A DNA stretch of 64,000 nucleotides. Source: Alphaproteobacteria bacterium (GTDB lineage: Bacteria; Pseudomonadota; Alphaproteobacteria; JBFXJJ01). The stretch covers positions 32,001 through 96,000 of the forward strand of contig JBFXJJ010000008.1 in the NCBI GenBank assembly GCA_050175015.1. Reading direction: 5' to 3'. A program made the position numbers and the translations under genes. The notes below the pieces were generated by a model. That model searched no databases. It was given only the letters and a program-made list of their open reading frames with translations, and was not told where the DNA came from. Numbering within the stretch: position 1 is the first letter of the stretch; each line of letters begins with the position of its first letter. Below are positions 1 to 64,000 of this stretch, one piece after another.

Positions 1-2286
1 TCTAGTGGAGCAGATGCCATTTATTTAGGATTAAAGAAGTTTTCAGCGAGGTCAGGAACGCTTAATTTTGCAAAAGAAGAGCTTGAGCAGATAGTTTTTT
101 ATGCTCATGGCCAGCAGCCAAGGAAAAAAGTTTTTGCAGCAGTTAATACCATAGTTAGAGAAGATGAAATACCTGAGCTTGTTGAACTTATATTTACAGC
201 TGAGCAAGCAGGAATTGATGCCGTTATTATTCAAGATATTGGCGTTTATTCTCTTATAAAAGAGCATTTTCCAAAACTTGCTCTGCACGCGAGTACCCAA
301 ATGGCGGTTCATAGTAGCGCAGGTTGCAGAGTTTTAAAAAAACTAGGATTCGAGAGAGTTGTTTTAGCTAGAGAGCTTACGATTGATGAAGTAAAAGATG
401 CCTCGAGTCAAGGAATAGAGACTGAAGTTTTTATTCACGGAGCTTTATGCTACAGTTATAGCGGTTTATGTCTTTATTCTGCAATGTGTTATGGTCATAG
501 TGCTAATCGTGGCAGCTGTACCTATCCTTGCCGTGAATTTTTTTCATCTAAAAACAGCCAAGAAGAAGGTTATCTTTTTTCTATGATGGATCTCGCTCTT
601 TTGGACGATGTTAAGCTTTTAGAAAAAGCTGGAGTGGCATCACTAAAGATTGAAGGCAGGAAGAGAAGTACAGGCTATATAGCCTCTGCTACAGAGCTTT
701 ACCGCCGCATTTTAGATGGAAATATTAACACCGAATTGCGCAATAAATTGATTAATCTTGTTAAGGTTTCTTTTGGTCGGAAATGGACCGAACTTTATTT
801 AAAAAATCCTGAAAACAAAGAGGTAATCAATAAAAACACAGTTGGTCATCTTGGAACCCAGATAGGGGTTGTCGGCGCTTTTTTTAAAAAAGGAAAAAGG
901 GGTTTTATAGCATTTAAAACATCAATAGATTTTGGCAGGCACGATGTTCTGAAAATTGAAAAACCCGATGATTTCCAAGTTTTTGCTTTTCCTGTCGATG
1001 AGCTTTTTATAAGAGATGGGGGGAAAAGTAAAAGGGTTTTTGAAGCTAAAGCAGGGCAGGAAGTAGAGGTTGCTTTACCTGATGACTATCCTTTTATAGC
1101 ATCTCAATATCCTGTTTTTTGTGCTTCATCTCAAGCTATTAAAAATGAAGTGGTTTCCAATAGTGTAAAGAAAGAAAATCCTATAGCTCTCGAAATTGAG
1201 CTTGTTATCAAAGAAACAGAAATTATATCTTATGTTAAAGTTAAGCTTTTAAATGACGACAATGTAGAGTTGGCTTTTAAGCATAGTGTTTCTTTGGAAA
1301 AAGCTCAAAAAGATAATAATGAAGAGCTTGTAAAGGCTTTTAGCAAATTTGGTGATACTTGTTTTTATGTTTCCAATCTAAAACTTAAAAATGATGGCTT
1401 TTTTGTACCGTTATCACTAATAAAAGATTATCGAAGAAGGCTCGCTTCTGAGATTGAAAGTGCTCTAAATAAAAGAAAAACTTTTAAATTATCTGAAATC
1501 GCTAAAAGTTTGAAAGCACCTGAACATTTTGAAATTCATCAAAATTTAAAAGTCGTTGGAATTTTTGATAACTATAAAAAACTTCTAGATGCCAAAGAGC
1601 AGGTGCAGAAGTTATATGAAATAATCCTGTCGCTAGAAAATTTTGAAATAACAGAAATATTAGAACTTAATAAAATTTTTGAAAATAAAATTAGGATTCA
1701 GTTTCCAACAATATGTCGTAATAAGGATTATGAAAACCTAAAAGCTACAGCTAAAAAGCTTTGTTCTTTAGGCTTTGCAAAATGGGAATTTACAGGGTTT
1801 TGGGGGTTTGATGCTTTAGGGATTGAACCAGATAAAGAAAGTTTAACAAAAAGCGGTTTAGATATAACCGCAGCCTGGCCTCTATATGTAATGAATACGC
1901 TTGCGGCTAAGGCGTTGCTTGAAATAGGTTTTTCAAGATTTACACTTTGCTTGGAAGATGATTTTAGCAATAGTGAAAAAATAATTGATAGCTATCCCAA
2001 AGCTTCGACTCTCACTATTTATCATAATACGCCGCTTTTTATTTCAGCAAACAAGCCATCAAATTATAATAATATGGAAATTATTTCAAAAAAGAAATTT
2101 GAGTTTGTGATTAAAAATCAAAAAGATAGATACGAAATTGTTCCAGTAAAACCTGTTTTTATTCAATCTAGTAAAGATGAAATGTTAAAAAAAGGTATAA
2201 ATTTTATAAAAATTGATACAAGTAACAGTTCTTTGAAAATAAAAGATATTTTTTCGATAATTAAAACTAAGGGCTATGATTTATAA
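1..2286 (+). CDS. U32 peptidase-family protein (RlhA-like RNA hydroxylase), 5'-truncated by window edge
   Basis: Frame 1 is open from base 1 (SSGADAIYLGLKKFSAR...LHASTQ) into the 301..2286 ORF; U32 motifs EVFIHGALCYSYSGLC, NRGSCTYPCR, SLKIEGR; long C-terminal extension typical of RlhA-type members. Confidence 0.85.
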   Translation, partial: SSGADAIYLGLKKFSARSGTLNFAKEELEQIVFYAHGQQPRKKVFAAVNTIVREDEIPELVELIFTAEQAGIDAVIIQDIGVYSLIKEHFPKLALHASTQMAVHSSAGCRVLKKLGFERVVLARELTIDEVKDASSQGIETEVFIHGALCYSYSGLCLYSAMCYGHSANRGSCTYPCREFFSSKNSQEEGYLFSMMDLALLDDVKLLEKAGVASLKIEGRKRSTGYIASATELYRRILDGNINTELRNKLINLVKVSFGRKWTELYLKNPENKEVINKNTVGHLGTQIGVVGAFFKKGKRGFIAFKTSIDFGRHDVLKIEKPDDFQVFAFPVDELFIRDGGKSKRVFEAKAGQEVEVALPDDYPFIASQYPVFCASSQAIKNEVVSNSVKKENPIALEIELVIKETEIISYVKVKLLNDDNVELAFKHSVSLEKAQKDNNEELVKAFSKFGDTCFYVSNLKLKNDGFFVPLSLIKDYRRRLASEIESALNKRKTFKLSEIAKSLKAPEHFEIHQNLKVVGIFDNYKKLLDAKEQVQKLYEIILSLENFEITEILELNKIFENKIRIQFPTICRNKDYENLKATAKKLCSLGFAKWEFTGFWGFDALGIEPDKESLTKSGLDITAAWPLYVMNTLAAKALLEIGFSRFTLCLEDDFSNSEKIIDSYPKASTLTIYHNTPLFISANKPSNYNNMEIISKKKFEFVIKNQKDRYEIVPVKPVFIQSSKDEMLKKGINFIKIDTSNSSLKIKDIFSIIKTKGYDL

Positions 2287-2367
2287 CATTTTTGTTATCT
2301 TGGTATATATTATTTTTTTTCATATCATAAAAGGCATAGTTCACAAAATTATAAGGGGGGATGAGCT

Positions 2368-2796
2368 ATGGATTTTAATGATAAAAATTTTCAAGATATT
2401 TTGAAACTAGCAGAAGAAGCTAAAGAAGATCAGATGCTAGATATCAATAATAAAGAAAAAAGATTTGATGTCGTTATATCTCCAAAGGTTATGATTGAGA
2501 GAATGGAGATTACTGCTCAAATTGGTTATCTTATGTCATGGTTTTTTTATCAAAAGGCCGTTGAAAATGGAGAAATATCAGAGTTTGAGGCTCTTAAAAT
2601 GTATAAACCGCTTTGCGAAAGCTGCCTTTTTAAAACATGTAATGGCAGAAAATGTATAAGCGAGGAATGTGCATGCAGGAAAGACAATATTGTAACTGAA
2701 AGTTTTGCTAAGCTTAGGGAAAAAACCTCAGAGCTTTATTGCAGAATTTCAAGATTAGATAAAATGTTGAGGGACAAAGAAGCTGCTGCAGTTTAA
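2368..2796 (+). CDS. DUF1465 / RcdA-like protein
   Basis: MEITAQIGYLMSWFFYQKAVENGEIS and terminal LYCRISRLD resemble the alphaproteobacterial RcdA family; GGGGG RBS upstream. Confidence 0.6.
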   Translation: MDFNDKNFQDILKLAEEAKEDQMLDINNKEKRFDVVISPKVMIERMEITAQIGYLMSWFFYQKAVENGEISEFEALKMYKPLCESCLFKTCNGRKCISEECACRKDNIVTESFAKLREKTSELYCRISRLDKMLRDKEAAAV

Positions 2797-2836
2797 AAGG
2801 GTCTAACTCTAATTATATCGTTTCTGGAAAATTATC

Positions 2837-2871
2837 AAAAAAACCGTCATATTTTGTATGACGGTTTTTTA
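2837..2871 (+). terminator. Intrinsic terminator (probably bidirectional)
   Basis: AAAAAAACCGTCATA-ttttg-TATGACGGTTTTTT hairpin between convergent genes. Confidence 0.8.
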
Positions 2872-3135
2872 TTTTTATAGTTGATTACTTGAATAAAGTA
2901 GTATTTTTCAGTTTTTCTACGTCTAGACGTATTTAAAAACTTTTGGGAACTAATTAAGATTGCCTTTGTTAAAAGTTGCAACCTATTTGTTTTAGAATAT
3001 ATCCCCAATCGAAAAATACTTTTTTCACAAGACCATAAAAGGTCAAGTAGTAACTCCTAATTTGTCTAACTTTTCTTGGATTGATTTTTCAATCATAAAT
3101 TCTACATTAAGAACTATCCAATAAGAATTATAAAA

Positions 3136-3342
3136 TTAGTTTTCAAGTTTAAGGTTGCCAGCAGCTTCACGTCCGCGTTCAACGACTTTTTCGAAAACAA
3201 CTTTATCACCTTCGTTAAGTGATTTAAGGCCAGAACGTTCAACAGCAGAGATGTGAACAAAAACATCTTTTGAGCCATCTTCAGGCTGAATAAATCCGTA
3301 ACCTTTGGTTTTGTTAAACCATTTGACTGTTCCGTTAGTCAT
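3136..3342 (-). CDS. cspA: Cold-shock protein
   Basis: [24 protein letters not shown]1/RNP2 motifs, 68 aa. Confidence 0.97.
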
Positions 3343-3605
3343 TTATAGTCTCCATATAGATAAAAATTTAAAAATATACTCCAGTAATAAAAAGTTAAAA
3401 CTGGACATCAACCATCTTTTGTAAAATCGCTTGAAAATAGTCCGACTGCGTAGTAGCTGTTGCTGGCTAAAAAAAGCTCCTTGCCAAAACAAGATTGTCT
3501 ATAGATTAGGCTTTAAAAATTGTCTAAAGTCAATAGTTATTATCAATAAAGTTGTTTACTAATGAATAGTGTTTGAGTATTTTTATATTTCTGAACTTTT
3601 AATGC

Positions 3606-3683
3606 GCACTCGTAGCTCAGTTGGATTAGAGTGTCGGCCTCCGAAGCCGAAGGTCGCAGGTTCGAATCCTGTCGAGTGCGCCA
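3606..3683 (+). tRNA. tRNA-Arg(CCG); integration site (attL) of the outer island
   Basis: Acceptor stem GCACTCG/CGAGTGC, anticodon arm TCGGC-CTCCGAA-GCCGA, T-loop GGTTCGAATCC, encoded CCA. Confidence 0.97.
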
Positions 3684-4046
3684 CTAATAATTTACTGATT
3701 TAATTAATTTATTTTTGTTTTTCGTTTTCGTGAAACAGCCCACAAAAACCCCTTGCGGGACAGTATGGGGACAAAATTTTTAAAAAATCTTGATAAATAC
3801 TAATTATCTACAACAATTAACAATTAAACCTTCAACGCAAACTTAAGCTTTTCCAAAAGATTTAGATTGTTGTTTTTTGTTGTTTATGGTTATTGATTGT
3901 CCCTTAGTTGTCCTTTTTAATACGTATTGCTAACAATATATCTTTTTAAAACAATATATTAGTGTATAAGATTGTCGGAATTATACTCTAATTGATTTAT
4001 TTAAAAATATAATCTATAATGATGTGCGATTTTTAAAGGAGAGGTT

Positions 4047-5111
4047 ATGGCAACGATTGAAAAAAGAGAAACAGGCAAAGGGCTTCAGTATCGAGTTAAA
4101 GTTCGCAAAAAAGGCTTTCCAGCTCAAACCGCAACATTTTCTCGCTTAACAGATGCTAAGAATTGGGCGAATGAAATTGAAAGTTCTATTGTTAATAACC
4201 GCTATTTTCCAACCAATGAGCTTCGCAAAAGAACGATATCCGATTTAATTGAAAGATATATCAAAGAGGTTTTATCTAAAAAACCAAGACGAGCTTATGA
4301 TGCTGTTCCTAAGCTTCGTTGGTGGCAGGAAAAAATTGGTTTATACACTTTGGCAGATTTAACAACCTCACTTCTTTTCGAAACAAGACAAAAACTTTTT
4401 GATGATGATATTAAAAACGGTAAGAAAAGAAGCAATACAACAGTTAATAAATATGCAACGGCTTTAAATACGGCTTTAAACATTGCGGTTAATGAATTGC
4501 AATGGCTTGAAAATAATCCAATGAATAAGATTAAGAAGTTGAAAGAGCCAAGAGGCAGGGTTCGTTATTTATCAGAAGAAGAAAAAAACTCATTATTGAA
4601 TGCTTGTAAGGAAAGCAAGAATCCGCATTTATTTAATGTTGTTTATCTGGCTTTAAGCACAGGAGCTAGATATGGCGAAATAATCAACTTAAAATGGGAG
4701 CAAATCGATTTTAACCGCAAAGTCATCACTTTATACGAAACTAAAAACGGCGAAATAAGACTTTTGCCTCTGGTGGGCAAGTCTTATGAATTAATGAGAG
4801 AGCATTCTAAGGTTAGAAGAATTGATAGTGATTTGGTTTTTCCAAGTGCGATAAAACCTCAAAAGCCGATTGAAATAAGAAAATCTTGGCTTAACGCTCT
4901 TGAAAAAGCAGGAATTGAAGATTTTAGATTTCACGATTTAAGACATTCAACTGCTTCTTATCTTGCTATGAATGGAGCAACTCTAGCCGAAATTGCAGAG
5001 GTTCTAGGGCATAAGACTTTGGAAATGGTTAAAAGATACTCACATCTATCCGAAGCCCACACCGCAGGCGTTTTAGAACGAATGAATCAAAAGTTTTTAG
5101 GTGAAGATTGA
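4047..5111 (+). CDS. Tyrosine recombinase/integrase of the outer island
   Basis: TGAR, FHDLRH, LGHKT, RY catalytic motifs; adjacent to tRNA attL. Confidence 0.95.
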   Translation: MATIEKRETGKGLQYRVKVRKKGFPAQTATFSRLTDAKNWANEIESSIVNNRYFPTNELRKRTISDLIERYIKEVLSKKPRRAYDAVPKLRWWQEKIGLYTLADLTTSLLFETRQKLFDDDIKNGKKRSNTTVNKYATALNTALNIAVNELQWLENNPMNKIKKLKEPRGRVRYLSEEEKNSLLNACKESKNPHLFNVVYLALSTGARYGEIINLKWEQIDFNRKVITLYETKNGEIRLLPLVGKSYELMREHSKVRRIDSDLVFPSAIKPQKPIEIRKSWLNALEKAGIEDFRFHDLRHSTASYLAMNGATLAEIAEVLGHKTLEMVKRYSHLSEAHTAGVLERMNQKFLGED

Positions 5112-5249
5112 GGCTTAACTTAAATATAAAAAATTTAATTTTATAGTAAAGTCAGTTAAAAATGATGCTAAAGTTAGGCAAACAAATAACTAAAAACAAC
5201 AGAAAATTATCTTGTTTTCATAAGCATTTTATTTTGATTTGACATGTGT

Positions 5250-5294
5250 CTCATAACCTGAAGGTCGTAGGTTCAAATCCTGCCCCCGCAACCA
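5250..5294 (+). repeat. 3' half of tRNA-fMet(CAT), attL of the inner element (not an intact tRNA)
   Basis: CTCATAACCTGAAGGTCGTAGGTTCAAATCCTGCCCCCGCAACCA; no D-arm or 5' acceptor strand upstream; imperfect copy at 34366-34410. Confidence 0.9.
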
Positions 5295-5329
5295 AAATTA
5301 GATTGTAATATCAATAAGTTAGAAAAATA

Positions 5330-5359
5330 AAAAGCCTCGAGAATCACTCGGGGCTTTTT
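5330..5359 (+). terminator. Intrinsic terminator downstream of the tRNA-fMet fragment
   Basis: AAAAGCCTCGAG-aatca-CTCGGGGCTTTTT hairpin plus T-tract. Confidence 0.75.
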
Positions 5360-5469
5360 GCTGTTGCCGCACCATTGCCGCAACGTGTGTTAATATCCAT
5401 TAAAAAACTACCCACAAGATTTTTGACATGGGATTCTTTTATATTGGAGATAGGGAGTTTTATATGAAA

Positions 5470-7158
5470 TTACATATTACAAAAGCGATACCAGTAATTA
5501 GCTGGAACGAGGGTTCTAAAGTGTCTATAAGCAATAAAATCTATTCCAAAATAACCATAATTATATGTTGGAGATTTTTCAACGCAATCGAAATGATCTA
5601 ATTCTAAAAATTTTAGCATTATTTCTTTATAAGAGTTTATATCGACTTCTAATTTAATAGGTGCTTCAGAATGTCCTGCTTTATGGTGCAATGGAGAAAA
5701 ATATAAATCATTTAAATCTTTACTTAAAGGATACCAAAGTTGAGCAGTAGTTTCTTTACATACCCCACTCATCATAACATACAAATTTTTGTAAAACTCT
5801 TCTTGTTTTAAGTTTACTGCCCAACCAGCAAAAGTTGGTATAAGCCAAGACATATTAGTTAATTTTTTAAATACGTCTTCATTTAAACTTTCTGTTCTAG
5901 ACGTAATCAAATCGTCAAAATTATCAGTTGATATTGGATAAAAATAACGCTTAGACATTGTATAACCAAAAACTTCAACAATATCTATAAGCCATTGTGA
6001 AGCTATTTTATTTTCTCCCATCAACATTAGTAAAGACATAGCAAGTGTTATATCTATACAATTTTCATCAAAGCAAGGAGAATTAGATATTGAGTTGTTT
6101 TGTATAATTCCTACAAGCAAAGATGTTGCTTTTTGGGCAGTTTTGAATTCTGAATAGGTGTTGTTGTTTGAAAAATAAAAATGAGAAAGTCCAATAGAGG
6201 ATACTAATCCAATAATTTCAAAAACTAATATACTAAACAGGCTACTATCTCTTGTGTATCCAGATAAGCCGTCTCTAACCATACAGTGGCGTTCAATTTT
6301 AGTTAGAAACTTTTTAGAAATATCTGAGTAAGTATTCCAAATGTTTTTAAAAGATGGTAAAAGTTTTTTTCTATCTCTCTCTGAAAGTTGGTTTAATAAG
6401 TTCCAAGACCAGACAACAGCTCTTTCTGCTCCAATTACAGCTGGTTTTATATTGCCCTCATTCTCTGCCCAGTTAGTTAAAAGCCGAGTTGCTAAGTTTA
6501 CACGGACAAGAGCTTTTTGTATTTCTTTTACTTTTTTCTTATCTTTTGTAAAAACACCATTTTTATCAAAATTTAATTGCCTTTGCAGAATATTATAAAA
6601 GTGTTTAAGAGAATAATCAGGTTCACCAATTAAAGCTAGTGTTCTACGAAGATCATTACGCTCATCTTTGTCAAATAAGTTTTCATTTAAAAGATATTTT
6701 TGAATAAAGTTTGATATTTCATCAGCACCCCAGAAATCAAACTCTGCATCATCTTTATGATCATTTGTATATCCTGCCCAATTTGGCTGAATTTCTTCTT
6801 TTAAGTCCCCAGTTGTGCCAAGAACAATTTTTTTAGGAAGTCTTTGTGCATTTGAGGGAACGCAACTTCTTAGGTAAACATCAAAAATTTCGTTTAGTGA
6901 TGGGCGAACATCTTGTGTTCCTGTGTCCCAATTAGAACGACCAATATCTCCTTGTTTGAGAACGAATAAGAATAATTTCTCTATATTATCTTTGGGGTCA
7001 ATACCAATGGCAGATAAATCAACACCATTTTGCCTAGTCCCTCGTTGCGTTTTAGAGGTTGGTATAATTCCCATAGAATTTAATAAATCTGGAAGCAGCT
7101 TATCAAACTCGTCTCTTTCTTTTAATGTTCTTAAATATGTGGAAATAATTAATTTCAT
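5470..7158 (-). CDS. Protein with N-terminal Mrr-like PD-(D/E)xK nuclease domain and helical C-terminus (candidate defence)
   Basis: E..FDKLLPDLLNSMG...QNGVDLSAIG...FVLKQG resembles the Mrr_cat pattern; start taken at MKLIIS (7158), 5 nt after the upstream stop. Confidence 0.6.
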   Translation of the reverse strand: MKLIISTYLRTLKERDEFDKLLPDLLNSMGIIPTSKTQRGTRQNGVDLSAIGIDPKDNIEKLFLFVLKQGDIGRSNWDTGTQDVRPSLNEIFDVYLRSCVPSNAQRLPKKIVLGTTGDLKEEIQPNWAGYTNDHKDDAEFDFWGADEISNFIQKYLLNENLFDKDERNDLRRTLALIGEPDYSLKHFYNILQRQLNFDKNGVFTKDKKKVKEIQKALVRVNLATRLLTNWAENEGNIKPAVIGAERAVVWSWNLLNQLSERDRKKLLPSFKNIWNTYSDISKKFLTKIERHCMVRDGLSGYTRDSSLFSILVFEIIGLVSSIGLSHFYFSNNNTYSEFKTAQKATSLLVGIIQNNSISNSPCFDENCIDITLAMSLLMLMGENKIASQWLIDIVEVFGYTMSKRYFYPISTDNFDDLITSRTESLNEDVFKKLTNMSWLIPTFAGWAVNLKQEEFYKNLYVMMSGVCKETTAQLWYPLSKDLNDLYFSPLHHKAGHSEAPIKLEVDINSYKEIMLKFLELDHFDCVEKSPTYNYGYFGIDFIAYRHFRTLVPANYWYRFCNM

Positions 7159-7163
7159 AAGAT

Positions 7164-8879
7164 TTAACCCTGCTTTTCTTTTCTTACATTTATCAAACAA
7201 GATCTGCGGCATTCATAATCAGCACTGTTTAAAACAAATCTTCTTGGTAGTGTAAAACCAGATGAAAACTCCATATACCCTGTTGGTTCAGAATAGTTGC
7301 CTTCTAAAAGACTAAAGTTGGCAATACCAGCTTTTATAGGAACGACAGCACAAATTTGCCTAACAATAGATTTTTTTTCTCCTTCTTCCATGCTTTTTTG
7401 CATTCTTTTGTTTTCTGCCTTATGGAAGGCTTCTTTCATATTTTTAGACGGTTTTAACTCTTGTATCTCGGGCAACACGTCTAAAGCACTCATATAATTA
7501 TTGATAAAGCTTGAAGCATCTTCACAAAGTTTTTTTATTTTTCCATTTTGTTCTGATAAACTGATATTGTTGAGTTTTTCAATTGTTAAAATAGGATAAT
7601 CTAGACCAAGTTCCTCTGTAAAGAGCTCAAACAAAAGACCATATTTGTTATCTATAATTTCTGGAATTAGTAGTGATGAAAATGACGAGATGGCTTGCTC
7701 TTCATTTATAATAACTCCTAGACATCTTTTTATGAAAAAAAGAAAATCTTTATCATTCATATTTTTGACAATATCTAAATCAAAAATAAGATTGTTTGCT
7801 TTAGAAACCGATAATTTCTCTAATATTTCTTTTACAAACAAAACATAGCACATACTTTCTTTTGTAAGCCATTTTGTAACAAGATTAGAAATAACGTTAG
7901 GGCTTTCAAATAACTTATAAAAAACATTATCAAAGCACTCTAATATTTTTATGTTCAATTTTCTTGAATCGTTATTTTTAACCCAATTTTCTATATAAGA
8001 TATAGCTAATTCAATATCACCACCTTCCGCTATTTTCTGTAAAACATAGTCAAAGTTTTGTATCGCACCTTTAGCAGAAGGTTTTATATATAATAAACAA
8101 TTTAATAATGGCTCAAATAACCCTTGATGACGAATAGCTTCATCATTTCTAAACAGCAAGTCAGCTATAAAAGCTAAAGCCGTATCATCTTTAGCTTCTC
8201 CAAGCTCCAAAAGTTTTTTTGTTGCATTAATCCACTCTATTGAAGCTTCGGCTAAAGCTTGTATAGTTGCGTTTTTTATAGAAGTATCTTGAGATGATAG
8301 CCCTCTATTAAATTTATCCCATACAGCATCTTTATGTTTATCAGAAACACACTGTAATCTTGCTAGTCTTCCTAAAAGCCAAATATTATTTTGTGCAAGA
8401 AAATCACTACCGTTAAACACCGTTTCTAATATAAGATTTATAACTATATCAGGTTCTTTTTTCGCCCAAGCAATAACAGCTACATTGTATATTGAAGAGG
8501 TTTCTTCTGTAAGGCTTACTTTTAAAAGGTTGATAATATCACTACAGACATTAATGTCATCTCTAAGCCTAACCTCTAGTTTGTTTGGGAAGACGCCAGA
8601 GGCATAATCATTGCAAGTCTTTGGGTGTTGAACTCTGCATAGTTCGATTAAATTTTCTGCATTTAAAGATGTGATGAAAGGTAAAGCATCTCCTACTAAA
8701 TGCAATACCTGAAATAAATCAAAAGTATTCTCATTTATAACATCACAAGCAAGCTTAAAAATATCATTATGGTTATGAACTTTTGCTAAAAAACGACCAA
8801 CAATATCTTTGTTTTTTTGTCTCCATAAATTATGGGCATGCTCAAAAATTTTCTCTGGTTTTATAGTTTTATTTTTCAT
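7164..8879 (-). CDS. Hypothetical alpha-helical (HEAT/ARM-like) protein, co-operonic with the nuclease
   Basis: 571-aa ORF of amphipathic helices with no recognisable catalytic motif; tightly coupled to 5470..7158. Confidence 0.55.
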   Translation of the reverse strand: MKNKTIKPEKIFEHAHNLWRQKNKDIVGRFLAKVHNHNDIFKLACDVINENTFDLFQVLHLVGDALPFITSLNAENLIELCRVQHPKTCNDYASGVFPNKLEVRLRDDINVCSDIINLLKVSLTEETSSIYNVAVIAWAKKEPDIVINLILETVFNGSDFLAQNNIWLLGRLARLQCVSDKHKDAVWDKFNRGLSSQDTSIKNATIQALAEASIEWINATKKLLELGEAKDDTALAFIADLLFRNDEAIRHQGLFEPLLNCLLYIKPSAKGAIQNFDYVLQKIAEGGDIELAISYIENWVKNNDSRKLNIKILECFDNVFYKLFESPNVISNLVTKWLTKESMCYVLFVKEILEKLSVSKANNLIFDLDIVKNMNDKDFLFFIKRCLGVIINEEQAISSFSSLLIPEIIDNKYGLLFELFTEELGLDYPILTIEKLNNISLSEQNGKIKKLCEDASSFINNYMSALDVLPEIQELKPSKNMKEAFHKAENKRMQKSMEEGEKKSIVRQICAVVPIKAGIANFSLLEGNYSEPTGYMEFSSGFTLPRRFVLNSADYECRRSCLINVRKEKQG

Positions 8880-8894
8880 TATTTTGTAAACTCT

Positions 8895-9356
8895 TTAAGG
8901 ATTTCTTTGTTTCAATATTGTGCATCGCTTCAAAAAAGATTCTGATAATATTTTTTCCTTGTTTGTTGCAGATTTTTTATATTGTTCATCTGATATTACG
9001 AGAACTTTTTTAAGGTTTTTAACTCCTAACGAAACAAGCCATTCAAAATATGGTTTTAGATGGTTGCTTATTTGCTCAACATTTGTTTGTTGACCGTTTT
9101 CCTTCATAACTATTATTAATGTTAAATTTAAATTTTGGTAATAAGCATAAAAGAATGCTTTGATTAATGAACCGACAAAAGCTTTTCTATCCGTTTTTCG
9201 TTCACTTTCAAGGATAATCCAGTTTTTTCCCTCATTATCTTTTATTGAAACATCTGGATAGTAATCATTACTATCTGAAATCTTTTCACCTTTTGTGTTT
9301 ATGGTATAATTATCTGGTATTATATGCTCAAAATTTTTAAATTCTTTATCTTTCAT
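8895..9356 (-). CDS. Small PD-(D/E)xK-like nuclease-fold protein
   Basis: YYPDVSIKD...IILESERK motif; start taken at MKDKEF after an AGGGG RBS. Confidence 0.5.
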   Translation of the reverse strand: MKDKEFKNFEHIIPDNYTINTKGEKISDSNDYYPDVSIKDNEGKNWIILESERKTDRKAFVGSLIKAFFYAYYQNLNLTLIIVMKENGQQTNVEQISNHLKPYFEWLVSLGVKNLKKVLVISDEQYKKSATNKEKILSESFLKRCTILKQRNP

Positions 9357-9467
9357 AAAAACCCCTAGTTTTTTTAAATAAAATACCATGAAAAATGATT
9401 TAATTCTATTAATAATAGTAATGGTTAAACGTCCTATTTTTTCCTCTTTATATTAGCGGGGGTGATT

Positions 9468-9603
9468 AACCCTCTACGTCTCTACAAGTGTTGATAACTG
9501 CGACTTACAGAGAAAATAACCCGCTACACAAAATTTATGATGTAGAGGGTTCGCTTAGAGCGTTTGTCATTGGTTTTGCTGGCTTGTAGCAAGGTAGAGG
9601 GTT
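9468..9603. repeat. Cluster of GTAGAGGGTT iteron-like repeats (second, detached copy of the origin motif)
   Basis: AACCCTCTAC 9468-9477, AACCCGCTAC 9518-9527, GTAGAGGGTT 9542-9551 and 9594-9603; same 10-mer as at 29124-29258. Confidence 0.7.
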
Positions 9604-9608
9604 GAGGT

Positions 9609-9908
9609 TTAAGCAACCTTGTTGTAAGGAACAATCGCTTCAAGTTCGCTTGCTATCTTTCTTTTGGTTTTGATAAGCTCAAAATCTTCTTGAATGCCTA
9701 AAAAATAGCCTTCGGACAAACCAAAATATTTAGTAAGTCTTAAATCGGTATCTGCGGTTATGCCTCTCTTACCATTGATAATATCGCTAATGCGGTTTTG
9801 AGGTATCCCCAGAGCCTTCGCAAGAGAATTTTGAGATAATCTTAAGGGCTCTATAAACTCTTCCTGTAAGACTTCGCCAATGTGGGGTATGTCGATATAT
9901 TTTTCCAT
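9609..9908 (-). CDS. higA: HigA-family antitoxin (HTH_XRE)
   Basis: HIGEVLQEEFIEPLRLSQ..LAKALG...RGITADTDLRL. Confidence 0.9.
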   Translation of the reverse strand: MEKYIDIPHIGEVLQEEFIEPLRLSQNSLAKALGIPQNRISDIINGKRGITADTDLRLTKYFGLSEGYFLGIQEDFELIKTKRKIASELEAIVPYNKVA

Positions 9909-9978
9909 TTTGATAAACCCTTAAAAATAAAACCTTATTAGTTATATATAATACAGATAACATATAAAGTCAAGATTT

Positions 9979-10260
9979 TTAGTGATAATCAACAATTTCA
10001 ACATTATGAGCGTCTTTGTCCTGCCAAACAAAACATATTCGCCATTTGTCGTTTATTCTGATTGAATGTTGCTCTTTTCTATCGCCTTTCAATGCCTCAA
10101 GATTGTTAGATGGAGGGATTTTTAAGTCCTCAATCCTTTTAGCCCTATTTATCATCGCAAGCTTGATTATAGCTCTTCTTTGAATATCAAAAGGAAGCTT
10201 TTTTGAGGTTTCTCCGTGCCAAATCTTGGCTGTTTCTTTGCATTTAAAAGATACTATCAT
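9979..10260 (-). CDS. higB: HigB-family (plasmid maintenance killer) toxin
   Basis: MIVSFKCKET...PPSNNLEALKGDR..QHSIRINDKWRICF...VEIVDYH; upstream of higA. Confidence 0.92.
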   Translation of the reverse strand: MIVSFKCKETAKIWHGETSKKLPFDIQRRAIIKLAMINRAKRIEDLKIPPSNNLEALKGDRKEQHSIRINDKWRICFVWQDKDAHNVEIVDYH

Positions 10261-13200
10261 TTTTTAACATTCTCTACGGCAACAATAACTTCGCTTTTGA
10301 CTTGTTTTGCGTTTTGTTCGATTGCATCAAGATAGTTTTCACCTAATTGTCCTTTTATAAACTCAATTTCTTTAATAAAAGCAGTGATTTCTTTTTCGCT
10401 ACTCTGATTGCCTATTTCCTGAGAAGAAAGTCTCCTTAATGAATATTGAGATAAGGTTTTATATTCTCTTAAATCCTTAATCAAAACTCTTATAAATGAT
10501 GACAAACTGCTAAGCCTATCCTCATAAAAACGTATAGATGCATTAAGATTATTTATAGCTTTAGTTTCAAGTGAGTTTTCGTTGCTTTTATGATGAAATT
10601 TAGGCTTCTTTTCTTTGATGTTTTCGTATGTATCCCAAAACATATCAGAATGTTTGATTTTAGGTTCAGTTTGTTTGCATTCAATATTAGGCAACAGGCT
10701 TTCAATATTTATATCAAAAATATCAGGCTTTTTATCTCCTTCAACCTTTGCTAGTTGAACAAAAAACCCTAACGCTTTTTTTCTAACTACAATGACTTGA
10801 TTTTCTTTAAAGTTTTTAGCCGTCTTAACTCTGTTAGGCAGATATTTAATCTTTTTAAAAATTTCAGGGTATTCTATCCTAATATCCTCAATTTTATTTC
10901 TAATTTTGGTGATGATGCTTTCTTCTTCATTATCTTCAGGGTTTGAATTTATGCGTTTAAAAAGCTCTGAAGCAGAAGGAATTTCATCTTGGGTAAAGAC
11001 TTTTGAATCTTCACCAAGCGTATTATGAATAAGAAACATTTTCTGGCTTGCGATTTCTTTACTTTTTATAACATCAGCACCTTTTAGGGTTGGAAAGAAG
11101 TTGCAGATATAAAGCTCATCAAAAACCTTTTTGCCAATACGGTTAATTCTTCCGATCCTTTGAATAACCCTAGTTGGGTTCCAAGGAATATCATAATTTA
11201 TGATTGTTCCTGCTCGATTTAGATTGAAGCCTTCAGAAAGCTTATCGCTGGCAATAAGAATGGAGTAATTATCTTCCTGTTTGCTTTTAGCAATGCTTGC
11301 ATCAAAATTTTTATAAAGTGTTTCAGCCGTTTTTTTGTTTAAATCACCAGTAAAGGAAAAAACTTTGTTAGGAAAAGCATTTTCAATCGTTTCCTTAAGG
11401 TGAGCAACTGTATCTAAATACTCGGTAAAAACAATAAGTTTGCGGTTTTGCTCTTTTTTTATACTTTCTTTTAAAAAATCAATTAGCTTTGCCCTTTTAG
11501 GATCAGAATTTGCTAAATCAAGATTATCTATTTCTTTTTTTATTTTAGCAAACAAGGCTAAATCACTATCTATATCTTTTAAGAATTGATTTTTATTATA
11601 AAAACTATTGATGTCATAAATTCGGTTATTTTTTGGAGCTTTCTTATCGAGCAGTTCTTCAGCAAATTTTTCTAAGTGTTCTTCAATAGTATCTTCATCT
11701 TCAGAGTAAATTTTATTAATCAGCTTTCTATCAAGAATATATTTGCCATTTGAATTTTCGATAAACTCTTTAATTTTGATATGGGCTTTTTCAAAGTTTT
11801 CAATACTTTTTTTGAACGCTCCAAAAGAGCTTTCAAACCGTTTTACAAGGAGTCTTCTCATAAAGTCATATAAGTTTCTTTGTTGTTGATATTCCCTGTT
11901 ATCATCTTGGTTTAAGTCTTCAAGATTAAGTTTTTTCTCATAGTTAAATGGCTGATAAATTGCCCCTTTAAATTCCCCCACTTCTGCAAAATACTCTTTA
12001 ATGACCTTGTCGTAAAATTCTGATTGCTTTTCGTTTAACTCAAAAAGCAATTCTTGAGGGTCTTTAACCTTTGAAAGTTCTTTAACCTCTGTTCGATATT
12101 GATAATCGTTTTTAAGGTCTATTCGGTTTCTTCTAATTAGAATTGGCTCAATAATCTGCCTGATTTCGTTTGATAGTTCGCTTAAGCGGTTTTTAACTTT
12201 TTTAATATCGGCATATTCTTCTTTAAAAAGCTCAAAATATTGCTTTTTAGATTTGGCAAGTTTTTCAATATCGTTAGAGTTATGATACCTAGAAACATAA
12301 GCAAGTTTGTTAAAAAGGTTTTCATAGCTTTTAAATCTAGCTTCAATGTTATCATCAAGTGTTATTAGAGATTTTCCTGGAACGATAAAAAGTTTAAGGA
12401 GAGAGAATATATCCGCAGGGCTGTTATTAAATGGTGTGGCGGTTAGCAAAATCACAATTTTGTTACGACAAATCATGTTTAAATATTCATAATCTTGCGT
12501 ATCTTGATTGCGGAAACGATGAGCTTCATCAATAACCACAACTTCAATATCCTTACCTTGATTATTCATATATTCAGCAATTTCTTCAAGCTTGCCTGTT
12601 GACCTAACCTCCCAGTCAAAGAGTTCAAAATCACTTTTGTATTTTTGCCAGCCAGCGTTAGCATTAGCATCGCCAATTAGTCCAGGAGGGCAGATAATCA
12701 TTCCTCTTTTGCCAATATTCTTGGCAATGGCACTTGCTATAATCGATTTTCCAAGCCCCACCACATCGGCAATAATAACGCCATTATAGTTTTCGATAAT
12801 GGTTAGGGCTTGATTGACGGCATCAAGCTGATAGGAATAAGTCTTATAGCCCTTATCTTCTAAAATTCTGATGACTTGAGGTTTTATTTTTCTTTGTTCT
12901 TGAAGGTCTAAATAGGTTTTTAAGATATAAGCATACGCTTCAAAAGGCGTAACATTTGCAACTTGAGATTTATTGTTTAGAAAATCGATTAAAAATTGCT
13001 TCCTTGCATTATCTTCAGTAATTTTAACAGAGGTTTCCCAAAGCTCATCAAAGTAGCTTTCTGCATCTTCGGTGCCATAATCAGAAATTTCAACATTAAA
13101 CTCGTTTTGTTTTTCAAGTCCTGCTTTGGTTAGATTGCTAGAGCCCGTAATAAACTTAGTATCAGAAATATGCTTTAACTGGTCATTGATTTTGAAAAGA

Positions 13201-13613
13201 TAAAGTTTTGCATGGTTTGGCTCTAGGGTTTTTCTGATATGAAGCTTATCTTCTAAAATAAGTTTTAAGAAAAATTCTGCTTGTTCAAAAAAGTCTCGGT
13301 TGTCAAGGTCTTCATTGTTAAGGGCTTTGTCTAAAGATGCAAAAAAATCATCAGCTTTTTCGGCATTAGAAACATCAGAATTTGAGCCTGCAAACTCGCA
13401 TATCTTGCCAAGAAAACTATCGACTTCAAGTCCAACTAGAATTTTAACTGTAATGTTATCTTGTTCTTTGAGGCTTTCGTATAATTCTTTAAGTCCTGAG
13501 AAATAGAAAAAACCAACTAAAAACTTAAGCTCTTTGCTGGAGGTAACAAGCTGTTTTATTCTTGTTTTAAGATTTTTGGTATTTTTTTGATTGGTGATGA
13601 AGTTATTGGTCAT
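10257..13613 (-). CDS. PLD-nuclease + SNF2-family helicase (restriction-associated)
   Basis: N-terminal HAKLYLF/GSSNLT PLD motifs; ADVVGLGKS, DEAH, LTATP, SEGFNL, QRIGRINR helicase motifs; start taken at MTNNF (13613). Confidence 0.88.
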   Translation of the reverse strand: MTNNFITNQKNTKNLKTRIKQLVTSSKELKFLVGFFYFSGLKELYESLKEQDNITVKILVGLEVDSFLGKICEFAGSNSDVSNAEKADDFFASLDKALNNEDLDNRDFFEQAEFFLKLILEDKLHIRKTLEPNHAKLYLFKINDQLKHISDTKFITGSSNLTKAGLEKQNEFNVEISDYGTEDAESYFDELWETSVKITEDNARKQFLIDFLNNKSQVANVTPFEAYAYILKTYLDLQEQRKIKPQVIRILEDKGYKTYSYQLDAVNQALTIIENYNGVIIADVVGLGKSIIASAIAKNIGKRGMIICPPGLIGDANANAGWQKYKSDFELFDWEVRSTGKLEEIAEYMNNQGKDIEVVVIDEAHRFRNQDTQDYEYLNMICRNKIVILLTATPFNNSPADIFSLLKLFIVPGKSLITLDDNIEARFKSYENLFNKLAYVSRYHNSNDIEKLAKSKKQYFELFKEEYADIKKVKNRLSELSNEIRQIIEPILIRRNRIDLKNDYQYRTEVKELSKVKDPQELLFELNEKQSEFYDKVIKEYFAEVGEFKGAIYQPFNYEKKLNLEDLNQDDNREYQQQRNLYDFMRRLLVKRFESSFGAFKKSIENFEKAHIKIKEFIENSNGKYILDRKLINKIYSEDEDTIEEHLEKFAEELLDKKAPKNNRIYDINSFYNKNQFLKDIDSDLALFAKIKKEIDNLDLANSDPKRAKLIDFLKESIKKEQNRKLIVFTEYLDTVAHLKETIENAFPNKVFSFTGDLNKKTAETLYKNFDASIAKSKQEDNYSILIASDKLSEGFNLNRAGTIINYDIPWNPTRVIQRIGRINRIGKKVFDELYICNFFPTLKGADVIKSKEIASQKMFLIHNTLGEDSKVFTQDEIPSASELFKRINSNPEDNEEESIITKIRNKIEDIRIEYPEIFKKIKYLPNRVKTAKNFKENQVIVVRKKALGFFVQLAKVEGDKKPDIFDINIESLLPNIECKQTEPKIKHSDMFWDTYENIKEKKPKFHHKSNENSLETKAINNLNASIRFYEDRLSSLSSFIRVLIKDLREYKTLSQYSLRRLSSQEIGNQSSEKEITAFIKEIEFIKGQLGENYLDAIEQNAKQVKSEVIVAVENVKK

Positions 13614-15102
13614 TGTCTTTTGCTCGTTGAATTTTGGGGAAGTGTTTATCAATTCCTAATGTCTGATATATGATTGTTTTTAAAACCAAATCTAATCTGT
13701 TTGATAGCATACTTAAAGCTTCCCAGTTTAATGTTTCATTTTTAAAATAAAAAGTGGTGGATATTTCAGAAGAAGATAACTTTCTAGGTCTACCGTTTTT
13801 ATATGGGTGCGTGATAAGGTTTCTAATAAGAGAAACTTGTTTTTTAATATATTCTTTATAACCATATTCAGGAAATTCTTCAGGATAAAGAGTACGTTTT
13901 ATCATGCTTTTATGCCAGTCTCCACATAATCCCCCATAAATAAAAATGGTTTCAAAATTATCATTATTTATAAGCTCTAGCCCATTTTTAACATCAACGC
14001 CTGATTTGTTTTTTTTATGTTCAATGTTGCCGATAACTTCTAAAGCTTGAATTTGTGAAATAAGGTAAGTATCTAAAAAATTGTTTTCTTTGCTTAAAAT
14101 TGTAACGATTAAAAATCTTAACTTATTAAAATTATCAAACCATTTTTGCATAACAGCTTTTAAAGCATTTTTTATATCATCATAAGGAATATCTAAATCT
14201 AAATAAACGTAATCTTTTTCGTTTTTAATATTTGGGTTTATAAAATAATAATCATAGCCATTACAATATTTTTTAATCTCTAAATTTTGATTGCATAACA
14301 AGGAGAAAAAAGCATTTATCTTAAAAATAGTTTGCTTATAAAAATCTAAAGATTGCTCTTCTTCTGTTTCAACACGAATGTAGGTGTCGTTATAAAAACG
14401 GCTTTCAAGAATATTTTCATAAGAAATACCACTCTTTGAGAATATTGTTATAAAGCATTTAGCATTATCTATGATAATATCAAATTTATTAACTTCCCTT
14501 GGAATATTGATTTTTAAAAATTCTGCATTATCACTGCTTGTTTTGTTTGATTCAGAATTTAAATATTCTAGTCTAAAATATTTACCAAGCCATAAAAATT
14601 TATCAAGATTATCTATATAAACATCTAAACTTTTAATTTTATCATCTTTTTTTAAAAACTTATCTTTTTTAGGTTTTTTGTATATTTTTGCTAGTATTTT
14701 TTTTTCAGAATCATCTTCTATATTTGCTAAAACGCTATCTATTTTAGGGTGATGATATACTTCTTTTAAATAAAATTTTTCAAAATTTATATCTGTTTTT
14801 TCCCCACCTGTTGTTGAGGAATTGATAAAGGTAAAATAAAAAAGCTGGTTTGAATAAGATGCCGAATTATTTCTAAAAACACCAAATAATTCAGCCCCGC
14901 CAAAACCATAGCGGCATAATTTTTTAACATCTGTTTCGTTTAAGGTTAGTCTTGGCTCGCCGTCCTTAAATATCAAGATTGCAGATATTTTCTTTTTTGT
15001 TATTTTTTTTGGGAATGGTTCATAAACAAAACCTTCGTAAATTCCATTTAAATCAACCATTTTTACACACTTTTGGCATTTTTTTGATTGGTGATGAAGT
15101 TA
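13574..15102. repeat. 32-bp direct repeat (31/32 identical) flanking the ApeA-like gene; duplicates the helicase 5' end
   Basis: TTTTGG(T/C)ATTTTTTTGATTGGTGATGAAGTTA at 13574-13605 and 15071-15102. Confidence 0.85.
13603..15060 (-). CDS. ApeA-like HEPN-domain protein (putative antiphage RNase)
   Basis: C-terminal Rx4H motif (RNLITH) preceded by QALE helix; beta-rich N-terminus with LDKFLW resembling the ApeA N-terminal domain. Confidence 0.65.
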   Translation of the reverse strand: MVDLNGIYEGFVYEPFPKKITKKKISAILIFKDGEPRLTLNETDVKKLCRYGFGGAELFGVFRNNSASYSNQLFYFTFINSSTTGGEKTDINFEKFYLKEVYHHPKIDSVLANIEDDSEKKILAKIYKKPKKDKFLKKDDKIKSLDVYIDNLDKFLWLGKYFRLEYLNSESNKTSSDNAEFLKINIPREVNKFDIIIDNAKCFITIFSKSGISYENILESRFYNDTYIRVETEEEQSLDFYKQTIFKINAFFSLLCNQNLEIKKYCNGYDYYFINPNIKNEKDYVYLDLDIPYDDIKNALKAVMQKWFDNFNKLRFLIVTILSKENNFLDTYLISQIQALEVIGNIEHKKNKSGVDVKNGLELINNDNFETIFIYGGLCGDWHKSMIKRTLYPEEFPEYGYKEYIKKQVSLIRNLITHPYKNGRPRKLSSSEISTTFYFKNETLNWEALSMLSNRLDLVLKTIIYQTLGIDKHFPKIQRAKDNDQ

Positions 15103-16836
15103 GTCATATTTTAAATCTATTTTAATTCCTAATAATTTTTCTGTATCGCTATTATCGGTCAGTTTAAGAATTATGTTATCATTAATTAGTTTTTGTTTTT
15201 CTCCGTCACTTATTTCAGTAATGTCATCAATCTGATTTTGGTTAAGAGTAAGTATGTATTGTTTGTTATGAGTATTAAAAAGATTGTTAGCTTCAGATAA
15301 CATAGAAATTTTTTGTCTTGGGTCAATATCACTAAAAAGACGATTGTCATGAAATAAAAAATCTATTTTATGCCTGCTTCCCATAAACAATAAGGTTAAA
15401 TCATAACAAAATATTTTAGCACTTCCTATTCCGTCAGAGGAATCACTTTCAATTTTTGCGTCAAAATCATATCTTAATTGATTAGTTCCGCTATTGTTTT
15501 TAACAGTAATTCCTGATGTTGCATCAGGGTATATTTTTTTAGCCAGCCTTCTAAAAAAGCCGTCCATATTTTTATCAGAGTTTTCCTCTGTTGAGTTAAG
15601 ATAATCAACTGTTTTCTGTTCTTCTTCAACAAACTGTTTCTTTATATTAAGCTCTTTATTTTCATACTCTTTTAATAAGCTTTCATATTTTAAATAATCA
15701 TTTTTTTGATTCTTTTTATCGCTAAGTTTGTTGTTCAGTTTTAAAACCACATCAACCGCATTATGAGCATTAAGATATTGCAATTTCTGGTCTAATTTTT
15801 TCTCCCAATCTTTTTTGTCATTATTAAAAGCTGTCAGATTGTTTTGAATAGCCAGTTTTTGTTCGGCAAGCCTTTTGGCTCTGTTTGATAACAATTGCTT
15901 ATTAAAAACTTCTAACTCATCTAAGGTTTTAGATAAATTGTTACTAAAAATTATCCGAGCTTCTTCATATATTGACGTTATTTTTTCTTTGCTTAAGTCT
16001 GGAGTGTTTTTTAGGCTTTGCTCAATGTTTTTTATTTGATATGAGCTTGTAGCAATTTGATTGTTGATATTATCTAATTGTTGCTTTATTTGATTCGCTT
16101 CCTGCTCTGTTTGGTAATAATCTTCAGCAACTTTTGTTTCATTAAGTTTATGCTCTAACTCTTTTATTTCTTCTTCCAAATTTTTCTTTGCAAGCCCAAG
16201 GTCTTTAGAGCCAATAAAAAATTCTTTTAATACAGGGTCTTTTTTTATCTGCTTGGTTAAATTGTTTATATTATCTAAATCTTTCTTTAGCATCTTTTTT
16301 GTTTGAATAAGTCCAACATCTAATCCCAACAGAAAAGCATTGTTTAGCAATTTTTGATATTCTGTTCCTTTCTTTCTACCGTCAGGATCAGCAAAATTAG
16401 AATACGCACCCTTAGTTCTTCTTATAAAAAAGGGGATTAAAGTTCTAAAAGTTAGATATTGAATTCCAGATGGAATTTCAAAACAAAGCTTTTGCATTTT
16501 TTTATTAAAATTATCAACCGACAACTCTTCTTTATTCATAAAAATTTTATTATAGTTATCTATAGCACGTTCAACTTTATAATTTTCTCCAGCTATTTCA
16601 AATTCAAGATAAAAAATCCAATTAACGAGTTTTTCTAGAAAATTACCTTGAGGCGTTGCACCTAAGCAAAAATGAATTATCTCTATCATCAAAGATTTAC
16701 CAACACCATTATAGGTTTTATCTTTTGATTCGTTGGAGGTATCTTTTTTGCAGGCAACAATAATATTTAAACCCGTTTTTTTAAACTCAACAGTTTTAAA
16801 GGTATCTTTGTTTGCTGATAACGAAATTAAACGCAT
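15100..16836 (-). CDS. lmuB: Lamassu / ABC three-component SMC-like ATPase (DUF2326)
   Basis: Walker A NGVGKS, long coiled coil, SSDG signature, FLFHD Walker B-like. Confidence 0.85.
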   Translation of the reverse strand: MRLISLSANKDTFKTVEFKKTGLNIIVACKKDTSNESKDKTYNGVGKSLMIEIIHFCLGATPQGNFLEKLVNWIFYLEFEIAGENYKVERAIDNYNKIFMNKEELSVDNFNKKMQKLCFEIPSGIQYLTFRTLIPFFIRRTKGAYSNFADPDGRKKGTEYQKLLNNAFLLGLDVGLIQTKKMLKKDLDNINNLTKQIKKDPVLKEFFIGSKDLGLAKKNLEEEIKELEHKLNETKVAEDYYQTEQEANQIKQQLDNINNQIATSSYQIKNIEQSLKNTPDLSKEKITSIYEEARIIFSNNLSKTLDELEVFNKQLLSNRAKRLAEQKLAIQNNLTAFNNDKKDWEKKLDQKLQYLNAHNAVDVVLKLNNKLSDKKNQKNDYLKYESLLKEYENKELNIKKQFVEEEQKTVDYLNSTEENSDKNMDGFFRRLAKKIYPDATSGITVKNNSGTNQLRYDFDAKIESDSSDGIGSAKIFCYDLTLLFMGSRHKIDFLFHDNRLFSDIDPRQKISMLSEANNLFNTHNKQYILTLNQNQIDDITEISDGEKQKLINDNIILKLTDNSDTEKLLGIKIDLKYD

Positions 16837-17069
16837 TTGCTTATTATTCCTTGTTTTTCTTCAATAACGCCAATCGAAAAAAGAAAAACTATAGTTAAAA
16901 TCAAATTGTCGAAACTATGCTTGGCGAAGTAGTTTCCGCTTTTAAAATCAAATTGATATTTTTTCCATAAATCGTCAATGGTTTTAGGTGTTTTGAGCTC
17001 TTCAATGAGATAACTACCTAAACCGAGTAGGGACTGTGAAAAATTCAAATGTTTTTTTGGTATAAGCAT
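16827..17069 (-). CDS. lmuC: Lamassu / ABC three-component middle component
   Basis: 80 aa MLIPKKHL..SLLGLG...TIDDLW, between effector and ATPase and overlapping lmuB. Confidence 0.8.
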   Translation of the reverse strand: MLIPKKHLNFSQSLLGLGSYLIEELKTPKTIDDLWKKYQFDFKSGNYFAKHSFDNLILTIVFLFSIGVIEEKQGIISKCV

Positions 17070-17071
17070 AA

Positions 17072-18007
17072 TTACTCTTCTGGTTCTTCAAAAATATCGC
17101 AGCTTTCAAAATATTTTGCCATAATTTGAATAGCCGCTGGTTGATATACATTGTTACTTTTAGGACATATATTTTCTAAAATCCCAAAAAATATATTATC
17201 ACCTATGTTGTTTTTATCAATCATTTCATTTTCGAATTTAAGTTTGTTTTGTTGATAAATATCGCTTAAGGTTTTTTTTGTTTCTTCCGCTAATATGCTT
17301 TCTCTTTCCTCAAAAAACTTGTCTATTTGACCTATTGCAGAATAGGCGTTATCTAGCAAATTTTTTACGTCTAGGCTGATATTATTAATTTTGATTTTTT
17401 TATTCCAATCAGGGGCGATTAATTTGTCATCTAAAATCGTTTTAACGGGGATTTGTGCGATATGGTTTATTACTTCATCAAGAATAGAGTTATTAAGAAT
17501 GTGCATTTTTGAAGGGTCTGGCAAATACCCTACAACATCTAACATTTGTTCTTCTGTTAAATCATTAAAAACCATATTTCCTAAATCTTTTGCTGTTAAA
17601 AAGCTACATTCTTTTAGGTTGTTAGTTGTTTTAATGATTCCAATTTTTATCAAACCGTCAGCATTAACACCCTTATATTTATCATTAACAACAAAAAAGA
17701 AATTCTCTATCGGCGACCAATATTTTTTCAATCCGTCAAAATCTGTTTCTAGTTTATTTATCGCTTCAGGATATGATTTGGTTATGTCTTCAGGAGCATA
17801 AACTTGATAATAGGTTGCTGTTTTTGTGTTGCAACCATCATTCTTTCGGTCTCCAATATTGCCCCAAGGTTTAAGTTGTTGGAAATCAGAATCTCTATAA
17901 TTCATAATTTTGGTAAATATTTTTTCAAACTCACTGCCATCAGATTCATAAATTTTGTTTTGAAAAATTTTAATAGCATAAGCTTTTTCTTGAGGAGTCA
18001 TATTCAT
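17072..18007 (-). CDS. lmuA: Lamassu effector with restriction-endonuclease-like N-terminus and ABC-3C C-terminal domain
   Basis: FEKIF..IM...GNIGDRKNDG...YYQVYAPE nuclease-like motif; C-terminal YFESCDIFE. Confidence 0.8.
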   Translation of the reverse strand: MNMTPQEKAYAIKIFQNKIYESDGSEFEKIFTKIMNYRDSDFQQLKPWGNIGDRKNDGCNTKTATYYQVYAPEDITKSYPEAINKLETDFDGLKKYWSPIENFFFVVNDKYKGVNADGLIKIGIIKTTNNLKECSFLTAKDLGNMVFNDLTEEQMLDVVGYLPDPSKMHILNNSILDEVINHIAQIPVKTILDDKLIAPDWNKKIKINNISLDVKNLLDNAYSAIGQIDKFFEERESILAEETKKTLSDIYQQNKLKFENEMIDKNNIGDNIFFGILENICPKSNNVYQPAAIQIMAKYFESCDIFEEPEE

Positions 18008-18016
18008 TATTCCTTA

Positions 18017-21000
18017 CTAAACACTCTTGGCTTTGGAGATGCGGTTATAGACAAGCTGGCAGACGGAGCGGTAAACTTCTTTTCGTTCATCTATAGTTAG
18101 CCCTATAGCATCAAAAACAATGTCATCAAGTTCTTTTCTATCGGCAAGAGGTTTTGGCTCTTGCTCTTCAATTGGAATATCGCTTTTAGGGTCAATCCCA
18201 CATTCTTCGAAAATGTTTTTGATTTCTCGGTTGAATAAATTGTTTGTATTTAATTTAGAAAAATTAACACAATCATCTTTTAGTAAGATAAAATTATTTA
18301 AATCGGGCTTTTGAGTTTTGAGAACTCCTCCACCAAAATTTGACCTTCCATATAGTTCTCTAAATAAGTTGGTTGTTGTGGAATTTAAAAATAAAAGGGT
18401 GTTTATTTTGTTAGTTTTACAAACTGTAATTTCGAAGAAATTATCACCAACCAATCTATCGCTATTTAAAAAAGCAATATTTCTATCATTATGGGCTATA
18501 ATCCAAAGAATTTCTGCTTCTTTTCTATCGCCTAAAAAATACCATAACTTACGATTTTTTACGGTTTCAATGTTATGAAATCCTGTTAGCTTTTTCCCTT
18601 TATCTTTACCTTGTTTGATTTCTATTTCTGCGATTTCTCCCCATTTGATATATTTTAAGGCGTTCGTTCCTTGTAGTTCAGTTTTAGATTTATCACATAA
18701 AAAAAGAAAACCTTTTGGTTTGATTTTTGAAACATCAATTTTTTTAAGCTCATTGGTTTTCATTGTTGCGGGTTTTAAAAACTCTTCTTCAATGCCCCAT
18801 TCTTTGGCTTGGGTATCCGTTAAATAGAAAAATTCATTACAGCCTGTTGTTATGCCTCTTCTTACTTCGGCAACATCTTTTAATTTGACTAGCTTATCTT
18901 TGCCTTTTTCTAAAATGGTAAAGAAAATATCGGGGGCTCTTAAATATTTTCCACCCCATTTATCGCCGATATATTTGTTTTCATCAACGCCTGCTTCATA
19001 TAATTCATCATAGTTTATGCTATAAACCCTAAAGGAACCAGTTTTTAAAATGCCGTTAGTGTTTTCAATTTCAAGCAGGTTTTCAGTTACAACCACTTCT
19101 TCAAAAGGTTTTTTAAAGGCAACAAATTTAACTTTTTTATCTTTCTTTTGAAACTTATCTTCTGGGGCAGAAAAAATAGAAATTATGGTATTAACATCAG
19201 CGTTGGCAAAGCTTCGTTTAACCTGATTATCAATAATATAGTGCATCTCTACATTGTTTAGCAAAAACTCCTGAAGCCAAGCACCATAACCGACATCAAG
19301 CCAAGAGTTAGAGCAAACAAAACAATGTATGCCTTTGGGGTTTAAAATTCTTAAAGTATGTAAGTAAAAATAAACATATAAATCAGACTTTTTATCGGTT
19401 TTGGTTTTGGCTTTAAAATAACTTGGGTAATCAACCTTAACCGTTTGTTCCAACAAGTCCTTGTAATCTTTGTTGTCTTTTACCAAGCCATTAGGGTCGC
19501 TTATTTCCTCTTGCCTGACATAAGGCGGGTTGCCGATGATTATATCAAATCCGCCTTTTTCACCAAAAATCTCTGCAAACTCAATGTTCCAGACCAGCGG
19601 GTGATTGTCGGTTAGATTTTTAGCTTCTTCTTGTAATAAGGCTATTTCCTCTCTTAATTGCTCTTTTTCTTTTTCTAGTGAGGCAGAATTTTCTTTTTTT
19701 GTTTTTTCCCCAAATTCAATTAAACTTCCCTGTTTGGAGTAAGTTTTCATATACTCATTTAGCTTTTCTTTTTTGTTTGTTATTTCATCATGGAGCAAAT
19801 CTAAAAAAAGGTTTTTTTCCATATTTCTTATAGAGTGAATATCTACGCCGTTTTTGTTATTAAAAAAATCGATTTTAGCATTTTTCAGCTTGGTAACTTT
19901 GGCTTTTATGCTTTGAGAAATGCTCGCGTGTCCTTGTATTGGAAAAAGCTTGCCTCCAATTCTCTGCACCAATGAATCCCCACATCTAACCTTAAAGTTA
20001 AGGCTTGGAAGGAGCGGTTCAAAAGAAGTGTTTTTATCCTCTGGCATATCAATAAATAATGACAGCCAAAGCCTTAATTGGTTTATCCAAACTGCCCAGC
20101 GTTTAACCTCAACGCCGTATAAGGATTTTGCAATGATTTCCTTTTTGCGGTCAAAGGCGGAATAGTTTTTATATTCATCAGGGCAGTTGTTTCTGGTTTG
20201 CAGGCTTCCTAAAAGCTCATCTAAAACCTGCATCATGCCAACTTCAAAAGCACCCGAGCCTGCGGCTGGGTCGCATATTGTTATATTTTGCAAAAGCTCA
20301 ATTAGTCCTTTGATTTCTTTGGCGGTAAAATCGCCTTGCTTTTGGCATTCGTCAAACTCTTTATCAACACCCATTTCTCTAAAAATAAAATGATATAGGT
20401 CTTGTTTCGTGCAATTAGAGTTTTTCTCAAGCCATTTAACCAGCGATAACCTGCACATTAAATCAACTTCAGTTCTTGGGGTATAAACCGCACCATCTTT
20501 TTTATTAACTAATCTTTCAAAGATAATTCCTAAAAATTCAGGGTTTAGTTCAAGCTCTTCATCATAATTAGTGTTTTCTTCAATCGTAAAATTATATTGA
20601 AACAAAAACTCAAAAAAGGCTTCAATCTCTTTGTCAGGGATATAAGCCGAAGCTAAATCGACCCCTGTTTTTTGCTTAAATAATTCACCATTTAAAAAAG
20701 GTGCCATTTGCAAGGTTTTCTGCGTTTTTTCAGAAAAATCATTGTTGCGGTATTTAACTTGCGTTCCTGGAGTGCTGTTCAAAGCTTCAAAAAACAATGG
20801 TTCTAACCAGTTTTTATAAAACTTATTATCACCATTAAACTTTGCTTTATATTCTAACCAGAAATTTTGCAAAAATTCTTGGTCTCCGCCAAGCCAGCCT
20901 CTTTTCTGCACAAAGCCGATAAATATGGTTCTAATCACAAAGAGCAGGGCAAAATCTTCTTTAGTTGAGGTATCTTCAATTTCTTTAACGCTTTTGGCAA

Positions 21001-21550
21001 TTTGTTCAAACTTGGGCTTAAATTCGTTATAAAACTCGTTGGTTACGGCATCGATTGAAAAGGCTTTTAATATATTGGTTATAGAAGAAAAGTCAGCCTT
21101 GCCGATTTGGGTTCTAAAAGTTTTGTTGGGCTTTTTCGGGTCAATAAAATAGGTGTATCGTTTATAATTGCCAAATTCTCTTTTTTTGCCTGCATAATGA
21201 ACATTGATAAAGCTGAATCTTGCTTTGCCCTCGTTATCTGTAAATACAAAGATACCTGCATCATAAAAGCCTTCTTTAATGGCTTTTTTAGCAATGTCAT
21301 ATTGTGCTTTTTTACTGCTACGCTCGGAAAGCCCTTTTTCTAATTCTCCAAGCAAAACAATGAGTTTTGAGCCTGTTCCAAATTCTATTTCACCTAACTT
21401 TTTTAATGATGAGCAAAAGGAATCTTCATCAATATGATGCGGAAGGTCTTCTTCTTGCGGTGTAAAAAAATCAGATTTTGAACGCAAAAAAGAAACAATC
21501 GTTTCTTTAGACACTTGATTTATAAGCTTTTCAATCGGATTTGGGGACAT
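18017..21550 (-). CDS. Eco57I-like (type IIG) N6-adenine DNA methyltransferase / RM fusion protein
   Basis: LGIIFE, GAVYTP, DPAAGSGAF (motif I), IIGNPPY (motif IV), C-terminal target-recognition region; start taken at MSPNP. Confidence 0.9.
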   Translation of the reverse strand: MSPNPIEKLINQVSKETIVSFLRSKSDFFTPQEEDLPHHIDEDSFCSSLKKLGEIEFGTGSKLIVLLGELEKGLSERSSKKAQYDIAKKAIKEGFYDAGIFVFTDNEGKARFSFINVHYAGKKREFGNYKRYTYFIDPKKPNKTFRTQIGKADFSSITNILKAFSIDAVTNEFYNEFKPKFEQIAKSVKEIEDTSTKEDFALLFVIRTIFIGFVQKRGWLGGDQEFLQNFWLEYKAKFNGDNKFYKNWLEPLFFEALNSTPGTQVKYRNNDFSEKTQKTLQMAPFLNGELFKQKTGVDLASAYIPDKEIEAFFEFLFQYNFTIEENTNYDEELELNPEFLGIIFERLVNKKDGAVYTPRTEVDLMCRLSLVKWLEKNSNCTKQDLYHFIFREMGVDKEFDECQKQGDFTAKEIKGLIELLQNITICDPAAGSGAFEVGMMQVLDELLGSLQTRNNCPDEYKNYSAFDRKKEIIAKSLYGVEVKRWAVWINQLRLWLSLFIDMPEDKNTSFEPLLPSLNFKVRCGDSLVQRIGGKLFPIQGHASISQSIKAKVTKLKNAKIDFFNNKNGVDIHSIRNMEKNLFLDLLHDEITNKKEKLNEYMKTYSKQGSLIEFGEKTKKENSASLEKEKEQLREEIALLQEEAKNLTDNHPLVWNIEFAEIFGEKGGFDIIIGNPPYVRQEEISDPNGLVKDNKDYKDLLEQTVKVDYPSYFKAKTKTDKKSDLYVYFYLHTLRILNPKGIHCFVCSNSWLDVGYGAWLQEFLLNNVEMHYIIDNQVKRSFANADVNTIISIFSAPEDKFQKKDKKVKFVAFKKPFEEVVVTENLLEIENTNGILKTGSFRVYSINYDELYEAGVDENKYIGDKWGGKYLRAPDIFFTILEKGKDKLVKLKDVAEVRRGITTGCNEFFYLTDTQAKEWGIEEEFLKPATMKTNELKKIDVSKIKPKGFLFLCDKSKTELQGTNALKYIKWGEIAEIEIKQGKDKGKKLTGFHNIETVKNRKLWYFLGDRKEAEILWIIAHNDRNIAFLNSDRLVGDNFFEITVCKTNKINTLLFLNSTTTNLFRELYGRSNFGGGVLKTQKPDLNNFILLKDDCVNFSKLNTNNLFNREIKNIFEECGIDPKSDIPIEEQEPKPLADRKELDDIVFDAIGLTIDERKEVYRSVCQLVYNRISKAKSV

Positions 21551-21563
21551 TTGCAAATTGCCT

Positions 21564-22586
21564 TTATTTCTTTCTAATAGGTTTGAAAGTTTTGTTTTCA
21601 TTAATTAGGGCTATAATTTCATCAATGTTTTTAATGCTATTAATTGTAAGTTCACAACATTCAACACCATAAAATTTTTGCACGCTTTCTGAAAGGTCTT
21701 CAACCTCATGCTGTTTTATTTTTTGTTTTGCCTGACCCGACGGCATAGTAATAACTAACCTGACCTTTTTCTTTCTCATATAAAGATAAGCAAAATTCTT
21801 TTTGTTATGTTGAATTGAAACATAATATTTTTGAGGATTAATTTTTATATCGGTTATTGAATTTTTAATGGTTTCATAAATTTCTTTAACCTGATTTTCA
21901 ACCCCTTCTAAATGAAATTCTTCGGTATAAGTTTTTTTAAGGTTGTTTGGCTCATCATCTTCAGCTTCTTCAATGTTTGTTTCAACCATTTCTATGACTT
22001 CAAAGTCTGGCTCTGATGTAAAAATAACTTCGCCGTTGTTATGAAATTCTTTGATTATCATAATTTTAACCATTTTATCCCAAGTGTCGGTATAGGTCGC
22101 CATTATTTCGGGAAGCTCTGGTTTTTTCTCATCTATAACAAGCAAAATATTCTGGGAATCTTCAACAATGTCCTTTATGCCTTTATAAAGTTCGTTGGTG
22201 CCAATATATTCAATGAATTCGCTCTTCAATTCTGAATCTGTATTTACAATAATAAATATTTTCTCTATTAAATCTGTTCTACTTGAAGAGTTTTTGAAAA
22301 AAGCAAAAAACTTAGTAACTTGAGGAAAGATATGATTAAAAAAAGAGTGTCCTACAAGCTCAAATTCAACCAAATAAAAATCGGGGCTTTCTGGCTTAGT
22401 AAAATCGAACAAAAAACCATCTGGTATTGATTTTCCTAATTCTTGAGTTGCTATTTTCTTTTTTGGTATGTAAACAGTCTTTTCACCAAAAAGAAGTTTG
22501 TAATTATCAAGAAGAGTATTCTCGTAATCACTTTCTTTGCTGTATTTTTTCTCTAAAAACCGCTTTCCCTTATAAAATAAACTCAT
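21564..22586 (-). CDS. PD-(D/E)xK nuclease-like N-terminus + DUF5655-like C-terminus
   Basis: ESDYE...IPDGFLFD...YLVEFEL; C-terminal YTEEFHL...KYYVS..KKNFAYL. Confidence 0.6.
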   Translation of the reverse strand: MSLFYKGKRFLEKKYSKESDYENTLLDNYKLLFGEKTVYIPKKKIATQELGKSIPDGFLFDFTKPESPDFYLVEFELVGHSFFNHIFPQVTKFFAFFKNSSSRTDLIEKIFIIVNTDSELKSEFIEYIGTNELYKGIKDIVEDSQNILLVIDEKKPELPEIMATYTDTWDKMVKIMIIKEFHNNGEVIFTSEPDFEVIEMVETNIEEAEDDEPNNLKKTYTEEFHLEGVENQVKEIYETIKNSITDIKINPQKYYVSIQHNKKNFAYLYMRKKKVRLVITMPSGQAKQKIKQHEVEDLSESVQKFYGVECCELTINSIKNIDEIIALINENKTFKPIRKK

Positions 22587-22696
22587 TTTTTACCTGTGTT
22601 TTAATTGATTGTTTGAACATTTAATTAGATAGCATAAACTAATATTTATTTCTATAAAAATGGTAATCATTAATTGCTAGTTATTTTTAGTTTTCC

Positions 22697-22780
22697 TCGT
22701 TGAGCAATGAAATTGCGAATAAGATAATCCAAGTTTGTTGGCAGGAGAAAAGTGATATTACTTTTCATGTCCTGCCTTCT
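22697..22780 (+). other. IncP/RP4-like origin of transfer of the inner IME (oriT1)
   Basis: CGTTGAGC..GCGAATAAG block, inverted repeat GGCAGGAGAAAAGTGA/TTACTTTTCATGTCCTGCC and variant nic TGTCCTG^C; homologous to 43031-43112 and 43378-43445. Confidence 0.75.
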
Positions 22781-23103
22781 TAACCTAATAAGACACATTG
22801 CGAAAGATTGCAAAAGAGGTGGAATAATTGATAAATTTTGCAAAAGATGTGCAAAGCCTTTGTTTGTAAGGGTTTGATACTGGCTTAATTATGCAAAAAT
22901 TGAGAAAGAACTGGATTTTTTGAGAAAGAATAACAAAAATTGAAAAACTTGGAGAAACTCCTTATTTTTCAACGGTTTTAAGGGGTTAAAATTGATAAAA
23001 TTTGCAAAAGAAGTGGACTCTTGTGGAATCTCTTAAATCCTCTTAAACTAGCTGATAAAATGTGATAATTTTTAAGGAAAGCCTTGTTTTTCAGAGCTTT
23101 AGC

Positions 23104-23394
23104 TTACAGGTTAAGATTTTTGCTCATTTTATTATGCAAAACCCTTACTATGAAGATATTGTCCTTTGAGACTTTGTAAAAAACATTATGGCTTTGAATT
23201 GTGTGTTGAAAATAGCCCTGCCTTATATAATCAACGGATACGCCAATATAAGGGTTTTCCTGCAAATTTAAAAAATGCCTTTTTAATTCGTTTATGTAGA
23301 GGTTGGCTTGCTCTTTGCCAAAAACATTAAAGGAATAAAGCCAAATATCTCTAATATCTTTTTCGGCTTTATTTGAAATTGTTAATTTTAACAT
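23104..23394 (-). CDS. parE: ParE/RelE-family toxin
   Basis: AEKDIRDIWLYS..FG..QA..Y...NPYIG...HNVFY...IVRVLH. Confidence 0.88.
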   Translation of the reverse strand: MLKLTISNKAEKDIRDIWLYSFNVFGKEQANLYINELKRHFLNLQENPYIGVSVDYIRQGYFQHTIQSHNVFYKVSKDNIFIVRVLHNKMSKNLNL

Positions 23395-23621
23395 CAGTTA
23401 TGTTCTTTGTTTAAAGCTTCGATAATATCATCAATGCTATTAGGGCTTATTCCGCTTTGTTCTCCTTCAATTAAAGCCTGTCTTAAAACTTCAATTTCTT
23501 CGATATTATGGCGGATTAAATCTCTAACATAATCGCTGGCGTTTGCATATTTGCCAGTTTCAACTTGAGTTTCGACCCATGATTTCATGGTGTTTGGTAA
23601 AGATATATTCATTGTTGCCAT
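23394..23621 (-). CDS. parD: ParD-like (CC2985 family) RHH antitoxin
   Basis: MATMNISLP...GKYANASDYVRDLIR...LIEGEQSG; overlaps the parE start. Confidence 0.9.
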   Translation of the reverse strand: MATMNISLPNTMKSWVETQVETGKYANASDYVRDLIRHNIEEIEVLRQALIEGEQSGISPNSIDDIIEALNKEHN

Positions 23622-23867
23622 TTTTCTGTCCTCCTAGATTTATAATGGCATAGATTGGCAAAGATTGTCAATATTATGAGGTTTAAAGTTAAAATATTTT
23701 TCACATACCCATACCGAAGCCGTAGCTTTTGGATTTTATTATTGCCTCAAGCTTGCGGCAACAAGAGGAGTTCCGTTGTTTTCAATTGCTTAAGCTTTAG
23801 ATTTTTTCAGAAATGGAATCTTAAAGACTCACTTAAACACTCCTAGACTCTCAAAGATTGTTTTAAA

Positions 23868-24161
23868 CTAATGCTGTTTAGCAGTAACAGAAAAAGAAAG
23901 CCCTAATGCGTTAATAACCTGCATAATGGTTGCAAATTCAGGGTTGCCATCTAGTGATAACGCTTTGTAAAGACTGGCTCTACCTAATTTTGACTTCCTA
24001 GCAATCTCAGTCATACCTTTTGCTCTGGCAATATCTCCTAAAGCGGCTGTAACTAAAGCAGGATCATCTTCTTCCATTGCGGCAGAAAGATAAGCAATAA
24101 TATCTTCATCAGTTTTAAGATGTTCTGCAACATCAAAAGGTCTGGTTTTAGTTTTAGTCAT
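23868..24161 (-). CDS. Addiction-module antidote protein (HI1420-like HTH)
   Basis: PFDVAEHL..DEDIIAYL...ALGDIARAKGMTEIA...LYKALS..GNPEFATI. Confidence 0.9.
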   Translation of the reverse strand: MTKTKTRPFDVAEHLKTDEDIIAYLSAAMEEDDPALVTAALGDIARAKGMTEIARKSKLGRASLYKALSLDGNPEFATIMQVINALGLSFSVTAKQH

Positions 24162-24174
24162 ATTACAAAATCCT

Positions 24175-24465
24175 TTATAAGTTCTCTGCGAGCTTAATTG
24201 CTTTTAATATATCTTTTTCTTGAGTTCTTTTGTCTCCGCCAGCCAGCAAAATAACAATCTCTTCGCCCTTTTTGGTAAAATAAATTCTATAGCCAGCTCC
24301 ATAATCTATCTTAAGTTCAGAAACCCCAGAACCTACAGACTTGAAATCGCCAAAATTACCTAAAGAAACACGGCGGATTCTAACATTAATTCTTGCCCTA
24401 GCTTCTTTGTTCTTTAGTTTTGCATACCATTTGGCAAAAACTTCAGTCTGTTCTATTTGTATCAT
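24175..24465 (-). CDS. Addiction-module killer protein (HI1419/RelE-like toxin)
   Basis: RINVRIRR..LGNFGD.KSVG.GVSELKIDYGAGYRIYF...LLAGGDKRTQEKDI; start taken at MIQIEQ. Confidence 0.9.
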   Translation of the reverse strand: MIQIEQTEVFAKWYAKLKNKEARARINVRIRRVSLGNFGDFKSVGSGVSELKIDYGAGYRIYFTKKGEEIVILLAGGDKRTQEKDILKAIKLAENL

Positions 24466-24606
24466 TATAACTGTATCCCACAAAAGACAGTTTTGCAATA
24501 TGATTTTTGTATTGTAAGTGTTTTTAATATAATAATGAGTTTAAAAAACACCTCAATAAATTTGATTAAAGAGGTGATTTTTTATTTTTAAAATCAACTT
24601 TAGTTT

Positions 24607-26769
24607 TTACGTTTTTCTAATTTTTTCAATGAAGCTTGCAACTTCGTTTTTAAGCTCTGCAGACTTTTCAGATAATTCTTTAGAGGCTGATAAAACTTGA
24701 TTAGCAGCCGAACCAGCTTCACCTGCCGCTTGAGTTACACCACTAATATTGCTTGATACTTCTGCTGTTCCTTGTGAGGCTTGCTCAACATTTCTTGAAA
24801 TCTCCGCAGTTGCCGCTCCTTGTTCTTCAACTGCACTTGCTATTGCTGTTGAAATCTCATCAATCTTATTAATAACCTCGCCAATTCTAGTTATAGCTTC
24901 AACTGCATTATTAGTCTTTTCTTGAACATCAGAAATTTGATTAGAGATATCTTCAGTTGCTTTAGCTGTTTGATTAGCTAAGTTTTTAACCTCACTTGCA
25001 ACAACAGCAAAACCTTTACCAGCATCTCCAGCTCTTGCTGCTTCAATTGTAGCATTAAGAGCAAGTAAATTAGTTTGATTTGCAATATCTGTAATAAGTT
25101 CAACCACCTCACTAATTCTTTGAGCTGATTCTGCTAAACTTCCAACAATTTCATTTGTTGAATGAATTTCATTAACAGCTTGTTTTGCAATCTCGGATTC
25201 TTCAGAAACCTGCCTTGAAATTTCAGAAATAGAAGCTGATAATTCCTCAGATGCGGCTGCAACTGTTTGAACATTTGCGGCTGCCTGCTCAGAGGCTGCT
25301 GCAACGGCTGTTGCTTGTTGAGCCGTTTCTTCTGATATAGCTGACATACTCTCAGCTGTTGAATTTAATTCTGTTGAAGCACTTGATACCGCATCAACAA
25401 TACCCATAACTGCCTTTTCAAAATCATCAGCAAGTTTTTGCATCATTACTTTTTTTTCTTCTTCTTCGGCTTTTTGTTTTAATCTTTCTTGTTCTGCTTC
25501 TAGTTCTTTGGTTTTAACCGCATTTTCTTTGAAAACCTCAACAGATTTTGCCATATCGCCAATTTCATCAAAACGATCTTTTCCTTCAATGATAGTGTTT
25601 AAATCACCACCAGAAATACTAAGCATATTTTCTTGTAATTTAAGCAAGACTGATAATTGCTTTCTAAAAAAGAACGCTAAAATAATTGCAATTAGAATAA
25701 TGATAGCAATAGATGTGTAAGTAATTTCTTTAATAGTATCATTAACAATATTTAAAAATAAAGATTGCTCTAATCCTGTAAAATAAATACCTATTATTTC
25801 GCCTTGATTGTTTCTAATGGGATCATAAGCAGTAAAATAAGAACGTCCTAAAATATCAGCCTCACCAACAAAATATTTTCCTTCAAGCATAGCATCATAA
25901 ACTGCACCTCTGGCAAGCAATGTGCCAACAGCTCTTTTACCATCTGCTTGAATAATATTTGTTGAAATGCGTTGAAACTCGGTTTGACCTCCTCTTTCAA
26001 TTCTTTGAAAAATTGTTGCAACTCCGCCTGTCATTTCTGCAACCATATCAACAATTTCAAAATTATCATTTACTATATGAGCATCTGCAAAATCACTTTG
26101 AGGCAAGCCAACAAAATAAATGCCTATTACTTCTCCTTGATTATTTCTAATAGGATCATAAGCAGTAAAATAAGAACGACCTAAAATATCAGCTTCGCCA
26201 ACAAAATATCTGCCAGCTATCATTGCATCATAAACTGCACCTCTGGCAAGTAATGTGCCAACAGCTCTATTGCCATTATCCATAATAATATTTGTTGAAA
26301 TACGTTGAAATTCTGTTTGTCCTCCTCGTTCAATTCTTTGAAAAATTGTTGCAACTCCACCAGATATTTCTTGAACTCTATCCACTATTTCAAAATTATT
26401 ATTAACAATATGATTGCCAACAACAAGATTACCCTCTTCAATTCTTACATTTCTTCCTTTGCTATTGAAAACATCTTTTAAGATATTCATAGACGTTGTT
26501 TGATTATCATTAGCGATTCTTCTTAAAACCGCATTTCCATCAATAACCATTTGCCCGTTTTGAATTGAAACTCTTTCACCTTTACTGTTAAAGGTTGCTT
26601 GCAAAACCTGCATTGCAGTGTTTTGATTGCAGTTTGCCATTTCAAGCATTTGCTCTCTAACACTTCTAGAGGTTTGATAAGTTAATGCCGCCCCTAGAAT
26701 AATTAAGCTTAAAGTGGAGCTTAAAACTATTTTGCTTGAAAATTTAAGTTTTTTGATAAAATCTAACAT
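24607..26769 (-). CDS. Methyl-accepting chemotaxis protein with internally duplicated Cache-type sensor, HAMP and MCP signal domain
   Basis: Two TM segments; [18 protein letters not shown]; [31 protein letters not shown] hairpin. Confidence 0.95.
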
Positions 26770-26805
26770 TTTGATTTCCTTAAAAAAGATTAATATTTTT
26801 GTGCC

Positions 26806-26835
26806 ATTTTACCTTTTTTATTTAATAGTTTTCAA
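26806..26835 (-). promoter_or_regulatory. Putative sigma70 promoter of the MCP gene
   Basis: Minus strand TTGAAA (26835-26830), 18-bp spacer, TAAAAT (26811-26806); AT-rich context lowers specificity. Confidence 0.45.
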
Positions 26836-26839
26836 GTTT

Positions 26840-26879
<40 letters not shown>

Positions 26880-26920
26880 GAAAATTCAAGGATTTTTCAA
26901 TTATTTTTTTTGTAATTTAT

Positions 26921-28450
26921 TCACATACCCATACCGAAGCCATAGCTTTTGGATTTTTTTAAGGCAAGTTCTTTTTCTTCTAGGTGTTCTTTATAACTTT
27001 TTTGCATTTTTTGATAAAACTCATTGTTGGTTTTGAGGGTTTCTTTAATGGCTTTGTAAGTTTCATCATCTTTTTTAAGCTCGGGTTTTAGCTCTTTCAT
27101 CATTGCATCAATGGTTTTGCTTTTGGCTCGCTCGGCATTGAGCGTATCAGATATTTTATCATAAACAAAAGAAGGGATAATAACATTGCCGCCAAGTTCT
27201 TCAATGGCAACAACCTTTGGAACTGCATCTTTGCCATCTTCAAGATAATAGAATTTGTTTTCATTGTCATACTTAGCAAGGCTTTTAATCGCTTCTTGTG
27301 CTTCTGGTTTTTGAGGCATTTCAACATAAAAAATGGCTTTTTGTTTTTCTTCAGGTTTAACTTCGAGTTTTATTTCTGGTTTATGGGGTTCTGTTATGTG
27401 TCTGCTGGTTTTGCCAGTATTAAGAAACAAGGCGTTTATTAGTTTTTTCTGAGCAACAATAATTGCCATTGCAAATGGATCTTTTAAGGCTTCAGCCATT
27501 AAAAAATCTTTCCAAGTGTAAAAGGTTTTTTTGAGCAAGGATTGCTCTTTTGGCTTCTTTTTAACGGCTTGGTATTTCTGCCATAAAATAGGCGTGTTAG
27601 GGTGTTTGGTAAGTGGCTTTTCGGTATAGGTTCTTTTGGGTTCAACAATATTTTTTGATTCCTCAAATTTACCTAATCTTTTTTCCAAGGAGTTTTTAGA
27701 AAAACTCCTGTCTAAATCAGATGCTTTAATTGCAACTTTTTCATCTTTAGAAACTATCGCTAAACCGTTGCCTCTTTTTTTAAGAAGCAAACCAGCTTCT
27801 TCAAAAACATTATGTAAATCTTGCCATTTTTGGGCTTGGTTTAATGCTTTGGTTAAGGGTTCTTTTTGCTCTTTAACATAAGAATAAAAGCTTTGTTGCC
27901 AAGTTTTAGCCTCAAAATCTCTGGCTTTCTCGTGAGGTTTTTCATAATTTGGCTCTTTGGTTTTTTCAATACCGTTATCCGTTTTAAGATTATATTTCTT
28001 CTCCATATCTCGGCATACTTTTGAGCGTTTGTAATAATCGTTTGATAAGGTCGCAACGTTGAAAGTTTCAGGGTTTATTTTGTTATAGGCAATATGCATA
28101 TGAAAGTTATCGGTGTTTTGATGCGTGCCGACAACTCTTTGATGGGTTTCTATCCCTAAGGCTTTGGCAAACTCGCATTCAATTGCTTTTAAGGTTTTTA
28201 AATCAGGTTTTTCATCTTTAAAAGAAACTAATAAGTGATAGGTTTTATCAACTTTGCATCTGGTGTTTTTGCTTTGAGTGTTTTCAATATCAATAATGGC
28301 TAAATCTAAATCATCAATGGTTTCGCCAGCAATTGAGTTTACTATCCAAAAATCAGATAGTTTTTCGCCTTCGTCTTCTGCACCTGCAATATATTTAGCA
28401 AGCCTTCTAAAACTGCTCTTTGTTGTTCTTGGAATATGCTTAGAAATCAT
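26921..28450 (-). CDS. MOBP-family relaxase (RP4 TraI-like)
   Basis: RLAKYI (catalytic Tyr), TYHLLVSF, HQRVVGTHQNTDNFHMHIAYNKI 3H motif. Confidence 0.92.
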   Translation of the reverse strand: MISKHIPRTTKSSFRRLAKYIAGAEDEGEKLSDFWIVNSIAGETIDDLDLAIIDIENTQSKNTRCKVDKTYHLLVSFKDEKPDLKTLKAIECEFAKALGIETHQRVVGTHQNTDNFHMHIAYNKINPETFNVATLSNDYYKRSKVCRDMEKKYNLKTDNGIEKTKEPNYEKPHEKARDFEAKTWQQSFYSYVKEQKEPLTKALNQAQKWQDLHNVFEEAGLLLKKRGNGLAIVSKDEKVAIKASDLDRSFSKNSLEKRLGKFEESKNIVEPKRTYTEKPLTKHPNTPILWQKYQAVKKKPKEQSLLKKTFYTWKDFLMAEALKDPFAMAIIVAQKKLINALFLNTGKTSRHITEPHKPEIKLEVKPEEKQKAIFYVEMPQKPEAQEAIKSLAKYDNENKFYYLEDGKDAVPKVVAIEELGGNVIIPSFVYDKISDTLNAERAKSKTIDAMMKELKPELKKDDETYKAIKETLKTNNEFYQKMQKSYKEHLEEKELALKKSKSYGFGMGM

Positions 28451-28767
28451 AGCTCCTCAATCTTAGCCTTTAAAATTGCTCGTAAATCTGCAATAGCGTT
28501 AATATGTTTGTTTAACTCTTCAGGATAAAAATTTTCATCAAGAGCAAGTTTAAACAGATTACCCAGCCTTGCTAAATCAGCATTGATTTTTAATAAATCA
28601 GATATAGCTTGTTGCTTGCCAATGTTAGGCAAGGGAATATTTAAAACCGCAAATCTTAAAAGCTCTGATTGTGATAAATTATAAGTTTTAGCTAACTCAA
28701 CCAGTTTATCTTTTTCTTGCCTATTAAGATAAACAAGGCTTGCTATGTTTCTTTTATCTGGTTTCAT
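28447..28767 (-). CDS. mobC: MobC/TraJ-like relaxosome accessory protein
   Basis: RHH-like N-terminus (LSQSELLR) and LLKINADLARLGNLFK; overlaps the relaxase start. Confidence 0.85.
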   Translation of the reverse strand: MKPDKRNIASLVYLNRQEKDKLVELAKTYNLSQSELLRFAVLNIPLPNIGKQQAISDLLKINADLARLGNLFKLALDENFYPEELNKHINAIADLRAILKAKIEEL

Positions 28768-28769
28768 GG

Positions 28770-29087
28770 CTAAAGCTCTTCATCAGGAATTTTTCTCTTT
28801 GGATCAAAATGAAACTTTTTAATCTCGTGAGGATTATCAGAGCTTAATCTTTTTTCTTCTGCTTCTTTGCGGGCTAAAAGCCTTAAATCTTCAGGGTGCA
28901 TAAAATCTTTTAGATTGATGTGCTTTTTGATAAATCGATAAAAAGATGCTTTAGAGCAGGTTATTTCTCTTTTTTCCTTTAGCTCGTTATAAATGCTATG
29001 CCTTGTATAGCCTTGTTTAAGCAAAAGCCTGATTTTGGCAGTTTTTGCGATTAGTTCATATCTAACTTGGGCGTAATATTTAGTCAT
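28770..29087 (-). CDS. traK: TraK-family oriT-binding protein
   Basis: IRLLLKQGY...IYNEL....ITCSKASFYRFIKKHI...FHFDP pattern of the TraK family; upstream of mobC-relaxase. Confidence 0.75.
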   Translation of the reverse strand: MTKYYAQVRYELIAKTAKIRLLLKQGYTRHSIYNELKEKREITCSKASFYRFIKKHINLKDFMHPEDLRLLARKEAEEKRLSSDNPHEIKKFHFDPKRKIPDEEL

Positions 29088-31038
29088 TTTGGTTTCCTCC
29101 TAAATCTTGATGGTTAAAATTGCTACCCTCTACATATCTACAACTGTTGTTTTCCAATTGTTTGCTAAGATAAATTTTATTATCTGGTAGAGGGTTTGTA
29201 GAGGGTTGGTTATGATTAAAGTTGTTGTTTTCTCTATGTTGTAGAGGGGTAGAGGGTTTAATCAGGTATCTGGAGAACGCATCTTTAAAATGCTCCTTGT
29301 GGTAACATTTTAAATTTTTATCATTCATTCTTTTTTGATGAGACTTAATGCCAAAATCTTTTAAGATTGCGGATAATTGAAGCGGGGTTATCGGTTGATT
29401 AAATCGCCATTCATTCCAAGGGCTTTCATCAATATCGGCAAGTTTTAAGCATAGCTCTTGAGAAGAAATAAAGCTTAATGGGTATTCTTTAAAAATATCT
29501 CTTATGTCGTTTAACAAAAGGGTTTTAATCGAGCTGTCATCATCAGCATAACCAATACTATCTGTGGTGTTCATCGCTATATTGGCAAGTTCTAGCCAAT
29601 CCCTCCCTGCAAGTTCAGCAATCGCTAAAAGAGGTCGCCAATTATCGGCGGTTCTATCATTTATCTGATTAGAGATTGTCGGGTCTGCTTCCTGAAGCTT
29701 TAAAAAGTTATCATCTGCAAAACGACTGCATTTTTGTTTTATAATGTTAAACAAAGAGCTTTTATCGCCTCTTAAGCGTTCAACAGTTTCTCCAGCAAAT
29801 TTTCTTCGCATCGTGATAATAATGCTTCTATCAGCTATGGTATCAGCGAGCTTGCCAATTCCTGCAATTGCACAAGGGCAGAAACAAGAAAAGATTCTAA
29901 CGCTATAACCTTTGTGGGCTTCAACATTGCGGATTACTCCGCCGCCTTTAATATGCCCTTCGTTAATAATGCCTCTAAGTTCCTCTTTTTCTTTTAAAAA
30001 AGCATCGGCTTCATCAATAAGTAAGGTTGGGGCATAAGCCTCAATGGTTCTAAACATTGCCGAAGCTGTAAGACTTGATACTCTTAAAGATTTACAACAA
30101 AGAAAATCCAAAAGCATAAGTAGGGTTGTTTTGCCGCATCTTTTTTCAGGGGAATGAATAAGAAGTCTTGGCGAATGCTCAAAAGCTTCAAAAGAGTAGG
30201 TGAACAAAACCCATAGAGCTAAAGTGGTTTCGGCATTTTCTGGCAAAACAAGATATTTTTTAAAGATGTCTCGAAGTTCATTTAAAACCTCAGCCCCATT
30301 AACGGGTTTTGAATATGGAGCTGGTCTTGGCAAACTAAGCTCTCTTCCTGCTAGAGCTTTGGTTTCTGTATTTTTTGTTTCTAAAAGAGTTCTTAAAAAA
30401 CTAATGGTTTTATTGTTGGGGATTTCATCAGCTAAATCCCAGCCTTCAGGAAAATAATCAGGAATTTTAACAATCGCTACTTCATTCTGTTTTTTTAAGA
30501 TTTTAAAAAGTTTAAGCATAGCTTGTTTGCCAGCTTCATCATTGTCAGCCCAAAGTTTAATTTTACGGTTTTGTAAAATACTCCAATTAGCTTTTGAGAT
30601 AGCATTAGCACCGCCAGCCCAAGTTAAAACAACATAATCAGGAAAAAGAAGCCTTGCACTATCAACAGTTTTTTCTCCTTCAACAATTAAGATGTTATCT
30701 TTTGGTCTTGCTTCCAAAAGTTCTTCGCCATAAAGAGGTCTTGGTTCAGAAAAGCCCTTCATGTGCCAAGCTGTTTTGCCATTTTCTAGTTTGCAATAAA
30801 TAAAAGGTCTAAATGTCTTTTGTTTAGTGCCATTAACTTTTTCATATCTGGCAATATAACCGACAAGCTTATTTTTAGCGTTTTTATAAGCATAAACATT
30901 TGTTGGCTCATTCCATTCCGCAATTTTAAAAGAAGGCTTTGGAGCATCACTAGGAACAGGAATAATCGATATTACTTCTGGCTCTTTTGTTAAGATGTTT
31001 GTTTTAGAAACATCTATTGGCTTAAAAAAATTAGTCAT
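29080..31038 (-). CDS. TOPRIM-primase + DUF3631 ATPase-like replication protein
   Basis: ILIVEGEKT and LWADNDEAG TOPRIM; SPEKRCGKTT Walker A; LLIDEAD; DRTADNWRPLLAIA. Confidence 0.85.
   Translation of the reverse strand: MTNFFKPIDVSKTNILTKEPEVISIIPVPSDAPKPSFKIAEWNEPTNVYAYKNAKNKLVGYIARYEKVNGTKQKTFRPFIYCKLENGKTAWHMKGFSEPRPLYGEELLEARPKDNILIVEGEKTVDSARLLFPDYVVLTWAGGANAISKANWSILQNRKIKLWADNDEAGKQAMLKLFKILKKQNEVAIVKIPDYFPEGWDLADEIPNNKTISFLRTLLETKNTETKALAGRELSLPRPAPYSKPVNGAEVLNELRDIFKKYLVLPENAETTLALWVLFTYSFEAFEHSPRLLIHSPEKRCGKTTLLMLLDFLCCKSLRVSSLTASAMFRTIEAYAPTLLIDEADAFLKEKEELRGIINEGHIKGGGVIRNVEAHKGYSVRIFSCFCPCAIAGIGKLADTIADRSIIITMRRKFAGETVERLRGDKSSLFNIIKQKCSRFADDNFLKLQEADPTISNQINDRTADNWRPLLAIAELAGRDWLELANIAMNTTDSIGYADDDSSIKTLLLNDIRDIFKEYPLSFISSQELCLKLADIDESPWNEWRFNQPITPLQLSAILKDFGIKSHQKRMNDKNLKCYHKEHFKDAFSRYLIKPSTPLQHRENNNFNHNQPSTNPLPDNKIYLSKQLENNSCRYVEGSNFNHQDLGGNQND
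29124..29258. repeat. GTAGAGGGTT iterons inside the 3' end of the replicase gene (putative oriV)
   Basis: Copies at 29187-29196, 29198-29207, 29249-29258, variant 29241-29250, inverted variant 29124-29133. Confidence 0.7.
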
Positions 31039-31355
31039 AGTTCTACCCCCAGCATTTGTGCGAGGTTGTGTAAGGCTTCAAGCTGGGTTGAGTTGGTTAA
31101 ATAAGCAGCTAGTGAAACAACATCGCTTCCCTTATCGCCAGTGGCAAAGTCTGCCCATTTACCAGTTTGTATATTTACTTTAAAAGAGCCCTTGCTCTTA
31201 TCGCTTCTGGTAGGGTTAAGTGCGATCCACTCGCAACCTTGCTTAACGCCACCAGGTAGCCATCTAGCTAAAATTGTAGGTAAAACCGATAAAGCAACAT
31301 TATTAACCTTTGCAAAATCCGCTTTACCCAAGTTGGATAAGTAAATTTTACTCAT
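31035..31355 (-). CDS. Primase zinc-binding-domain-like protein (separate N-terminal module)
   Basis: WLPGG...EW.ALNPTRSD...GSFKVN..TGKWADFATGDKGSDVVSL.AY. Confidence 0.75.
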   Translation of the reverse strand: MSKIYLSNLGKADFAKVNNVALSVLPTILARWLPGGVKQGCEWIALNPTRSDKSKGSFKVNIQTGKWADFATGDKGSDVVSLAAYLTNSTQLEALHNLAQMLGVEL

Positions 31356-31590
31356 AGGTTTTGCTGGTTTCTATGTCAGAAGTGGTGTTTTCTTCAAGAT
31401 AAGCTTTTAATCCGCTTAAAGGATAACGGACTGCATTGCCAATTTTAACGATTTTAAGCTTTACTCTTTTGGTGCAAGCCCAAACTGAAAGACTGCCCTC
31501 TGAAACGTTCAGATACTCTGCGGCTTCTTTTCTGGTTAATAAAGGGTCGTCATTTTTATAAGTGGTTTTAGTCTGTTTATTAGCGTTCAT
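31348..31590 (-). CDS. Excisionase / HTH_17 DNA-binding protein
   Basis: LLTRKEAAEYLNVS..SL..W......VKIGNAVRY. Confidence 0.88.
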   Translation of the reverse strand: MNANKQTKTTYKNDDPLLTRKEAAEYLNVSEGSLSVWACTKRVKLKIVKIGNAVRYPLSGLKAYLEENTTSDIETSKTYE

Positions 31591-31740
31591 AACGATAAAA
31601 TCTCCATAAAAAGGGTTAATGGAGATTATTTTCTGTTATGAATTATGCAGAAGTCTAATAGTTACTTTGCACGTGCAGAAAAAGCATGTAATTGTTTGTT
31701 TTATATAGTAAAAATAAATGTGCAGCCTGCATGCGTTACG

Positions 31741-32844
31741 TTACACTAACCCCTGTTTTATCCAATTTTTAAGAGTTCTGGTTTCAATAAGTTCTGTGCC
31801 TTCAGGAAAGTTACCTTTTTTGTGCTCGCTAGATATAGAATCTAAAACCTGCCTGATGTTGTTGGCATTGTTTTTTTCTTCAATTGTTTTCCAGCCCTTT
31901 TCTCTGTAAATTTCTTTAATTCTTCGTTTGATTGCTCCATATTTTTTTTCATTTTTTGAGTCAGCCGCTTTTTGTTTTATAGGGTCTTTTTCTGGTTTTT
32001 GAATTTCTTGGTTTATTATTGTCTGTTCGTCAAGATTTATAGTTGTCTGCTCTTCTTGTTTTATAAGATTATTAACCACCACAACAACAGAAGTGTCATT
32101 GCTTTCTTTTTGTTGTTCTTTATATACTGCTAATTGTCCTTTAGGAATTGCGTTTTTTAAGCTTTCTATATCAATCAAAACCTTATAAGCCTTTTGGTAT
32201 GGGTATATAAAAACTATAAATGAAAAAATAAAAAGCATTAAAATAGCAAAAATCATTAAAGAGCTGGCATCAGGCAGAAAGCGAACTGATAATATAACCG
32301 CTGTTGCAAAAAGAGCTAAAAATAAAAATCTTTTTATGTAGTGTAAAAGCTCTATTATGTATTGCAATATTCCTGTTGTTTTAAACACTAGATTTCTTGT
32401 AATAAATAAATTTTCTTCCCAATCTATATAAGTGCAGGTATTACCATTTAAGATATTTCTTTTGTGTTTAGGTAATTTTTGCTGTTTTTCTCTTCTTTTA
32501 AAAAAGCTGTCGTTACTTTCAATTTTATCAATACCATCTTTTTGATAGTATTTTTTATAATTAAAAGGTTTTGAAAGCTGAAAAAGGTTGCCAGTAAACT
32601 GCTCCCATATAAAGCTTCTGGTGTTATATCTTTGTGCTTCAAAGGACATGTTGCCGTGCAAAAGGTTGTTTTTTAAAATTTCTTTTCCGCAAGTTATTTC
32701 TTCTGGAGTAAATTCGCTATAATCAGGTTCTTTATACTCATTAAATGATATTTTAGTTTGCTTTTCGTTAAATTCAATTGGCTCTTCTGCCGTAACTGCC
32801 CATTTTAAAGCTTCAATTAAATCAGTATATTTTGCTGTATCCAT
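31741..32844 (-). CDS. Hypothetical protein with a two-TM segment, downstream of the integrase
   Basis: Open frame; hydrophobic hairpin FLFLALFATAVIL...LMIFAILMLFIFSFIVFIY; start taken at MDTAKY. Confidence 0.55.
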   Translation of the reverse strand: MDTAKYTDLIEALKWAVTAEEPIEFNEKQTKISFNEYKEPDYSEFTPEEITCGKEILKNNLLHGNMSFEAQRYNTRSFIWEQFTGNLFQLSKPFNYKKYYQKDGIDKIESNDSFFKRREKQQKLPKHKRNILNGNTCTYIDWEENLFITRNLVFKTTGILQYIIELLHYIKRFLFLALFATAVILSVRFLPDASSLMIFAILMLFIFSFIVFIYPYQKAYKVLIDIESLKNAIPKGQLAVYKEQQKESNDTSVVVVVNNLIKQEEQTTINLDEQTIINQEIQKPEKDPIKQKAADSKNEKKYGAIKRRIKEIYREKGWKTIEEKNNANNIRQVLDSISSEHKKGNFPEGTELIETRTLKNWIKQGLV

Positions 32845-32854
32845 TTTATTAGCC

Positions 32855-34159
32855 TTATTTATTTTCCAGTTGTTCAATAATATTAACCGCATCATCAATC
32901 GATTTTCTGATAGTATCTTGTTGAAGTCTAGCATAAACTTGGGTTGCTTGTTGCGACTTATGCCCTAAGGTTTTGCCGATAATTTCTAGGCTAACGCCGT
33001 TCATTGCTTGATAGCTTCCAAAGGTTCTTCTTATGTCGTGAAGTCTAACGTCCATTAAACCTTGCGGAAGAGCAATCTTTCTTTTTTTTGCTTCTCTTTT
33101 AACCGCATTAAAAATTCTTAAAACCGTGCAGGCATAGTTATCTTGGCTTTTTACTTCGGTTTCAACGTCATCAACTAATTGAGCTAAATTTGGGTCTTGT
33201 TTCCAAATAGCTATCGTTGCTCTTTTTCTAACTCTTTCCCAAGCCTTTCTTGGATCTTTATAGTAGTCATCAGCTTCATCATTGGCAAATACCCATTCAG
33301 AATTAGAGCTAATTTTGCGTTTTTTTAAAATATCAATAGCTTTTCTGGTTAAGGGTAGGGTGAGCGGGTCTCCGTTCTTGGTTTCTGGAATACGCCATTC
33401 TTCACGTTCCCAATGGATTTCTTCCCATTTCATAGTTAGAACGTTAGTTTTTCTTGCTCCTGTTAAAAGCGACATAAAAATATAATCTTTAGCGGTTTCG
33501 TTTTCTTCTTCTTTTAGGGCATCAAGCAAAAAGGGCATTTCTTGATGTTCAATAAACCTATCCCTTGATTTTTCTTTAAACTTTTTAATTCCATTTGAAG
33601 GGTTTTTGCCGTCCCAACCCCATTCAATAGCCTTGTTAAAAATAGCTCTTATTCGCTCTAAAATGCGGTTTGCCTGATAAAGCCCGTTTTCGTCTTTAAT
33701 TTTGTTATGAAGTTGTTGGATTTCATATTGTGAGATAGTCGAGATTTTGCGATTTAACCAATGAGATAAAAACTTATTAACTTCTCTTTCGTCATATTGC
33801 CAAGAGCGTTTATGTGGTTTGCTATATCGTTCCATATAATCTTTAAAAAGGTCTTTGAAGGTAGCTTCTTTTTGCATTTTGTGTTTATGCTCAAGAGGGT
33901 GAGTGCCTTCTGATATTTTAGCTTTAGCAATGGTTGCTTTTTTTCTAGCATTTTCAACCGTCATATCAGGAAAACTGCCAAGAATAACTCTTTCATCTTT
34001 GCCATCAATTCTTTTGCGAACAAAAAAAGATATAACCCCAGTAGAGGTTATATAAAGCTGTAAGCCTTTTTCTTTGGTGTCTTTATAAACCTCAGTTCCT
34101 TTTGATGGGGCTTTTAAACTTTGGATTGATGCTTTGGTAAAATTAAAAACTTTAGTCAT
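32855..34159 (-). CDS. P4-like tyrosine integrase of the inner IME
   Basis: N-terminal arm-binding domain (DTKEKGLQLYIT..G.ISF...LGSFPDMTVENAR); TGAR, LHDIRRT, LGHKS, VYA. Confidence 0.95.
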   Translation of the reverse strand: MTKVFNFTKASIQSLKAPSKGTEVYKDTKEKGLQLYITSTGVISFFVRKRIDGKDERVILGSFPDMTVENARKKATIAKAKISEGTHPLEHKHKMQKEATFKDLFKDYMERYSKPHKRSWQYDEREVNKFLSHWLNRKISTISQYEIQQLHNKIKDENGLYQANRILERIRAIFNKAIEWGWDGKNPSNGIKKFKEKSRDRFIEHQEMPFLLDALKEEENETAKDYIFMSLLTGARKTNVLTMKWEEIHWEREEWRIPETKNGDPLTLPLTRKAIDILKKRKISSNSEWVFANDEADDYYKDPRKAWERVRKRATIAIWKQDPNLAQLVDDVETEVKSQDNYACTVLRIFNAVKREAKKRKIALPQGLMDVRLHDIRRTFGSYQAMNGVSLEIIGKTLGHKSQQATQVYARLQQDTIRKSIDDAVNIIEQLENK

Positions 34160-34365
34160 ATTGTCGCACTCGAAAAATAATTGGTTGCAAAAGCTAAGAA
34201 ATAACAGTATTTTTTGTTAAATCTCATTGCCGCACCATTGCCGCATTTTGGATTAAAAAAGGGTAATTTTGGTTAATGGCAATTAAGGTTATAATAGGCT
34301 GTAAGTGTTGCAGAGTAAAGGAATATTAACATCTGTTAAAAGTCGTTAAGTACCCTTGTTTTTGC

Positions 34366-34410
34366 CTCATAACCTGAAGGTCGCATGGTTCAAATCCTGC
34401 CCCTGCAACC
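34366..34410 (+). repeat. Degenerate tRNA-fMet 3' half, attR of the inner element
   Basis: CTCATAACCTGAAGGTCGCATGGTTCAAATCCTGCCCCTGCAACC, followed by an AAGCCCG/CGGGCTT hairpin. Confidence 0.88.
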
Positions 34411-34553
34411 TAAGAAGCCCGCAGTCTCAACATCTTACGGGCTTATTTATCTGAAAATTATGTGTAAAAAAATACCAAAACTATGCTAGCGTAGTATGTA
34501 AAAGCAAGTTTTATCAACTTTGGAAAGTTTCAATCAATGATATTAAGACAAAA

Positions 34554-35387
34554 CTATTGATTTAAATTAGAGATGTTAGATACTAAATTATAAATAAACC
34601 AACCATCTCCTGTAATAAATGTCTGAGGTTTAGCACTCACGCCATCTTTATGAACACCTAAGCCGTCAGAATAAGGTATAAAAGAAACTATTTTATTGAA
34701 ATTAATTCTAAAGTTTTTTCTAGAACCTCCAAAATAAAGATTTTTATTTGTAATAGCTAATATCCCTGTATCGGCATATAAAGATTGCTCCGTTTGGATT
34801 CTTTCTCCTTTAAAGGCTCCTGTTCTATAATAAACACCTTTTGCAATGCGAATACTAAAACCACTGGAGCATCCGACATAATGTGTTTTTGTTTTTTGTT
34901 CGATATAATCAACATTTTGAAATATCCATATCAAGCTTTCGTTTTTTTGAAAATTAAAAGGTAAATTTCCTTCTATGGTTATTTTGTTAGGGATTTCTCC
35001 ATTTATGAGAGTTCTAATTACTGTTCCTTTAATTAGTTTTGTATAGTAACCGTTGTTGTTGACATCATATTGGGTTAAAGAAAATTTTTCTAAAATATCG
35101 CATAACAGGTTTTCTTCTTCTTCCGAAACCAGATCATCTTCAAAGGCAGTATCAATTGATTTTTCCCAACCAGTAGAGATAAAAAGTTTTTTATCAAAGT
35201 CTTTAATATAGCTAGAATCACATATTTCTTTAATATTATTAACCATATTGGTAATGTTTTTTGATATAAATGCGTTATGAATAATATCTATAACAGCATT
35301 TTTTCCTTCTAGATATTTTCTTTCACATTCTTTATGTTTTTTTCTAAGAAAACCAGCATCTTCTCCGCAATATTTACAAATGCCCAT
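34554..35387 (-). CDS. Hypothetical protein (N-terminal Cys/His knuckle, C-terminal PH-like domain)
   Basis: CKYC...HKEC; DTGILAITNKNLYFGG. Confidence 0.55.
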   Translation of the reverse strand: MGICKYCGEDAGFLRKKHKECERKYLEGKNAVIDIIHNAFISKNITNMVNNIKEICDSSYIKDFDKKLFISTGWEKSIDTAFEDDLVSEEEENLLCDILEKFSLTQYDVNNNGYYTKLIKGTVIRTLINGEIPNKITIEGNLPFNFQKNESLIWIFQNVDYIEQKTKTHYVGCSSGFSIRIAKGVYYRTGAFKGERIQTEQSLYADTGILAITNKNLYFGGSRKNFRINFNKIVSFIPYSDGLGVHKDGVSAKPQTFITGDGWFIYNLVSNISNLNQ

Positions 35388-35432
35388 AATGTCTCCATTA
35401 TTTTATGATGTATCACAAAAATTATATTGAGA

Positions 35433-35615
35433 TTATTTGTTTTTTTGATTTATTTCTTTTTCTAACTCTTCAAATTCTTCAGGGTCGGCATAGGCAATCT
35501 TGCCGTCTCGCCAGACAACAAGTTTTGTGCCAGTTTGTTTGGCAATTTTGATAGCCTCTAAACCGCCAGCTTTTATACCTTCAAGAATTTTATCAGTATT
35601 AATTACATCTAACAT
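35433..35615 (-). CDS. Small partner of the zeta-toxin-like kinase
   Basis: 60 aa, AKQTGTKLVVWRDGKI, 3 nt downstream of the kinase. Confidence 0.65.
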   Translation of the reverse strand: MLDVINTDKILEGIKAGGLEAIKIAKQTGTKLVVWRDGKIAYADPEEFEELEKEINQKNK

Positions 35616-35618
35616 AGT

Positions 35619-36206
35619 TTAAATCTCGCTTTCTTTAAGGATATTATCCCATATTTCTTTATTATAAACAATAATTTCGTTCTTTTCCTTCTTTGCTATC
35701 AGCTTGCCAGAATGAGGATCAACATTGTTATAAATTAAAGCCTTATCGGCAATAGGCAGATAATGATTGATAAGGTTTACAAAGCCTCTTTTATATCTGC
35801 GGATAATATCTTGTTTAGGTATATCGTGTCCGCCTTGTGAGACTCTTATTTTTACTCGTTCAATTGCCATATCAGAGGAAGGCAACCATAAAAAGATAAG
35901 TCCTATGGTATAACCACCTTCTTTAGCTTTTTTTAACTTGTCAAAAAAGGTTAGGCTTGAGCAGGTAGTTTCAAAAGCAAAGCTCTTTTTTGAAGCCATA
36001 AGACTGTCTATGCGGTTTAACATAAGTTTGCCTGCGGTTATGGCTTGCCCTTTGGGGTTAAGGGGATTTAAACCTCTTGCTATTTCATCGGCGTTTATAA
36101 ATTCATACATCGATAAAAACTTGGGAAGAAGAGTCATTGCGGTTGTGGTTTTGCCCGAACCGTTTGCCCCTGAAATCATGTAAATTGTTGGATTTTCATC
36201 TTTCAT
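35619..36206 (-). CDS. Zeta-toxin-like P-loop kinase
   Basis: SGANGSGKTT, FINADEIA, FAFETT, RVSQGGHDIP. Confidence 0.85.
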   Translation of the reverse strand: MKDENPTIYMISGANGSGKTTTAMTLLPKFLSMYEFINADEIARGLNPLNPKGQAITAGKLMLNRIDSLMASKKSFAFETTCSSLTFFDKLKKAKEGGYTIGLIFLWLPSSDMAIERVKIRVSQGGHDIPKQDIIRRYKRGFVNLINHYLPIADKALIYNNVDPHSGKLIAKKEKNEIIVYNKEIWDNILKESEI

Positions 36207-36209
36207 AAA

Positions 36210-39200
36210 TTAAACCTCACTCTCTTTATCTTTTTCAGTATCTGCTTCAATCACAGCTTTTATGTCTGCAATATGTTTTTTGGTAAAATATATTTTCATA
36301 TCTTTATCAGCTAAAACTACTTCAAGTTCATTTCCTTCAATTTCTTTAAACATTTCCAATATCAAATCATCAGAATCGTTTGCATGACAGAACATGGCTG
36401 AGTGATTAGGACAAAGAGCTAAATAATTTTGATAATGTCTTTTTTCTAAATCACTTCTTAAAAATTCGGTGGTCTCAAAATAGTAATTCCCATCTTTTAA
36501 TTTAAAAGGCAATTCCTTTTGGCATATTTGACATATCATTTTGCCGTCTGGGTTTGTGTATTGACTGATTAAATAATTTTTTGCTTCTTTTTTTACATCT
36601 TCACGGTTTGTTGATACTGAGCGAGTTCTTTTTTCGAATGTCCTTTCTGGGGCACTAGAGGCTTGTGCTCTAACTCTTTCTCTTCTTCTTTCTGGGTTTA
36701 ATGGCTCATCTTCTGGTAATTCAAAATTATCATCTTCTTCTTTTTCGGCTAAAATTCTTTCTTGTTCTTCTTCAGGTAATTCTGCAAAACGTCTCGCTCT
36801 TTCGGCTGAAGCAATATCTTTAAAACCTAGTTTTTTGGCGGCTTCTTCTTTCTCCTTTTTTTGTTCTAGTAATTTTAGTTTTTCTTCTATTTGTTTTTTT
36901 GATTTTTCTTCTTCTTCTAATTCTTCTTTTGTCGGCTCTCTTTTTGCGTTAAAGCCAAAATTTATAGCAAGCAAAAAGTTGTCGCCTTTATCATAAGAAA
37001 AGCCCTTTGGCAGCAAATCGCTAAAAGCCTTGTTTGGGGTTACAAAACTTATTTCTTTTGTTTCATTTTCTTGAGGTATCCATTCATTATTTTTAAGCAC
37101 TTTGATTAGGGTTGATTCTGCCATTCTTGGATCTACTGAACCATTGGGCTTATAAGATGCTTCAACTATATTTTGATACCACCAGTAATCTTTAGAAAAT
37201 GACGAGTCATTATTTTTAAGCGTATTCCATATTAGTTTAGAAACATTAATCTCTTTTTCTCCTAATACCTTTTCAAGATTGGGAATATGCCAGTCTTGAA
37301 AAGATTCATAATCTGTTACTCGTCCAGAACAAGACCAAACCAAGTTCCGTTGAAGACTTTTATCTTCTTGTTTTTCTATTGCTAGTTCAGTTTTAACACC
37401 CACATTTTTAAAAAAATCAACAAGTTTTTCTTTTTCAATTTTAAGCTTTAAATATTTATTGGATATTTTATGCAAATTATGACCTTCAAATGCAGAATAA
37501 AAAGCACTTAAGTTTGTTTCTTCATACGGGCTATCAATATATAATTGCTCAATTTTTCTCCACTTACCATTTTCACAAAGAATAATATAAGACTCTTCAA
37601 ATAAATCGGTTTCATCAGGATTTTTTTCTAAAAAATCAATAAAAATTTTAATGTCTTCAATTTTGGAAAATCTATTGCCAATCCAATACCGTTCTTTTAA
37701 AAAACACTCTATATATTCTTTCTCTCCAAACTCTCTAACGCCCATTTTTTCTAAAAATAATTTGGCATTTTTTTGCTCTGCTTGGTTTTTTCCTAAAGAA
37801 TATGTTTTAGGTTCAACTGTTGGGTAAGTATTTTGTTTTCTTTCTTCATTATAAAAAAAGCATTCATTTTCCGAGTTAAAATTACCATCAGTTAATTTTA
37901 TAATTTTGCATTTTTTAAGTTGCCATAAACTTGAATAGTCTTTTTCTACTATTTCATATAAAAAAGCATAAAAGTTTTGAAGCCATTCGTTAGTTTTTTT
38001 GCTTAGCCATTCTTTTGAAGTTTCTTCAATTTCATTTTTTGTATACTTTGCAGTCAAAGTTTTTATTAAATCTTCTTTATCCCATTTCTTTATTTGTAAG
38101 CTATTAAGAAACTTATCAGCATTATCACTTCTCTGCCGTGATGACATAACCCATAAAGGAGGCTGTTCATCATAATCAAAAAGAAATTCCATATCCTCAT
38201 TGGATAGCAAATCCTTTAATTTTCGATCTCCTTGCAATAAATATTTAGCAGGATAATGTGTTCGACAAAATGTGGGAGTTAATGCTTCATTGTTCATTTT
38301 ATCAATTATTTTTTCTCTGATTACTTCGTATTTATCAGAAATGTCGTCATCTCCATTAGGTAAAACATTTAAGAAATCGGTGTTCAAAAGATTTAAATCT
38401 TTGATTCTATGTAATGATTGAGCGGTTAAATCAGCTAATTGTTCATATAAGGAATCGTTTGCAGGGGTGTTTTTAATACTTGCTCTGCTTAATTCGGGAA
38501 CAAATGGTGCGTGGAGATGGAATCTTAATCCAGATATTTCTTTTTTAGCAGGGAAGAAAACGGAAACATTGGCAGGCTCGGCAACAACAATTTTCACTTG
38601 ATTTGATAAATCGTTATTAGCGTTAAATTCTTTTACCCCAGCTAAAAAATCAAGCGGAAAAGCAATGGCAACTTTTTGTTTTTCTAAACCTTTGACTGGA
38701 GCATCAAACTTTAGAAAATGTGAGCTTTCAGTGGTTTTACCATTTATTTGTTTTAGAATTTCAATATGGTTTGGAGAGTGTTTTGTTCTTAAAACTTCAC
38801 CAGATGTTTCTGATAAAATTTTCCAGCTAATTGTTTCAATGTTATTTAAGAATAGCAAAGTTGTTTCTTCAAGCTCGTTTAGCCCATCCTTGATTTCTTC
38901 AAAAGCATCTTCTTGGCTTTTTTTGTGATTATTAAATGGAAATTCAAATTTGGTTTTTTTTGAATTAATAGGACTTAATTCAAAAGGTAAAACCAAATCT
39001 GTTATTTTAAAGGAAAATGTAGGAGACCATATATGAGGTGTTTCAGAGTATGCAAAAACAGCTTTAAATCCTATTCCAAATCTTCCTATTTTGTCGTTGT
39101 CATCTGCCTTTGTTCCTTCGCCAATATCTGTAATTGCAAGAATATCTTTCTCATCAAAAGGTCTGCCGTTGTGTTCGAATATCAGTTTGTTATTATGTAA

Positions 39201-39374
39201 TGTAAAAGTTACGTCTTTAGCTTCGGCATCTTCTGCATTTTGCAATAGTTCGTATATAAAATGAGCACTATCTGGGTATAAGTCTTCAACGATTTTTCTT
39301 ATACCAGTGTGTTTTTTCAAAACCCGAGCTAATTCGTCTCGTTCCTCAACTCTTATTTTTTCTATGATATTCAT
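36210..39374 (-). CDS. Sacsin-like GHKL ATPase with C-terminal HNH-like/Zn domain
   Basis: ELLQNAEDA, HNGRPF, IGRFGIGFKAVF GHKL motifs; C-terminal CQICQ...LALCPNH; start taken at MNIIEK. Confidence 0.8.
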   Translation of the reverse strand: MNIIEKIRVEERDELARVLKKHTGIRKIVEDLYPDSAHFIYELLQNAEDAEAKDVTFTLHNNKLIFEHNGRPFDEKDILAITDIGEGTKADDNDKIGRFGIGFKAVFAYSETPHIWSPTFSFKITDLVLPFELSPINSKKTKFEFPFNNHKKSQEDAFEEIKDGLNELEETTLLFLNNIETISWKILSETSGEVLRTKHSPNHIEILKQINGKTTESSHFLKFDAPVKGLEKQKVAIAFPLDFLAGVKEFNANNDLSNQVKIVVAEPANVSVFFPAKKEISGLRFHLHAPFVPELSRASIKNTPANDSLYEQLADLTAQSLHRIKDLNLLNTDFLNVLPNGDDDISDKYEVIREKIIDKMNNEALTPTFCRTHYPAKYLLQGDRKLKDLLSNEDMEFLFDYDEQPPLWVMSSRQRSDNADKFLNSLQIKKWDKEDLIKTLTAKYTKNEIEETSKEWLSKKTNEWLQNFYAFLYEIVEKDYSSLWQLKKCKIIKLTDGNFNSENECFFYNEERKQNTYPTVEPKTYSLGKNQAEQKNAKLFLEKMGVREFGEKEYIECFLKERYWIGNRFSKIEDIKIFIDFLEKNPDETDLFEESYIILCENGKWRKIEQLYIDSPYEETNLSAFYSAFEGHNLHKISNKYLKLKIEKEKLVDFFKNVGVKTELAIEKQEDKSLQRNLVWSCSGRVTDYESFQDWHIPNLEKVLGEKEINVSKLIWNTLKNNDSSFSKDYWWYQNIVEASYKPNGSVDPRMAESTLIKVLKNNEWIPQENETKEISFVTPNKAFSDLLPKGFSYDKGDNFLLAINFGFNAKREPTKEELEEEEKSKKQIEEKLKLLEQKKEKEEAAKKLGFKDIASAERARRFAELPEEEQERILAEKEEDDNFELPEDEPLNPERRRERVRAQASSAPERTFEKRTRSVSTNREDVKKEAKNYLISQYTNPDGKMICQICQKELPFKLKDGNYYFETTEFLRSDLEKRHYQNYLALCPNHSAMFCHANDSDDLILEMFKEIEGNELEVVLADKDMKIYFTKKHIADIKAVIEADTEKDKESEV

Positions 39375-39375
39375 T

Positions 39376-42300
39376 TTACATTTTTCCCGAAACTTCAATA
39401 ACTCCAAAAATTATAGGAGTTGCTCTTATGTCCCCGCTATTTGAAGTCTGCTCAAGCTCTTTCATTCTTCTATCAAAATCTGCATTTGCTCGTGCTAACT
39501 CTGCTTCTTTCATAATCTTAATTTTATCGTTATTTGCCTTTTCTAGCTGGGCTTCTATCGTTTTACATCTTGCCCTGTGGCTAATGGTTAGGCTTTGCAT
39601 TTTATGTTCAACCAGCTCTTTGTTTAAAGAAAAATGTTCGTTTTTCTTTTCTAACCATTTTTGATAATGTAGGTCTTCAAGTTTGTTTAAAATGCTCTCG
39701 TTCAATTCCAACTTAATATCAGCATTTCTTGCTTGAGAAATTATGTTTAATAGTCTTTGTTCTAGAGCAATGTCATCGGTAATAGAAACTAGCATTTCTT
39801 CGTTTTTAATGCCTGATTTTAACCATTTGTATATGGCAAAATAGTATGTTCCTGATTTTAAGTCGGCATCTTCTAAAGCTAATTTAGTTTTTTTGATTTC
39901 TTTGATTTCAAAGAATTTTGCTGATTGTTTTATTAATGGGTGAAAAACTGATAAATAAACAATGTCTGGGTTGTCTTTGGCTATTTCTTGTTCAAATGTT
40001 ATAGAAAGACTAGGCTTGTTTCCCTTAAGCCATTTTTCCCATTCTCTATGCTGTGGATCGTTAGAGTTATATATGGCTTTTAAATCACTTAACAATAAAT
40101 CTCTGGCTTCTTGGCTTAATTTAAGATTTTTAATATCTTTTTCTCCAGAAATATGATTGTCTTCGTTTTTTAATTTATTGCATAAATAGCTATTCAAACA
40201 GTTTTGTAAATAATTGGGAGATAAGAAAGAATTTTCAGCATCATCTAAGTCGTTTTGCCAAGAACTTTTAGGGATATTTAAGCCAAAAAACTCTGATTGT
40301 TTTTCTTCCAAATTTTGCTCTTCTTGGATAAGTCTGATCTTATTATCTGCTAGCTGTTGTAACCTGTTTTTTCTTTCCTCATCACTTAAATTAAAGTTTT
40401 CTGCAATTTCCTTAATTTCTTGGTTTATTTCGCCAAGAATTTCTTCATTACCGCCGACTGTAGATTGAAAAACGCCTATACGCCATAAGCATCTTTCATA
40501 TATATCACCATCTACGGTATTGGGAGTTACTAAATTAATGATGGCAACGGTTTCACTTTTCTGCCCATATCTATCAATACGACCTATTCTTTGTTCTATA
40601 CGCATAGGATTCCAAGGCAAGTCATAGTTAATTAGTAAATCACAAAATTGGAAATCTAAACCCTCACAGCCAACCTCAGATGATAACAAAACATCTATGG
40701 CATTTTCATTTTCTTTAGGCATAGAAAACCGTTTTCTTAAGTCTGCTCGGTCTTCGTCTTTTATATCTCCATGAATTAAAGCAACCCTGATATTGGCTTT
40801 TTTTGTTTTTTCATAAAGATAATTTAATGTGTGCCTGAATGTGCTGAAAACCATAGCCTTGTTGTTTTCAAGGTTGTGTTTATCTAATAGGACTTTTATA
40901 AAAGCCTCAGCTTTTGGATCATAAGGGTCTAATGTTTTGGCATCTTCTATTATTTTTGAAATATCGGTTTTTATCTCATCTATAAAGTCGTTGTTATATA
41001 AAAAATCCTCATATTCATCGTTGGCATAGTTATCACCGTCTAACAAGCTAAGTCTTTTGTTTAAAATATCCGATAGCGTAGGGACAAGAGCGTAAATACA
41101 ACTTGAGGCTTGTCTTCGTATTGTTGTCATTAAAAACTTAACGAAACGTTCTCCGTGATAATAAGCTAAAATCTTTCCAACAATTTCAAGCAATTTATCG
41201 TGAAGATATTTTTGGTCTTTTGTAAACTCAACTATAATAGTTTCAGGTTTTCTTGTGGTGAAATTTCCAATATCCCTTCTTCTTGTTCTGTTTATGATGG
41301 AACTGAAAGTGTAAATTTCTTCAAGATTCTTAATGGTTTTTATTCGTTCGTTATCAAGTATCTTATGTTCTTTCAAGCCATCATATGTTTTTTGAAACAA
41401 AGGGTTCTCTCTTATAAACATTCTGCCCCATTCAGTATTAGCAACACTTTCAAGTGCAACAATAGCTTCTTTGTTCCAATCTTTGTTAGCTGTTCTGCAA
41501 CAGCTTATAGCTTTGTTAATGAAAATATTGGGGGCTGCCATTTGAGAAAAGCTGTTTTTATCTATAACTAGGTCTGGTCTTAAGACGTTTAGCAAAGTAA
41601 AGAGGTCTTCACTGCCGAGTTGAACAGGGGTTGCAGTTAAAAGTAAAACAGCTTGAGCGTTATCACATAAAAAACGAACGCCATTATGTAGCAAAGTGTT
41701 CTGGTTTCTAATATGATGAGCTTCATCAACAATTACTAAATCAAATTTAGGTGGAGGATCAAGTTCTAACAAACCATAATCTTTGCTTTTGCCTCGGCCT
41801 TGTTTGCCAAACAGGTTGTCTGAATCAAAAAGAGAGAAAGGCATAATTGCTTTAGAATATTTATGAGGCCATTCGCCTTCTAAATAAGTTTCTTGAATAC
41901 AGCTTCTTAACAAAGAACCATCTATAGAAGAAAAATCTTCATTAAAACGCTTCATTTCTATTTGCCACTTTTTCTCTGCCACAAGGGCTTTTGGACACAT
42001 AACTAAAATAGAAGATATATCCATTCTTGCTTGTAATTCTTTGATAATTAAACCAGCCTCAATTGTTTTACCAACACCCACCTCATCAGCAATTAATATG
42101 CGAGGTCTATCACTGCGAATCAACTTCATAACAGGTCTATATTGGTATGGAACAAAATTTACTCTGCCCATTCTAAGAGAAAATAGCTCTTTAAAAGATG
42201 GGGATAATATTTGAGAGCTTGTGAGATATGCCTCTAATTCTTTTTTGTTGATAATTTCAGATTTAATTTCTGGTAAGTTTTTAGATTGAAGTTGGCTTTC

Positions 42301-42936
42301 ATAATATGTTGCTATGGTATTGTTTTGAAAAACCTTATATCGTTTTTCTACGCCATCTATTATTTCTATAATTGGAAAAACTGAATTTTCATCTGAACGC
42401 AAACAAACAACATCACCCACTCTAAATAAAGAAACTTGTTTTTTTTCAAGATTATTGTTTGTCGGACTATCTTCGGCAGAAACTGAATTTTTCAATTCTT
42501 TTTGTTGCATTTCTGCAAGAGATTTTTGCTTGGTATCATTTATTATTTTTATGGTTTCATTTTTAGAGCCTAACGTTTTTAATAGTCTTTCAAGCGTGTC
42601 TGCATCTCTATAAAGTTCATTGGCAGGAACATCTTCAGATGATAAATGAGCCCACTTGTTTCTGACATTTTGCAACTCTTTTAGCCAATTTCTAGCCTCT
42701 CTTGGTAAATTGATGATAGATGTAATCTCATACCAGTTTTGATCTAAAATTCTTAACAATGCAGCAAAGTCTAGCTGTTCAAGACTTTTTACATTTTTTT
42801 CCCTTATTATTCGTTGTTGCTGAAAACTAAGTCTTTCGATAACGCTTTTTTCCCACCAGTTAGAATCTGTTTTGGGTAGAATGTCATTTAAAAAAACGGT
42901 TAGGTCTTTAGTTGCTAAAGAAATTAAATCAATCAA
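39376..42936 (-). CDS. Swt1-like HEPN + SNF2 (RapA-like) helicase
   Basis: LDFAALLRIL...RNKWAH (Rx4H); ADEVGVGKT, DEAH, LTATP, GCEGLDFQ, WNPMRIEQRIGRIDRYGQ; TTG start with AAGGAG RBS. Confidence 0.85.
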   Translation of the reverse strand: MIDLISLATKDLTVFLNDILPKTDSNWWEKSVIERLSFQQQRIIREKNVKSLEQLDFAALLRILDQNWYEITSIINLPREARNWLKELQNVRNKWAHLSSEDVPANELYRDADTLERLLKTLGSKNETIKIINDTKQKSLAEMQQKELKNSVSAEDSPTNNNLEKKQVSLFRVGDVVCLRSDENSVFPIIEIIDGVEKRYKVFQNNTIATYYESQLQSKNLPEIKSEIINKKELEAYLTSSQILSPSFKELFSLRMGRVNFVPYQYRPVMKLIRSDRPRILIADEVGVGKTIEAGLIIKELQARMDISSILVMCPKALVAEKKWQIEMKRFNEDFSSIDGSLLRSCIQETYLEGEWPHKYSKAIMPFSLFDSDNLFGKQGRGKSKDYGLLELDPPPKFDLVIVDEAHHIRNQNTLLHNGVRFLCDNAQAVLLLTATPVQLGSEDLFTLLNVLRPDLVIDKNSFSQMAAPNIFINKAISCCRTANKDWNKEAIVALESVANTEWGRMFIRENPLFQKTYDGLKEHKILDNERIKTIKNLEEIYTFSSIINRTRRRDIGNFTTRKPETIIVEFTKDQKYLHDKLLEIVGKILAYYHGERFVKFLMTTIRRQASSCIYALVPTLSDILNKRLSLLDGDNYANDEYEDFLYNNDFIDEIKTDISKIIEDAKTLDPYDPKAEAFIKVLLDKHNLENNKAMVFSTFRHTLNYLYEKTKKANIRVALIHGDIKDEDRADLRKRFSMPKENENAIDVLLSSEVGCEGLDFQFCDLLINYDLPWNPMRIEQRIGRIDRYGQKSETVAIINLVTPNTVDGDIYERCLWRIGVFQSTVGGNEEILGEINQEIKEIAENFNLSDEERKNRLQQLADNKIRLIQEEQNLEEKQSEFFGLNIPKSSWQNDLDDAENSFLSPNYLQNCLNSYLCNKLKNEDNHISGEKDIKNLKLSQEARDLLLSDLKAIYNSNDPQHREWEKWLKGNKPSLSITFEQEIAKDNPDIVYLSVFHPLIKQSAKFFEIKEIKKTKLALEDADLKSGTYYFAIYKWLKSGIKNEEMLVSITDDIALEQRLLNIISQARNADIKLELNESILNKLEDLHYQKWLEKKNEHFSLNKELVEHKMQSLTISHRARCKTIEAQLEKANNDKIKIMKEAELARANADFDRRMKELEQTSNSGDIRATPIIFGVIEVSGKM

Positions 42937-43030
42937 AAGATTCTCCTTAACTCAACATAAATTTAAAATATCGAACCAAAATTATAATAGTTATATTAAG
43001 TTTTAAAGTCGATATTTTTACTAAAATAAA

Positions 43031-43112
43031 TCGTTGAGCAATAAAGTTGCGAATAATGATTTTCCCATTAGGGCAGGATTAAAGTAGTATTACTTTTACT
43101 ATCCTGCCTTCT
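43031..43112 (+). other. IncP/RP4-like origin of transfer (oriT2)
   Basis: CGTTGAGC..GCGAATAA block, inverted repeat GGGCAGGATTAAAGTAG/TTACTTTTACTATCCTGCC, canonical MOBP nic TATCCTG^C at 43106/43107. Confidence 0.82.
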
Positions 43113-43230
43113 AAAAGTGTGAGAAATTTTGAGACATTATAAAAATTGATAAATTTTAAAAAAGCCTTTGTTTTCTAGGTATTTAAAGCGTTAAATATTC
43201 AAAACTGATTAATAAGGGCATCAAAATGTC

Positions 43231-43350
43231 TCAAGAGTCTTGAAAAGTCTTAATAATTCTTAATTTTTCTTAAAAAATCTTAAAATTTCTTAAAGTGTTT
43301 CAAAAAGTCCTAAAAATTCTTAAAAAATCTCAATTTGTTTCAAATGTCTT
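43231..43350. repeat. Degenerate 10-bp tandem array (about 12 units, consensus TAAAAAWTCT) between the two oriTs
   Basis: tgaaaagtct taataattct taatttttct taaaaaatct taaaatttct taaagtgttt caaaaagtcc taaaaattct taaaaaatct in exact 10-bp register. Confidence 0.85.
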
Positions 43351-43377
43351 AAAGTTTTTGAATTTTCTCATCAATTT

Positions 43378-43445
43378 GGAGGGCAGGATAGTATCAGCAA
43401 TATTGCTGATAAATTTTGAGGGCTTATTCGCCTTCAGCTCAACGA
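43378..43445 (-). other. IncP/RP4-like origin of transfer, inverted relative to oriT2 (oriT3)
   Basis: GGGCAGGATAG, palindrome TATCAGCAATATTGCTGATA, CTTATTCGC...GCTCAACG in the same order as the RP4 oriT core; nic on the minus strand at 43384/43383. Confidence 0.82.
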
Positions 43446-43591
43446 TAAAAACCTACGGGACACTGTAGGGACACTTTTTTATAAAAACGGGTAAAAATGG
43501 GCAAAAAATGACAATCTCTCTTTTTTCACAAGAGCTTGGTTTTCTTATTGTTTTTGATTGTAAGCGGTTGATATTATTGTCTTTTTGAGAA

Positions 43592-43638
43592 CTCCGAAGC
43601 CGAAGGTCGCAGGTTCGAATCCTGTCGAGTGCGCCACT
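43592..43638 (+). repeat. attR of the outer island (duplicated tRNA-Arg 3' end)
   Basis: 47-bp exact copy of 3639-3685. Confidence 0.95.
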
Positions 43639-43734
43639 TAATATTTGGGGGGTTTAAAGCGAGCAGTTATTTAATATTTTTAAATTGTGAGCTTAGGCAG
43701 CGACCAGCTTTAGAGCAGGCTTAAAATGTTCTAT

Positions 43735-44976
43735 TTAAATGGCAAACGTTTTAAAAACTACTGCAAAACTTTCAGCAACAGCATTCAAGAATTCATCGGT
43801 TGAAGCATATTCGTCACGTTTTGGATTAGAATTGCCTGTAATTGCTATTCTTAAATCCTTAGTCATAGTGCCATCTTCAATGGTTTTTATACAGGTGCTT
43901 TCCAGTTTTTCTGCAAAATTGCATAGTTCTTGATTGCTATCTAATTTTCCTCTATGGCTCAGAGCTGTTGTCCATGCAAAGATGCTTGCTATCGGATTTG
44001 TACTTGTTTCTTTGCCTTTCATATGTTCGCGGTAATGCCTTGTTACAGTTCCGTGAGCGGCTTCGGCTTCAATAGTTTTGCCGTCAGGACAAACTAAAAC
44101 TGATGTCATTAATCCTAAAGAACCAAAACCTTGGGCTATGGTGTCAGACTGTACGTCACCGTCATAATTTTTACATGCCCAGATAATACCACCGTCCCAT
44201 TTTAAAACTTGGGCAACCATATCATCTATTAAGCGGTGTTCATAGGTTATGCCTGCGGTCTCAAATTTTTTAGAAAATTCCTTTTCATAAATGGAAGCAA
44301 AAATATCCTTAAAACGGCCATCATAAGTTTTAAGAATGGTGTTTTTAGTGCTTAGATATAAAGGGTATTTAAGCTGCAAGGCATAATTCATACAGCTTCT
44401 GGCAAAATCAGCAATCGATTCATCAAAATTATACATAGCCATAGCAACGCCGGCACCCTCAAATTCTGCTACGTCTAATTCTTGAGAACCGCTGTTGTCA
44501 TCGGGTTCAAAAACCAGTTTTAATTTGCCTTTTTTATTAATTATAGTTTCAGTTGCTTTATATTGATCTGCGTGGGCATGACGACCGACTACTATTGGCC
44601 GGCTCCAATTTTTAACGAGTTTTGGTATGTTCTTGCAAATTATAGGAGACCTGAAAACCGTTCCGCCCAAATAGTTTCTAATAGTGCCGTTAGGGCTTTT
44701 CCACATCTTTTGTAAGTTGAATTCCTTAACTCTGTCCTCATCGGGAGTAATGGTTGCACATTTAACGCCTACGTTGTGAGTTTTAATAGCAATCGCGGCA
44801 TCAATAGTAACTTTGTCTTGAGTTCTATCTCGGTTTTGAATCGATAAGTCATAATATAAAAGATCAATATCTAAATAAGGATAGATAAGTTTTTCTTTGA
44901 TTTTCTGCCAAATAATCCTTGTCATTTCGTCGCCGTCTAGTTCAACGACGGGATTAGCTACTTTAATTTTGTTCAT
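43735..44976 (-). CDS. icd: NADP-dependent isocitrate dehydrogenase
   Basis: [50 protein letters not shown]. Confidence 0.97.
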
Positions 44977-44981
44977 ATTAT

Positions 44982-47675
44982 CTATTCCTTGATTTTATCA
45001 ATTAATACTGTAGGCAGAATACCGCCTTTTTTGAAGCATTCTATTTCTGAAAAAGAATCTAGTCTGCATACCGTGTTTATTTGTTGACGATTTCCGTTAT
45101 CAGCAATTATTTCTACCGACACATCATTAAACGGCTTAAGATTATTCTGAAGCAGGATATTGAACGTTTCAAGACCTGTTATTCCATATTTTTCTGCGGT
45201 TTCGCCTTCTTTAAATTGTAAAGGTAAGACACCCATGCCGACTAAATTGCTTCGATGAATTCTTTCAAAAGATTCAGCAATAATTGCTTTAACACCAAGC
45301 AGGCAAACGCCCTTAGCTGCCCAGTCTCGGCTTGACCCCATGCCATAATCTTTTCCAGCAATGATAATCAAAGGGGTTTTATCTTTTTGGTAAAGCATAG
45401 CTGTATCATAGATGCTTAAAATTTCTTTGGTTGGTTGATATATGCTGTATCCGCCTTCTTTTTCAGGTGTAAGCATATTTTTTAATCTGTTGTTGGCAAA
45501 AGTCCCTCTTACCATTACATGATGGTTGCCGCGCCTGCTGCCATAAGAGTTGAAATCTTCTTCTTTCACACCTTCATTTTTTAAGTATATTCCTGCGGGA
45601 GAACTTTTGACGATATTTCCTGCGGGACTTATATGATCGGTTGTTATGCTGTGTCCTAAATAAGCAAGGACTTTTGCATTGTTAATCGGAACTAAATTGT
45701 CTTCTTTAATATCATATACAAATGGCGGTTCCTGCAAATAAGTGCTTTTTTCATTCCAATTGTAAACATCTTGTTTCTTAATATCTATTGCCTGCCAGTT
45801 CTGCTGACCTTTTTCAACATCAGCATAAATTTCAGCAAATAAACCGCTATTGGTTGCACTGTTTAAAAATGCTTTAATCTCATCATCGTGAGGCATAATA
45901 TCTTTTAAATAGATATTTTTTTCTAGTTCATTGTTTTCAAAATCGAAGTCTATTGAACCGGCTAAGGCATAAGCTATTACCATAGCAGGCGATGCCAGAT
46001 AGTTTGCTTTAACCGCTTTATGAATTCGTCCTTCAAAATTTCTATTGCCAGAAACTACCGCGGCAACAGACAGATTCTTGTCCGCAATTGCTTTTTCAAT
46101 AGTTTCATTTAAAGAACCAGAATTACCAATGCAAGTTCCACAGCCATAGCCGACGATATGGAAACCTAGTTTTTCTAAGTATTCTAAAAGACCAGCCTTT
46201 TCTAAATAAAGTTTCACCGTTTTTGAACCTGGAATAAAGCTTGTTTTTACAAACTTTTTAGGCATAAGACCTTTTTCTACGGCTTTTTTAGCAAACAAAC
46301 CTGCGGATAACATAAGATAAGGATTGCTGGTATTAGTGCAGCTTGTAATTGATGCTAAAACTACAGAGCCATGTTTTAAAACGACATCTTGGTTGTCGAT
46401 GGTAATGATTGCTTCATCATTTATATTTTCAGGGTTAATATCTAATCCCCGCTGATTTTTCGGCAGGGTTAAATTTTTAGTCCAAGCTTTAGGCATATCA
46501 GAAATAATAACTCTGTCTTGCGGACGGCTTCGTCCTGCTACGCACGGTTTGATTTTACTGATATCAAGCTCAACAATTCGGCTGTATTCAATAGCATTTT
46601 TGCTGTCATCTCGGAACAACTGCTGCTCTTTGCAGTAAGTTTCAACAAAGTCGATATGCTCTTGTTTCCTTCCCGTGATTTTTAAATATTCTAAGGTTTT
46701 ATTGTCTACGGGAAAAAATCCCATGGTAGCTCCATATTCTGGAGCCATATTAGCTATAGTTGCTCGATCCGTTACTTCTAAATGGGGAACAGCTTCGCCA
46801 AAAAATTCAACAAAACAGCCGACAACGCCGTGTTTTCTTAATGTTTCAACTATAGTTAACGTGATATCAAAGGCATTAATATCAGCAGGTTTCTGACCGA
46901 AAAGCCTTACGCCTACAACTTCAGGAATCAGCATATGCAGGGATTCGCCAAGAGATGCAACTTCTGCCTCAATTCCGCCTACGCCCCAACCTAAGACGCC
47001 GAGACCGTTTATCATAGTTGTATGAGAATCTGCTCCTACTAAGCTATCTGGAAAGGCTATTTCCTGACCTTCTTTATTTTTTTTGCAGCTAATAACCGAT
47101 GCAAGATATTCCAAGTTTATTTGATGGCAGATACCTTGTCCTGAAGGAATTACTCTAAAATTGTCAAATGTCTGTTGCCCCCATTTTAAGAATTCATAAC
47201 GTTCTTTATTGCGGGAAAATTCTAAAGCCTGATTCGTGGACAAAGCATTATGAGAGCCAGCACAGTCAACTTGAATACTATGATCAACGACCAAATCTAC
47301 AGGAATCACAGGATTTATGTTTTTAGGGTTTAATTTGTTACGCTGCATTGCTCCTCTTAGTGCGGCTAAGTCAGCAACGCAGGCAACACCTGTAAAGTCC
47401 TGTAATAAGACTCTGGAGGGGTTGAATGCTATTTCTAAATCTTCTGATTTTTTTGGATCGTATTTTAAAATATTAGTTATTGATGAAATAGTAACGTCAG
47501 GTTTATCGGCATTTCTTATAATGTTTTCAATAAGGATTCTGATTGCGTAAGGCAATTTGGATATGTTTACATTATAACATTCTTCTAACTTTTTAAGACT
47601 GTAAATTCCAATCTCACCCAAGGGAGATTGAATCTGCGTAAAAAGGCTATCCTTTATTTGCAGTTTATTTTTCAT
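44982..47675 (-). CDS. acnA: Aconitate hydratase A
   Basis: [52 protein letters not shown]. Confidence 0.97.
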
Positions 47676-47854
47676 AATTTATGCACCTGAACAATTAAAG
47701 TATTTGACATTATTAAAAAAGCAAATGATATATCTGGAAGATAACGAGCTTTATTATTGTGTCAATATTAAATGTTGCGATGCAGCGCAACAAAATTACC
47801 AAAAACAAATTGCAGTTAAATTAATTTCATCCTTTTTACAAGGAGATAATAAGT

Positions 47855-49237
47855 ATGATTAAAGATGTTGAGACGATTAAAAATATTATATTGCAGGCAA
47901 AAGAAAAGGCCTGCGCTGAAACTTGCAACGAACCAGATCCGGATCTAGTTGATCAGGTCAAGTGGCCGGTAAGTTGTACGGTTGGTCCTGGTTTAGAGGG
48001 GGCTATTGCCAGTGAAACAAAAATTGGTTATGTGAACGGTTCTAAGGGGTGGCTGATTTATCGCGGTTACGATATTTTTGATTTGTGTGCCTATTCTACA
48101 TTTGAAGAAGTTTCCTTTCTTTTGATGCATGGGTATCTGCCAAACAAGAAAGAGCTGAAAAAATTTAAAGACAGTTTGATTAAATATCGCAAACTAAATC
48201 AAACCCTACGCATATTAATGGGCTTTCCGGTTGAAGAAATGAATGCTATGTCGGCTTTGCGACTTGGAACAAATATGATGCGTCAAGAGTTTACTCTCGT
48301 TGACAAAGGAGACAGCCGTCCTTCTTCATCAAGTGCAATCTATTCCGATGAAGACTCTATTCCTATGGAAACTCCGCCTAAAGGAGAAAAGAAAGCCATT
48401 TATGAATTTAAAAAAGGCGAAGCTAAAAAAACTCCGATTGAAGAAGCCTGCGGTCTTGATGCTTGTTATCATCTAATTTCAGGCATATCCACGATTACAG
48501 CAGCTATTGCTCGTATTTTCCAAAACAAGCTTCCGATAGAGCCTAATGCAAAATTAAGCCATGCAGGGAATCTGCTTTATATGATGACAGGTAAAGTGCC
48601 GAATCCTGTAGAAGAAAGGATTATGGACATTTGTTTAATTTTACATGCTGATCATGGTATAAATGCAAGTACATTTACGGCGATGGTGGTTGCATCAACT
48701 CTTTCTGATATTTATCTTTCAACAGGTTCTGCCATTGCCGCTTTATCGGGGCGGTTGCACGGCGGAGCAAACGAAGAAGTTATTAATATGCTCAAAGAAA
48801 TTGGTTCTCCTGATAATGTTGAACAATGGCTCGCAGAAAAAATGGCAAACAAAAGTAAGATTAGCGGTTTTGGTCATCGTGTTTATAAGGCCTATGATCC
48901 AAGAGCCAGAATTCTTGGTGCCCTTGCTTATAATTTTTCAACTAACGATACTGAGAGCCAAAATTTATTTAAAACGGCTGCCGAATTGGAAAAACAAGTT
49001 ATGCAGAATTTAAGCGTTAATAAAAAAGTATTTCCTAATGTCGACTTCTATTCTGGGCTTATATACAAATCTTTAGGAATTGATTCTAAATTATTTACCA
49101 ATATTTTTGCTGTGGCCCGAGTGTCAGGTTGGACGGCAAGAGTGTTCGAATATCTAAAGCATAACCGTATTTTTAGACCTCGTGCTATTTACACGGGAGA
49201 ATTCAATAAGGAATATAAGAATATCAACGAACGTTAA
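47855..49237 (+). CDS. gltA: Citrate synthase
   Basis: LIYRGY, HADHGINAST, LHGGANE, GFGHRVYK, PNVDFYSG, RPRAIY. Confidence 0.93.
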   Translation: MIKDVETIKNIILQAKEKACAETCNEPDPDLVDQVKWPVSCTVGPGLEGAIASETKIGYVNGSKGWLIYRGYDIFDLCAYSTFEEVSFLLMHGYLPNKKELKKFKDSLIKYRKLNQTLRILMGFPVEEMNAMSALRLGTNMMRQEFTLVDKGDSRPSSSSAIYSDEDSIPMETPPKGEKKAIYEFKKGEAKKTPIEEACGLDACYHLISGISTITAAIARIFQNKLPIEPNAKLSHAGNLLYMMTGKVPNPVEERIMDICLILHADHGINASTFTAMVVASTLSDIYLSTGSAIAALSGRLHGGANEEVINMLKEIGSPDNVEQWLAEKMANKSKISGFGHRVYKAYDPRARILGALAYNFSTNDTESQNLFKTAAELEKQVMQNLSVNKKVFPNVDFYSGLIYKSLGIDSKLFTNIFAVARVSGWTARVFEYLKHNRIFRPRAIYTGEFNKEYKNINER

Positions 49238-49253
49238 AAGCTAAATTTTACTT

Positions 49254-49410
49254 GATAAGGGGTAAGCGGGCATTTCGCTGTGAATATTAATGCCTAACCT
49301 ATCGTCGTTACCACCCGCGGCTCTAAGTTTTCAAGAGCCTTCATTTCGATTTCCTTACCCCGTTATCCTAGTAACAACGAGCAGGCGCTTAATGCGTTGG
49401 CTAGTGCCTC
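49254..49410 (-). ncRNA. Unassigned structured RNA candidate (multi-stem, possible pseudoknot)
   Basis: GC-rich intergenic block with stems 49254-49266/49354-49367, 49319-49324/49334-49339, 49266-49271/49313-49318 and a crossing helix 49302-49313/49369-49380. Confidence 0.5.
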
Positions 49411-49518
49411 TTCTAGTTTTACGATTAGAATTAAATTTAGAACGTATTAACATAAAATTTTGTCCTATTTCCATCTGAGCTTTTTTATCTGAGCTTTATG
49501 TTTATCGGTTTTTTGTGT

Positions 49519-49546
49519 TTGACAAAAAGACAAAAGTGTTTAAAAT
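49519..49546 (+). promoter_or_regulatory. Sigma70 promoter for the 49585 gene pair
   Basis: TTGACA - 16 bp - TAAAAT, about 40 bp upstream of the ATG. Confidence 0.65.
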
Positions 49547-49584
49547 GGTAATACTTAATTTAAATTGAAGCAGAGCAAGTTAAG

Positions 49585-50160
49585 ATGGCACAAGAAGAGA
49601 ATAATAATGTTAAGTGTTTTTATAAAATCAGGACACTTGATGACGTTCCTGATGTTTATAAAACACACCCTAATTTTGATAAGCTTATAAAAGATCCAGC
49701 TCATGGTAACAAGATGGTTCCTGGCGCTCTTCGTGAGGCTATGGCTGCGATTGAGGCAGAAAGGCAGGGGTTGGTAAAAGCTCTTGTGAGCCGCAACAGT
49801 AATGGGTATATTGACTTTATTGATGGCGATGGACGTCCTTATGATGTAAAAACACCACCGTCTCCTTTTCCGATTGGAAAATTTCCCTTTAATGAATATG
49901 CTGCAGGAAATGCGGTTTTAACAGAGTTGGATACGAGTGAACCTAATGATATAACGGGGAAAAAAGAACCTGTTAATGTCTTGCTAGATGTTTCTTATTT
50001 GACAAAAGATGATTATTTAAAGCTAAAAACATTTCTTGATGAAAACACAAATTCAGAGCAAAAGAAGAGAATAGTTGAAGTTAAAATAGATTTTGATAAT
50101 CTAGAGCATAACAAAGTTAATTCGGTTGTTTTAGATAAGCTTAAAAGAGCAGGGCGATGA
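49585..50160 (+). CDS. Putative restriction-endonuclease-fold toxin domain protein
   Basis: REAMAA...IDFIDGDGRPYDVKT resembles the PD-(D/E)xK core of polymorphic-toxin nucleases; basic tail LDKLKRAGR. Confidence 0.55.
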   Translation: MAQEENNNVKCFYKIRTLDDVPDVYKTHPNFDKLIKDPAHGNKMVPGALREAMAAIEAERQGLVKALVSRNSNGYIDFIDGDGRPYDVKTPPSPFPIGKFPFNEYAAGNAVLTELDTSEPNDITGKKEPVNVLLDVSYLTKDDYLKLKTFLDENTNSEQKKRIVEVKIDFDNLEHNKVNSVVLDKLKRAGR

Positions 50161-50645
50161 GTTCAGAAAAATATAGTTTAATCACTACAAATGAAATTGT
50201 TTCACTTGTTGAGGCTCATAATTTATTTATTACAACAGGCGGCGCTCAAGGCAATGTTGCATCATTAGTTAAATTGATGCTTGATAATGCTGATTTAGCA
50301 AATCTTAATTTGTCTGAAATAGATATAAATGGCAGTTTGTTTAGAAACTGCCGTTTTATGGCTTGTAATTTTTCAGGAACCCGTTTTTCTGATAATCTTT
50401 TTGAGAAATGCGACTTTCGTAATTCTAATTTAATTAAAGCATCTTTTTATCAAGATAGTTTTCAAGATGCTAATTTCTCTTTTGCTAATTTAAGCCGAGT
50501 TATTTTTGTTAAAGCAGATTTGTCAGGTGCTAACTTTTCTAAATCTAACCTTGTGGGCGCGATTTTTGATAAATGTAACCTTAAAAATGCCGCTTTTGAT
50601 GAAAATAGTAGTGAAATGGCAAAATTTAAAGACTGCGAATACTAA
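50157..50645 (+). CDS. Pentapeptide-repeat protein (possible immunity partner)
   Basis: A(D/N)LxxA-type repeats (ADLANLNLSE, ANFSFANLSR, ADLSGANFSKSNLVGA); ATGA overlap with the upstream gene. Confidence 0.85.
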   Translation: MSSEKYSLITTNEIVSLVEAHNLFITTGGAQGNVASLVKLMLDNADLANLNLSEIDINGSLFRNCRFMACNFSGTRFSDNLFEKCDFRNSNLIKASFYQDSFQDANFSFANLSRVIFVKADLSGANFSKSNLVGAIFDKCNLKNAAFDENSSEMAKFKDCEY

Positions 50646-50669
50646 GCTTTTGTTTATAAGAGTTTTATT

Positions 50670-51095
50670 TTGCCGCAATCCATAAGATTGACGCATCAGT
50701 TTCAATCCACGCCTCTGCACGAGGGGCGACATGTTAAAAGCGAATGGGTTTTCCCCTCAAGCGATAATGTTAAACATCTTGTCGGGCTTCCCAGAACATT
50801 TAAAAGCATTTGTTCTATGCAAGATGTAGAGACTAGCGAACCATTTTTAACCAAAGAAATTACGCTTCATACTTTAAGACATAGTTTTGCAAGCGTTGCG
50901 GCTGATATGGGATTTACCGAATTAACTATTGCGGGGCTTTTAGGTCATAGCTTGGGCGGGGTTACTAACCGTTATAGTCATAATGTTGATTCAAGTCTGA
51001 TAAATGCGGCAGATAAAATTTCTTTGCGGATAGAAAATGCTCTAAACGGCAAAATGGAAGAAGAAAACAAAATTATAGAATTTAAACGGGGCTAA
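50670..51095 (+). pseudogene. C-terminal fragment of a tyrosine integrase
   Basis: EWVFPS, LHTLRHSFAS, LLGHS, RYSH present; N-terminal domains and first catalytic Arg missing. Confidence 0.8.
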
Positions 51096-51258
51096 TTATG
51101 GAAGATACAAAACGCAAAGAAGTGCCAGTATTAAAACAAGTCAAAGGCTATAATTCTGGTATAAGCATGTGAATAAAATAAATTTTTGTTAACTTTTTGT
51201 TCCCGTTATGTTATATATTGGTTCTAATTTGAATTTTTTTAATATAGGAGAAAAAATT

Positions 51259-52053
51259 ATGGCTACGGAAGGAGGAATTCTTCAAGAATTTTTATGGTCT
51301 TTAGATTGGTTTAAAGACAATCAAGAAAAAATAGATTGTATGTCTAAACAAGGTCAATTCGGAGGTATCTTTGATGGGTGTACAGAAAAATATGACCCCA
51401 ATAAAGAAGATAAAGAGGAGAACCCATCAAATGAAAACGAAAGTAATTCAGAAGATAAATCCAGCAATTTTATGAATAAGAACTATTCTCAAAAAATAGC
51501 AAGTATTATGCCTGAGGTTAGAAAAGAATTTTATAAGAACGTTGATAAGGGTTCTAAGATTTTATCAAAAAATCCTGTCGAAATGACTAAAGAAGAAATG
51601 ATGAAAGCAAAAGCATTCGTTTATGATAATGCTTATCATCCTAAAAAAGATGCTTTGAATCAGCATTTAGAAAATTATTTTAAAGTTCGTTATCCTGGAG
51701 AAGCTGAATATGATGCCACAGGTCGCATGATAGACCCTCAATCTGTTATTCCAGAACCAACTGTTACAGCTAAATACAAAGATATAAATGGCAGATTAAT
51801 TGATGAAGGGCTTGATAATATCCTTATTAAAACAGCTCTTAGTTCTAAATCTGGTAATGGTGCAAAAAATCTCCAAAAAGCTGTTAATTCATTACAAGGC
51901 TTTAATGTTTTAAAAGAAGATAACAATTTAGGTAAAAAAACAGCAACAGCAGTATTTGATGCAATTAGAGAGCATGGAGCCGATAAACTAGCAAGAGCTT
52001 TTGACTTAACGAACAAAGATAATGATGATAAATTTGATTTAAGATATATTTAA
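51259..52053 (+). CDS. Hypothetical protein with C-terminal peptidoglycan-binding-like motif
   Basis: AKNLQKAVN...LKEDNNLGKKTATAV; AGGAG RBS before MATEGG. Confidence 0.5.
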   Translation: MATEGGILQEFLWSLDWFKDNQEKIDCMSKQGQFGGIFDGCTEKYDPNKEDKEENPSNENESNSEDKSSNFMNKNYSQKIASIMPEVRKEFYKNVDKGSKILSKNPVEMTKEEMMKAKAFVYDNAYHPKKDALNQHLENYFKVRYPGEAEYDATGRMIDPQSVIPEPTVTAKYKDINGRLIDEGLDNILIKTALSSKSGNGAKNLQKAVNSLQGFNVLKEDNNLGKKTATAVFDAIREHGADKLARAFDLTNKDNDDKFDLRYI

Positions 52054-52098
52054 AAACTCTTATGCTCATTAATTAGGTATTGACTTTTGGAGATAGGT

Positions 52099-53031
52099 AT
52101 GTGGCAAAAAATAAAGGATAATCTTTTAACGATAGCTGTTTCAGCGTATTCTTTGCTTTGGAGTTATTTAATAATAGGGTCTTGTATATATTATAAAATA
52201 TATGAGATAAACCCTAATTTAGCCCAAAAAAATATTAGTGGAAATTGGAATGAGGTTATATTTGAATCTGTTATATTTATAATATTATCTTTTTTTCTTA
52301 TTTTTGCACTTATAAAGAAACATAAAAAAAAGATTTTAAAAACATTATCTTATTTTCTTGTACCATTAATCTTTGTTATCAATATTGCCGTTATCATACT
52401 TTTAATAAACGGTCATGTTGCATTTTATGTAACATATGGCTCTAATGAGCAAATAAAACAAATACTTGCAAAATACAATCCTAATTTTCCCAATTTAGTC
52501 TTAGGTGGCAATGTGTTACACGTCACTACTAAGTTCGGAAAAGATAAGGAAATTATTGAATTTTTAATAAATAAAGGAGCTAAAGTTAATAAAGTTGACT
52601 ATTTTGGTAATATTCCTCTTTCTTACGCTGTTACAGAAACGTCTCCTGATGTTGTAGAACTATTAGTGAAAAACGGAGCTGATGTTAACTATCAAGTTAA
52701 AAAACTTAATAATTATTCTCCTTTAATGGAAGCTATTGTTTTAAATAATAAAATAAATGATAAAGAAAAAATTGTAGAACTCCTAATAAAAGCAGAAGCT
52801 AATATAAATCTCCAATCTAGTCGTGATGGTAGAAAAGTTTTAGATTATGCAACAATCTTGCATAGCAAAAATAAAGATGAAATAACTTTAAGAACAATTG
52901 AATTATTATTAGAAGCTGGAGCAAACCCATTTTTAAAACAGGATGAAAAGGCTTTATCTCAATATGAAGTAGCTAAAAATTTTAAAAATACAGAACTAAT
53001 AGAGCTTTTTGAAAAGTATAAAAAAGATTAA
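52099..53031 (+). CDS. Membrane-anchored ankyrin-repeat protein
   Basis: Three N-terminal TM segments; LINKGAKVN, LVKNGADVN, LIKAEANIN, LLEAGANP repeats. Confidence 0.85.
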   Translation: MWQKIKDNLLTIAVSAYSLLWSYLIIGSCIYYKIYEINPNLAQKNISGNWNEVIFESVIFIILSFFLIFALIKKHKKKILKTLSYFLVPLIFVINIAVIILLINGHVAFYVTYGSNEQIKQILAKYNPNFPNLVLGGNVLHVTTKFGKDKEIIEFLINKGAKVNKVDYFGNIPLSYAVTETSPDVVELLVKNGADVNYQVKKLNNYSPLMEAIVLNNKINDKEKIVELLIKAEANINLQSSRDGRKVLDYATILHSKNKDEITLRTIELLLEAGANPFLKQDEKALSQYEVAKNFKNTELIELFEKYKKD

Positions 53032-53084
53032 TCTAGAAGACATTATCAGTAAAAAAAAAGCTTATAAATTTTACTCTTAGTCTC

Positions 53085-53130
53085 GTGTCGCCTTTAGACA
53101 ACTTTTTCTATTGTCGTTTTAATGCGACAA
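53085..53130. promoter_or_regulatory. Tandem palindromic operators upstream of hipB-like gene
   Basis: TTGTCG-ttttaatg-CGACAA (53111-53130) and related TGTCG-cctttA-GACAA (53086-53101). Confidence 0.55.
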
Positions 53131-53168
53131 TGTTATAATGTCGTTATAATGTGACATTTGAGGTTAAA

Positions 53169-53459
53169 ATGATTGTTGATAGTCTTAAAGATTTAGGTGC
53201 GTTTGTTCGTGAAAACAGAAAAGCTAAAAACTTAACTCAAGATATGCTTGCTAAAAAAATTGGTGTTGGTCGGCAATGGGTTAGCAGTTTTGAAAACGGC
53301 AAAGCTAATCCTGATTTTAATCTCCTGATTAGAACTTTAAAAATTCTTGATATAAAGCTTTCAATTCAAAACGAAAATCCTATCACTGCCCCAAAATTAA
53401 AAAACAATATTAATCTTGATGATTTAATCAATAATTTTAAAGAAGATGCCAATGACTAA
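53169..53459 (+). CDS. hipB: HipB-like XRE antitoxin/regulator
   Basis: DLGAFVRENRKAKNLTQ..LA..IGVGRQWVSSFENGK. Confidence 0.8.
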   Translation: MIVDSLKDLGAFVRENRKAKNLTQDMLAKKIGVGRQWVSSFENGKANPDFNLLIRTLKILDIKLSIQNENPITAPKLKNNINLDDLINNFKEDAND

Positions 53460-53736
53460 AGAGCTTTTTTTAATTGCCTCAAATCAAATTATGGGGCGGA
53501 TTGTGCAAGATAAGCAGGGCAATCTAAAGCTTATCTATGAAGATGCTTGGCGTAGTAGTGATGCCTCTTATCCCTTGTCAACCTCTATGCCTCTTTCTGC
53601 TAAGGAGCATGGTAATAATATAGTTAGTCCTTGGCTGACAAACTTACTTCCTGACAATGAAACAATCATAGCTAAATGGGCTAGTAGATTTCAGGTTTCG
53701 CCTCGCAACGCTTTTGCCTTGCTTTGTGTCCTGTGA
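53446..53736 (+). pseudogene. hipA: Truncated HipA toxin (N-terminal domain only)
   Basis: YEDAW...YPLSTSMPL...WLTNLLPDN...FALL then stop; no kinase domain follows. Confidence 0.75.
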
Positions 53737-54131
53737 TTGCCATTATTTCACGTTTTGTGCAGCCTGCGTTTGCAGGCATTTTTGTAGCTGTTTTTCTTAA
53801 TCCGTGCAGCGTCAATAAAACGCTTTAATTTGAGACCTCCTCTTTTTCATAAGGTATCATTTTCTTTTTATTTATAGGTTTATTATGCCTATTTTGCATT
53901 AATCCTAAAATTCTTGATTTAGTTTCTTTGTTTTTTGCCTTTACATAACCATTTTTAGTATGTTCAAAATTTTTAATCAGAATCACCGTAAAACTAAAAT
54001 AGTTATAAAATGCTGCTATCTGCCAACAAATAATAACGTTACTACTTTAAGATAACAAATATTAACAAAACATCTTTTTACAAAATAATGTTTTGTTGTT
54101 ATTTTATTAAAGGTTTATTTTAGGATTTTCA

Positions 54132-55373
54132 ATGGTTGATAATATAAATATTAGCAAATTTAAGGCTAAAGGCAAGACTAGAACATATCAATCTGGAGCT
54201 AAAAAAGTATTCTCTGCCCTAAAAGATGAACAAGAAAGGGAAGAATTATTAAAAATCCTAAAAGCAAAAGGAGGTCCTTTTGAAAAAAAGTATCCAGAAT
54301 CCACAAAATCTCCAAATGAGACTGAAAGAATTCTATGCAAAGCAATAGATACTGACTTATTGCTTTACGATACTCAACTATATAATGCCTTATTAAGCAA
54401 ATCATTAAGAAATGTAATATATGAAATTATTGATACCGTTGGCGTAGAAAACCTGAAAATTGTTTTTGATGACAAAGTTTTTAAAAGATTCCCTAAAGAC
54501 CATAACAGGGAAACAGGCAATATTGCGATCTTTAGCCATAAGGATAATGCTATTGTAGTCCCTCGTATTGTCTCAAAATATAAAGATGACGAAAACGCTG
54601 AAAGCTATCAAAACAGAATATTTGAAGCTAAAAAGGGAATTGGCAAAGACTCAGATATAAATACTTACATAGAAGTTATGCCCACGACATTTGCTCACGA
54701 ATTTCGCCATTTTTGGCAGGCAAAAAAACAAAATATCGCAAGGAAACGAGGCGACAGTATAAAATCCATCATCATCAGAGATAGAGCTATTGAAGCCGAT
54801 GCCTCGACTTTTTCTGCCTTAGCAATGTGGGAGCTTAAAGAAAAGAACAATCTTCCTTTTTTTGATAATTACAAAAAATCATCTGACGGTGATATTTTTG
54901 AGGCTTTTGAGAAAACCGCTAAAAATGGAGATATTCTTTCCGCAACACAGCAAGCTTTTGTTTCTTGGTATGAATCCACAAGAGTAAGCATAGTTGACAA
55001 TAATATCAGTGGTAGTGATTTTAGAAAAAACACTTACGAAAATAATATTGTCAAAAATATAAAGGTAGATATGTTTAAGGATAAATACACTTTTGATTAT
55101 GGTATTGATATTTCTAATCTTTTAAAAAAGCTATCAATCAATAATAAATTATATTTGTCTGATATGAATTCTTTCCTGTTAAAAAAAGAAAATATAGGCA
55201 TAAAAGCTGAAACAGCAAAAGAAATTGAAGCTATTTTTTCTGGAAAACTTGATTATAAAACGGCTCAAATATTACATGAACAGTTAAATGAAATTAACAA
55301 TAGAGGAAATATTTCAACAAATCAAAAACCAAAAGAAAATATCCTGAATTTTGTAAAGATTAAATCAAGGTAA
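54132..55373 (+). CDS. Putative zinc metallopeptidase (HExxH)
   Basis: FAHEFRHFWQ and downstream IEADA; basic tail ILNFVKIKSR. Confidence 0.65.
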   Translation: MVDNINISKFKAKGKTRTYQSGAKKVFSALKDEQEREELLKILKAKGGPFEKKYPESTKSPNETERILCKAIDTDLLLYDTQLYNALLSKSLRNVIYEIIDTVGVENLKIVFDDKVFKRFPKDHNRETGNIAIFSHKDNAIVVPRIVSKYKDDENAESYQNRIFEAKKGIGKDSDINTYIEVMPTTFAHEFRHFWQAKKQNIARKRGDSIKSIIIRDRAIEADASTFSALAMWELKEKNNLPFFDNYKKSSDGDIFEAFEKTAKNGDILSATQQAFVSWYESTRVSIVDNNISGSDFRKNTYENNIVKNIKVDMFKDKYTFDYGIDISNLLKKLSINNKLYLSDMNSFLLKKENIGIKAETAKEIEAIFSGKLDYKTAQILHEQLNEINNRGNISTNQKPKENILNFVKIKSR

Positions 55374-55381
55374 AGTGTTTT

Positions 55382-56701
55382 ATGAAAAAAAACATCTTCC
55401 TAATAATTTTGATATTTTTAAACGTTGCTTGCCATAAAAAGCAAACAGATTCTATTTTTCTAGAGTTAAATTACCAACCCGAATGGGATAAAATCCCAAA
55501 TATTTCCAGTATTGAAAAAAACTTTTTAGAAACAACTGGATACAACCTTTTCGAACAAAAAGATTTTTGTCTTTCTTATACTGGTTTTGTTAATAATAAA
55601 ATTAAAACCGATCTAGCTTTAAGATCTAAGTATTGTTCAGAAGCTCTTTTTGAAAACATCTCTTATGAAAATTATGGCAAACCCATGAATTGCAAAAGGA
55701 GCGATTTTGTTAAAACTATAATTGAAGAAGGCTCATCTTGGCTGTTGGATCGAAATTGGTCTGATAAAGTTCGCAATAATTGGTTCTGGGATAGATATAT
55801 TCCTGAAACTCAGACAAACAAATCACTCCTTCTTAGCGGTCTCTTACTCCCTGCTATATCTTCCAATCTTTTTTTGATGCCAGATTTTATCTACCCTAAT
55901 GATGACAATCCTGTATGTTTGGCCTTTGCAGATACTCATGAATTGATACCAATTACTGAAAAAAACTACCAATATGCCAAAACATATTCTCTTATAAAAA
56001 TAATTGAATGGGATACCAATATAGCACAAAACAAAACTTTAACAAATACCTCTGCCTGGAAAGATCGTTTTGTTGAGGTTGATTATAATAACGATGGTGT
56101 AAAAGAATTGATTTATAATGTGTTATTTATTGATGAATATAACATTACAAGCGATATCAGTTATATTAGCACTTACTCTAAAGAAATTAATTCAGTCAAA
56201 GATACTTTAAAACAAAAAAATTTAGATATTAAAGATATTGATGACTTAGATAATTTTGTTGAAAAATTTGAAGGAGTAAAAAGTTTAAATATACCTTGTG
56301 AATCAAAATATTATGATGCTGAAATGAATAACTTTTTTACCAATTCTAATTTTTTTGAATTTGAAAATAAAATTTATATTCTCAAGAAAGATAACATTTA
56401 CTTAATTGAAAAAAACAACTGTCATATTCCTTGTTCTTTTGAACCAAACAATAAACAAAAACTTCCCTATAGCATCATTAAAGCTCTAGCCGCAAGCTCT
56501 CTAACTATTTCCCATGTTCACGAAGATGTTTATTTATACGATGAAAGTTTTAATAATGAAATCAAACAACGAGCTCAAGATGCCGCTCCTTACAGCAAAA
56601 ACAGAGAAATAATTATTCGCCAGATTGAGAACTATCTTAAACAAAAGGTAAAAGAACTCTGCGGAACAGACCTAGATAAACTGTCTGGCTCTGATAAATA
56701 G
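55382..56701 (+). CDS. Hypothetical lipoprotein
   Basis: MKK-hydrophobic-LNVAC lipobox; DYNNDGVKE motif; 8 nt after the peptidase. Confidence 0.7.
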   Translation: MKKNIFLIILIFLNVACHKKQTDSIFLELNYQPEWDKIPNISSIEKNFLETTGYNLFEQKDFCLSYTGFVNNKIKTDLALRSKYCSEALFENISYENYGKPMNCKRSDFVKTIIEEGSSWLLDRNWSDKVRNNWFWDRYIPETQTNKSLLLSGLLLPAISSNLFLMPDFIYPNDDNPVCLAFADTHELIPITEKNYQYAKTYSLIKIIEWDTNIAQNKTLTNTSAWKDRFVEVDYNNDGVKELIYNVLFIDEYNITSDISYISTYSKEINSVKDTLKQKNLDIKDIDDLDNFVEKFEGVKSLNIPCESKYYDAEMNNFFTNSNFFEFENKIYILKKDNIYLIEKNNCHIPCSFEPNNKQKLPYSIIKALAASSLTISHVHEDVYLYDESFNNEIKQRAQDAAPYSKNREIIIRQIENYLKQKVKELCGTDLDKLSGSDK

Positions 56702-56756
56702 TTTCAAGTAAAATCAGATGAATTGCTACTTGTTTTGATGCAGACGGCACATAACA

Positions 56757-56996
56757 TTAAAAATTGAGCCTGATGATGAAAAAATAAAACAATTTTTTAA
56801 AAGTTTTATATTTTCTAAGCCATCTAAATAAAAAAACTAAAAAAGCAGTAATGACAACTGCAAAAATTCCCATATAGATTGTTTGCTTAATATCATTATC
56901 AAGCAACTCTTGATTGGGCATAAAATCATCTGCTCTTGCCATTTTATTTATAAAACATAGTCCTAAAAATAATAAAAAATTAAATATTTTTTTCAT
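56757..56996 (-). CDS. Small membrane protein
   Basis: Signal-like N-terminus and a TM segment; weak support. Confidence 0.4.
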   Translation of the reverse strand: MKKIFNFLLFLGLCFINKMARADDFMPNQELLDNDIKQTIYMGIFAVVITAFLVFLFRWLRKYKTFKKLFYFFIIRLNF

Positions 56997-57024
56997 AAAG
57001 AACCTACTAACATTCTTTAAATCA

Positions 57025-58185
57025 TTATTTACAGTTTAGATATTTAAAGGCAAGGTCGTTTAAGAAAAAGAAGCATTTTTCTAGCTGTTCTAACTCGATA
57101 TATTCATCAGGTTTGTGTGCTTGTTCAATATTTCCTGGTCCTAAGATTATGGTTGGAATTTTAAGCGTTTCATAAAAGAAGCCAGCTTCAGTTCCATAAG
57201 CTACTTTAGAATTTCCTGTGGACTGGGTGTTTTCCTTTGCAAAACTAAAAATATCATTGTCAAAGAAATTATAATTTAATCCAGGGTAGCTAAAAAGTTT
57301 TTCAATTTCTATCGCCGCACAGCCATATTTTGCTTCTCCAGTTCTGGTTAGATTTTTTGCTAATTCGAAAATATGGTTGATATAAGAATTCACATCATCT
57401 TGAGCTATGTGGCGGATTTCAAAATTAAACTCGCATAAATTAGGGACAATGTTTCGAGCCGTTCCGCCTTTTATTGTTCCTGTGTGTATGGTCGAAAAAG
57501 GAATATCAAAATCATTGTCTCTAAAGCCATCTTTTTCTATGGTTTTCTGCATATCTCTAAGCTCATTAATGAAGTCTAGCGCAAGATATATGGCATTTTG
57601 ATATAAGGGAGATAGACTTGAATGCGCCTCTTGTCCTCGGCATAACACTTTAAAAGCAGTATTGCCTTTGTGGGCGGTAACAAGATTCATAGAAGTTGGC
57701 TCTCCGACAATGCAGAATTCAGGTTTTATATCTCGGTTTTTTATCAAATCCAGCATACGGCAAACGCCTAAACAGCCTAGTTCTTCGTCGTATGAAAAAG
57801 CTAAGTGAATAGGTTTTGACAGTTCTTTGTTATGAATCTTTTCTGCTAAAGCAAGACAGCAGGCGATAAAGCCTTTCATATCAGCTGTGCCTCTGCCGAA
57901 TAACTTCTTTTCTTTTGTGGTAAGAGTGTAAGGATTGCTGTGCCATATTTGGTTAGCCGTAGGAACAATATCGGTATGACCAGATAAAACAATGCCGCCC
58001 TGATTGCTCTTGCCTATCGTTGCAAAGATATTGGCTTTATCTTTTTTGTCATTGTATATAACTTCATTTTTGATATTCAAGGTAGTCAAAAAAGTTTTGA
58101 TATATTCTATAAGTTCAAGGTTGCTATTGCTGCTTGTTGTGTCAAAAGCTATTAGTTTTGTAAGAATTTCTAAGGTTCGTTTCAT
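57025..58185 (-). CDS. argE: Acetylornithine deacetylase
   Basis: LSGHTDIVP, GRGTADMKGF, YDEELGC, VGEPT, YGTEAG, QAHKPDE. Confidence 0.92.
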   Translation of the reverse strand: MKRTLEILTKLIAFDTTSSNSNLELIEYIKTFLTTLNIKNEVIYNDKKDKANIFATIGKSNQGGIVLSGHTDIVPTANQIWHSNPYTLTTKEKKLFGRGTADMKGFIACCLALAEKIHNKELSKPIHLAFSYDEELGCLGVCRMLDLIKNRDIKPEFCIVGEPTSMNLVTAHKGNTAFKVLCRGQEAHSSLSPLYQNAIYLALDFINELRDMQKTIEKDGFRDNDFDIPFSTIHTGTIKGGTARNIVPNLCEFNFEIRHIAQDDVNSYINHIFELAKNLTRTGEAKYGCAAIEIEKLFSYPGLNYNFFDNDIFSFAKENTQSTGNSKVAYGTEAGFFYETLKIPTIILGPGNIEQAHKPDEYIELEQLEKCFFFLNDLAFKYLNCK

Positions 58186-58301
58186 ATTTAAAAAGCCATA
58201 ATAAAAAATTGCAGTTAATTATAAGATTGAATTTATATTTTGAAAATAAATTTTATTTGTTGTTTTTTGTCAAAAAAAAGACTATTTTTATTATTAATAA
58301 T

Positions 58302-59123
58302 ATGATGGAGAAGATATTGCAAAAACAACAAAAAGAAGAATTAAACAAGCTTTTTTCAAGTCTTGAAACTGTTGTCAGCGAAGAAGAGAAGCTTATTGTT
58401 AAAAAGCTTTTAGCAAGATTTCAGGGTTTTTCTGACTGGAGCAAAGACCATTTTGAAAGAGTTGGTTGTATGGCTGAGGCTTTTGCCAAGCATCTTGGTG
58501 CAAGCGAAAATGCAGCCAAAAATTTGGGATTAGCTGCAACTCTTCACGATGTTGGTAAAATCAATATACCAAAAGAGATTATCAATACTAAAGTGCCTTT
58601 AGGCAAAGAAGCCTTTGATAAATTTTTTAAACCTCACGCGGCTGACAGCATAAAAATATTAGAAAAAGAGTTTGCGAACAAGAATACCGCATTTGCAAAA
58701 GTTGTTATAGCTATGAGCGCTGATCATCACGAAAAGTGCAATGGTTCTGGTTATCCCTTAGGTAAAAAGGAACAAGACATATCTATAGAAGGGCAGATAG
58801 CTTCTTTATGTGATGTTTTTGATGCGATGAATTATTCCAGACCATATCAAAAAGGACATTCTCAAGGCGATATTTTATGTCGTATGATTGACCCTGAGAA
58901 TACTAATTTTACGGGTGCTTTTAATTCTGATTTATTGAATAAATTTGTTGCATTTAGAATTTCTGAATATGAAAAAGATAAGAGTAAAGAAGATTTTCCA
59001 GAAAGACTTAAAATGTCAGAGGAAGAACGCACTAAAATAGGAAAATATATCGCCGATAGTATTAAGAAAGCTATTAGCCATAGCACCGTTTTGGAAGTTG
59101 CTTTGGCAAAACGGGTTCGCTAA
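58302..59123 (+). CDS. HD-GYP domain phosphodiesterase
   Basis: LHDVGK, HHEKCNGSGYPLG, DVFDAM..SRPY; start taken at MMEKIL. Confidence 0.88.
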   Translation: MMEKILQKQQKEELNKLFSSLETVVSEEEKLIVKKLLARFQGFSDWSKDHFERVGCMAEAFAKHLGASENAAKNLGLAATLHDVGKINIPKEIINTKVPLGKEAFDKFFKPHAADSIKILEKEFANKNTAFAKVVIAMSADHHEKCNGSGYPLGKKEQDISIEGQIASLCDVFDAMNYSRPYQKGHSQGDILCRMIDPENTNFTGAFNSDLLNKFVAFRISEYEKDKSKEDFPERLKMSEEERTKIGKYIADSIKKAISHSTVLEVALAKRVR

Positions 59124-59175
59124 AAGATTTAGATATGTTTTAAAGTTATTTGTTATATTTTTTTGGTTTTTGATA

Positions 59176-60138
59176 ATGGGCAAAGAAGCAAAAAAAGAAG
59201 TAAATCTAATAATTTCGGATATAGATAATACTATTGCCGATTTTTTTGATACGTGGAGCAAAAGCTTTGCCGCAGCGGTTGCAATGCTGTCTGCTAGTCG
59301 TGGAATATCAGAACAAGATATTTATGAAGATATTAAGCAGAATACGCCGCCAACGTTTCGTTTTAGCCCTAATGTAAGCGGTTTGATAAAAAATACTCCT
59401 ATTCTTCAGCCTAAGAATGAGGAAGAGCAGAAGCGCTTTTTAAAAGATGATGCAAAAATTATTCATAAGATTAATAAAATGAGAGCCCGCGGAGATAAAG
59501 CCTATACGGGCGTTATTGCCACTTTAAAAAAAGCAAAAAAGCAAGGGGCAAAGGTGGTTCTTTATACCGATTCTCCACTTAAGACAGCGGTCGGAAGACT
59601 TGCTAATATGGATTTTCCTGTTGAACTTTTAGATGGGTTATATACTAGAAAAGATGATGGTTCTTATGAGCCGCCATTGTTTGCTAAGGGAAAATTTGCT
59701 TCTTATTGGTCGTTGTTAGAAAAAAGTTTGGGATCAAATATTGTAGAACATAAAGACCGCAAACCTAATCTAGATGTTATGAACTGCATTATGAAAAGTG
59801 TTGGTGTTTCTAACCCTAAACGTGTGGTAATGGTTGGCGACAGTATTAAGTCTGATGGGGGCAGCGGCATTGGTGCAGGCTGCGAATTTGCTTGGGCGAA
59901 ATATGGCGCTAAATCGTCAGAAAACACCCGCCAAGTTTATCAAAAGATCAATGATAAAGGACACGTTAAATTTGGGATAGAAGCTAATCTTGAACAAATT
60001 AATGATGGAAACAGACCAAGTGTTGTTTTAGAAAATGGTTTTATGGAACTATCTAAACATTATAGTTTTGTATCTCCTGATAACAACAAAGAATTAAATA
60101 AGTCTTTGTTGTTACAAAAGGCTTCTAGCGGCAGATAA
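59176..60138 (+). CDS. HAD-superfamily hydrolase
   Basis: DIDNT motif I, KP motif III, VMVGDS..SD motif IV; start taken at MGKEAK. Confidence 0.85.
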   Translation: MGKEAKKEVNLIISDIDNTIADFFDTWSKSFAAAVAMLSASRGISEQDIYEDIKQNTPPTFRFSPNVSGLIKNTPILQPKNEEEQKRFLKDDAKIIHKINKMRARGDKAYTGVIATLKKAKKQGAKVVLYTDSPLKTAVGRLANMDFPVELLDGLYTRKDDGSYEPPLFAKGKFASYWSLLEKSLGSNIVEHKDRKPNLDVMNCIMKSVGVSNPKRVVMVGDSIKSDGGSGIGAGCEFAWAKYGAKSSENTRQVYQKINDKGHVKFGIEANLEQINDGNRPSVVLENGFMELSKHYSFVSPDNNKELNKSLLLQKASSGR

Positions 60139-60170
60139 AGCGGCGTTAAAATTTTTTAAGGACATTAATA

Positions 60171-61721
60171 ATGGCTAAAAATCAAGAAACTAATTGGTAT
60201 TTGGAATTAGAAAACAGATATAAAAAAATATCGAAGTTAAGTGAAATTTCCGAATTGTTAGAATGGGATAGCGCCATTTGTCTTCCTGAAAAAGCCGCAG
60301 ATAATAGAGGTGATCAACAAGCTGTTTTAAAAGGCTTGATTCACGATGAGATGACTAGTCCTGAATGGCAAAATATTTTTGAAGGTGCCGAAAAGCAAGA
60401 TGGACTTAATGATTGGCAGAAAGCTAACATTCGTGAAGCAAAAAGGCTTTGGGTTCACGCAACTTGTGTCCCTAAAGAGCTTGTTGAAAAGCAAGCTAAA
60501 GCCGTTAATTCGTGTCAAGATGCTTGGCGAAAAGCAAAGAAGGAAAATGACTTTAAGTCATATGCTCCGCATTTACAGAAAGTTATGACCATCAACCGAG
60601 AAATAGCTAAAATAAAGTCAGAAAAATTGGGGCTTTCTCTTTATGATGCAATGCTTGACGAGTATCAGCCTGGGCTTAAATCGGAGACGATTGATAAAGT
60701 TTTTGGTGATTTAAAAACGTTTTTACCTAAAGCTATTCAAGAAATATCACAGAAGCAAGGGGCTTCAAGGCCAGAGTTTAAAGAAGATTACCCTGTTGAA
60801 AAACAAAAGGCTTTTTTAACTGAAATTATGCAAAATATGGAATTTGATTTTGCAAGAGGGCGTATGGATAGAGGAAGCAGTGCTTTTCTGCTCGATTTAG
60901 GGAATGATGCCAGAGTTGTTTCTCGTTTTGATGAAAAAAATCCGTTACGTTCCGTTATATCTGGTATGCACGAGACGGGACATGCCTTGTATGAACAACA
61001 CCGTCCTTTAGAATGGGCGGATCAACCCGTGGGCAAGCATCGTGGGATTGGGGTTCACGAGAGCCAATCATTATTAATGGTTTCTCAAGTTTATCAAAGT
61101 CCAGAGTTTATGGGATATGTAGCTGAAAAAATGCACAAATATTATAACACGGAAGAAACTAAACCTGAGAACTTAAAGGCTAAAATAAGCAAAGTTGAAC
61201 CATCACTAATCAGAGTTAACGCTGATGATGTAACTTATCCTTTACATGTTATAATGCGTTACGAAATAGAGAAAGATTTGCTTGAAGGTAAAATGAATGT
61301 TTCTGATTTACCTAAAGTCTGGGGAGAAAAAAGCAAAGAATATTTAGGTGTTGAGCCTCAAACTGATACGCAAGGCTGTTTGCAAGATGTTCATTGGTCT
61401 TCAGGTTATATGGGCTATTTTCCTAACTATGCGATAGGAACGTTGCTTGCGGCACAGTTTTTTGAAGCCGCCAAAAAAGAAAAGCCCGAAATTGCAGATG
61501 AGTTAAAACAAGGCAGCTTTAAGTCTTTGAATAATTGGCTTTCTAAAAACGTTCATCAAAAAGCAAGCTTAAATAGTTTTGAAGATTTAATTAAAGAAGC
61601 TACAGGCAAAGAATTTTCAGCTGAGGCTTTTAAGCGTTCCATAAGAGATAAGTATCATCTAAATGGCAACGACAATGCTCTTCAAAATGTAGTCAAAAAC
61701 AAAAAACAGCAAAATAAATAA
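60171..61721 (+). CDS. M32 carboxypeptidase
   Basis: HETGHALYEQ, HESQS, IRVNADDVTYPLH, GCLQDVHW, GYFPNY. Confidence 0.93.
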   Translation: MAKNQETNWYLELENRYKKISKLSEISELLEWDSAICLPEKAADNRGDQQAVLKGLIHDEMTSPEWQNIFEGAEKQDGLNDWQKANIREAKRLWVHATCVPKELVEKQAKAVNSCQDAWRKAKKENDFKSYAPHLQKVMTINREIAKIKSEKLGLSLYDAMLDEYQPGLKSETIDKVFGDLKTFLPKAIQEISQKQGASRPEFKEDYPVEKQKAFLTEIMQNMEFDFARGRMDRGSSAFLLDLGNDARVVSRFDEKNPLRSVISGMHETGHALYEQHRPLEWADQPVGKHRGIGVHESQSLLMVSQVYQSPEFMGYVAEKMHKYYNTEETKPENLKAKISKVEPSLIRVNADDVTYPLHVIMRYEIEKDLLEGKMNVSDLPKVWGEKSKEYLGVEPQTDTQGCLQDVHWSSGYMGYFPNYAIGTLLAAQFFEAAKKEKPEIADELKQGSFKSLNNWLSKNVHQKASLNSFEDLIKEATGKEFSAEAFKRSIRDKYHLNGNDNALQNVVKNKKQQNK

Positions 61722-61794
61722 TGCAATGCTAATTGTTCATCTGCGTTTAGGCAAAAATGGATATATTAATTTTTTGCAATTTAATGGCGTATGA

Positions 61795-62880
61795 TTAACG
61801 TTTTTGAGGCTTTAATACTATTTTTAAATCAGATCCTGATAATGAGTGCTTTTGAATAAGCCATCTGTGGGCATCTTTGATAAAATTTATATCATTTCCA
61901 GAAAATAGGCTTTTGGCGTTGTTATCACCTAAAGATATCGGTGCTAGATACTGAACAAAAATATCAATTAAGTTTTCTTTTAATAGCTCATTAGCAAGAA
62001 AGCCTCCGCCTTCGCATAAAAGATAATGGCAGTTTTTTTCTTCAAAAAGCCAATTCATACCAGTTTCCAGATTTTCAAAGTTTTTTATTTCGCAGCCAAG
62101 TTTTAATAATTCTGCAGCATTTTTAGAATTGATTTCCTGTTTCGTTGTCCAAAAAATGGTGTCGGCTGCCCTTTTTTGTATTAAATAAAAATCATCATTA
62201 AAATTAGGAAGACAGCTAGTTACAACAACAGCTTTGGGTTGTTTATCTGCGCCGTTTATTCTAGCGGTAAGTTTAGGATTATCGTTAAAAAAGGTGTTTT
62301 TGCCAATGATTACAGCGTGGCTGTTTTTTCTCATTTTGTGAACATCTTTGCGTGAAGCTTCGCAAGAAATCCAAGATGCGTCTCCTGTTTTAGTCGCAAT
62401 CTTACCATCTAGGCTTGTCGCCATTTTTAAAGTTGTATATGGGCGCTTATATTTTTTCCATACTATGAAATCTTCAATTAATTCACGACATAAATTTTCT
62501 TCAATATTGGTCGTTACATTAACTCCGTTCTGCCGCAGGAAATCAGCTCCACCACCAGCAACATCAGGATTAATATCTAAACAACCAATAACAACATTTT
62601 TTATTTTGCTGTTTATGATAGCTTGGGTGCAAGGCGGGGTTTTACCATAGTGGTTGCAAGGCTCAAGTGTTACATAAATGGTGCAGTCTTTTAAGTCGAT
62701 GCCTTTTTTTTGAGCATCATTAATGGCTTCAACTTCAGCGTGAGGAAACCCCGCTTTTTTATGATAACCTTTAGCAACAATCTGATTGTTTTTGACGATT
62801 ACAGCCCCAACACAAGGATTGGGGTGGGTTTTCCCTTTCGCTTTTCTTGCTTCTAAAATGGCCTTTTTCATAAAATTCAT
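61795..62880 (-). CDS. ribD: Riboflavin biosynthesis deaminase/reductase
   Basis: PNPCVGAVIV, HAE, TLEPCNHYGKTPPC, SLDGKIA, EGGG. Confidence 0.96.
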   Translation of the reverse strand: MNFMKKAILEARKAKGKTHPNPCVGAVIVKNNQIVAKGYHKKAGFPHAEVEAINDAQKKGIDLKDCTIYVTLEPCNHYGKTPPCTQAIINSKIKNVVIGCLDINPDVAGGGADFLRQNGVNVTTNIEENLCRELIEDFIVWKKYKRPYTTLKMATSLDGKIATKTGDASWISCEASRKDVHKMRKNSHAVIIGKNTFFNDNPKLTARINGADKQPKAVVVTSCLPNFNDDFYLIQKRAADTIFWTTKQEINSKNAAELLKLGCEIKNFENLETGMNWLFEEKNCHYLLCEGGGFLANELLKENLIDIFVQYLAPISLGDNNAKSLFSGNDINFIKDAHRWLIQKHSLSGSDLKIVLKPQKR

Positions 62881-63072
62881 TGTTAGTTTAATCCTTAAAT
62901 TTTATAATAATGGTAAGTTTAGCTAAAAAATATTCATTTTTATATGACTAATATTTTTTATGATTAGAACAACATCCCTTAAAACAACGAAGAAAAGACT
63001 CTATGACCACTATAAAGCCCTTTTTTTATAGTTTGAATGTTATACACTATGGTGGTAGTTATGGTTGTTTTT

Positions 63073-63837
63073 TTATGGTCTATAAGAGTCAATATTGATA
63101 AGCCAATTTCCTTGAAAGTCTTCTTTTTTTACGCTGTTCATTTCACTGCCGAGCATCTCTTTAAAACCCAAGGAAGCTTTTTTCATCAAAGGATTTTGAT
63201 GTTCCAATACCTCAAATGGTGTCGTCTGATTGGGCATTAGGGGGCTGTATTCAACTAGTGCAGAAGCATGTGTAATGTAGTTACCATCTTTATCCTTAAA
63301 TGTTACGACTGCTTGTAGACTATTGATTGGCAAATTACAATGGTTTGTAACTTGGCCTTTTGCACTAACGTAACTATGCTCAATAAACCAGCTCCATTTT
63401 TCAACAACCAAACAAGTATTAGCTCTTAAATGTCTCTCTGCCTGCATTCCTTGTTCTGTAACAACAACTTTTTTAGAAATCCATGCAGGCTTATCATTAT
63501 ATGTTATTTGTAGCCAATCATCTTTCTTGTTTATGTACGTAAAATGATCTTTTAGCTTTACTTTTCCGACCACTTCACCATTGGGTTCCTTTCTAACATT
63601 AGCTACCCCCGAACTTACATATATATCTTGAGAACCAATGCGGGTACGTGTTGTTAAACTTCCTTTTCTCTCTCCAATTAAGTCAGATATAAAAGAGATA
63701 AAAATAAACAAACCAATTCCCCATAACAAACAACCAGAATGACCATGTTTTGTTTTTATTTTTGCACCACAATGGGGACAGCTCTTTGCCGTATCACTTA
63801 CTTCTTTATTACATTCTCTGCATTTAATTAGGCTCAT
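63073..63837 (-). CDS. Zinc-ribbon + TM + SH3-like + FxLYD-like membrane protein
   Basis: CRECNKEVSDTAKSCPHCG; ANVRKEP...WLQI...WIS; GQVTN...VTFKDKDG; start taken at MSLIKC. Confidence 0.7.
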   Translation of the reverse strand: MSLIKCRECNKEVSDTAKSCPHCGAKIKTKHGHSGCLLWGIGLFIFISFISDLIGERKGSLTTRTRIGSQDIYVSSGVANVRKEPNGEVVGKVKLKDHFTYINKKDDWLQITYNDKPAWISKKVVVTEQGMQAERHLRANTCLVVEKWSWFIEHSYVSAKGQVTNHCNLPINSLQAVVTFKDKDGNYITHASALVEYSPLMPNQTTPFEVLEHQNPLMKKASLGFKEMLGSEMNSVKKEDFQGNWLINIDSYRP

Positions 63838-63967
63838 AAAAAACTCTTTCAAATCTATTATAAATAAAGCACTACATAATATATACAACCAAAACATATA
63901 ATGGCCAAAAGAAAACAATATTGTTTACGATGGTTTGTGTGATTAGATTCTGAGTTATAAAGCAGTA

Positions 63968-63991
63968 AAACCGAGTCAATTGACTCGGTTT
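63968..63991. terminator. Perfect palindrome / terminator-like hairpin
   Basis: AAACCGAGTCAATTGACTCGGTTT. Confidence 0.5.
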
Positions 63992-64000
63992 AGGCTAAAC

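Follow-up and report, generated by a model that had tools for sequence, protein, structure and literature searches.

In the ICESt1/ICESt3 family, accretion involving CIMEs has been described (PMC5704250): the att site of a decayed resident takes an incoming element of like specificity, after which excision and transfer can involve the whole composite as a unit. A preprint (10.64898/2026.01.13.699239) designates as iOriTs the integrative elements that carry an oriT but neither relaxase nor mating pore. In streptococci, IMEs are found inside ICEs, for example in the ICE oriT (PMC7563843, PMC7168690). The relaxosome of the RP4/IncP plasmids (TraI, TraJ and oriT) involves a hairpin followed by a nick motif that, for MOBP systems, has the consensus (C/T)ATCCTG(C/T) (PMC3772185).

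P4-like integrases, which target tRNA 3' halves, combine arm-binding and catalytic domains and use an att core that extends to the tRNA 3' end, with arm repeats on both sides. In Mesorhizobium, tripartite ICEs rely on several integrases and nested att sites to assemble and disassemble one mobile unit, the parts being pieces of one ICE that follow an ordered recombination programme.

The locus analysed here is a nested form of known mobile-element stacking combined with oriT-only hitchhikers, and known processes explain it. Within the window, i.e. the whole 64,000-nucleotide stretch of DNA that was analysed, an island of 40,000 bp with its own integrase lies between 47-nt tRNA-Arg(CCG) repeats. 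Both flanks consist of housekeeping genes, including isocitrate dehydrogenase and aconitase genes downstream of the outer attR. Inside the island, a complete 29-kb MOBP IME lies between orphan tRNA-fMet 3' halves. We consider, with a probability of about 0.6, that the island is a three-layer mosaic generated by successive site-specific integrations and decay, i.e. by accretion. The outer element displays the following features.

3606..3683, + strand: tRNA-Arg(CCG), the chromosomal gene targeted by the outer element (ARAGORN)
3639..3685, + strand: outer attL core, 47 nt, the last 47 nt of the tRNA-Arg, identical to 43592-43638 (repeat family D3)
3757..3773, + strand: paired GGGACA arm-type repeats beside the outer integrase, with inverted copies at ~3895-3915
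4047..5111, + strand: outer tyrosine integrase, 354 aa (Phage_integrase PF00589, 1.2e-35)
34554..42936, - strand: cargo of the outer remainder, comprising a 277-aa unknown protein, a zeta-toxin-like kinase, TmtA (Tiamat) and a HEPN+SNF2 DrmD-like helicase (Pfam; PADLOC 2e-68 and 6.9e-111)
43457..43473, + strand: right-end arm repeats of the outer element, a GGGACA pair
43592..43638, + strand: outer attR core, the 3' 47 nt of the tRNA-Arg (repeat family D3)

A first-pass annotation had proposed this nesting, together with the 47-bp repeats, the own integrase and the GGGACA arms of the outer element; all are borne out, the complete IME being bounded within the tRNA-Arg island by hybrid att sites. 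It had also estimated that removal of the inner element would leave ~11 kb, and the subtraction gives ~10.9 kb carrying the integrase, Tiamat/DrmD-like defence genes and one intact plus one decayed RP4-type oriT. The absence of a relaxase and of Xis from this remainder had likewise been claimed; a Pfam scan of its four large and two small ORFs (34412-43590, ORFs of at least 35 aa) revealed no relaxase, primase or Xis-like domain. Neither element encodes a mating pore, as had been stated, no mating-pore gene being found anywhere within the island; in a search for four type IV secretion families, the parts occurred elsewhere in the genome, on other contigs only.

The outer remainder is delimited by att sites, belongs by its oriT to a family shared with co-resident relaxases and, in the same scan, displays no relaxase or mating-pore domain, as iOriTs do. 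It differs from the described iOriT islands in that a candidate helper IME lies inside it. Moreover, whereas the preprint surveys six species, the host here belongs to an uncultured lineage and its oriTs are predicted from the sequence.

Paralogues of the outer integrase occur on other contigs of the same genome (hereafter C2, C3, C4, C20 and C21), with 80% identity on C3, by a tRNA-Ser followed by a GGGGCA pair, and 71% identity on C21, by a tRNA-Leu followed by a similar GGGACA pair. The right end at 43457-43473 is homologous to the end of a C20 element that abuts a tRNA-fMet half. Beyond this genome, the best matches of the outer integrase reach 51% in species genomes and 57% in metagenomes; none of the collections searched contained a close relative of the island, nor an empty form or an alternative occupant, the nearest genomes compared being related at class level only.

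The inner element and its att sites comprise the following features.

5250..5294, + strand: orphan tRNA-fMet 3' half on the left side of the inner IME, its hybrid attL
5364..5382, + strand: paired TTGCCGCA arm repeats of the A-type left end; a terminator-like hairpin lies before them
5470..8879, - strand: Olokun-like defence pair, OloB at 5470-7212 and OloA at 7164-8879 (PADLOC 7.5e-152 and 2.5e-64)
9609..22586, - strand: cargo comprising HigBA, a PLD-SNF2 helicase, ApeA, an ABC-3C trio, a type IIG restriction-modification enzyme and PDC-S18/DUF5655 (Pfam, PADLOC)
22698..22780, + strand: oriT1, with the conserved box, a 37-nt hairpin at 22740-22776 and the nick-like motif TGTCCTGC (DNA fold z = -4.3)
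23104..26769, - strand: ParDE, a Gp49/HI1420 toxin-antitoxin pair and a dual-Cache chemoreceptor (Pfam)
26921..29087, - strand: mobilisation module (NF041893, Pfam)
26921-28450, - strand: MOBP relaxase (NF041893 TraI/MobA(P), score 342 bits, cut-off 250)
28447-28767, - strand: NikA-like RHH protein (matches NikA/TraJ)
28770-29087, - strand: 105-aa protein
29080..31590, - strand: Toprim+DUF3631 primase-like protein, CHC2 zinc-ribbon protein and HTH_17/excisionase-like protein
32855..34159, - strand: A-type P4-like integrase with an arm-DNA-binding domain (PF13356, PF00589)
34227..34245, + strand: paired TTGCCGCA arm repeats at the integrase-proximal end of the inner IME
34366..34411, + strand: right tRNA-fMet half, hybrid attR

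The inner element thus has what defines an IME: its own integrase, flanking att repeats, arm repeats at both ends, its own relaxase and oriT1, and no mating pore. Among the contig pieces aligned to it, with spans of up to 20 kb against the 29 kb between its ends, no excision joint was seen. Its left flank is 88% identical to C20 2991-3190. Two 45-nt repeats of the relaxase gene 3' end (23697-23741 and 26917-26961; family D9) bracket the Gp49/HI1420 pair and the chemoreceptor, and the excisionase domain of the HTH_17 protein scores 26.3 bits, below the 28.8 cut-off. Its integrase resembles the P4-like enzymes in its domains, in an att core that runs from the anticodon loop to the tRNA 3' end and in the arms on both sides. 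It departs from them in that the target is an orphan half instead of a tRNA gene and in that the integrase gene lies at the element end far from the tRNA 5' side, as in the tRNA-His sister on C2.

The mobilisation module had been read as TraK, MobC and a MOBP relaxase. The relaxase stands, since it passes the TraI/MobA(P) model; the supposed MobC is a NikA/TraJ-like protein, and the 105-aa protein gave no TraK match in profile searches. Like RP4/IncP, the module thus associates a TraI-type relaxase with a small RHH partner. Unlike it, the relaxase shares only ~40% identity with plasmid TraI proteins, over its first two thirds, and both pore and coupling protein are absent in cis.

The IME is bounded by two tRNA-fMet halves. 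The left one is 44/46 identical to the host tRNA-fMet; a mere 138 nt separate it from the outer integrase, and no junction can be recognised in this interval. It had been described as an orphan, correctly: there is no tRNA 5' half, even if it is taken as a B-type attL, and ARAGORN calls no tRNA at 5250-5294. This half, a unique variant in unique flanks, has a T-stem form still able to pair, followed by an element-type 3' part and an A-type flank. The right half has an element-type 5' part with a 1-nt insertion, in the form seen in both C20 halves, and a degenerate 3' part with one acceptor-stem change and a CCT end instead of CCA, beyond which comes a B-type flank. The differences between the two halves are reciprocal and swap exactly across a shared 17-nt core (5270-5286 and 34387-34403), the longest exact match between them being 18 nt.

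Reciprocal hybrid att sites such as these show that site-specific integration took place at an att site of the island, and the polymorphism swap across the core together with arm repeats at both IME ends is the signature of integrase action. Hybrid att sites joined to flanks of two different element types are, in addition, what site-specific accretion leaves behind. The reciprocal pattern of the polymorphisms is consistent with a single site-specific crossover at an att site that the island already carried. The genome contains five orphan tRNA-fMet halves, each followed by an element's end, and their T-stems are unlike that of the host's own tRNA-fMet. At least three integrase lineages in this bacterial lineage appear to use the same tRNA-fMet core.

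The right part of the island holds the remains of another element and two further oriT-like sites.

34412..34553, + strand: left-arm relic from a B-type tRNA-fMet element, with a terminator-like hairpin followed by decayed GTGCTAC arm repeats
43032..43110, + strand: oriT2, intact, with the conserved box, a hairpin at 43072-43108 and the motif TATCCTGC (fold z = -4.0)
43228..43357, + strand: 10-bp-phased run of TCTTAAAA-like repeats (repeat family D2)
43378..43446, - strand: oriT3, decayed, with the nick arm kept, the distal hairpin arm lost and the box 4 nt shorter (fold z = -2.3)

The relic is 76% identical over 191 nt to C20 20576-20763, the left end of element X (C20 3137-20765), and its three-way alignment with the C20 and C4 copies has a mean column identity of 83%. 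The GTGCTAC arms are intact on C20 and C4 only and mutated only in the window copy, the B-type element being intact on C20 and orphaned on C4. X carries a P4-like integrase, GTGCTAC pairs at both ends, oriT copies and defence genes; neither tblastn of C20 with the window relaxase nor a Pfam scan of 13 X ORFs revealed a relaxase in it. Like the outer remainder, X has the iOriT composition of integrase, att sites, oriT and defence genes without relaxase. On C20 it stands between two halves in a tandem array: an outer-type element ends before the first half, and an A-type left end follows the second. Since the relic retains an oriT and a single B-type att core (34366-34411 and its flank), with no tRNA-fMet half at its right end, it is not a strict CIME.

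The three oriT-like sites of the island are homologous to one another, as the first-pass annotation had asserted for oriT1 and the two outer sites; its claim of two outer oriTs holds for oriT2 and in part for oriT3, in which a hairpin arm is missing and the box is 4 nt short. Nine oriT copies in the genome have invariant blocks in common, and oriT2 aligns with the eight others, of which three are in relaxase-bearing IMEs. Identity to oriT1 is 74% for oriT2 and 57% for oriT3. The motif TATCCTGC occurs in oriT2, oriT3, both X copies and the C4 copy, whereas TGTCCTGC, one base off the consensus, occurs in oriT1 and in the C2, C3 and third C20 copies. oriT2 matches the MOBP consensus beside an inverted repeat and, by analogy, its nick would fall at 43106/43107. 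The island oriTs share with RP4/IncP the hairpin and the nick motif; they differ in that oriT1 is one base off the hexamer and in that the motif lies inside the hairpin arm. The TCTTAAAA-like run corresponds, on the minus strand, to the region downstream of the oriT3 nick, and a similar run adjoins the C20 29950 oriT copy.

The sequence shows how the locus is built, which parts are homologous and how the polymorphisms are reciprocally distributed; the order of events, excision, nicking and transfer are inferred from this as follows. Layer 1 would be what is left of an element specific for tRNA-Arg, a shell (attL, arm repeats, intact integrase, arm repeats, attR) that has presumably lost the NikA and MOBP relaxase module carried by its sisters. 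Layer 2 would derive from a B-type tRNA-fMet element of which the left part is kept, with att core, decayed arms, Tiamat/DrmD-like cargo and intact oriT, its own integrase being missing. Layer 3 would be the complete 29-kb A-type MOBP IME, whose P4-like integrase would have recombined its attP with the layer 2 att core, by a crossover inside the shared 17 nt. The inner IME would be excised by its integrase and HTH_17 protein, its relaxase would nick oriT1, and exit would occur through a type IV system whose genes lie outside the island. All 40 kb could be excised by the outer integrase, leading to transfer in cis from oriT1 or oriT2, so that the composite is probably mobile at two levels, as the inner element alone or as a whole. 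Without the inner IME, the 10.9-kb oriT-only defence island could be excised and mobilised in trans by a related relaxase.

The accretion path itself has already been described (PMC5704250). Here, unlike in the ICESt1/ICESt3 family, the remnant lies inside an island with a different integrase and tRNA target, which makes the arrangement a nesting and not a tandem array at a chromosomal gene; unlike a CIME, the remnant has one att site instead of two and its own intact oriT. The locus shares with the streptococcal IMEs inside ICEs a mobilizable element within an integrative one; in contrast to those cited cases, the target is a relic tRNA half and not a conjugation gene or oriT, and the carrier is non-conjugative. 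In contrast to the tripartite ICEs, the layers are separate elements and show no sign of coordination.

The first-pass annotation had gone further and suggested that the island offers an evolved bait: a relaxase-less island would keep a tRNA-fMet att site under selection and thereby recruit IMEs with relaxase and defence genes. We find this unlikely. It is true that a complete IME used the site, that its relaxase and the island oriT are of the same family, that the 5' part of the half retains a pairable T-stem and that two orphan halves lie near mobilisation or integration genes, one in the window and the other on C4, where ~280 nt separate it from the preceding relaxase gene. However, the adjacent B-type arm repeats are decayed and the 3' end of the site is degenerate, B-type elements are its obvious source, and each of the five orphan halves goes with an element end. 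Among the sisters with an outer-type integrase, none has the half (0/2) and both have their own NikA and MOBP relaxase directly after the integrase (2/2). Furthermore, oriT2 is closer to the oriT of the relaxase-less X (81%) than to oriT1 (74%). Given the B-type flank homology, the decayed arms, the sister IMEs (at least six), the tandem array at fMet halves and the relaxase-less oriT island in the same genome, and the relaxase of the outer-type sisters, the landing pad is most simply an accretion relic: it appears to work, yet as a by-product of accretion rather than as bait. Selection may act on the site at present, which would be compatible with a relic origin. The more general proposal that orphan tRNA-fMet halves are portable docking sites carried along within islands, which relaxase-less defence islands are selected to keep while the docked IME supplies the relaxase to the whole composite, seems equally doubtful; if true, islands at unrelated tRNA genes would form a hierarchy of hitchhikers.

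It is also improbable that the mosaic arose mainly by homologous or relaxase-mediated recombination at shared oriT or backbone sequences, or was imported ready-made, with no integration into a resident island. At least six sister IMEs in the genome have backbone segments 70-94% identical, and a module of half, arm, cargo and oriT, with the att core at one side and an oriT at the other, recurs in three contexts (window, C20 and C4). oriT2 and oriT3 are adjacent and convergent, which hints at recombination at oriT, and the T-stems of the halves, which differ from the host tRNA-fMet, would suit recombination or import. Against recombination stands the integrase signature at the two IME ends; import of the whole composite is compatible with accretion and is no true rival to it.

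An assembly chimera, in which a metagenome assembler would have fused two separate islands at repeated tRNA halves, is very improbable: although this genome is probably a metagenome bin, with 0.90 of the sampled words in run X1, contains five similar halves and many similar IMEs, and leaves 5105-5248 unbridged among the contig pieces listed (32 of 872, which stop at 5075/5104 and resume at 5269), two false joins would be needed at halves that match exactly over 18 nt at most, which is below usual assembly word sizes, the left half is a unique variant in unique flanks, and word depth in run X1 is alike on either side (13.2 vs 12).

The island, a single unreplicated case from an uncultured lineage, is a compact natural example of defence-island assembly, in which an oriT-only island, a complete IME and the shell of a third element have been stacked by integrases with a common tRNA-half target. 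If island-borne att relics regularly dock elements, delimitation methods that assume tandem integration at one site would miss nested hitchhikers, and such docking would provide a physical basis for the networks of dependency that link oriT-only islands with IMEs carrying a relaxase.

The outer island, which is delimited by 47-nt tRNA-Arg end repeats, spans exactly 40,000 bp and is flanked by housekeeping genes (a U32 peptidase gene on the left, isocitrate dehydrogenase and aconitase genes on the right). The anatomy proposed by the first-pass annotation is correct: repeats, integrases, tRNA-fMet halves, IME genes and relaxase-less remainder were all found. The nesting of a complete IME within this remainder likewise stands.

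Features of the two nested elements (window coordinates)
3606-3683: tRNA-Arg(CCG) gene, the sole tRNA gene in the window
3639-3685 and 43592-43638: 47-nt tRNA-Arg end repeats (direct-repeat family D3)
3757-3773 and 43457-43473: paired GGGACA repeats, the first beside the outer integrase gene
4047-5111: outer tyrosine integrase (354 aa), next after tRNA-Arg
5250-5294: left tRNA-fMet 3' half, starting 138 nt past the outer integrase stop codon
32855-34159: P4-like integrase of the inner IME, with arm-binding domain
34366-34411: right tRNA-fMet half, second copy

The left tRNA-fMet half extends from the anticodon loop to the 3' end, lacks the 5' half and matches the corresponding part of the host tRNA-fMet at 44 of 46 positions. 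Paired TTGCCGCA repeats are located just inside each half. Besides its integrase, the inner IME encodes a zinc-ribbon protein, a Toprim+DUF3631 primase-like protein, a 105-aa protein without assignment, a NikA/TraJ-like ribbon-helix-helix protein and a relaxase; the latter scores above the cut-off of the TraI/MobA(P) equivalog model (342 vs 250 bits) and matched no solved structure. Its HTH_17 protein scores just under the excisionase-domain cut-off (26.3 vs 28.8 bits). Defence genes (Olokun, PLD-SNF2, ApeA, ABC-3C and a type IIG enzyme) take up 17 kb of the cargo, which also includes toxin-antitoxin pairs and a chemoreceptor.

Several repeats are found within the inner IME. The 3'-terminal 45 nt of the relaxase gene (26917-26961) recur 3.2 kb downstream (23697-23741, 93% identity) and enclose with this second copy a Gp49/HI1420 toxin-antitoxin pair and the chemoreceptor gene, as if this segment were a cassette inserted just after the relaxase gene; matching relaxase-end repeats (77062-77104 and 79425-79473) are carried by the sister element of contig C2. 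The chemoreceptor gene itself contains a 300-nt direct repeat (25780-26079 and 26113-26412, 86% identity) that corresponds to its two Cache modules, and a 41-nt repeat (family D14, 88% identity; 13565-13605 and 15062-15102) is found at the starts of the ApeA-like and DUF2326 genes.

Without the inner IME, the outer remainder is 10.9 kb long and consists of the outer integrase gene, an oriT region and four genes, encoding an unknown protein, a zeta-like kinase, TmtA of Tiamat and a HEPN-SNF2 DrmD-like helicase. Relaxase, primase and excisionase domains were not found in the six ORFs scanned.

The assembly containing the window (2.53 Mb, 49 contigs) shows only class-level kinship with its nearest neighbours among the genomes compared. 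It harbours at least six sister elements sharing the relaxase (69-86% protein identity) and/or the oriT, including the following and those of contigs C4 and C20 treated below.

Sister elements on other contigs of the assembly
C2: complete IME at tRNA-His, delimited by a 30-nt tRNA-end repeat; gene order of the inner IME, integrase at the far end
C3: element beside tRNA-Ser; integrase 80% identical to the outer one, then a 173-aa ORF, NikA, relaxase and, farther on, oriT
C10: relaxase, primase, integrase
C21: element at tRNA-Leu; 71% identical integrase, NikA, relaxase; cut off by the contig end

The outer-type integrase sits in elements that have their own relaxase in both sisters encoding it (C3 and C21, 2/2), which suggests that it is normally part of an ordinary IME. 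Neither of these two elements carries a tRNA-fMet half.

Five orphan tRNA-fMet halves are present in the genome: two in the window, two on contig C20 and one on contig C4. The genuine tRNA-fMet gene (contig C18, 43671-43747) is located at the end of an rRNA operon, and the contig stops exactly at its end; the order on C18 is tRNA-Ile, tRNA-Ala, about 3.3 kb that presumably hold the 23S and 5S rRNA genes, and tRNA-fMet. The copies of the rRNA operon probably differ in their downstream DNA, which possibly corresponds to elements of this IME family. After every orphan half come a terminator-like hairpin and, beyond it, a flank of one of two types. The A-type flank, with TTGCCGCA pairs, is found after the left half of the window and the second half of C20; the B-type flank, with GTGCTAC pairs, is found after the first half of C20 and the half of C4. 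Another GTGCTAC pair lies near the integrase end of X, an element of C20 (3137-20765). With GTGCTAC pairs thus at both its ends, X is a complete B-type element. It encodes a P4-like integrase with 49% identity to that of the inner IME, ParA, HipBA, an MmeI-like enzyme and HigBA, and holds two inverted oriT copies around a reverse-transcriptase gene. Neither tblastn with the relaxase of the window nor a Pfam scan of 13 X ORFs detected a relaxase in this element. The reverse transcriptase (RVT_1, 582 aa; C20 9576-11853, locus L036), whose gene is faced by the conserved boxes of both oriTs, could belong to a retroelement inserted at the oriT hairpin or be of the defence type. The 283-aa protein of X and the 277-aa protein encoded at the same position after the right half of the window are unrelated.

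The sequence that follows the right half of the window (34412-34553) is homologous to the B-type flank (76% identity over 191 nt; mean column identity of the three-way alignment, 83%), and the B-type arm repeats are mutated in the window copy only. Because of this homology and of the decay of the arm repeats, the landing site would most simply be the left junction of a former B-type element, the rest of which would be represented by the outer cargo and oriT2, one of the two oriTs of the outer remainder. The first-pass annotation had proposed that the relaxase-less island offers a tRNA-fMet 'bait' that recruits a helper IME. The nesting, the relaxase-less oriT island and the use of the site are retained from this interpretation, but an evolved bait is not needed, as a B-type relic would explain the site. 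The first C20 half is preceded by an arm region with homology to the right end of the outer element in the window (43455-43520), so that C20 carries a tandem array made of the end of an outer-type element, X and then an A-type left end. On C4, the orphan half with its intact B-type arm repeats (199739-199874, locus L040) is found about 280 nt past a relaxase gene; this element adjoins tRNA-Val, and the orientation of its oriT with respect to the relaxase gene is the reverse of that in the other IMEs.

The claim that the outer remainder carries a double oriT is only partly upheld: two oriTs are present, but only oriT2 is intact, oriT3 being decayed.

oriT region features (fold z relative to shuffled sequence)
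22740-22776: hairpin of oriT1, inner IME; z = -4.3
43072-43108: hairpin of oriT2, outer remainder; z = -4.0
43228-43357: 10-bp-phased repeats, in the region downstream of the oriT3 nick
43378-43446, minus strand: decayed oriT3, outer remainder; z = -2.3

A hairpin scan of the genome identified eight complete oriT copies; oriT3, the decayed ninth, was read directly from the sequence. The nine copies align with three invariant blocks, i.e. a GTTGAGC...GCGAATAA box, the hairpin and TCCTGCC. Compared with shuffled sequence, oriT1 and oriT2 form much more stable folds. Of the oriT3 hairpin only the nick arm is retained, and its box has been lost in part. oriT2 has TATCCTGC, which matches the MOBP nick consensus (C/T)ATCCTG(C/T) given in PMC3772185, and oriT1 is one base off this hexamer. 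oriT2 is closest to one of the copies of X (81%) and less similar to oriT1 (74%), and a similar 10-bp-phased run adjoins another oriT copy on C20. oriT2 and oriT3 are convergent. The oriT of the C3 element is antiparallel to its integrase gene, and those of the C2 IME, the inner IME and Xa (one of the copies of X) are parallel to the tRNA direction. Assignment of oriT3 to the outer shell and of oriT2 to the B-type relic by orientation was considered and not adopted because X also carries an inverted second copy. The far att site of the C3 element was searched for and not found; therefore, where oriT lies with respect to attR in outer-type elements is documented by the window only.

The two tRNA-fMet halves of the window show reciprocal differences. 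The left one combines a T-stem form still able to pair with an element-type 3' end; the right one combines the 1-nt-insertion form seen in both C20 halves with a degenerate 3' end finishing CCT. A single crossover between an A-type attP and a pre-existing island site would give this outcome, the predicted crossover lying within a shared 17-nt core (5270-5286 and 34387-34403). The use of the tRNA-fMet site for integration, as first proposed, is thus borne out by differences that fit a site-specific crossover. They also weigh against a double assembly error. The halves share no exact match longer than 18 nt, and X1, the probable source read run, which was analysed together with three other runs, shows similar word depths on both sides (13.2 and 12); on the other hand, 5105-5248 is unbridged among the 32 of 872 contig pieces listed and the junction is without independent confirmation. 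Among these 32 pieces, no empty site, excision joint or bridging contig is readable, from which neither presence nor absence is inferred. Short-sided joints (3631-3671 / 5262-5265) were rejected as cross-matches between tRNA genes. Formation by general recombination is argued against by the half differences, which fit a single crossover within the shared 17 nt.

Searches with the outer integrase retrieved 23 loci from one genome per species (best identity 51%) and 64 loci from metagenomes (best 57%). In forty same-class genomes, no match above 36% was found outside its own genome, and the element-type att variant (26 nt, at most one mismatch) was found in 0 of 400 other same-class genomes; both tallies include the unpublished genome G040, which gave no close match and on which no other result depends. 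No close relative of the outer island was thus found in these sets. All 87 loci retrieved were scanned for tRNA-fMet halves, and 10 of them gave 11 pattern matches. On visual inspection, four of these matches correspond to complete tRNA-fMet genes (L001, L018 and L065) or to an orphan half (L047); the others were discarded as other tRNAs or chance matches. In L001, the best database match to the outer integrase (51%) is encoded directly after a genuine tRNA-fMet gene. In L047, an unrelated metagenome contig, a hairpin and three TTGGCACA repeats come after the orphan-looking half (7331-7377), which has a 376-aa ORF on one side and a relative of the outer integrase (45% identity) on the other; stacking at a tRNA-fMet half may have occurred there independently.

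The inner IME would be excised by its own integrase and the HTH_17 protein and nicked at oriT1, the pore and coupling protein being supplied from elsewhere. The assembly encodes three coupling-protein-like ORFs (C3, C16 and C33), a VirB4-like ORF (C9) and, on C4 (43738-54608), ORFs with TrbI and CagX domains about 10 kb apart, all of which are candidate conjugative components. The TrbI ORF (1761 aa) has a C-terminal TrbI/VirB10 domain and its partner a CagX/VirB9 domain; we take this locus to resemble the type IVB secretion system of intracellular bacteria. Sel1-repeat and EF-hand proteins are found elsewhere in the assembly. Measured against its sisters, the outer integrase is full length, and arm repeats are present at both ends of the element; this integrase could therefore cut out the entire composite, which would go on to be transferred in cis. 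Were the inner IME absent, what is left (10.9 kb) would amount to an oriT-only island.

PMC5704250 describes an accretion path in which an integrated element decays to a remnant that keeps att sites, into one of which another IME integrates, and composites that can transfer as one. The window would follow that same path. It differs in that remnant and att site are enclosed by the shell of an element with a different tRNA target, which makes the stack nested and not tandem. This remnant is also unusual in having kept one att site together with a working-looking oriT, and the module made of tRNA half, arm, cargo and oriT is present in three different carriers. The preprint 10.64898/2026.01.13.699239 reports more than 1,500 oriT-only islands (iOriTs), with defence genes near oriT, and hitchers some of which integrate within their helpers. 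An open-access keyword search for nested or accreted IMEs listed no description of a tRNA-half relic within another tRNA island acting as a docking site. Globally, known processes, i.e. accretion and oriT-only hitchers, are here combined with nesting at what is most simply a relic tRNA half.

Follow-up and report, generated by a model that had tools for sequence, protein, structure and literature searches.

Two facing IncP-like oriT cores with different predicted hairpins in a tRNA-Arg genomic island of an alphaproteobacterium

Do two origins of transfer (oriTs) that face each other across an array of 10-bp repeats make up a single bidirectional origin, or are they two separate origins placed side by side? 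This question is raised by a locus at positions 43,031 to 43,445 of a 64,000-nucleotide stretch (hereinafter, the window) of contig JBFXJJ010000008.1 from an alphaproteobacterium (assembly GCA_050175015.1). The initial annotation favored the former answer, with one TraK platform serving both sites. The relevant features of the locus, along with a third oriT of the window, are as follows.

43032..43108, plus strand: oriT2 core, type II, with CGTTGAGC, GCGAATAA, a hairpin at 43070-43108 and the predicted nick at 43106|43107
43109..43227, plus strand: oriT2's own leading segment, TTGATAAATTTT ... AAAGCCTTTGTTTT, 119 bp
43228..43357, minus strand: phased array, 13 x 10 bp, TTAAGA/TTGAGA on the minus strand, the probable leading-side array of oriT3
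43382..43444, minus strand: oriT3 core, type III, compact format, with a hairpin at 43392-43411 and the predicted nick at 43384|43383
22698..22776, plus strand: oriT1 core of the nested element E2, type I hairpin, GTCCTG|CC, recognized by pattern, by IncP alignment and by its fold (-12.1 kcal/mol, z -4.2)

Read directly, oriT2 has the structure CGTTGAGC-N9-GCGAATAA-N43-CTATCCTGCC on the plus strand (43032-43108) and oriT3 the structure CGTTGAGC-N6-GCGAATAA-N33-CTATCCTGCC on the minus strand (43444-43382), with the nick core CTATCCTGCC, which fits the IncP/MOBP11-type form YATCCTG|Y, at 43099-43108 (+) and 43391-43382 (-), respectively. The pattern CGTTGAGC-N4-12-GCGAATAA-N25-55-TCCTGCC has three matches in the window, namely, oriT2, oriT3 and oriT1, and none in any of 100 dinucleotide shuffles of the window. 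Both nick positions are predicted by analogy with the IncP site, ATCCTG|C. The nicks so predicted are 277 bp apart and the cores stand head to head, in good agreement with the facing plus- and minus-strand sites separated by ~270 bp that had been described initially.

The two cores differ in the hairpin next to the nick. In oriT2, GGCAGGAT...ATCCTGCC fold around AAAGTAGTATTACTTT so that the nick core lies within the stem (-9.9 kcal/mol, z -4.1 for the DNA fold); in oriT3, an 8-bp stem, TATCAGCA/TGCTGATA, ends 2 nt ahead of CTATCCTG (-6.2 kcal/mol, z -3.6). These unlike folds confirm that the nic-proximal inverted repeats differ, as the initial annotation stated. The 9 nt that precede the nick, ACTATCCTG, are the same in both sites, the identity across the 45 nt 5' of the nick is 64%, and the longest inverted match between the two sides spans 47 nt at 74%. 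Different hairpins beside an identical 9-nt sequence fit two accessory-protein specificities, which is consistent with the two TraJ-type specificities originally proposed. In contrast to its closest relative in this genome, the compact oriT3 is devoid of a distal GGCAGGAT arm, has a 6-nt spacer between CGTTGAGC and GCGAATAA, a length found in 2 of 75 sites outside this genome, and spans 35 nt from GCGAATAA to TCCTG (36 nt or less in 6 of the 75 outside sites); given the missing arm and the rare spacer, this site could be weakened. Judging from the sequence, oriT2 and oriT3 appear to be two complete IncP/MOBP-type oriT cores with a predicted transfer function.

A MAFFT alignment with two IncP-1 references, R751 (NC_001735) and pBS228 (NC_008357, IncP-1alpha), shows that CGTTGAGC, GCGAATAA and TCCTGCC are invariant in both plasmids and in all three sites of the window, with the similarity confined to these boxes, so that the likeness to RP4 noted initially holds against real IncP-1 sequences. 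A blastn search (distant mode) started with positions 43000-43480 against 72,556 plasmids, which is unsuited to a conserved core this short, retrieves 42 records, none of which covers 80% or more of the query, with the best E-value of 0.4. According to PMC7314908, TraJ of RP4 binds a 19-bp inverted repeat located 8 bp from nic, TraK binds a curved region of ~200 bp, and the same oriT also contains divergent traJ/traK promoters and repressor sites. As in RP4/RK2 and R751, which employ a TraI-TraJ-TraK relaxosome (MOBP11), CGTTGAGC, GCGAATAA, an inverted repeat and ATCCTG|CC follow each other here in the same order; the inverted repeat of both oriT2 and oriT3 is located just 5' of the nick, in the position of the RP4 TraJ site, and a helically phased leading side is found 3' of the nick, in the position of the RP4 TraK region. 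By this positional analogy, the 10-bp array appears to be the counterpart of the curved TraK-binding region of RP4. The genome also encodes TraI-family relaxases that score above the NCBIfam cut-off, TraJ-family proteins of PF21983 and divergent TraK-family proteins of PF17273. Unlike the IncP-1 plasmids, the locus is chromosomal, in a genome with 32% GC and in an island without tra genes of its own, and has two origins instead of one; the nick core of oriT2 lies inside the hairpin stem, oriT3 is compact, and the leading side is built of sequence repeats, TTAAGA every 10.0 bp, rather than of A-tract curvature alone.

The locus belongs to an island, E1, with the following features.

3606..3683, plus strand: tRNA-Arg(CCG), integration target of E1, the sole tRNA that ARAGORN finds in the window
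3639..3685, plus strand: attL core, a 47-bp exact direct repeat, the longest exact match between the ends
4047..5111, plus strand: int1, tyrosine integrase of E1 (PF00589, E 1.2e-35)
34554..42936, minus strand: E1 cargo, annotated with Pfam and PADLOC
43457..43473, plus strand, second copy at 3757-3773: GGGACA-N5-GGGACA, read directly, candidate integrase arm sites of E1
43592..43638, plus strand: attR core, a 47-bp exact repeat of the tRNA-Arg 3' end

Thus, E1 is bounded by 47-bp tRNA-Arg repeats at both ends, with int1 adjoining attL, and the composite between these repeats is 40 kb long, including the relaxase of E2. The cargo consists of an unknown 276-aa ORF, a zeta-like kinase, a TmtA-like sacsin/HATPase protein and a DrmD-like SNF2 helicase with an N-terminal HEPN domain; the PADLOC scores of the defense-like proteins are 369.7 bits for DrmD and 229.3 bits for TmtA. 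The oriT2/oriT3 pair is located at the right end of the island, where it borders on the DrmD-like operon, at its 5' end, and on the att site. The geometry given initially, with oriT2 leading via attR into icd-acnA, is correct; oriT3 leads into the island. Tandem islands with an att site between oriT2 and oriT3 were considered and rejected because there is no tRNA-like repeat between the two. Outside E2, E1 contains no match to PF03432, PF21983 or PF17273 and has in common with the rest of the genome only int1, whose paralogs on contigs C3 and C21 (80% and 71% identity) adjoin NikA-like and relaxase genes, and the oriT modules. Lacking relaxase, TraJ and TraK genes, E1 proper would qualify as an oriT-only hitcher.

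The nested element E2, to which oriT1 belongs, comprises the following additional features.

5250..5293, plus strand: left border, a tRNA-Met(CAT)-3'-half-like direct repeat, read directly
26921..28450, minus strand: MOBP relaxase of the TraI/MobA(P) family (NF041893, 335.9 bits, cut-off 250; PF03432 and TraI_middle)
28447..28767, minus strand: TraJ/NikA-like ribbon-helix-helix protein (PF21983, 40.5 bits, cut-off 27)
28770..29087, minus strand: TraK-like small protein, divergent PF17273 (E 0.0017, under the cut-off)
32855..34159, minus strand: int2, P4-type integrase (PF00589 and Arm-DNA-bind_3)
34366..34410, plus strand: right border, a tRNA-Met-3'-half-like repeat, read directly

We infer that E2 is a 29-kb mobilizable element nested in E1, with its own relaxosome genes and oriT, where the nesting is delineated by imperfect 44/45-nt repeats. 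The E2 relaxase shows 39% identity to the N-terminus of R751 TraI. The TraJ-like protein belongs to the same family as R751 TraJ (76.5 bits with PF21983), and its best NCBIfam match is TraJ, PRK13877, with an E-value of 9.6e-8, under the cut-off of that model. The TraK-like protein is more divergent: R751 TraK scores 100.5 bits with PF17273, and a BLASTP comparison of the two proteins yields an E-value of 7e-6; hhalign gives a probability of 54% (E 1.3e-4). Another TraK-like protein is encoded at C20 6340-6579. Among the relatives of this protein detected by an HMM search, 18 of the 24 scanned match PF17273, 12 of them above the cut-off; a word-index protein search finds four matches, all in this genome or near it.

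Central to the relationship between the two origins is the array, which covers 130 bp of the 277-bp interval separating the predicted nicks. It comprises 13 register positions spaced exactly 10 bp apart (TCTTAA units as read on the plus strand), 10 of which form a chain of hexamers under the strict pattern T[TC][AG]A[GA]A, close to the previous count of about 12 degenerate repeats in exact register. The AA/TT phasing of the array, with a period of 10.0, is among the top 14 of the 6,387 scanning windows of the 64-kb stretch. Across the 2.53 Mb of the genome, phased TTAAGA arrays of at least five units are confined to three sites, and three shuffled genomes contain none. In each of these three cases, on which the orientation argument depends, the array lies 3' of the nick and on the strand that is nicked; in two of the cases, the oriT is a single one. 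From the nick on, the array in the window aligns with that of one such single site, C20:29951, with 78% identity over 150 nt, compared to a background of ~60%. The homology to a single site, combined with the nicked-strand orientation, indicates that the array belongs to oriT3 alone; it is thus best interpreted as the native leading-side array of the minus-strand oriT3 and not as a platform for both origins.

Moreover, oriT2 possesses a leading segment of its own, shortened to 119 bp, which is homologous to the leading side of another site, C20:11714, as far as window position ~43163 (78% over 144 aligned nt) and includes the AAAGCCTTKGTTT element that reappears in the leading sides of other sites. 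Both this segment and the behavior of the arrays speak against the claim that one TraK platform serves two origins. The lag-10 self-identity of the leading side is 0.56 for oriT3 and 0.53 for oriT2, where the latter value takes in the inverted array. Helical phasing of the leading side extends beyond this genome: within 200 nt on the 3' side of the nick, self-similarity peaks at a lag of 10, 11 or 20-22 in ~78% of the 79 sites analyzed; z>3 is reached by ~38% of these sites and by 0 of 77 control flanks from the 5' side. The remaining top-ranked AA/TT-phased windows of the stretch fall in the leading region of oriT1.

Altogether, the genome contains nine such oriT sites (eight exact and one with a single mismatch) that represent four hairpin types and adjoin relaxase genes where relaxases exist. 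The closest relatives of the pair are located on C20, where the site at 11714 shares 28 identical nick-proximal nucleotides with oriT2 and the site at 9631 shares 26 with oriT3, while the flanks have diverged to ~75-78%. The C20 island that carries these twins also lacks a relaxase, and its type II and type III sites are arranged back to back, 2 kb apart, with nothing shared, around a reverse transcriptase (RT) gene. The possibility that this RT belongs to a group II intron was rejected given that there is no Rfam match and that PADLOC identifies it as a type I-C retron RT-Toprim. The site C20:29951 is composite: its upstream half is 97% identical to that of the C3 site, whereas its downstream half is 78% identical to that of oriT3 and 60% to that of C3, with the switch no more than ~6 nt past the nick. 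These alignments suggest that upstream (U) and downstream (D) oriT halves have been reshuffled at the nick in this genome.

IncP-type TraI, TraJ-like and TraK-like genes do exist in this genome. As possible helper parts, it encodes six close MOBP relaxase paralogs along with three distant PF03432 matches, eight NikA/TraJ-like, four TraK-like (under the Pfam cut-off) and three coupling-protein genes, and has one VirB4 match, on C9; MobC, invoked by the initial annotation, was not found. No relaxase or TraJ-like gene is located beside any type II or type III site of the genome; by elimination only, the NikA-like genes on C21, C47 and C34, where the contigs end, are possible type II/III helpers.

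Other genomes contain the three-box oriT architecture as well, at no fewer than 120 loci. A facing pair was not detected among the 80 genome loci examined from these matches, one of which (L057) has a back-to-back pair, nor in three viral loci or in 400 genomes of the same class, which have at most two exact sites each vs the eight found here. When metagenomes were scanned for facing pairs in which these 11-mers lie 258-288 bp apart, a narrow pattern that would miss other spacings or nick-proximal bases, two loci were returned, both long plain palindromes without oriT boxes. The locus is absent from all 40 nearest genomes, which belong merely to the same class; the best outside match in this set (E 3.5e-4) involves short AT-rich or oriT-box pieces.

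Elements with two oriTs, or with an oriT but no relaxase, have several precedents. The plasmid pBuzz was reportedly described by Moran and Hall in 2019 as having two inversely oriented oriTs. As cited in PMC11389934, small E. coli plasmids of the pBuzz/pKL1 type are, like the island analyzed here, relaxase-less and carry two inversely oriented oriTs, an arrangement thought to widen the range of helpers; these are 1.5-2-kb plasmids with oriTs from different plasmid families, whereas E1 is an island integrated at a tRNA gene, and its two oriTs, both from the IncP-like family, are distinguished by hairpin type alone. Two origins in one element are found also in R6K/IncX and ICEclc. In R6K, two oriT copies reside in long inverted repeats, kilobases apart, and are served by the element's own TaxC relaxase; the E1 oriTs, in contrast, differ in their hairpins, face each other at 277 bp, lack long inverted repeats, judging from the identity values given above, and belong to a carrier without a relaxase. 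ICEclc is self-transmissible, unlike E1, and has two functional oriTs, for which the question of how interference is avoided was already raised (PMC5812530; PMC3402527). Another parallel is provided by the oriT-only ('iOriT') genomic islands, which are common according to the preprint by Ares-Arroyo et al. 2026 (10.64898/2026.01.13.699239) on six nosocomial species. As proposed for E1 proper, these islands combine an oriT with an integrase and att sites, lack genes for a relaxase and for mating, and have defense genes near the oriT; 85% of the oriT-bearing islands contain a single oriT. The main text of the preprint, in the passages covered, does not describe two oriT subtypes facing each other.

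How, then, should the facing layout be interpreted? A purpose-built bidirectional origin, in which one TraK-type platform on the array would activate both nicks, allowing transfer of the island or of the flanking chromosome in either direction with either helper, seems improbable. In its favor, a single stretch with strong phasing separates the two facing cores, DNA that is curved and wrapped might conceivably act on both sides, types II and III also occur together on the C20 island, and the oriT2 twin on C20 has no long array (z 2.0), so that oriT2 might profit from a borrowed one. Nevertheless, all three arrays of this type in the genome lie 3' of a nick on the nicked strand, two of them at single sites, one of which has an array homologous to the one analyzed here; the C20 sites stand back to back; and neither the genome and viral searches nor the metagenome scan produced a comparable pair. 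There is equally little to recommend a selected convergent cassette, whose array, once wrapped, would license nicking of either strand with two helpers, and with it a putative bidirectional origin and putative Hfr-like chromosome transfer both ways from tRNA-Arg while the island is integrated. A recombination scar, with one oriT or neither functional and the pairing a by-product of shuffling among IncP-like elements, free of any selected function, deserves somewhat more credence but still appears unlikely. Intact conserved boxes and a stable hairpin in both cores, the 26-28 nt kept identical to the twins next to diverged flanks, and the occurrence of the compact format outside this genome all argue against this reading; conversely, the genome is an outlier in the number of exact sites, U and D halves are demonstrably reshuffled, the leading side of oriT2 is truncated, oriT3 is compact and devoid of the distal arm, and most oriT-bearing islands make do with a single oriT (10.64898/2026.01.13.699239).

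That these sequences are not oriTs at all but a divergent promoter/operator of the defense operon, or integrase arm sites, is very improbable. The region does abut the DrmD-like operon and the att site, the GGGACA repeats adjoin it, and the oriT of RP4 houses divergent promoters and repressor sites (PMC7314908). However, a consensus promoter scan finds two sites vs 3.6 expected, an Rfam scan of the region gives no match, and the full set of three boxes, including the hairpin and the nick core, is repeated at all nine sites of this genome, near relaxase genes where these are present, and in the many loci of other genomes.

We consider it probable that E1 is a dual-specificity oriT-only hitcher of the 'iOriT' type, with two separate, complete origins that have hairpins of types II and III; the facing layout is unusual whereas the strategy of hitching with helper elements is already known. 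Under this scenario, E1 would be excised by int1, a resident helper element would supply the TraJ-like protein that binds the hairpin of either oriT2 or oriT3, a MOBP relaxase would cut at ACTATCCTG|CC, and the helper's type IV secretion system would export the strand, such that two hairpin types would make two helper relaxosomes usable by E1. The juxtaposition of oriT2 and oriT3 would be a product of modular reshuffling of U and D halves at the nick, and E2 would have inserted into E1 afterwards.

If both origins work, E1 would be a minimal chromosomal island that hedges between two helper relaxosomes belonging to one family, with the accessory-protein hairpin swapped and the relaxase core kept. 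Recombination of U and D halves exactly at the nick is the footprint expected of a relaxase that initiates at one oriT and terminates at another, and helically phased arrays 3' of the nick appear to characterize the IncP-like oriT family as a whole. Both nick-point recombination and phased arrays could help to detect and classify the oriTs of genomic islands. The established principles of conjugation are left unchanged by these observations. Next to the pair, the GGGACA-N5-GGGACA copy at 43457..43473 overlaps a terminator-like hairpin.

The region 43031-43445 contains two inverted oriT cores, as a direct reading of the sequence confirms. Taking the leading side of an oriT as the DNA 3' of the nick on the nicked strand, the features of this region are:

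43032-43108, plus strand: oriT2 core, with CGTTGAGC, 9 nt, GCGAATAA and a hairpin region with CTATCCTGCC at its end
43109-43227: leading segment of oriT2, homologous to the leading side of a twin site, C20:11714 (position 11714 on contig C20 of the same assembly)
43228-43357: phased array between the two nicks, with an exact 10-bp spacing over 13 register positions
43444-43382, minus strand: oriT3 core, with CGTTGAGC, 6 nt, GCGAATAA, a hairpin unlike that of oriT2, and also CTATCCTGCC at its end

The composite pattern CGTTGAGC-N4-12-GCGAATAA-N25-55-TCCTGCC has three matches in the window, the third being oriT1 (22698-22776), and none in 100 dinucleotide-preserving shuffles of it. If the strand is cut behind the G of ATCCTG, the RP4 position, which we take to apply here too, the predicted nicks lie at 43106/43107 (plus strand, oriT2) and 43384/43383 (minus strand, oriT3), with 277 bp between them, and the leading strand of each heads for the other origin. 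DNA folding bears out the difference between the hairpins that the initial annotation had pointed to: in oriT2, GGCAGGAT pairs with ATCCTGCC around a AAAGTAGTATTACTTT core and the nick core lies within the stem, whereas in oriT3 an 8-bp stem, TATCAGCA/TGCTGATA, stands 2 bases ahead of CTATCCTG.

The assignment of these sites to the RP4 type holds on alignment. With R751 (IncP-1beta) and pBS228 (IncP-1alpha) as references, each represented by the region between traJ and traK, CGTTGAGC, GCGAATAA and TCCTGCC are invariant columns across the two plasmids and oriT1, oriT2 and oriT3, and in all five sequences an inverted repeat follows the second box and precedes the nick. The likeness to IncP oriTs is restricted to the conserved boxes, and a blastn search of the locus against 72,556 plasmids gives no significant match. 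The same architecture is widespread, turning up in at least 120 stretches from many Proteobacteria and others when one genome per species is scanned. Among the 75 distinct outside sites listed, the CGTTGAGC-GCGAATAA spacer is 4-12 nt (6 nt in two), the distance from GCGAATAA to TCCTG is 28-55 nt (36 nt or less in six), and the dinucleotide before TCCTG is TA in 33, CA in 24 and TG in 15. Because the same formats occur among these outside sites, the compact format of oriT3 and the GTCCTG core of oriT1 appear to be natural minor variants, not products of decay.

Self-similarity at the helical period (10-11 bp), limited to the first 200 nt on the leading side, is a trait of the IncP-like oriT family. 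Across 79 sites (77 from the outside loci listed, plus R751 and pBS228; those whose extracted locus had under 180 nt of leading side were left out), the lag of best self-similarity in these 200 nt is 10, 11 or 20-22 for about 78% of the sites, and z exceeds 3 for about 38%; on the 5' side, 200 nt taken as a control give z>3 in 0 of 77. Such phased leading sides fit the curved region of about 200 bp that TraK binds in RP4 (PMC7314908).

The initial annotation had read oriT2 and oriT3 as one bidirectional origin served by a single TraK platform on the central array. The array itself is distinct: 10 of its 13 positions satisfy a strict hexamer chain, and for AA/TT phasing with a period of 10.0 it is in the top 14 of 6,387 windows along the 64 kb, the others of these 14 falling in the leading side of oriT1. 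Phased TTAAGA/TTGAGA arrays of at least five units occur in exactly three places in the genome, and in none of three shuffled genomes:

oriT3: the central array
C20:29951: a single site, with the array starting right after the nick
C4:195800: a single site on contig C4, with the array about 190 nt after the nick

At all three sites the array is 3' of the nick on the nicked strand. Over the first 150 nt past the nick, oriT3 and C20:29951 are 78% identical, compared with about 60% for unrelated pairs, and the homology begins no more than about 6 nt from the nick. Given the common orientation at three sites and the homology to the single site C20:29951, the central array can be assigned, by orientation and by descent, to oriT3. 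The segment 43109-43227 in turn belongs to oriT2, whose leading side is 78% identical to that of C20:11714 over 144 nt aligned and includes a AAAGCCTTKGTTT element also present in other leading sides. Thus, judging from sequence comparison, the central 277 bp appear to be two abutting leading sides and not one shared platform, and the reading as a shared platform and bidirectional origin is, as a whole, not supported.

The facing pair is 146 bp from attR of a 40-kb island. The only tRNA gene in the window, tRNA-Arg(CCG) (3606-3683), has its last 47 bp repeated exactly at 43592-43638; the island lies between these repeats, with icd, acnA and gltA as the right flank. Direct repeats at 5250-5293 and 34366-34410, resembling the 3' half of tRNA-Met(CAT), enclose a 29-kb relaxase-bearing element, E2, which from these repeats is probably nested inside the tRNA-Arg island. 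E2 encodes a P4-type integrase, a DUF3631 primase-like protein, TraK-like and TraJ/NikA-like ORFs, a MOBP relaxase (NF041893, 336 bits, cut-off 250) and several defence genes, and carries oriT1. The remainder, E1, consists of int1 (4047-5111), the two facing oriTs and four cargo genes, two of which encode a DrmD-like SNF2-HEPN helicase and a TmtA-like protein. Family searches find no relaxase, TraJ-like or TraK-like protein encoded in E1, and only int1 and the oriT modules are in common with the rest of the genome. The motif GGGACA-N5-GGGACA is present at 3757-3773 and 43457-43473, just inside both ends of E1, as candidate integrase arm sites.

In E2, the small ORF that precedes the TraJ-like gene appears to be a divergent TraK. 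It matches PF17273 below the cut-off (E 0.0017; R751 TraK scores 100.5 bits), and comparison with R751 TraK gives a BLASTP E of 7e-6 and with TraK an hhalign probability of 54% (E 1.3e-4). A profile run against 1.84 billion proteins yields 26 matches; PF17273 is detected at E<=0.01 in 18 of the 24 scanned (a protein of this genome and another, 845 aa long, were left out), and 12 of these 18 are over the cut-off.

The whole assembly (2.53 Mb, 49 contigs, 99.4% complete) has eight exact-pattern oriT sites, none for the reversed control pattern, and a ninth with one mismatch. In the same class, 4 of 400 other genomes contain the pattern (1, 1, 2 and 1 sites, at most two each), none with two sites on one contig, and this locus is absent from the 40 nearest genomes, all related at class level only. 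The sites fall into four hairpin types:

Type I: contigs C2 and C3, oriT1 of the window, C20:29951
Type II: oriT2 of the window, C20:11714
Type III: oriT3 of the window, C20:9631
Type IV: contig C4

Relaxase genes are found a few kb from sites of types I and IV but not from those of types II and III. The genome encodes six close MOBP relaxase paralogues (69-86% identity to that of the window, 37-42% to the R751 TraI N-terminus), three distant PF03432 matches, eight NikA/TraJ-like proteins, one VirB4 and three coupling proteins.

The upstream and downstream halves of these oriTs have been reassorted: the half of C20:29951 upstream of the nick is 97% identical to that of the C3 site, and the downstream half follows oriT3. 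In oriT-specific recombination, a relaxase initiates at one oriT and terminates at another, and the switch at the nick may be the trace of such an event. Types III and II also occur together on a defence island of C20, at 9631-11797, back to back and 2 kb apart, enclosing a type I-C retron RT-Toprim gene (PADLOC, 738 bits). This island has an integrase, HipBA, MmeI, and TraK-like and TraL-like genes upstream, and no relaxase; two hairpin types are thus carried together on relaxase-less islands twice in this genome, in E1 and on C20.

Among the 80 outside loci listed, one, from a Rhodospirillaceae MAG (L057, 601-960), has an inverted pair, back to back and 100 bp apart, with a 10-bp AGTTGGCA array on the leading side of one member; none has a face-to-face pair. 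Viral contigs contain three single sites, and a metagenome scan for a pair of this particular format returns two loci, both palindromes, so the facing layout is so far peculiar to this locus. Two or more oriTs per element, as in E1, are known from IncX/R6K, with two in long inverted repeats (PMC3402527), from ICEclc (PMC5812530), from small plasmids such as pBuzz ("two inversely oriented oriTs" in a title cited in PMC11389934) and from pEC156, named there among carriers of multiple oriTs. Searches of open-access papers turned up no account of two IncP-like subtypes facing each other on a chromosomal island. A preprint (10.64898/2026.01.13.699239) recently described oriT-only genomic islands at scale, reporting just one oriT in 85% of oriT-bearing islands and defence genes clustering near oriTs. 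E1 is best read as a putative oriT-only hitcher of dual specificity, which modular oriT shuffling would have produced.

Several other features were noted. In E2, a 45-nt direct repeat (23697-23741 and 26917-26961, 93% identity) copies the 3' end of the relaxase gene and encloses a double-Cache chemoreceptor gene (24607-26769) and a toxin-antitoxin pair, with the appearance of a 3.2-kb cargo insertion. Past gltA, a second, decayed island may occupy 49585-56701: the segment includes a partial integrase (50670-51092), one pentapeptide and one ankyrin-repeat protein, an HTH gene along with an N-terminal fragment of HipA, and a DUF6782 peptidase. Outside the window, a CRISPR-like array (C21:24640-24956, at the end of locus L031), whose roughly 36-nt repeat has the form GTAGTCCCCCGTTATATGGGGGTAGTCTTCAAC and at least five copies up to the contig end, directly follows a truncated MOBP relaxase gene.
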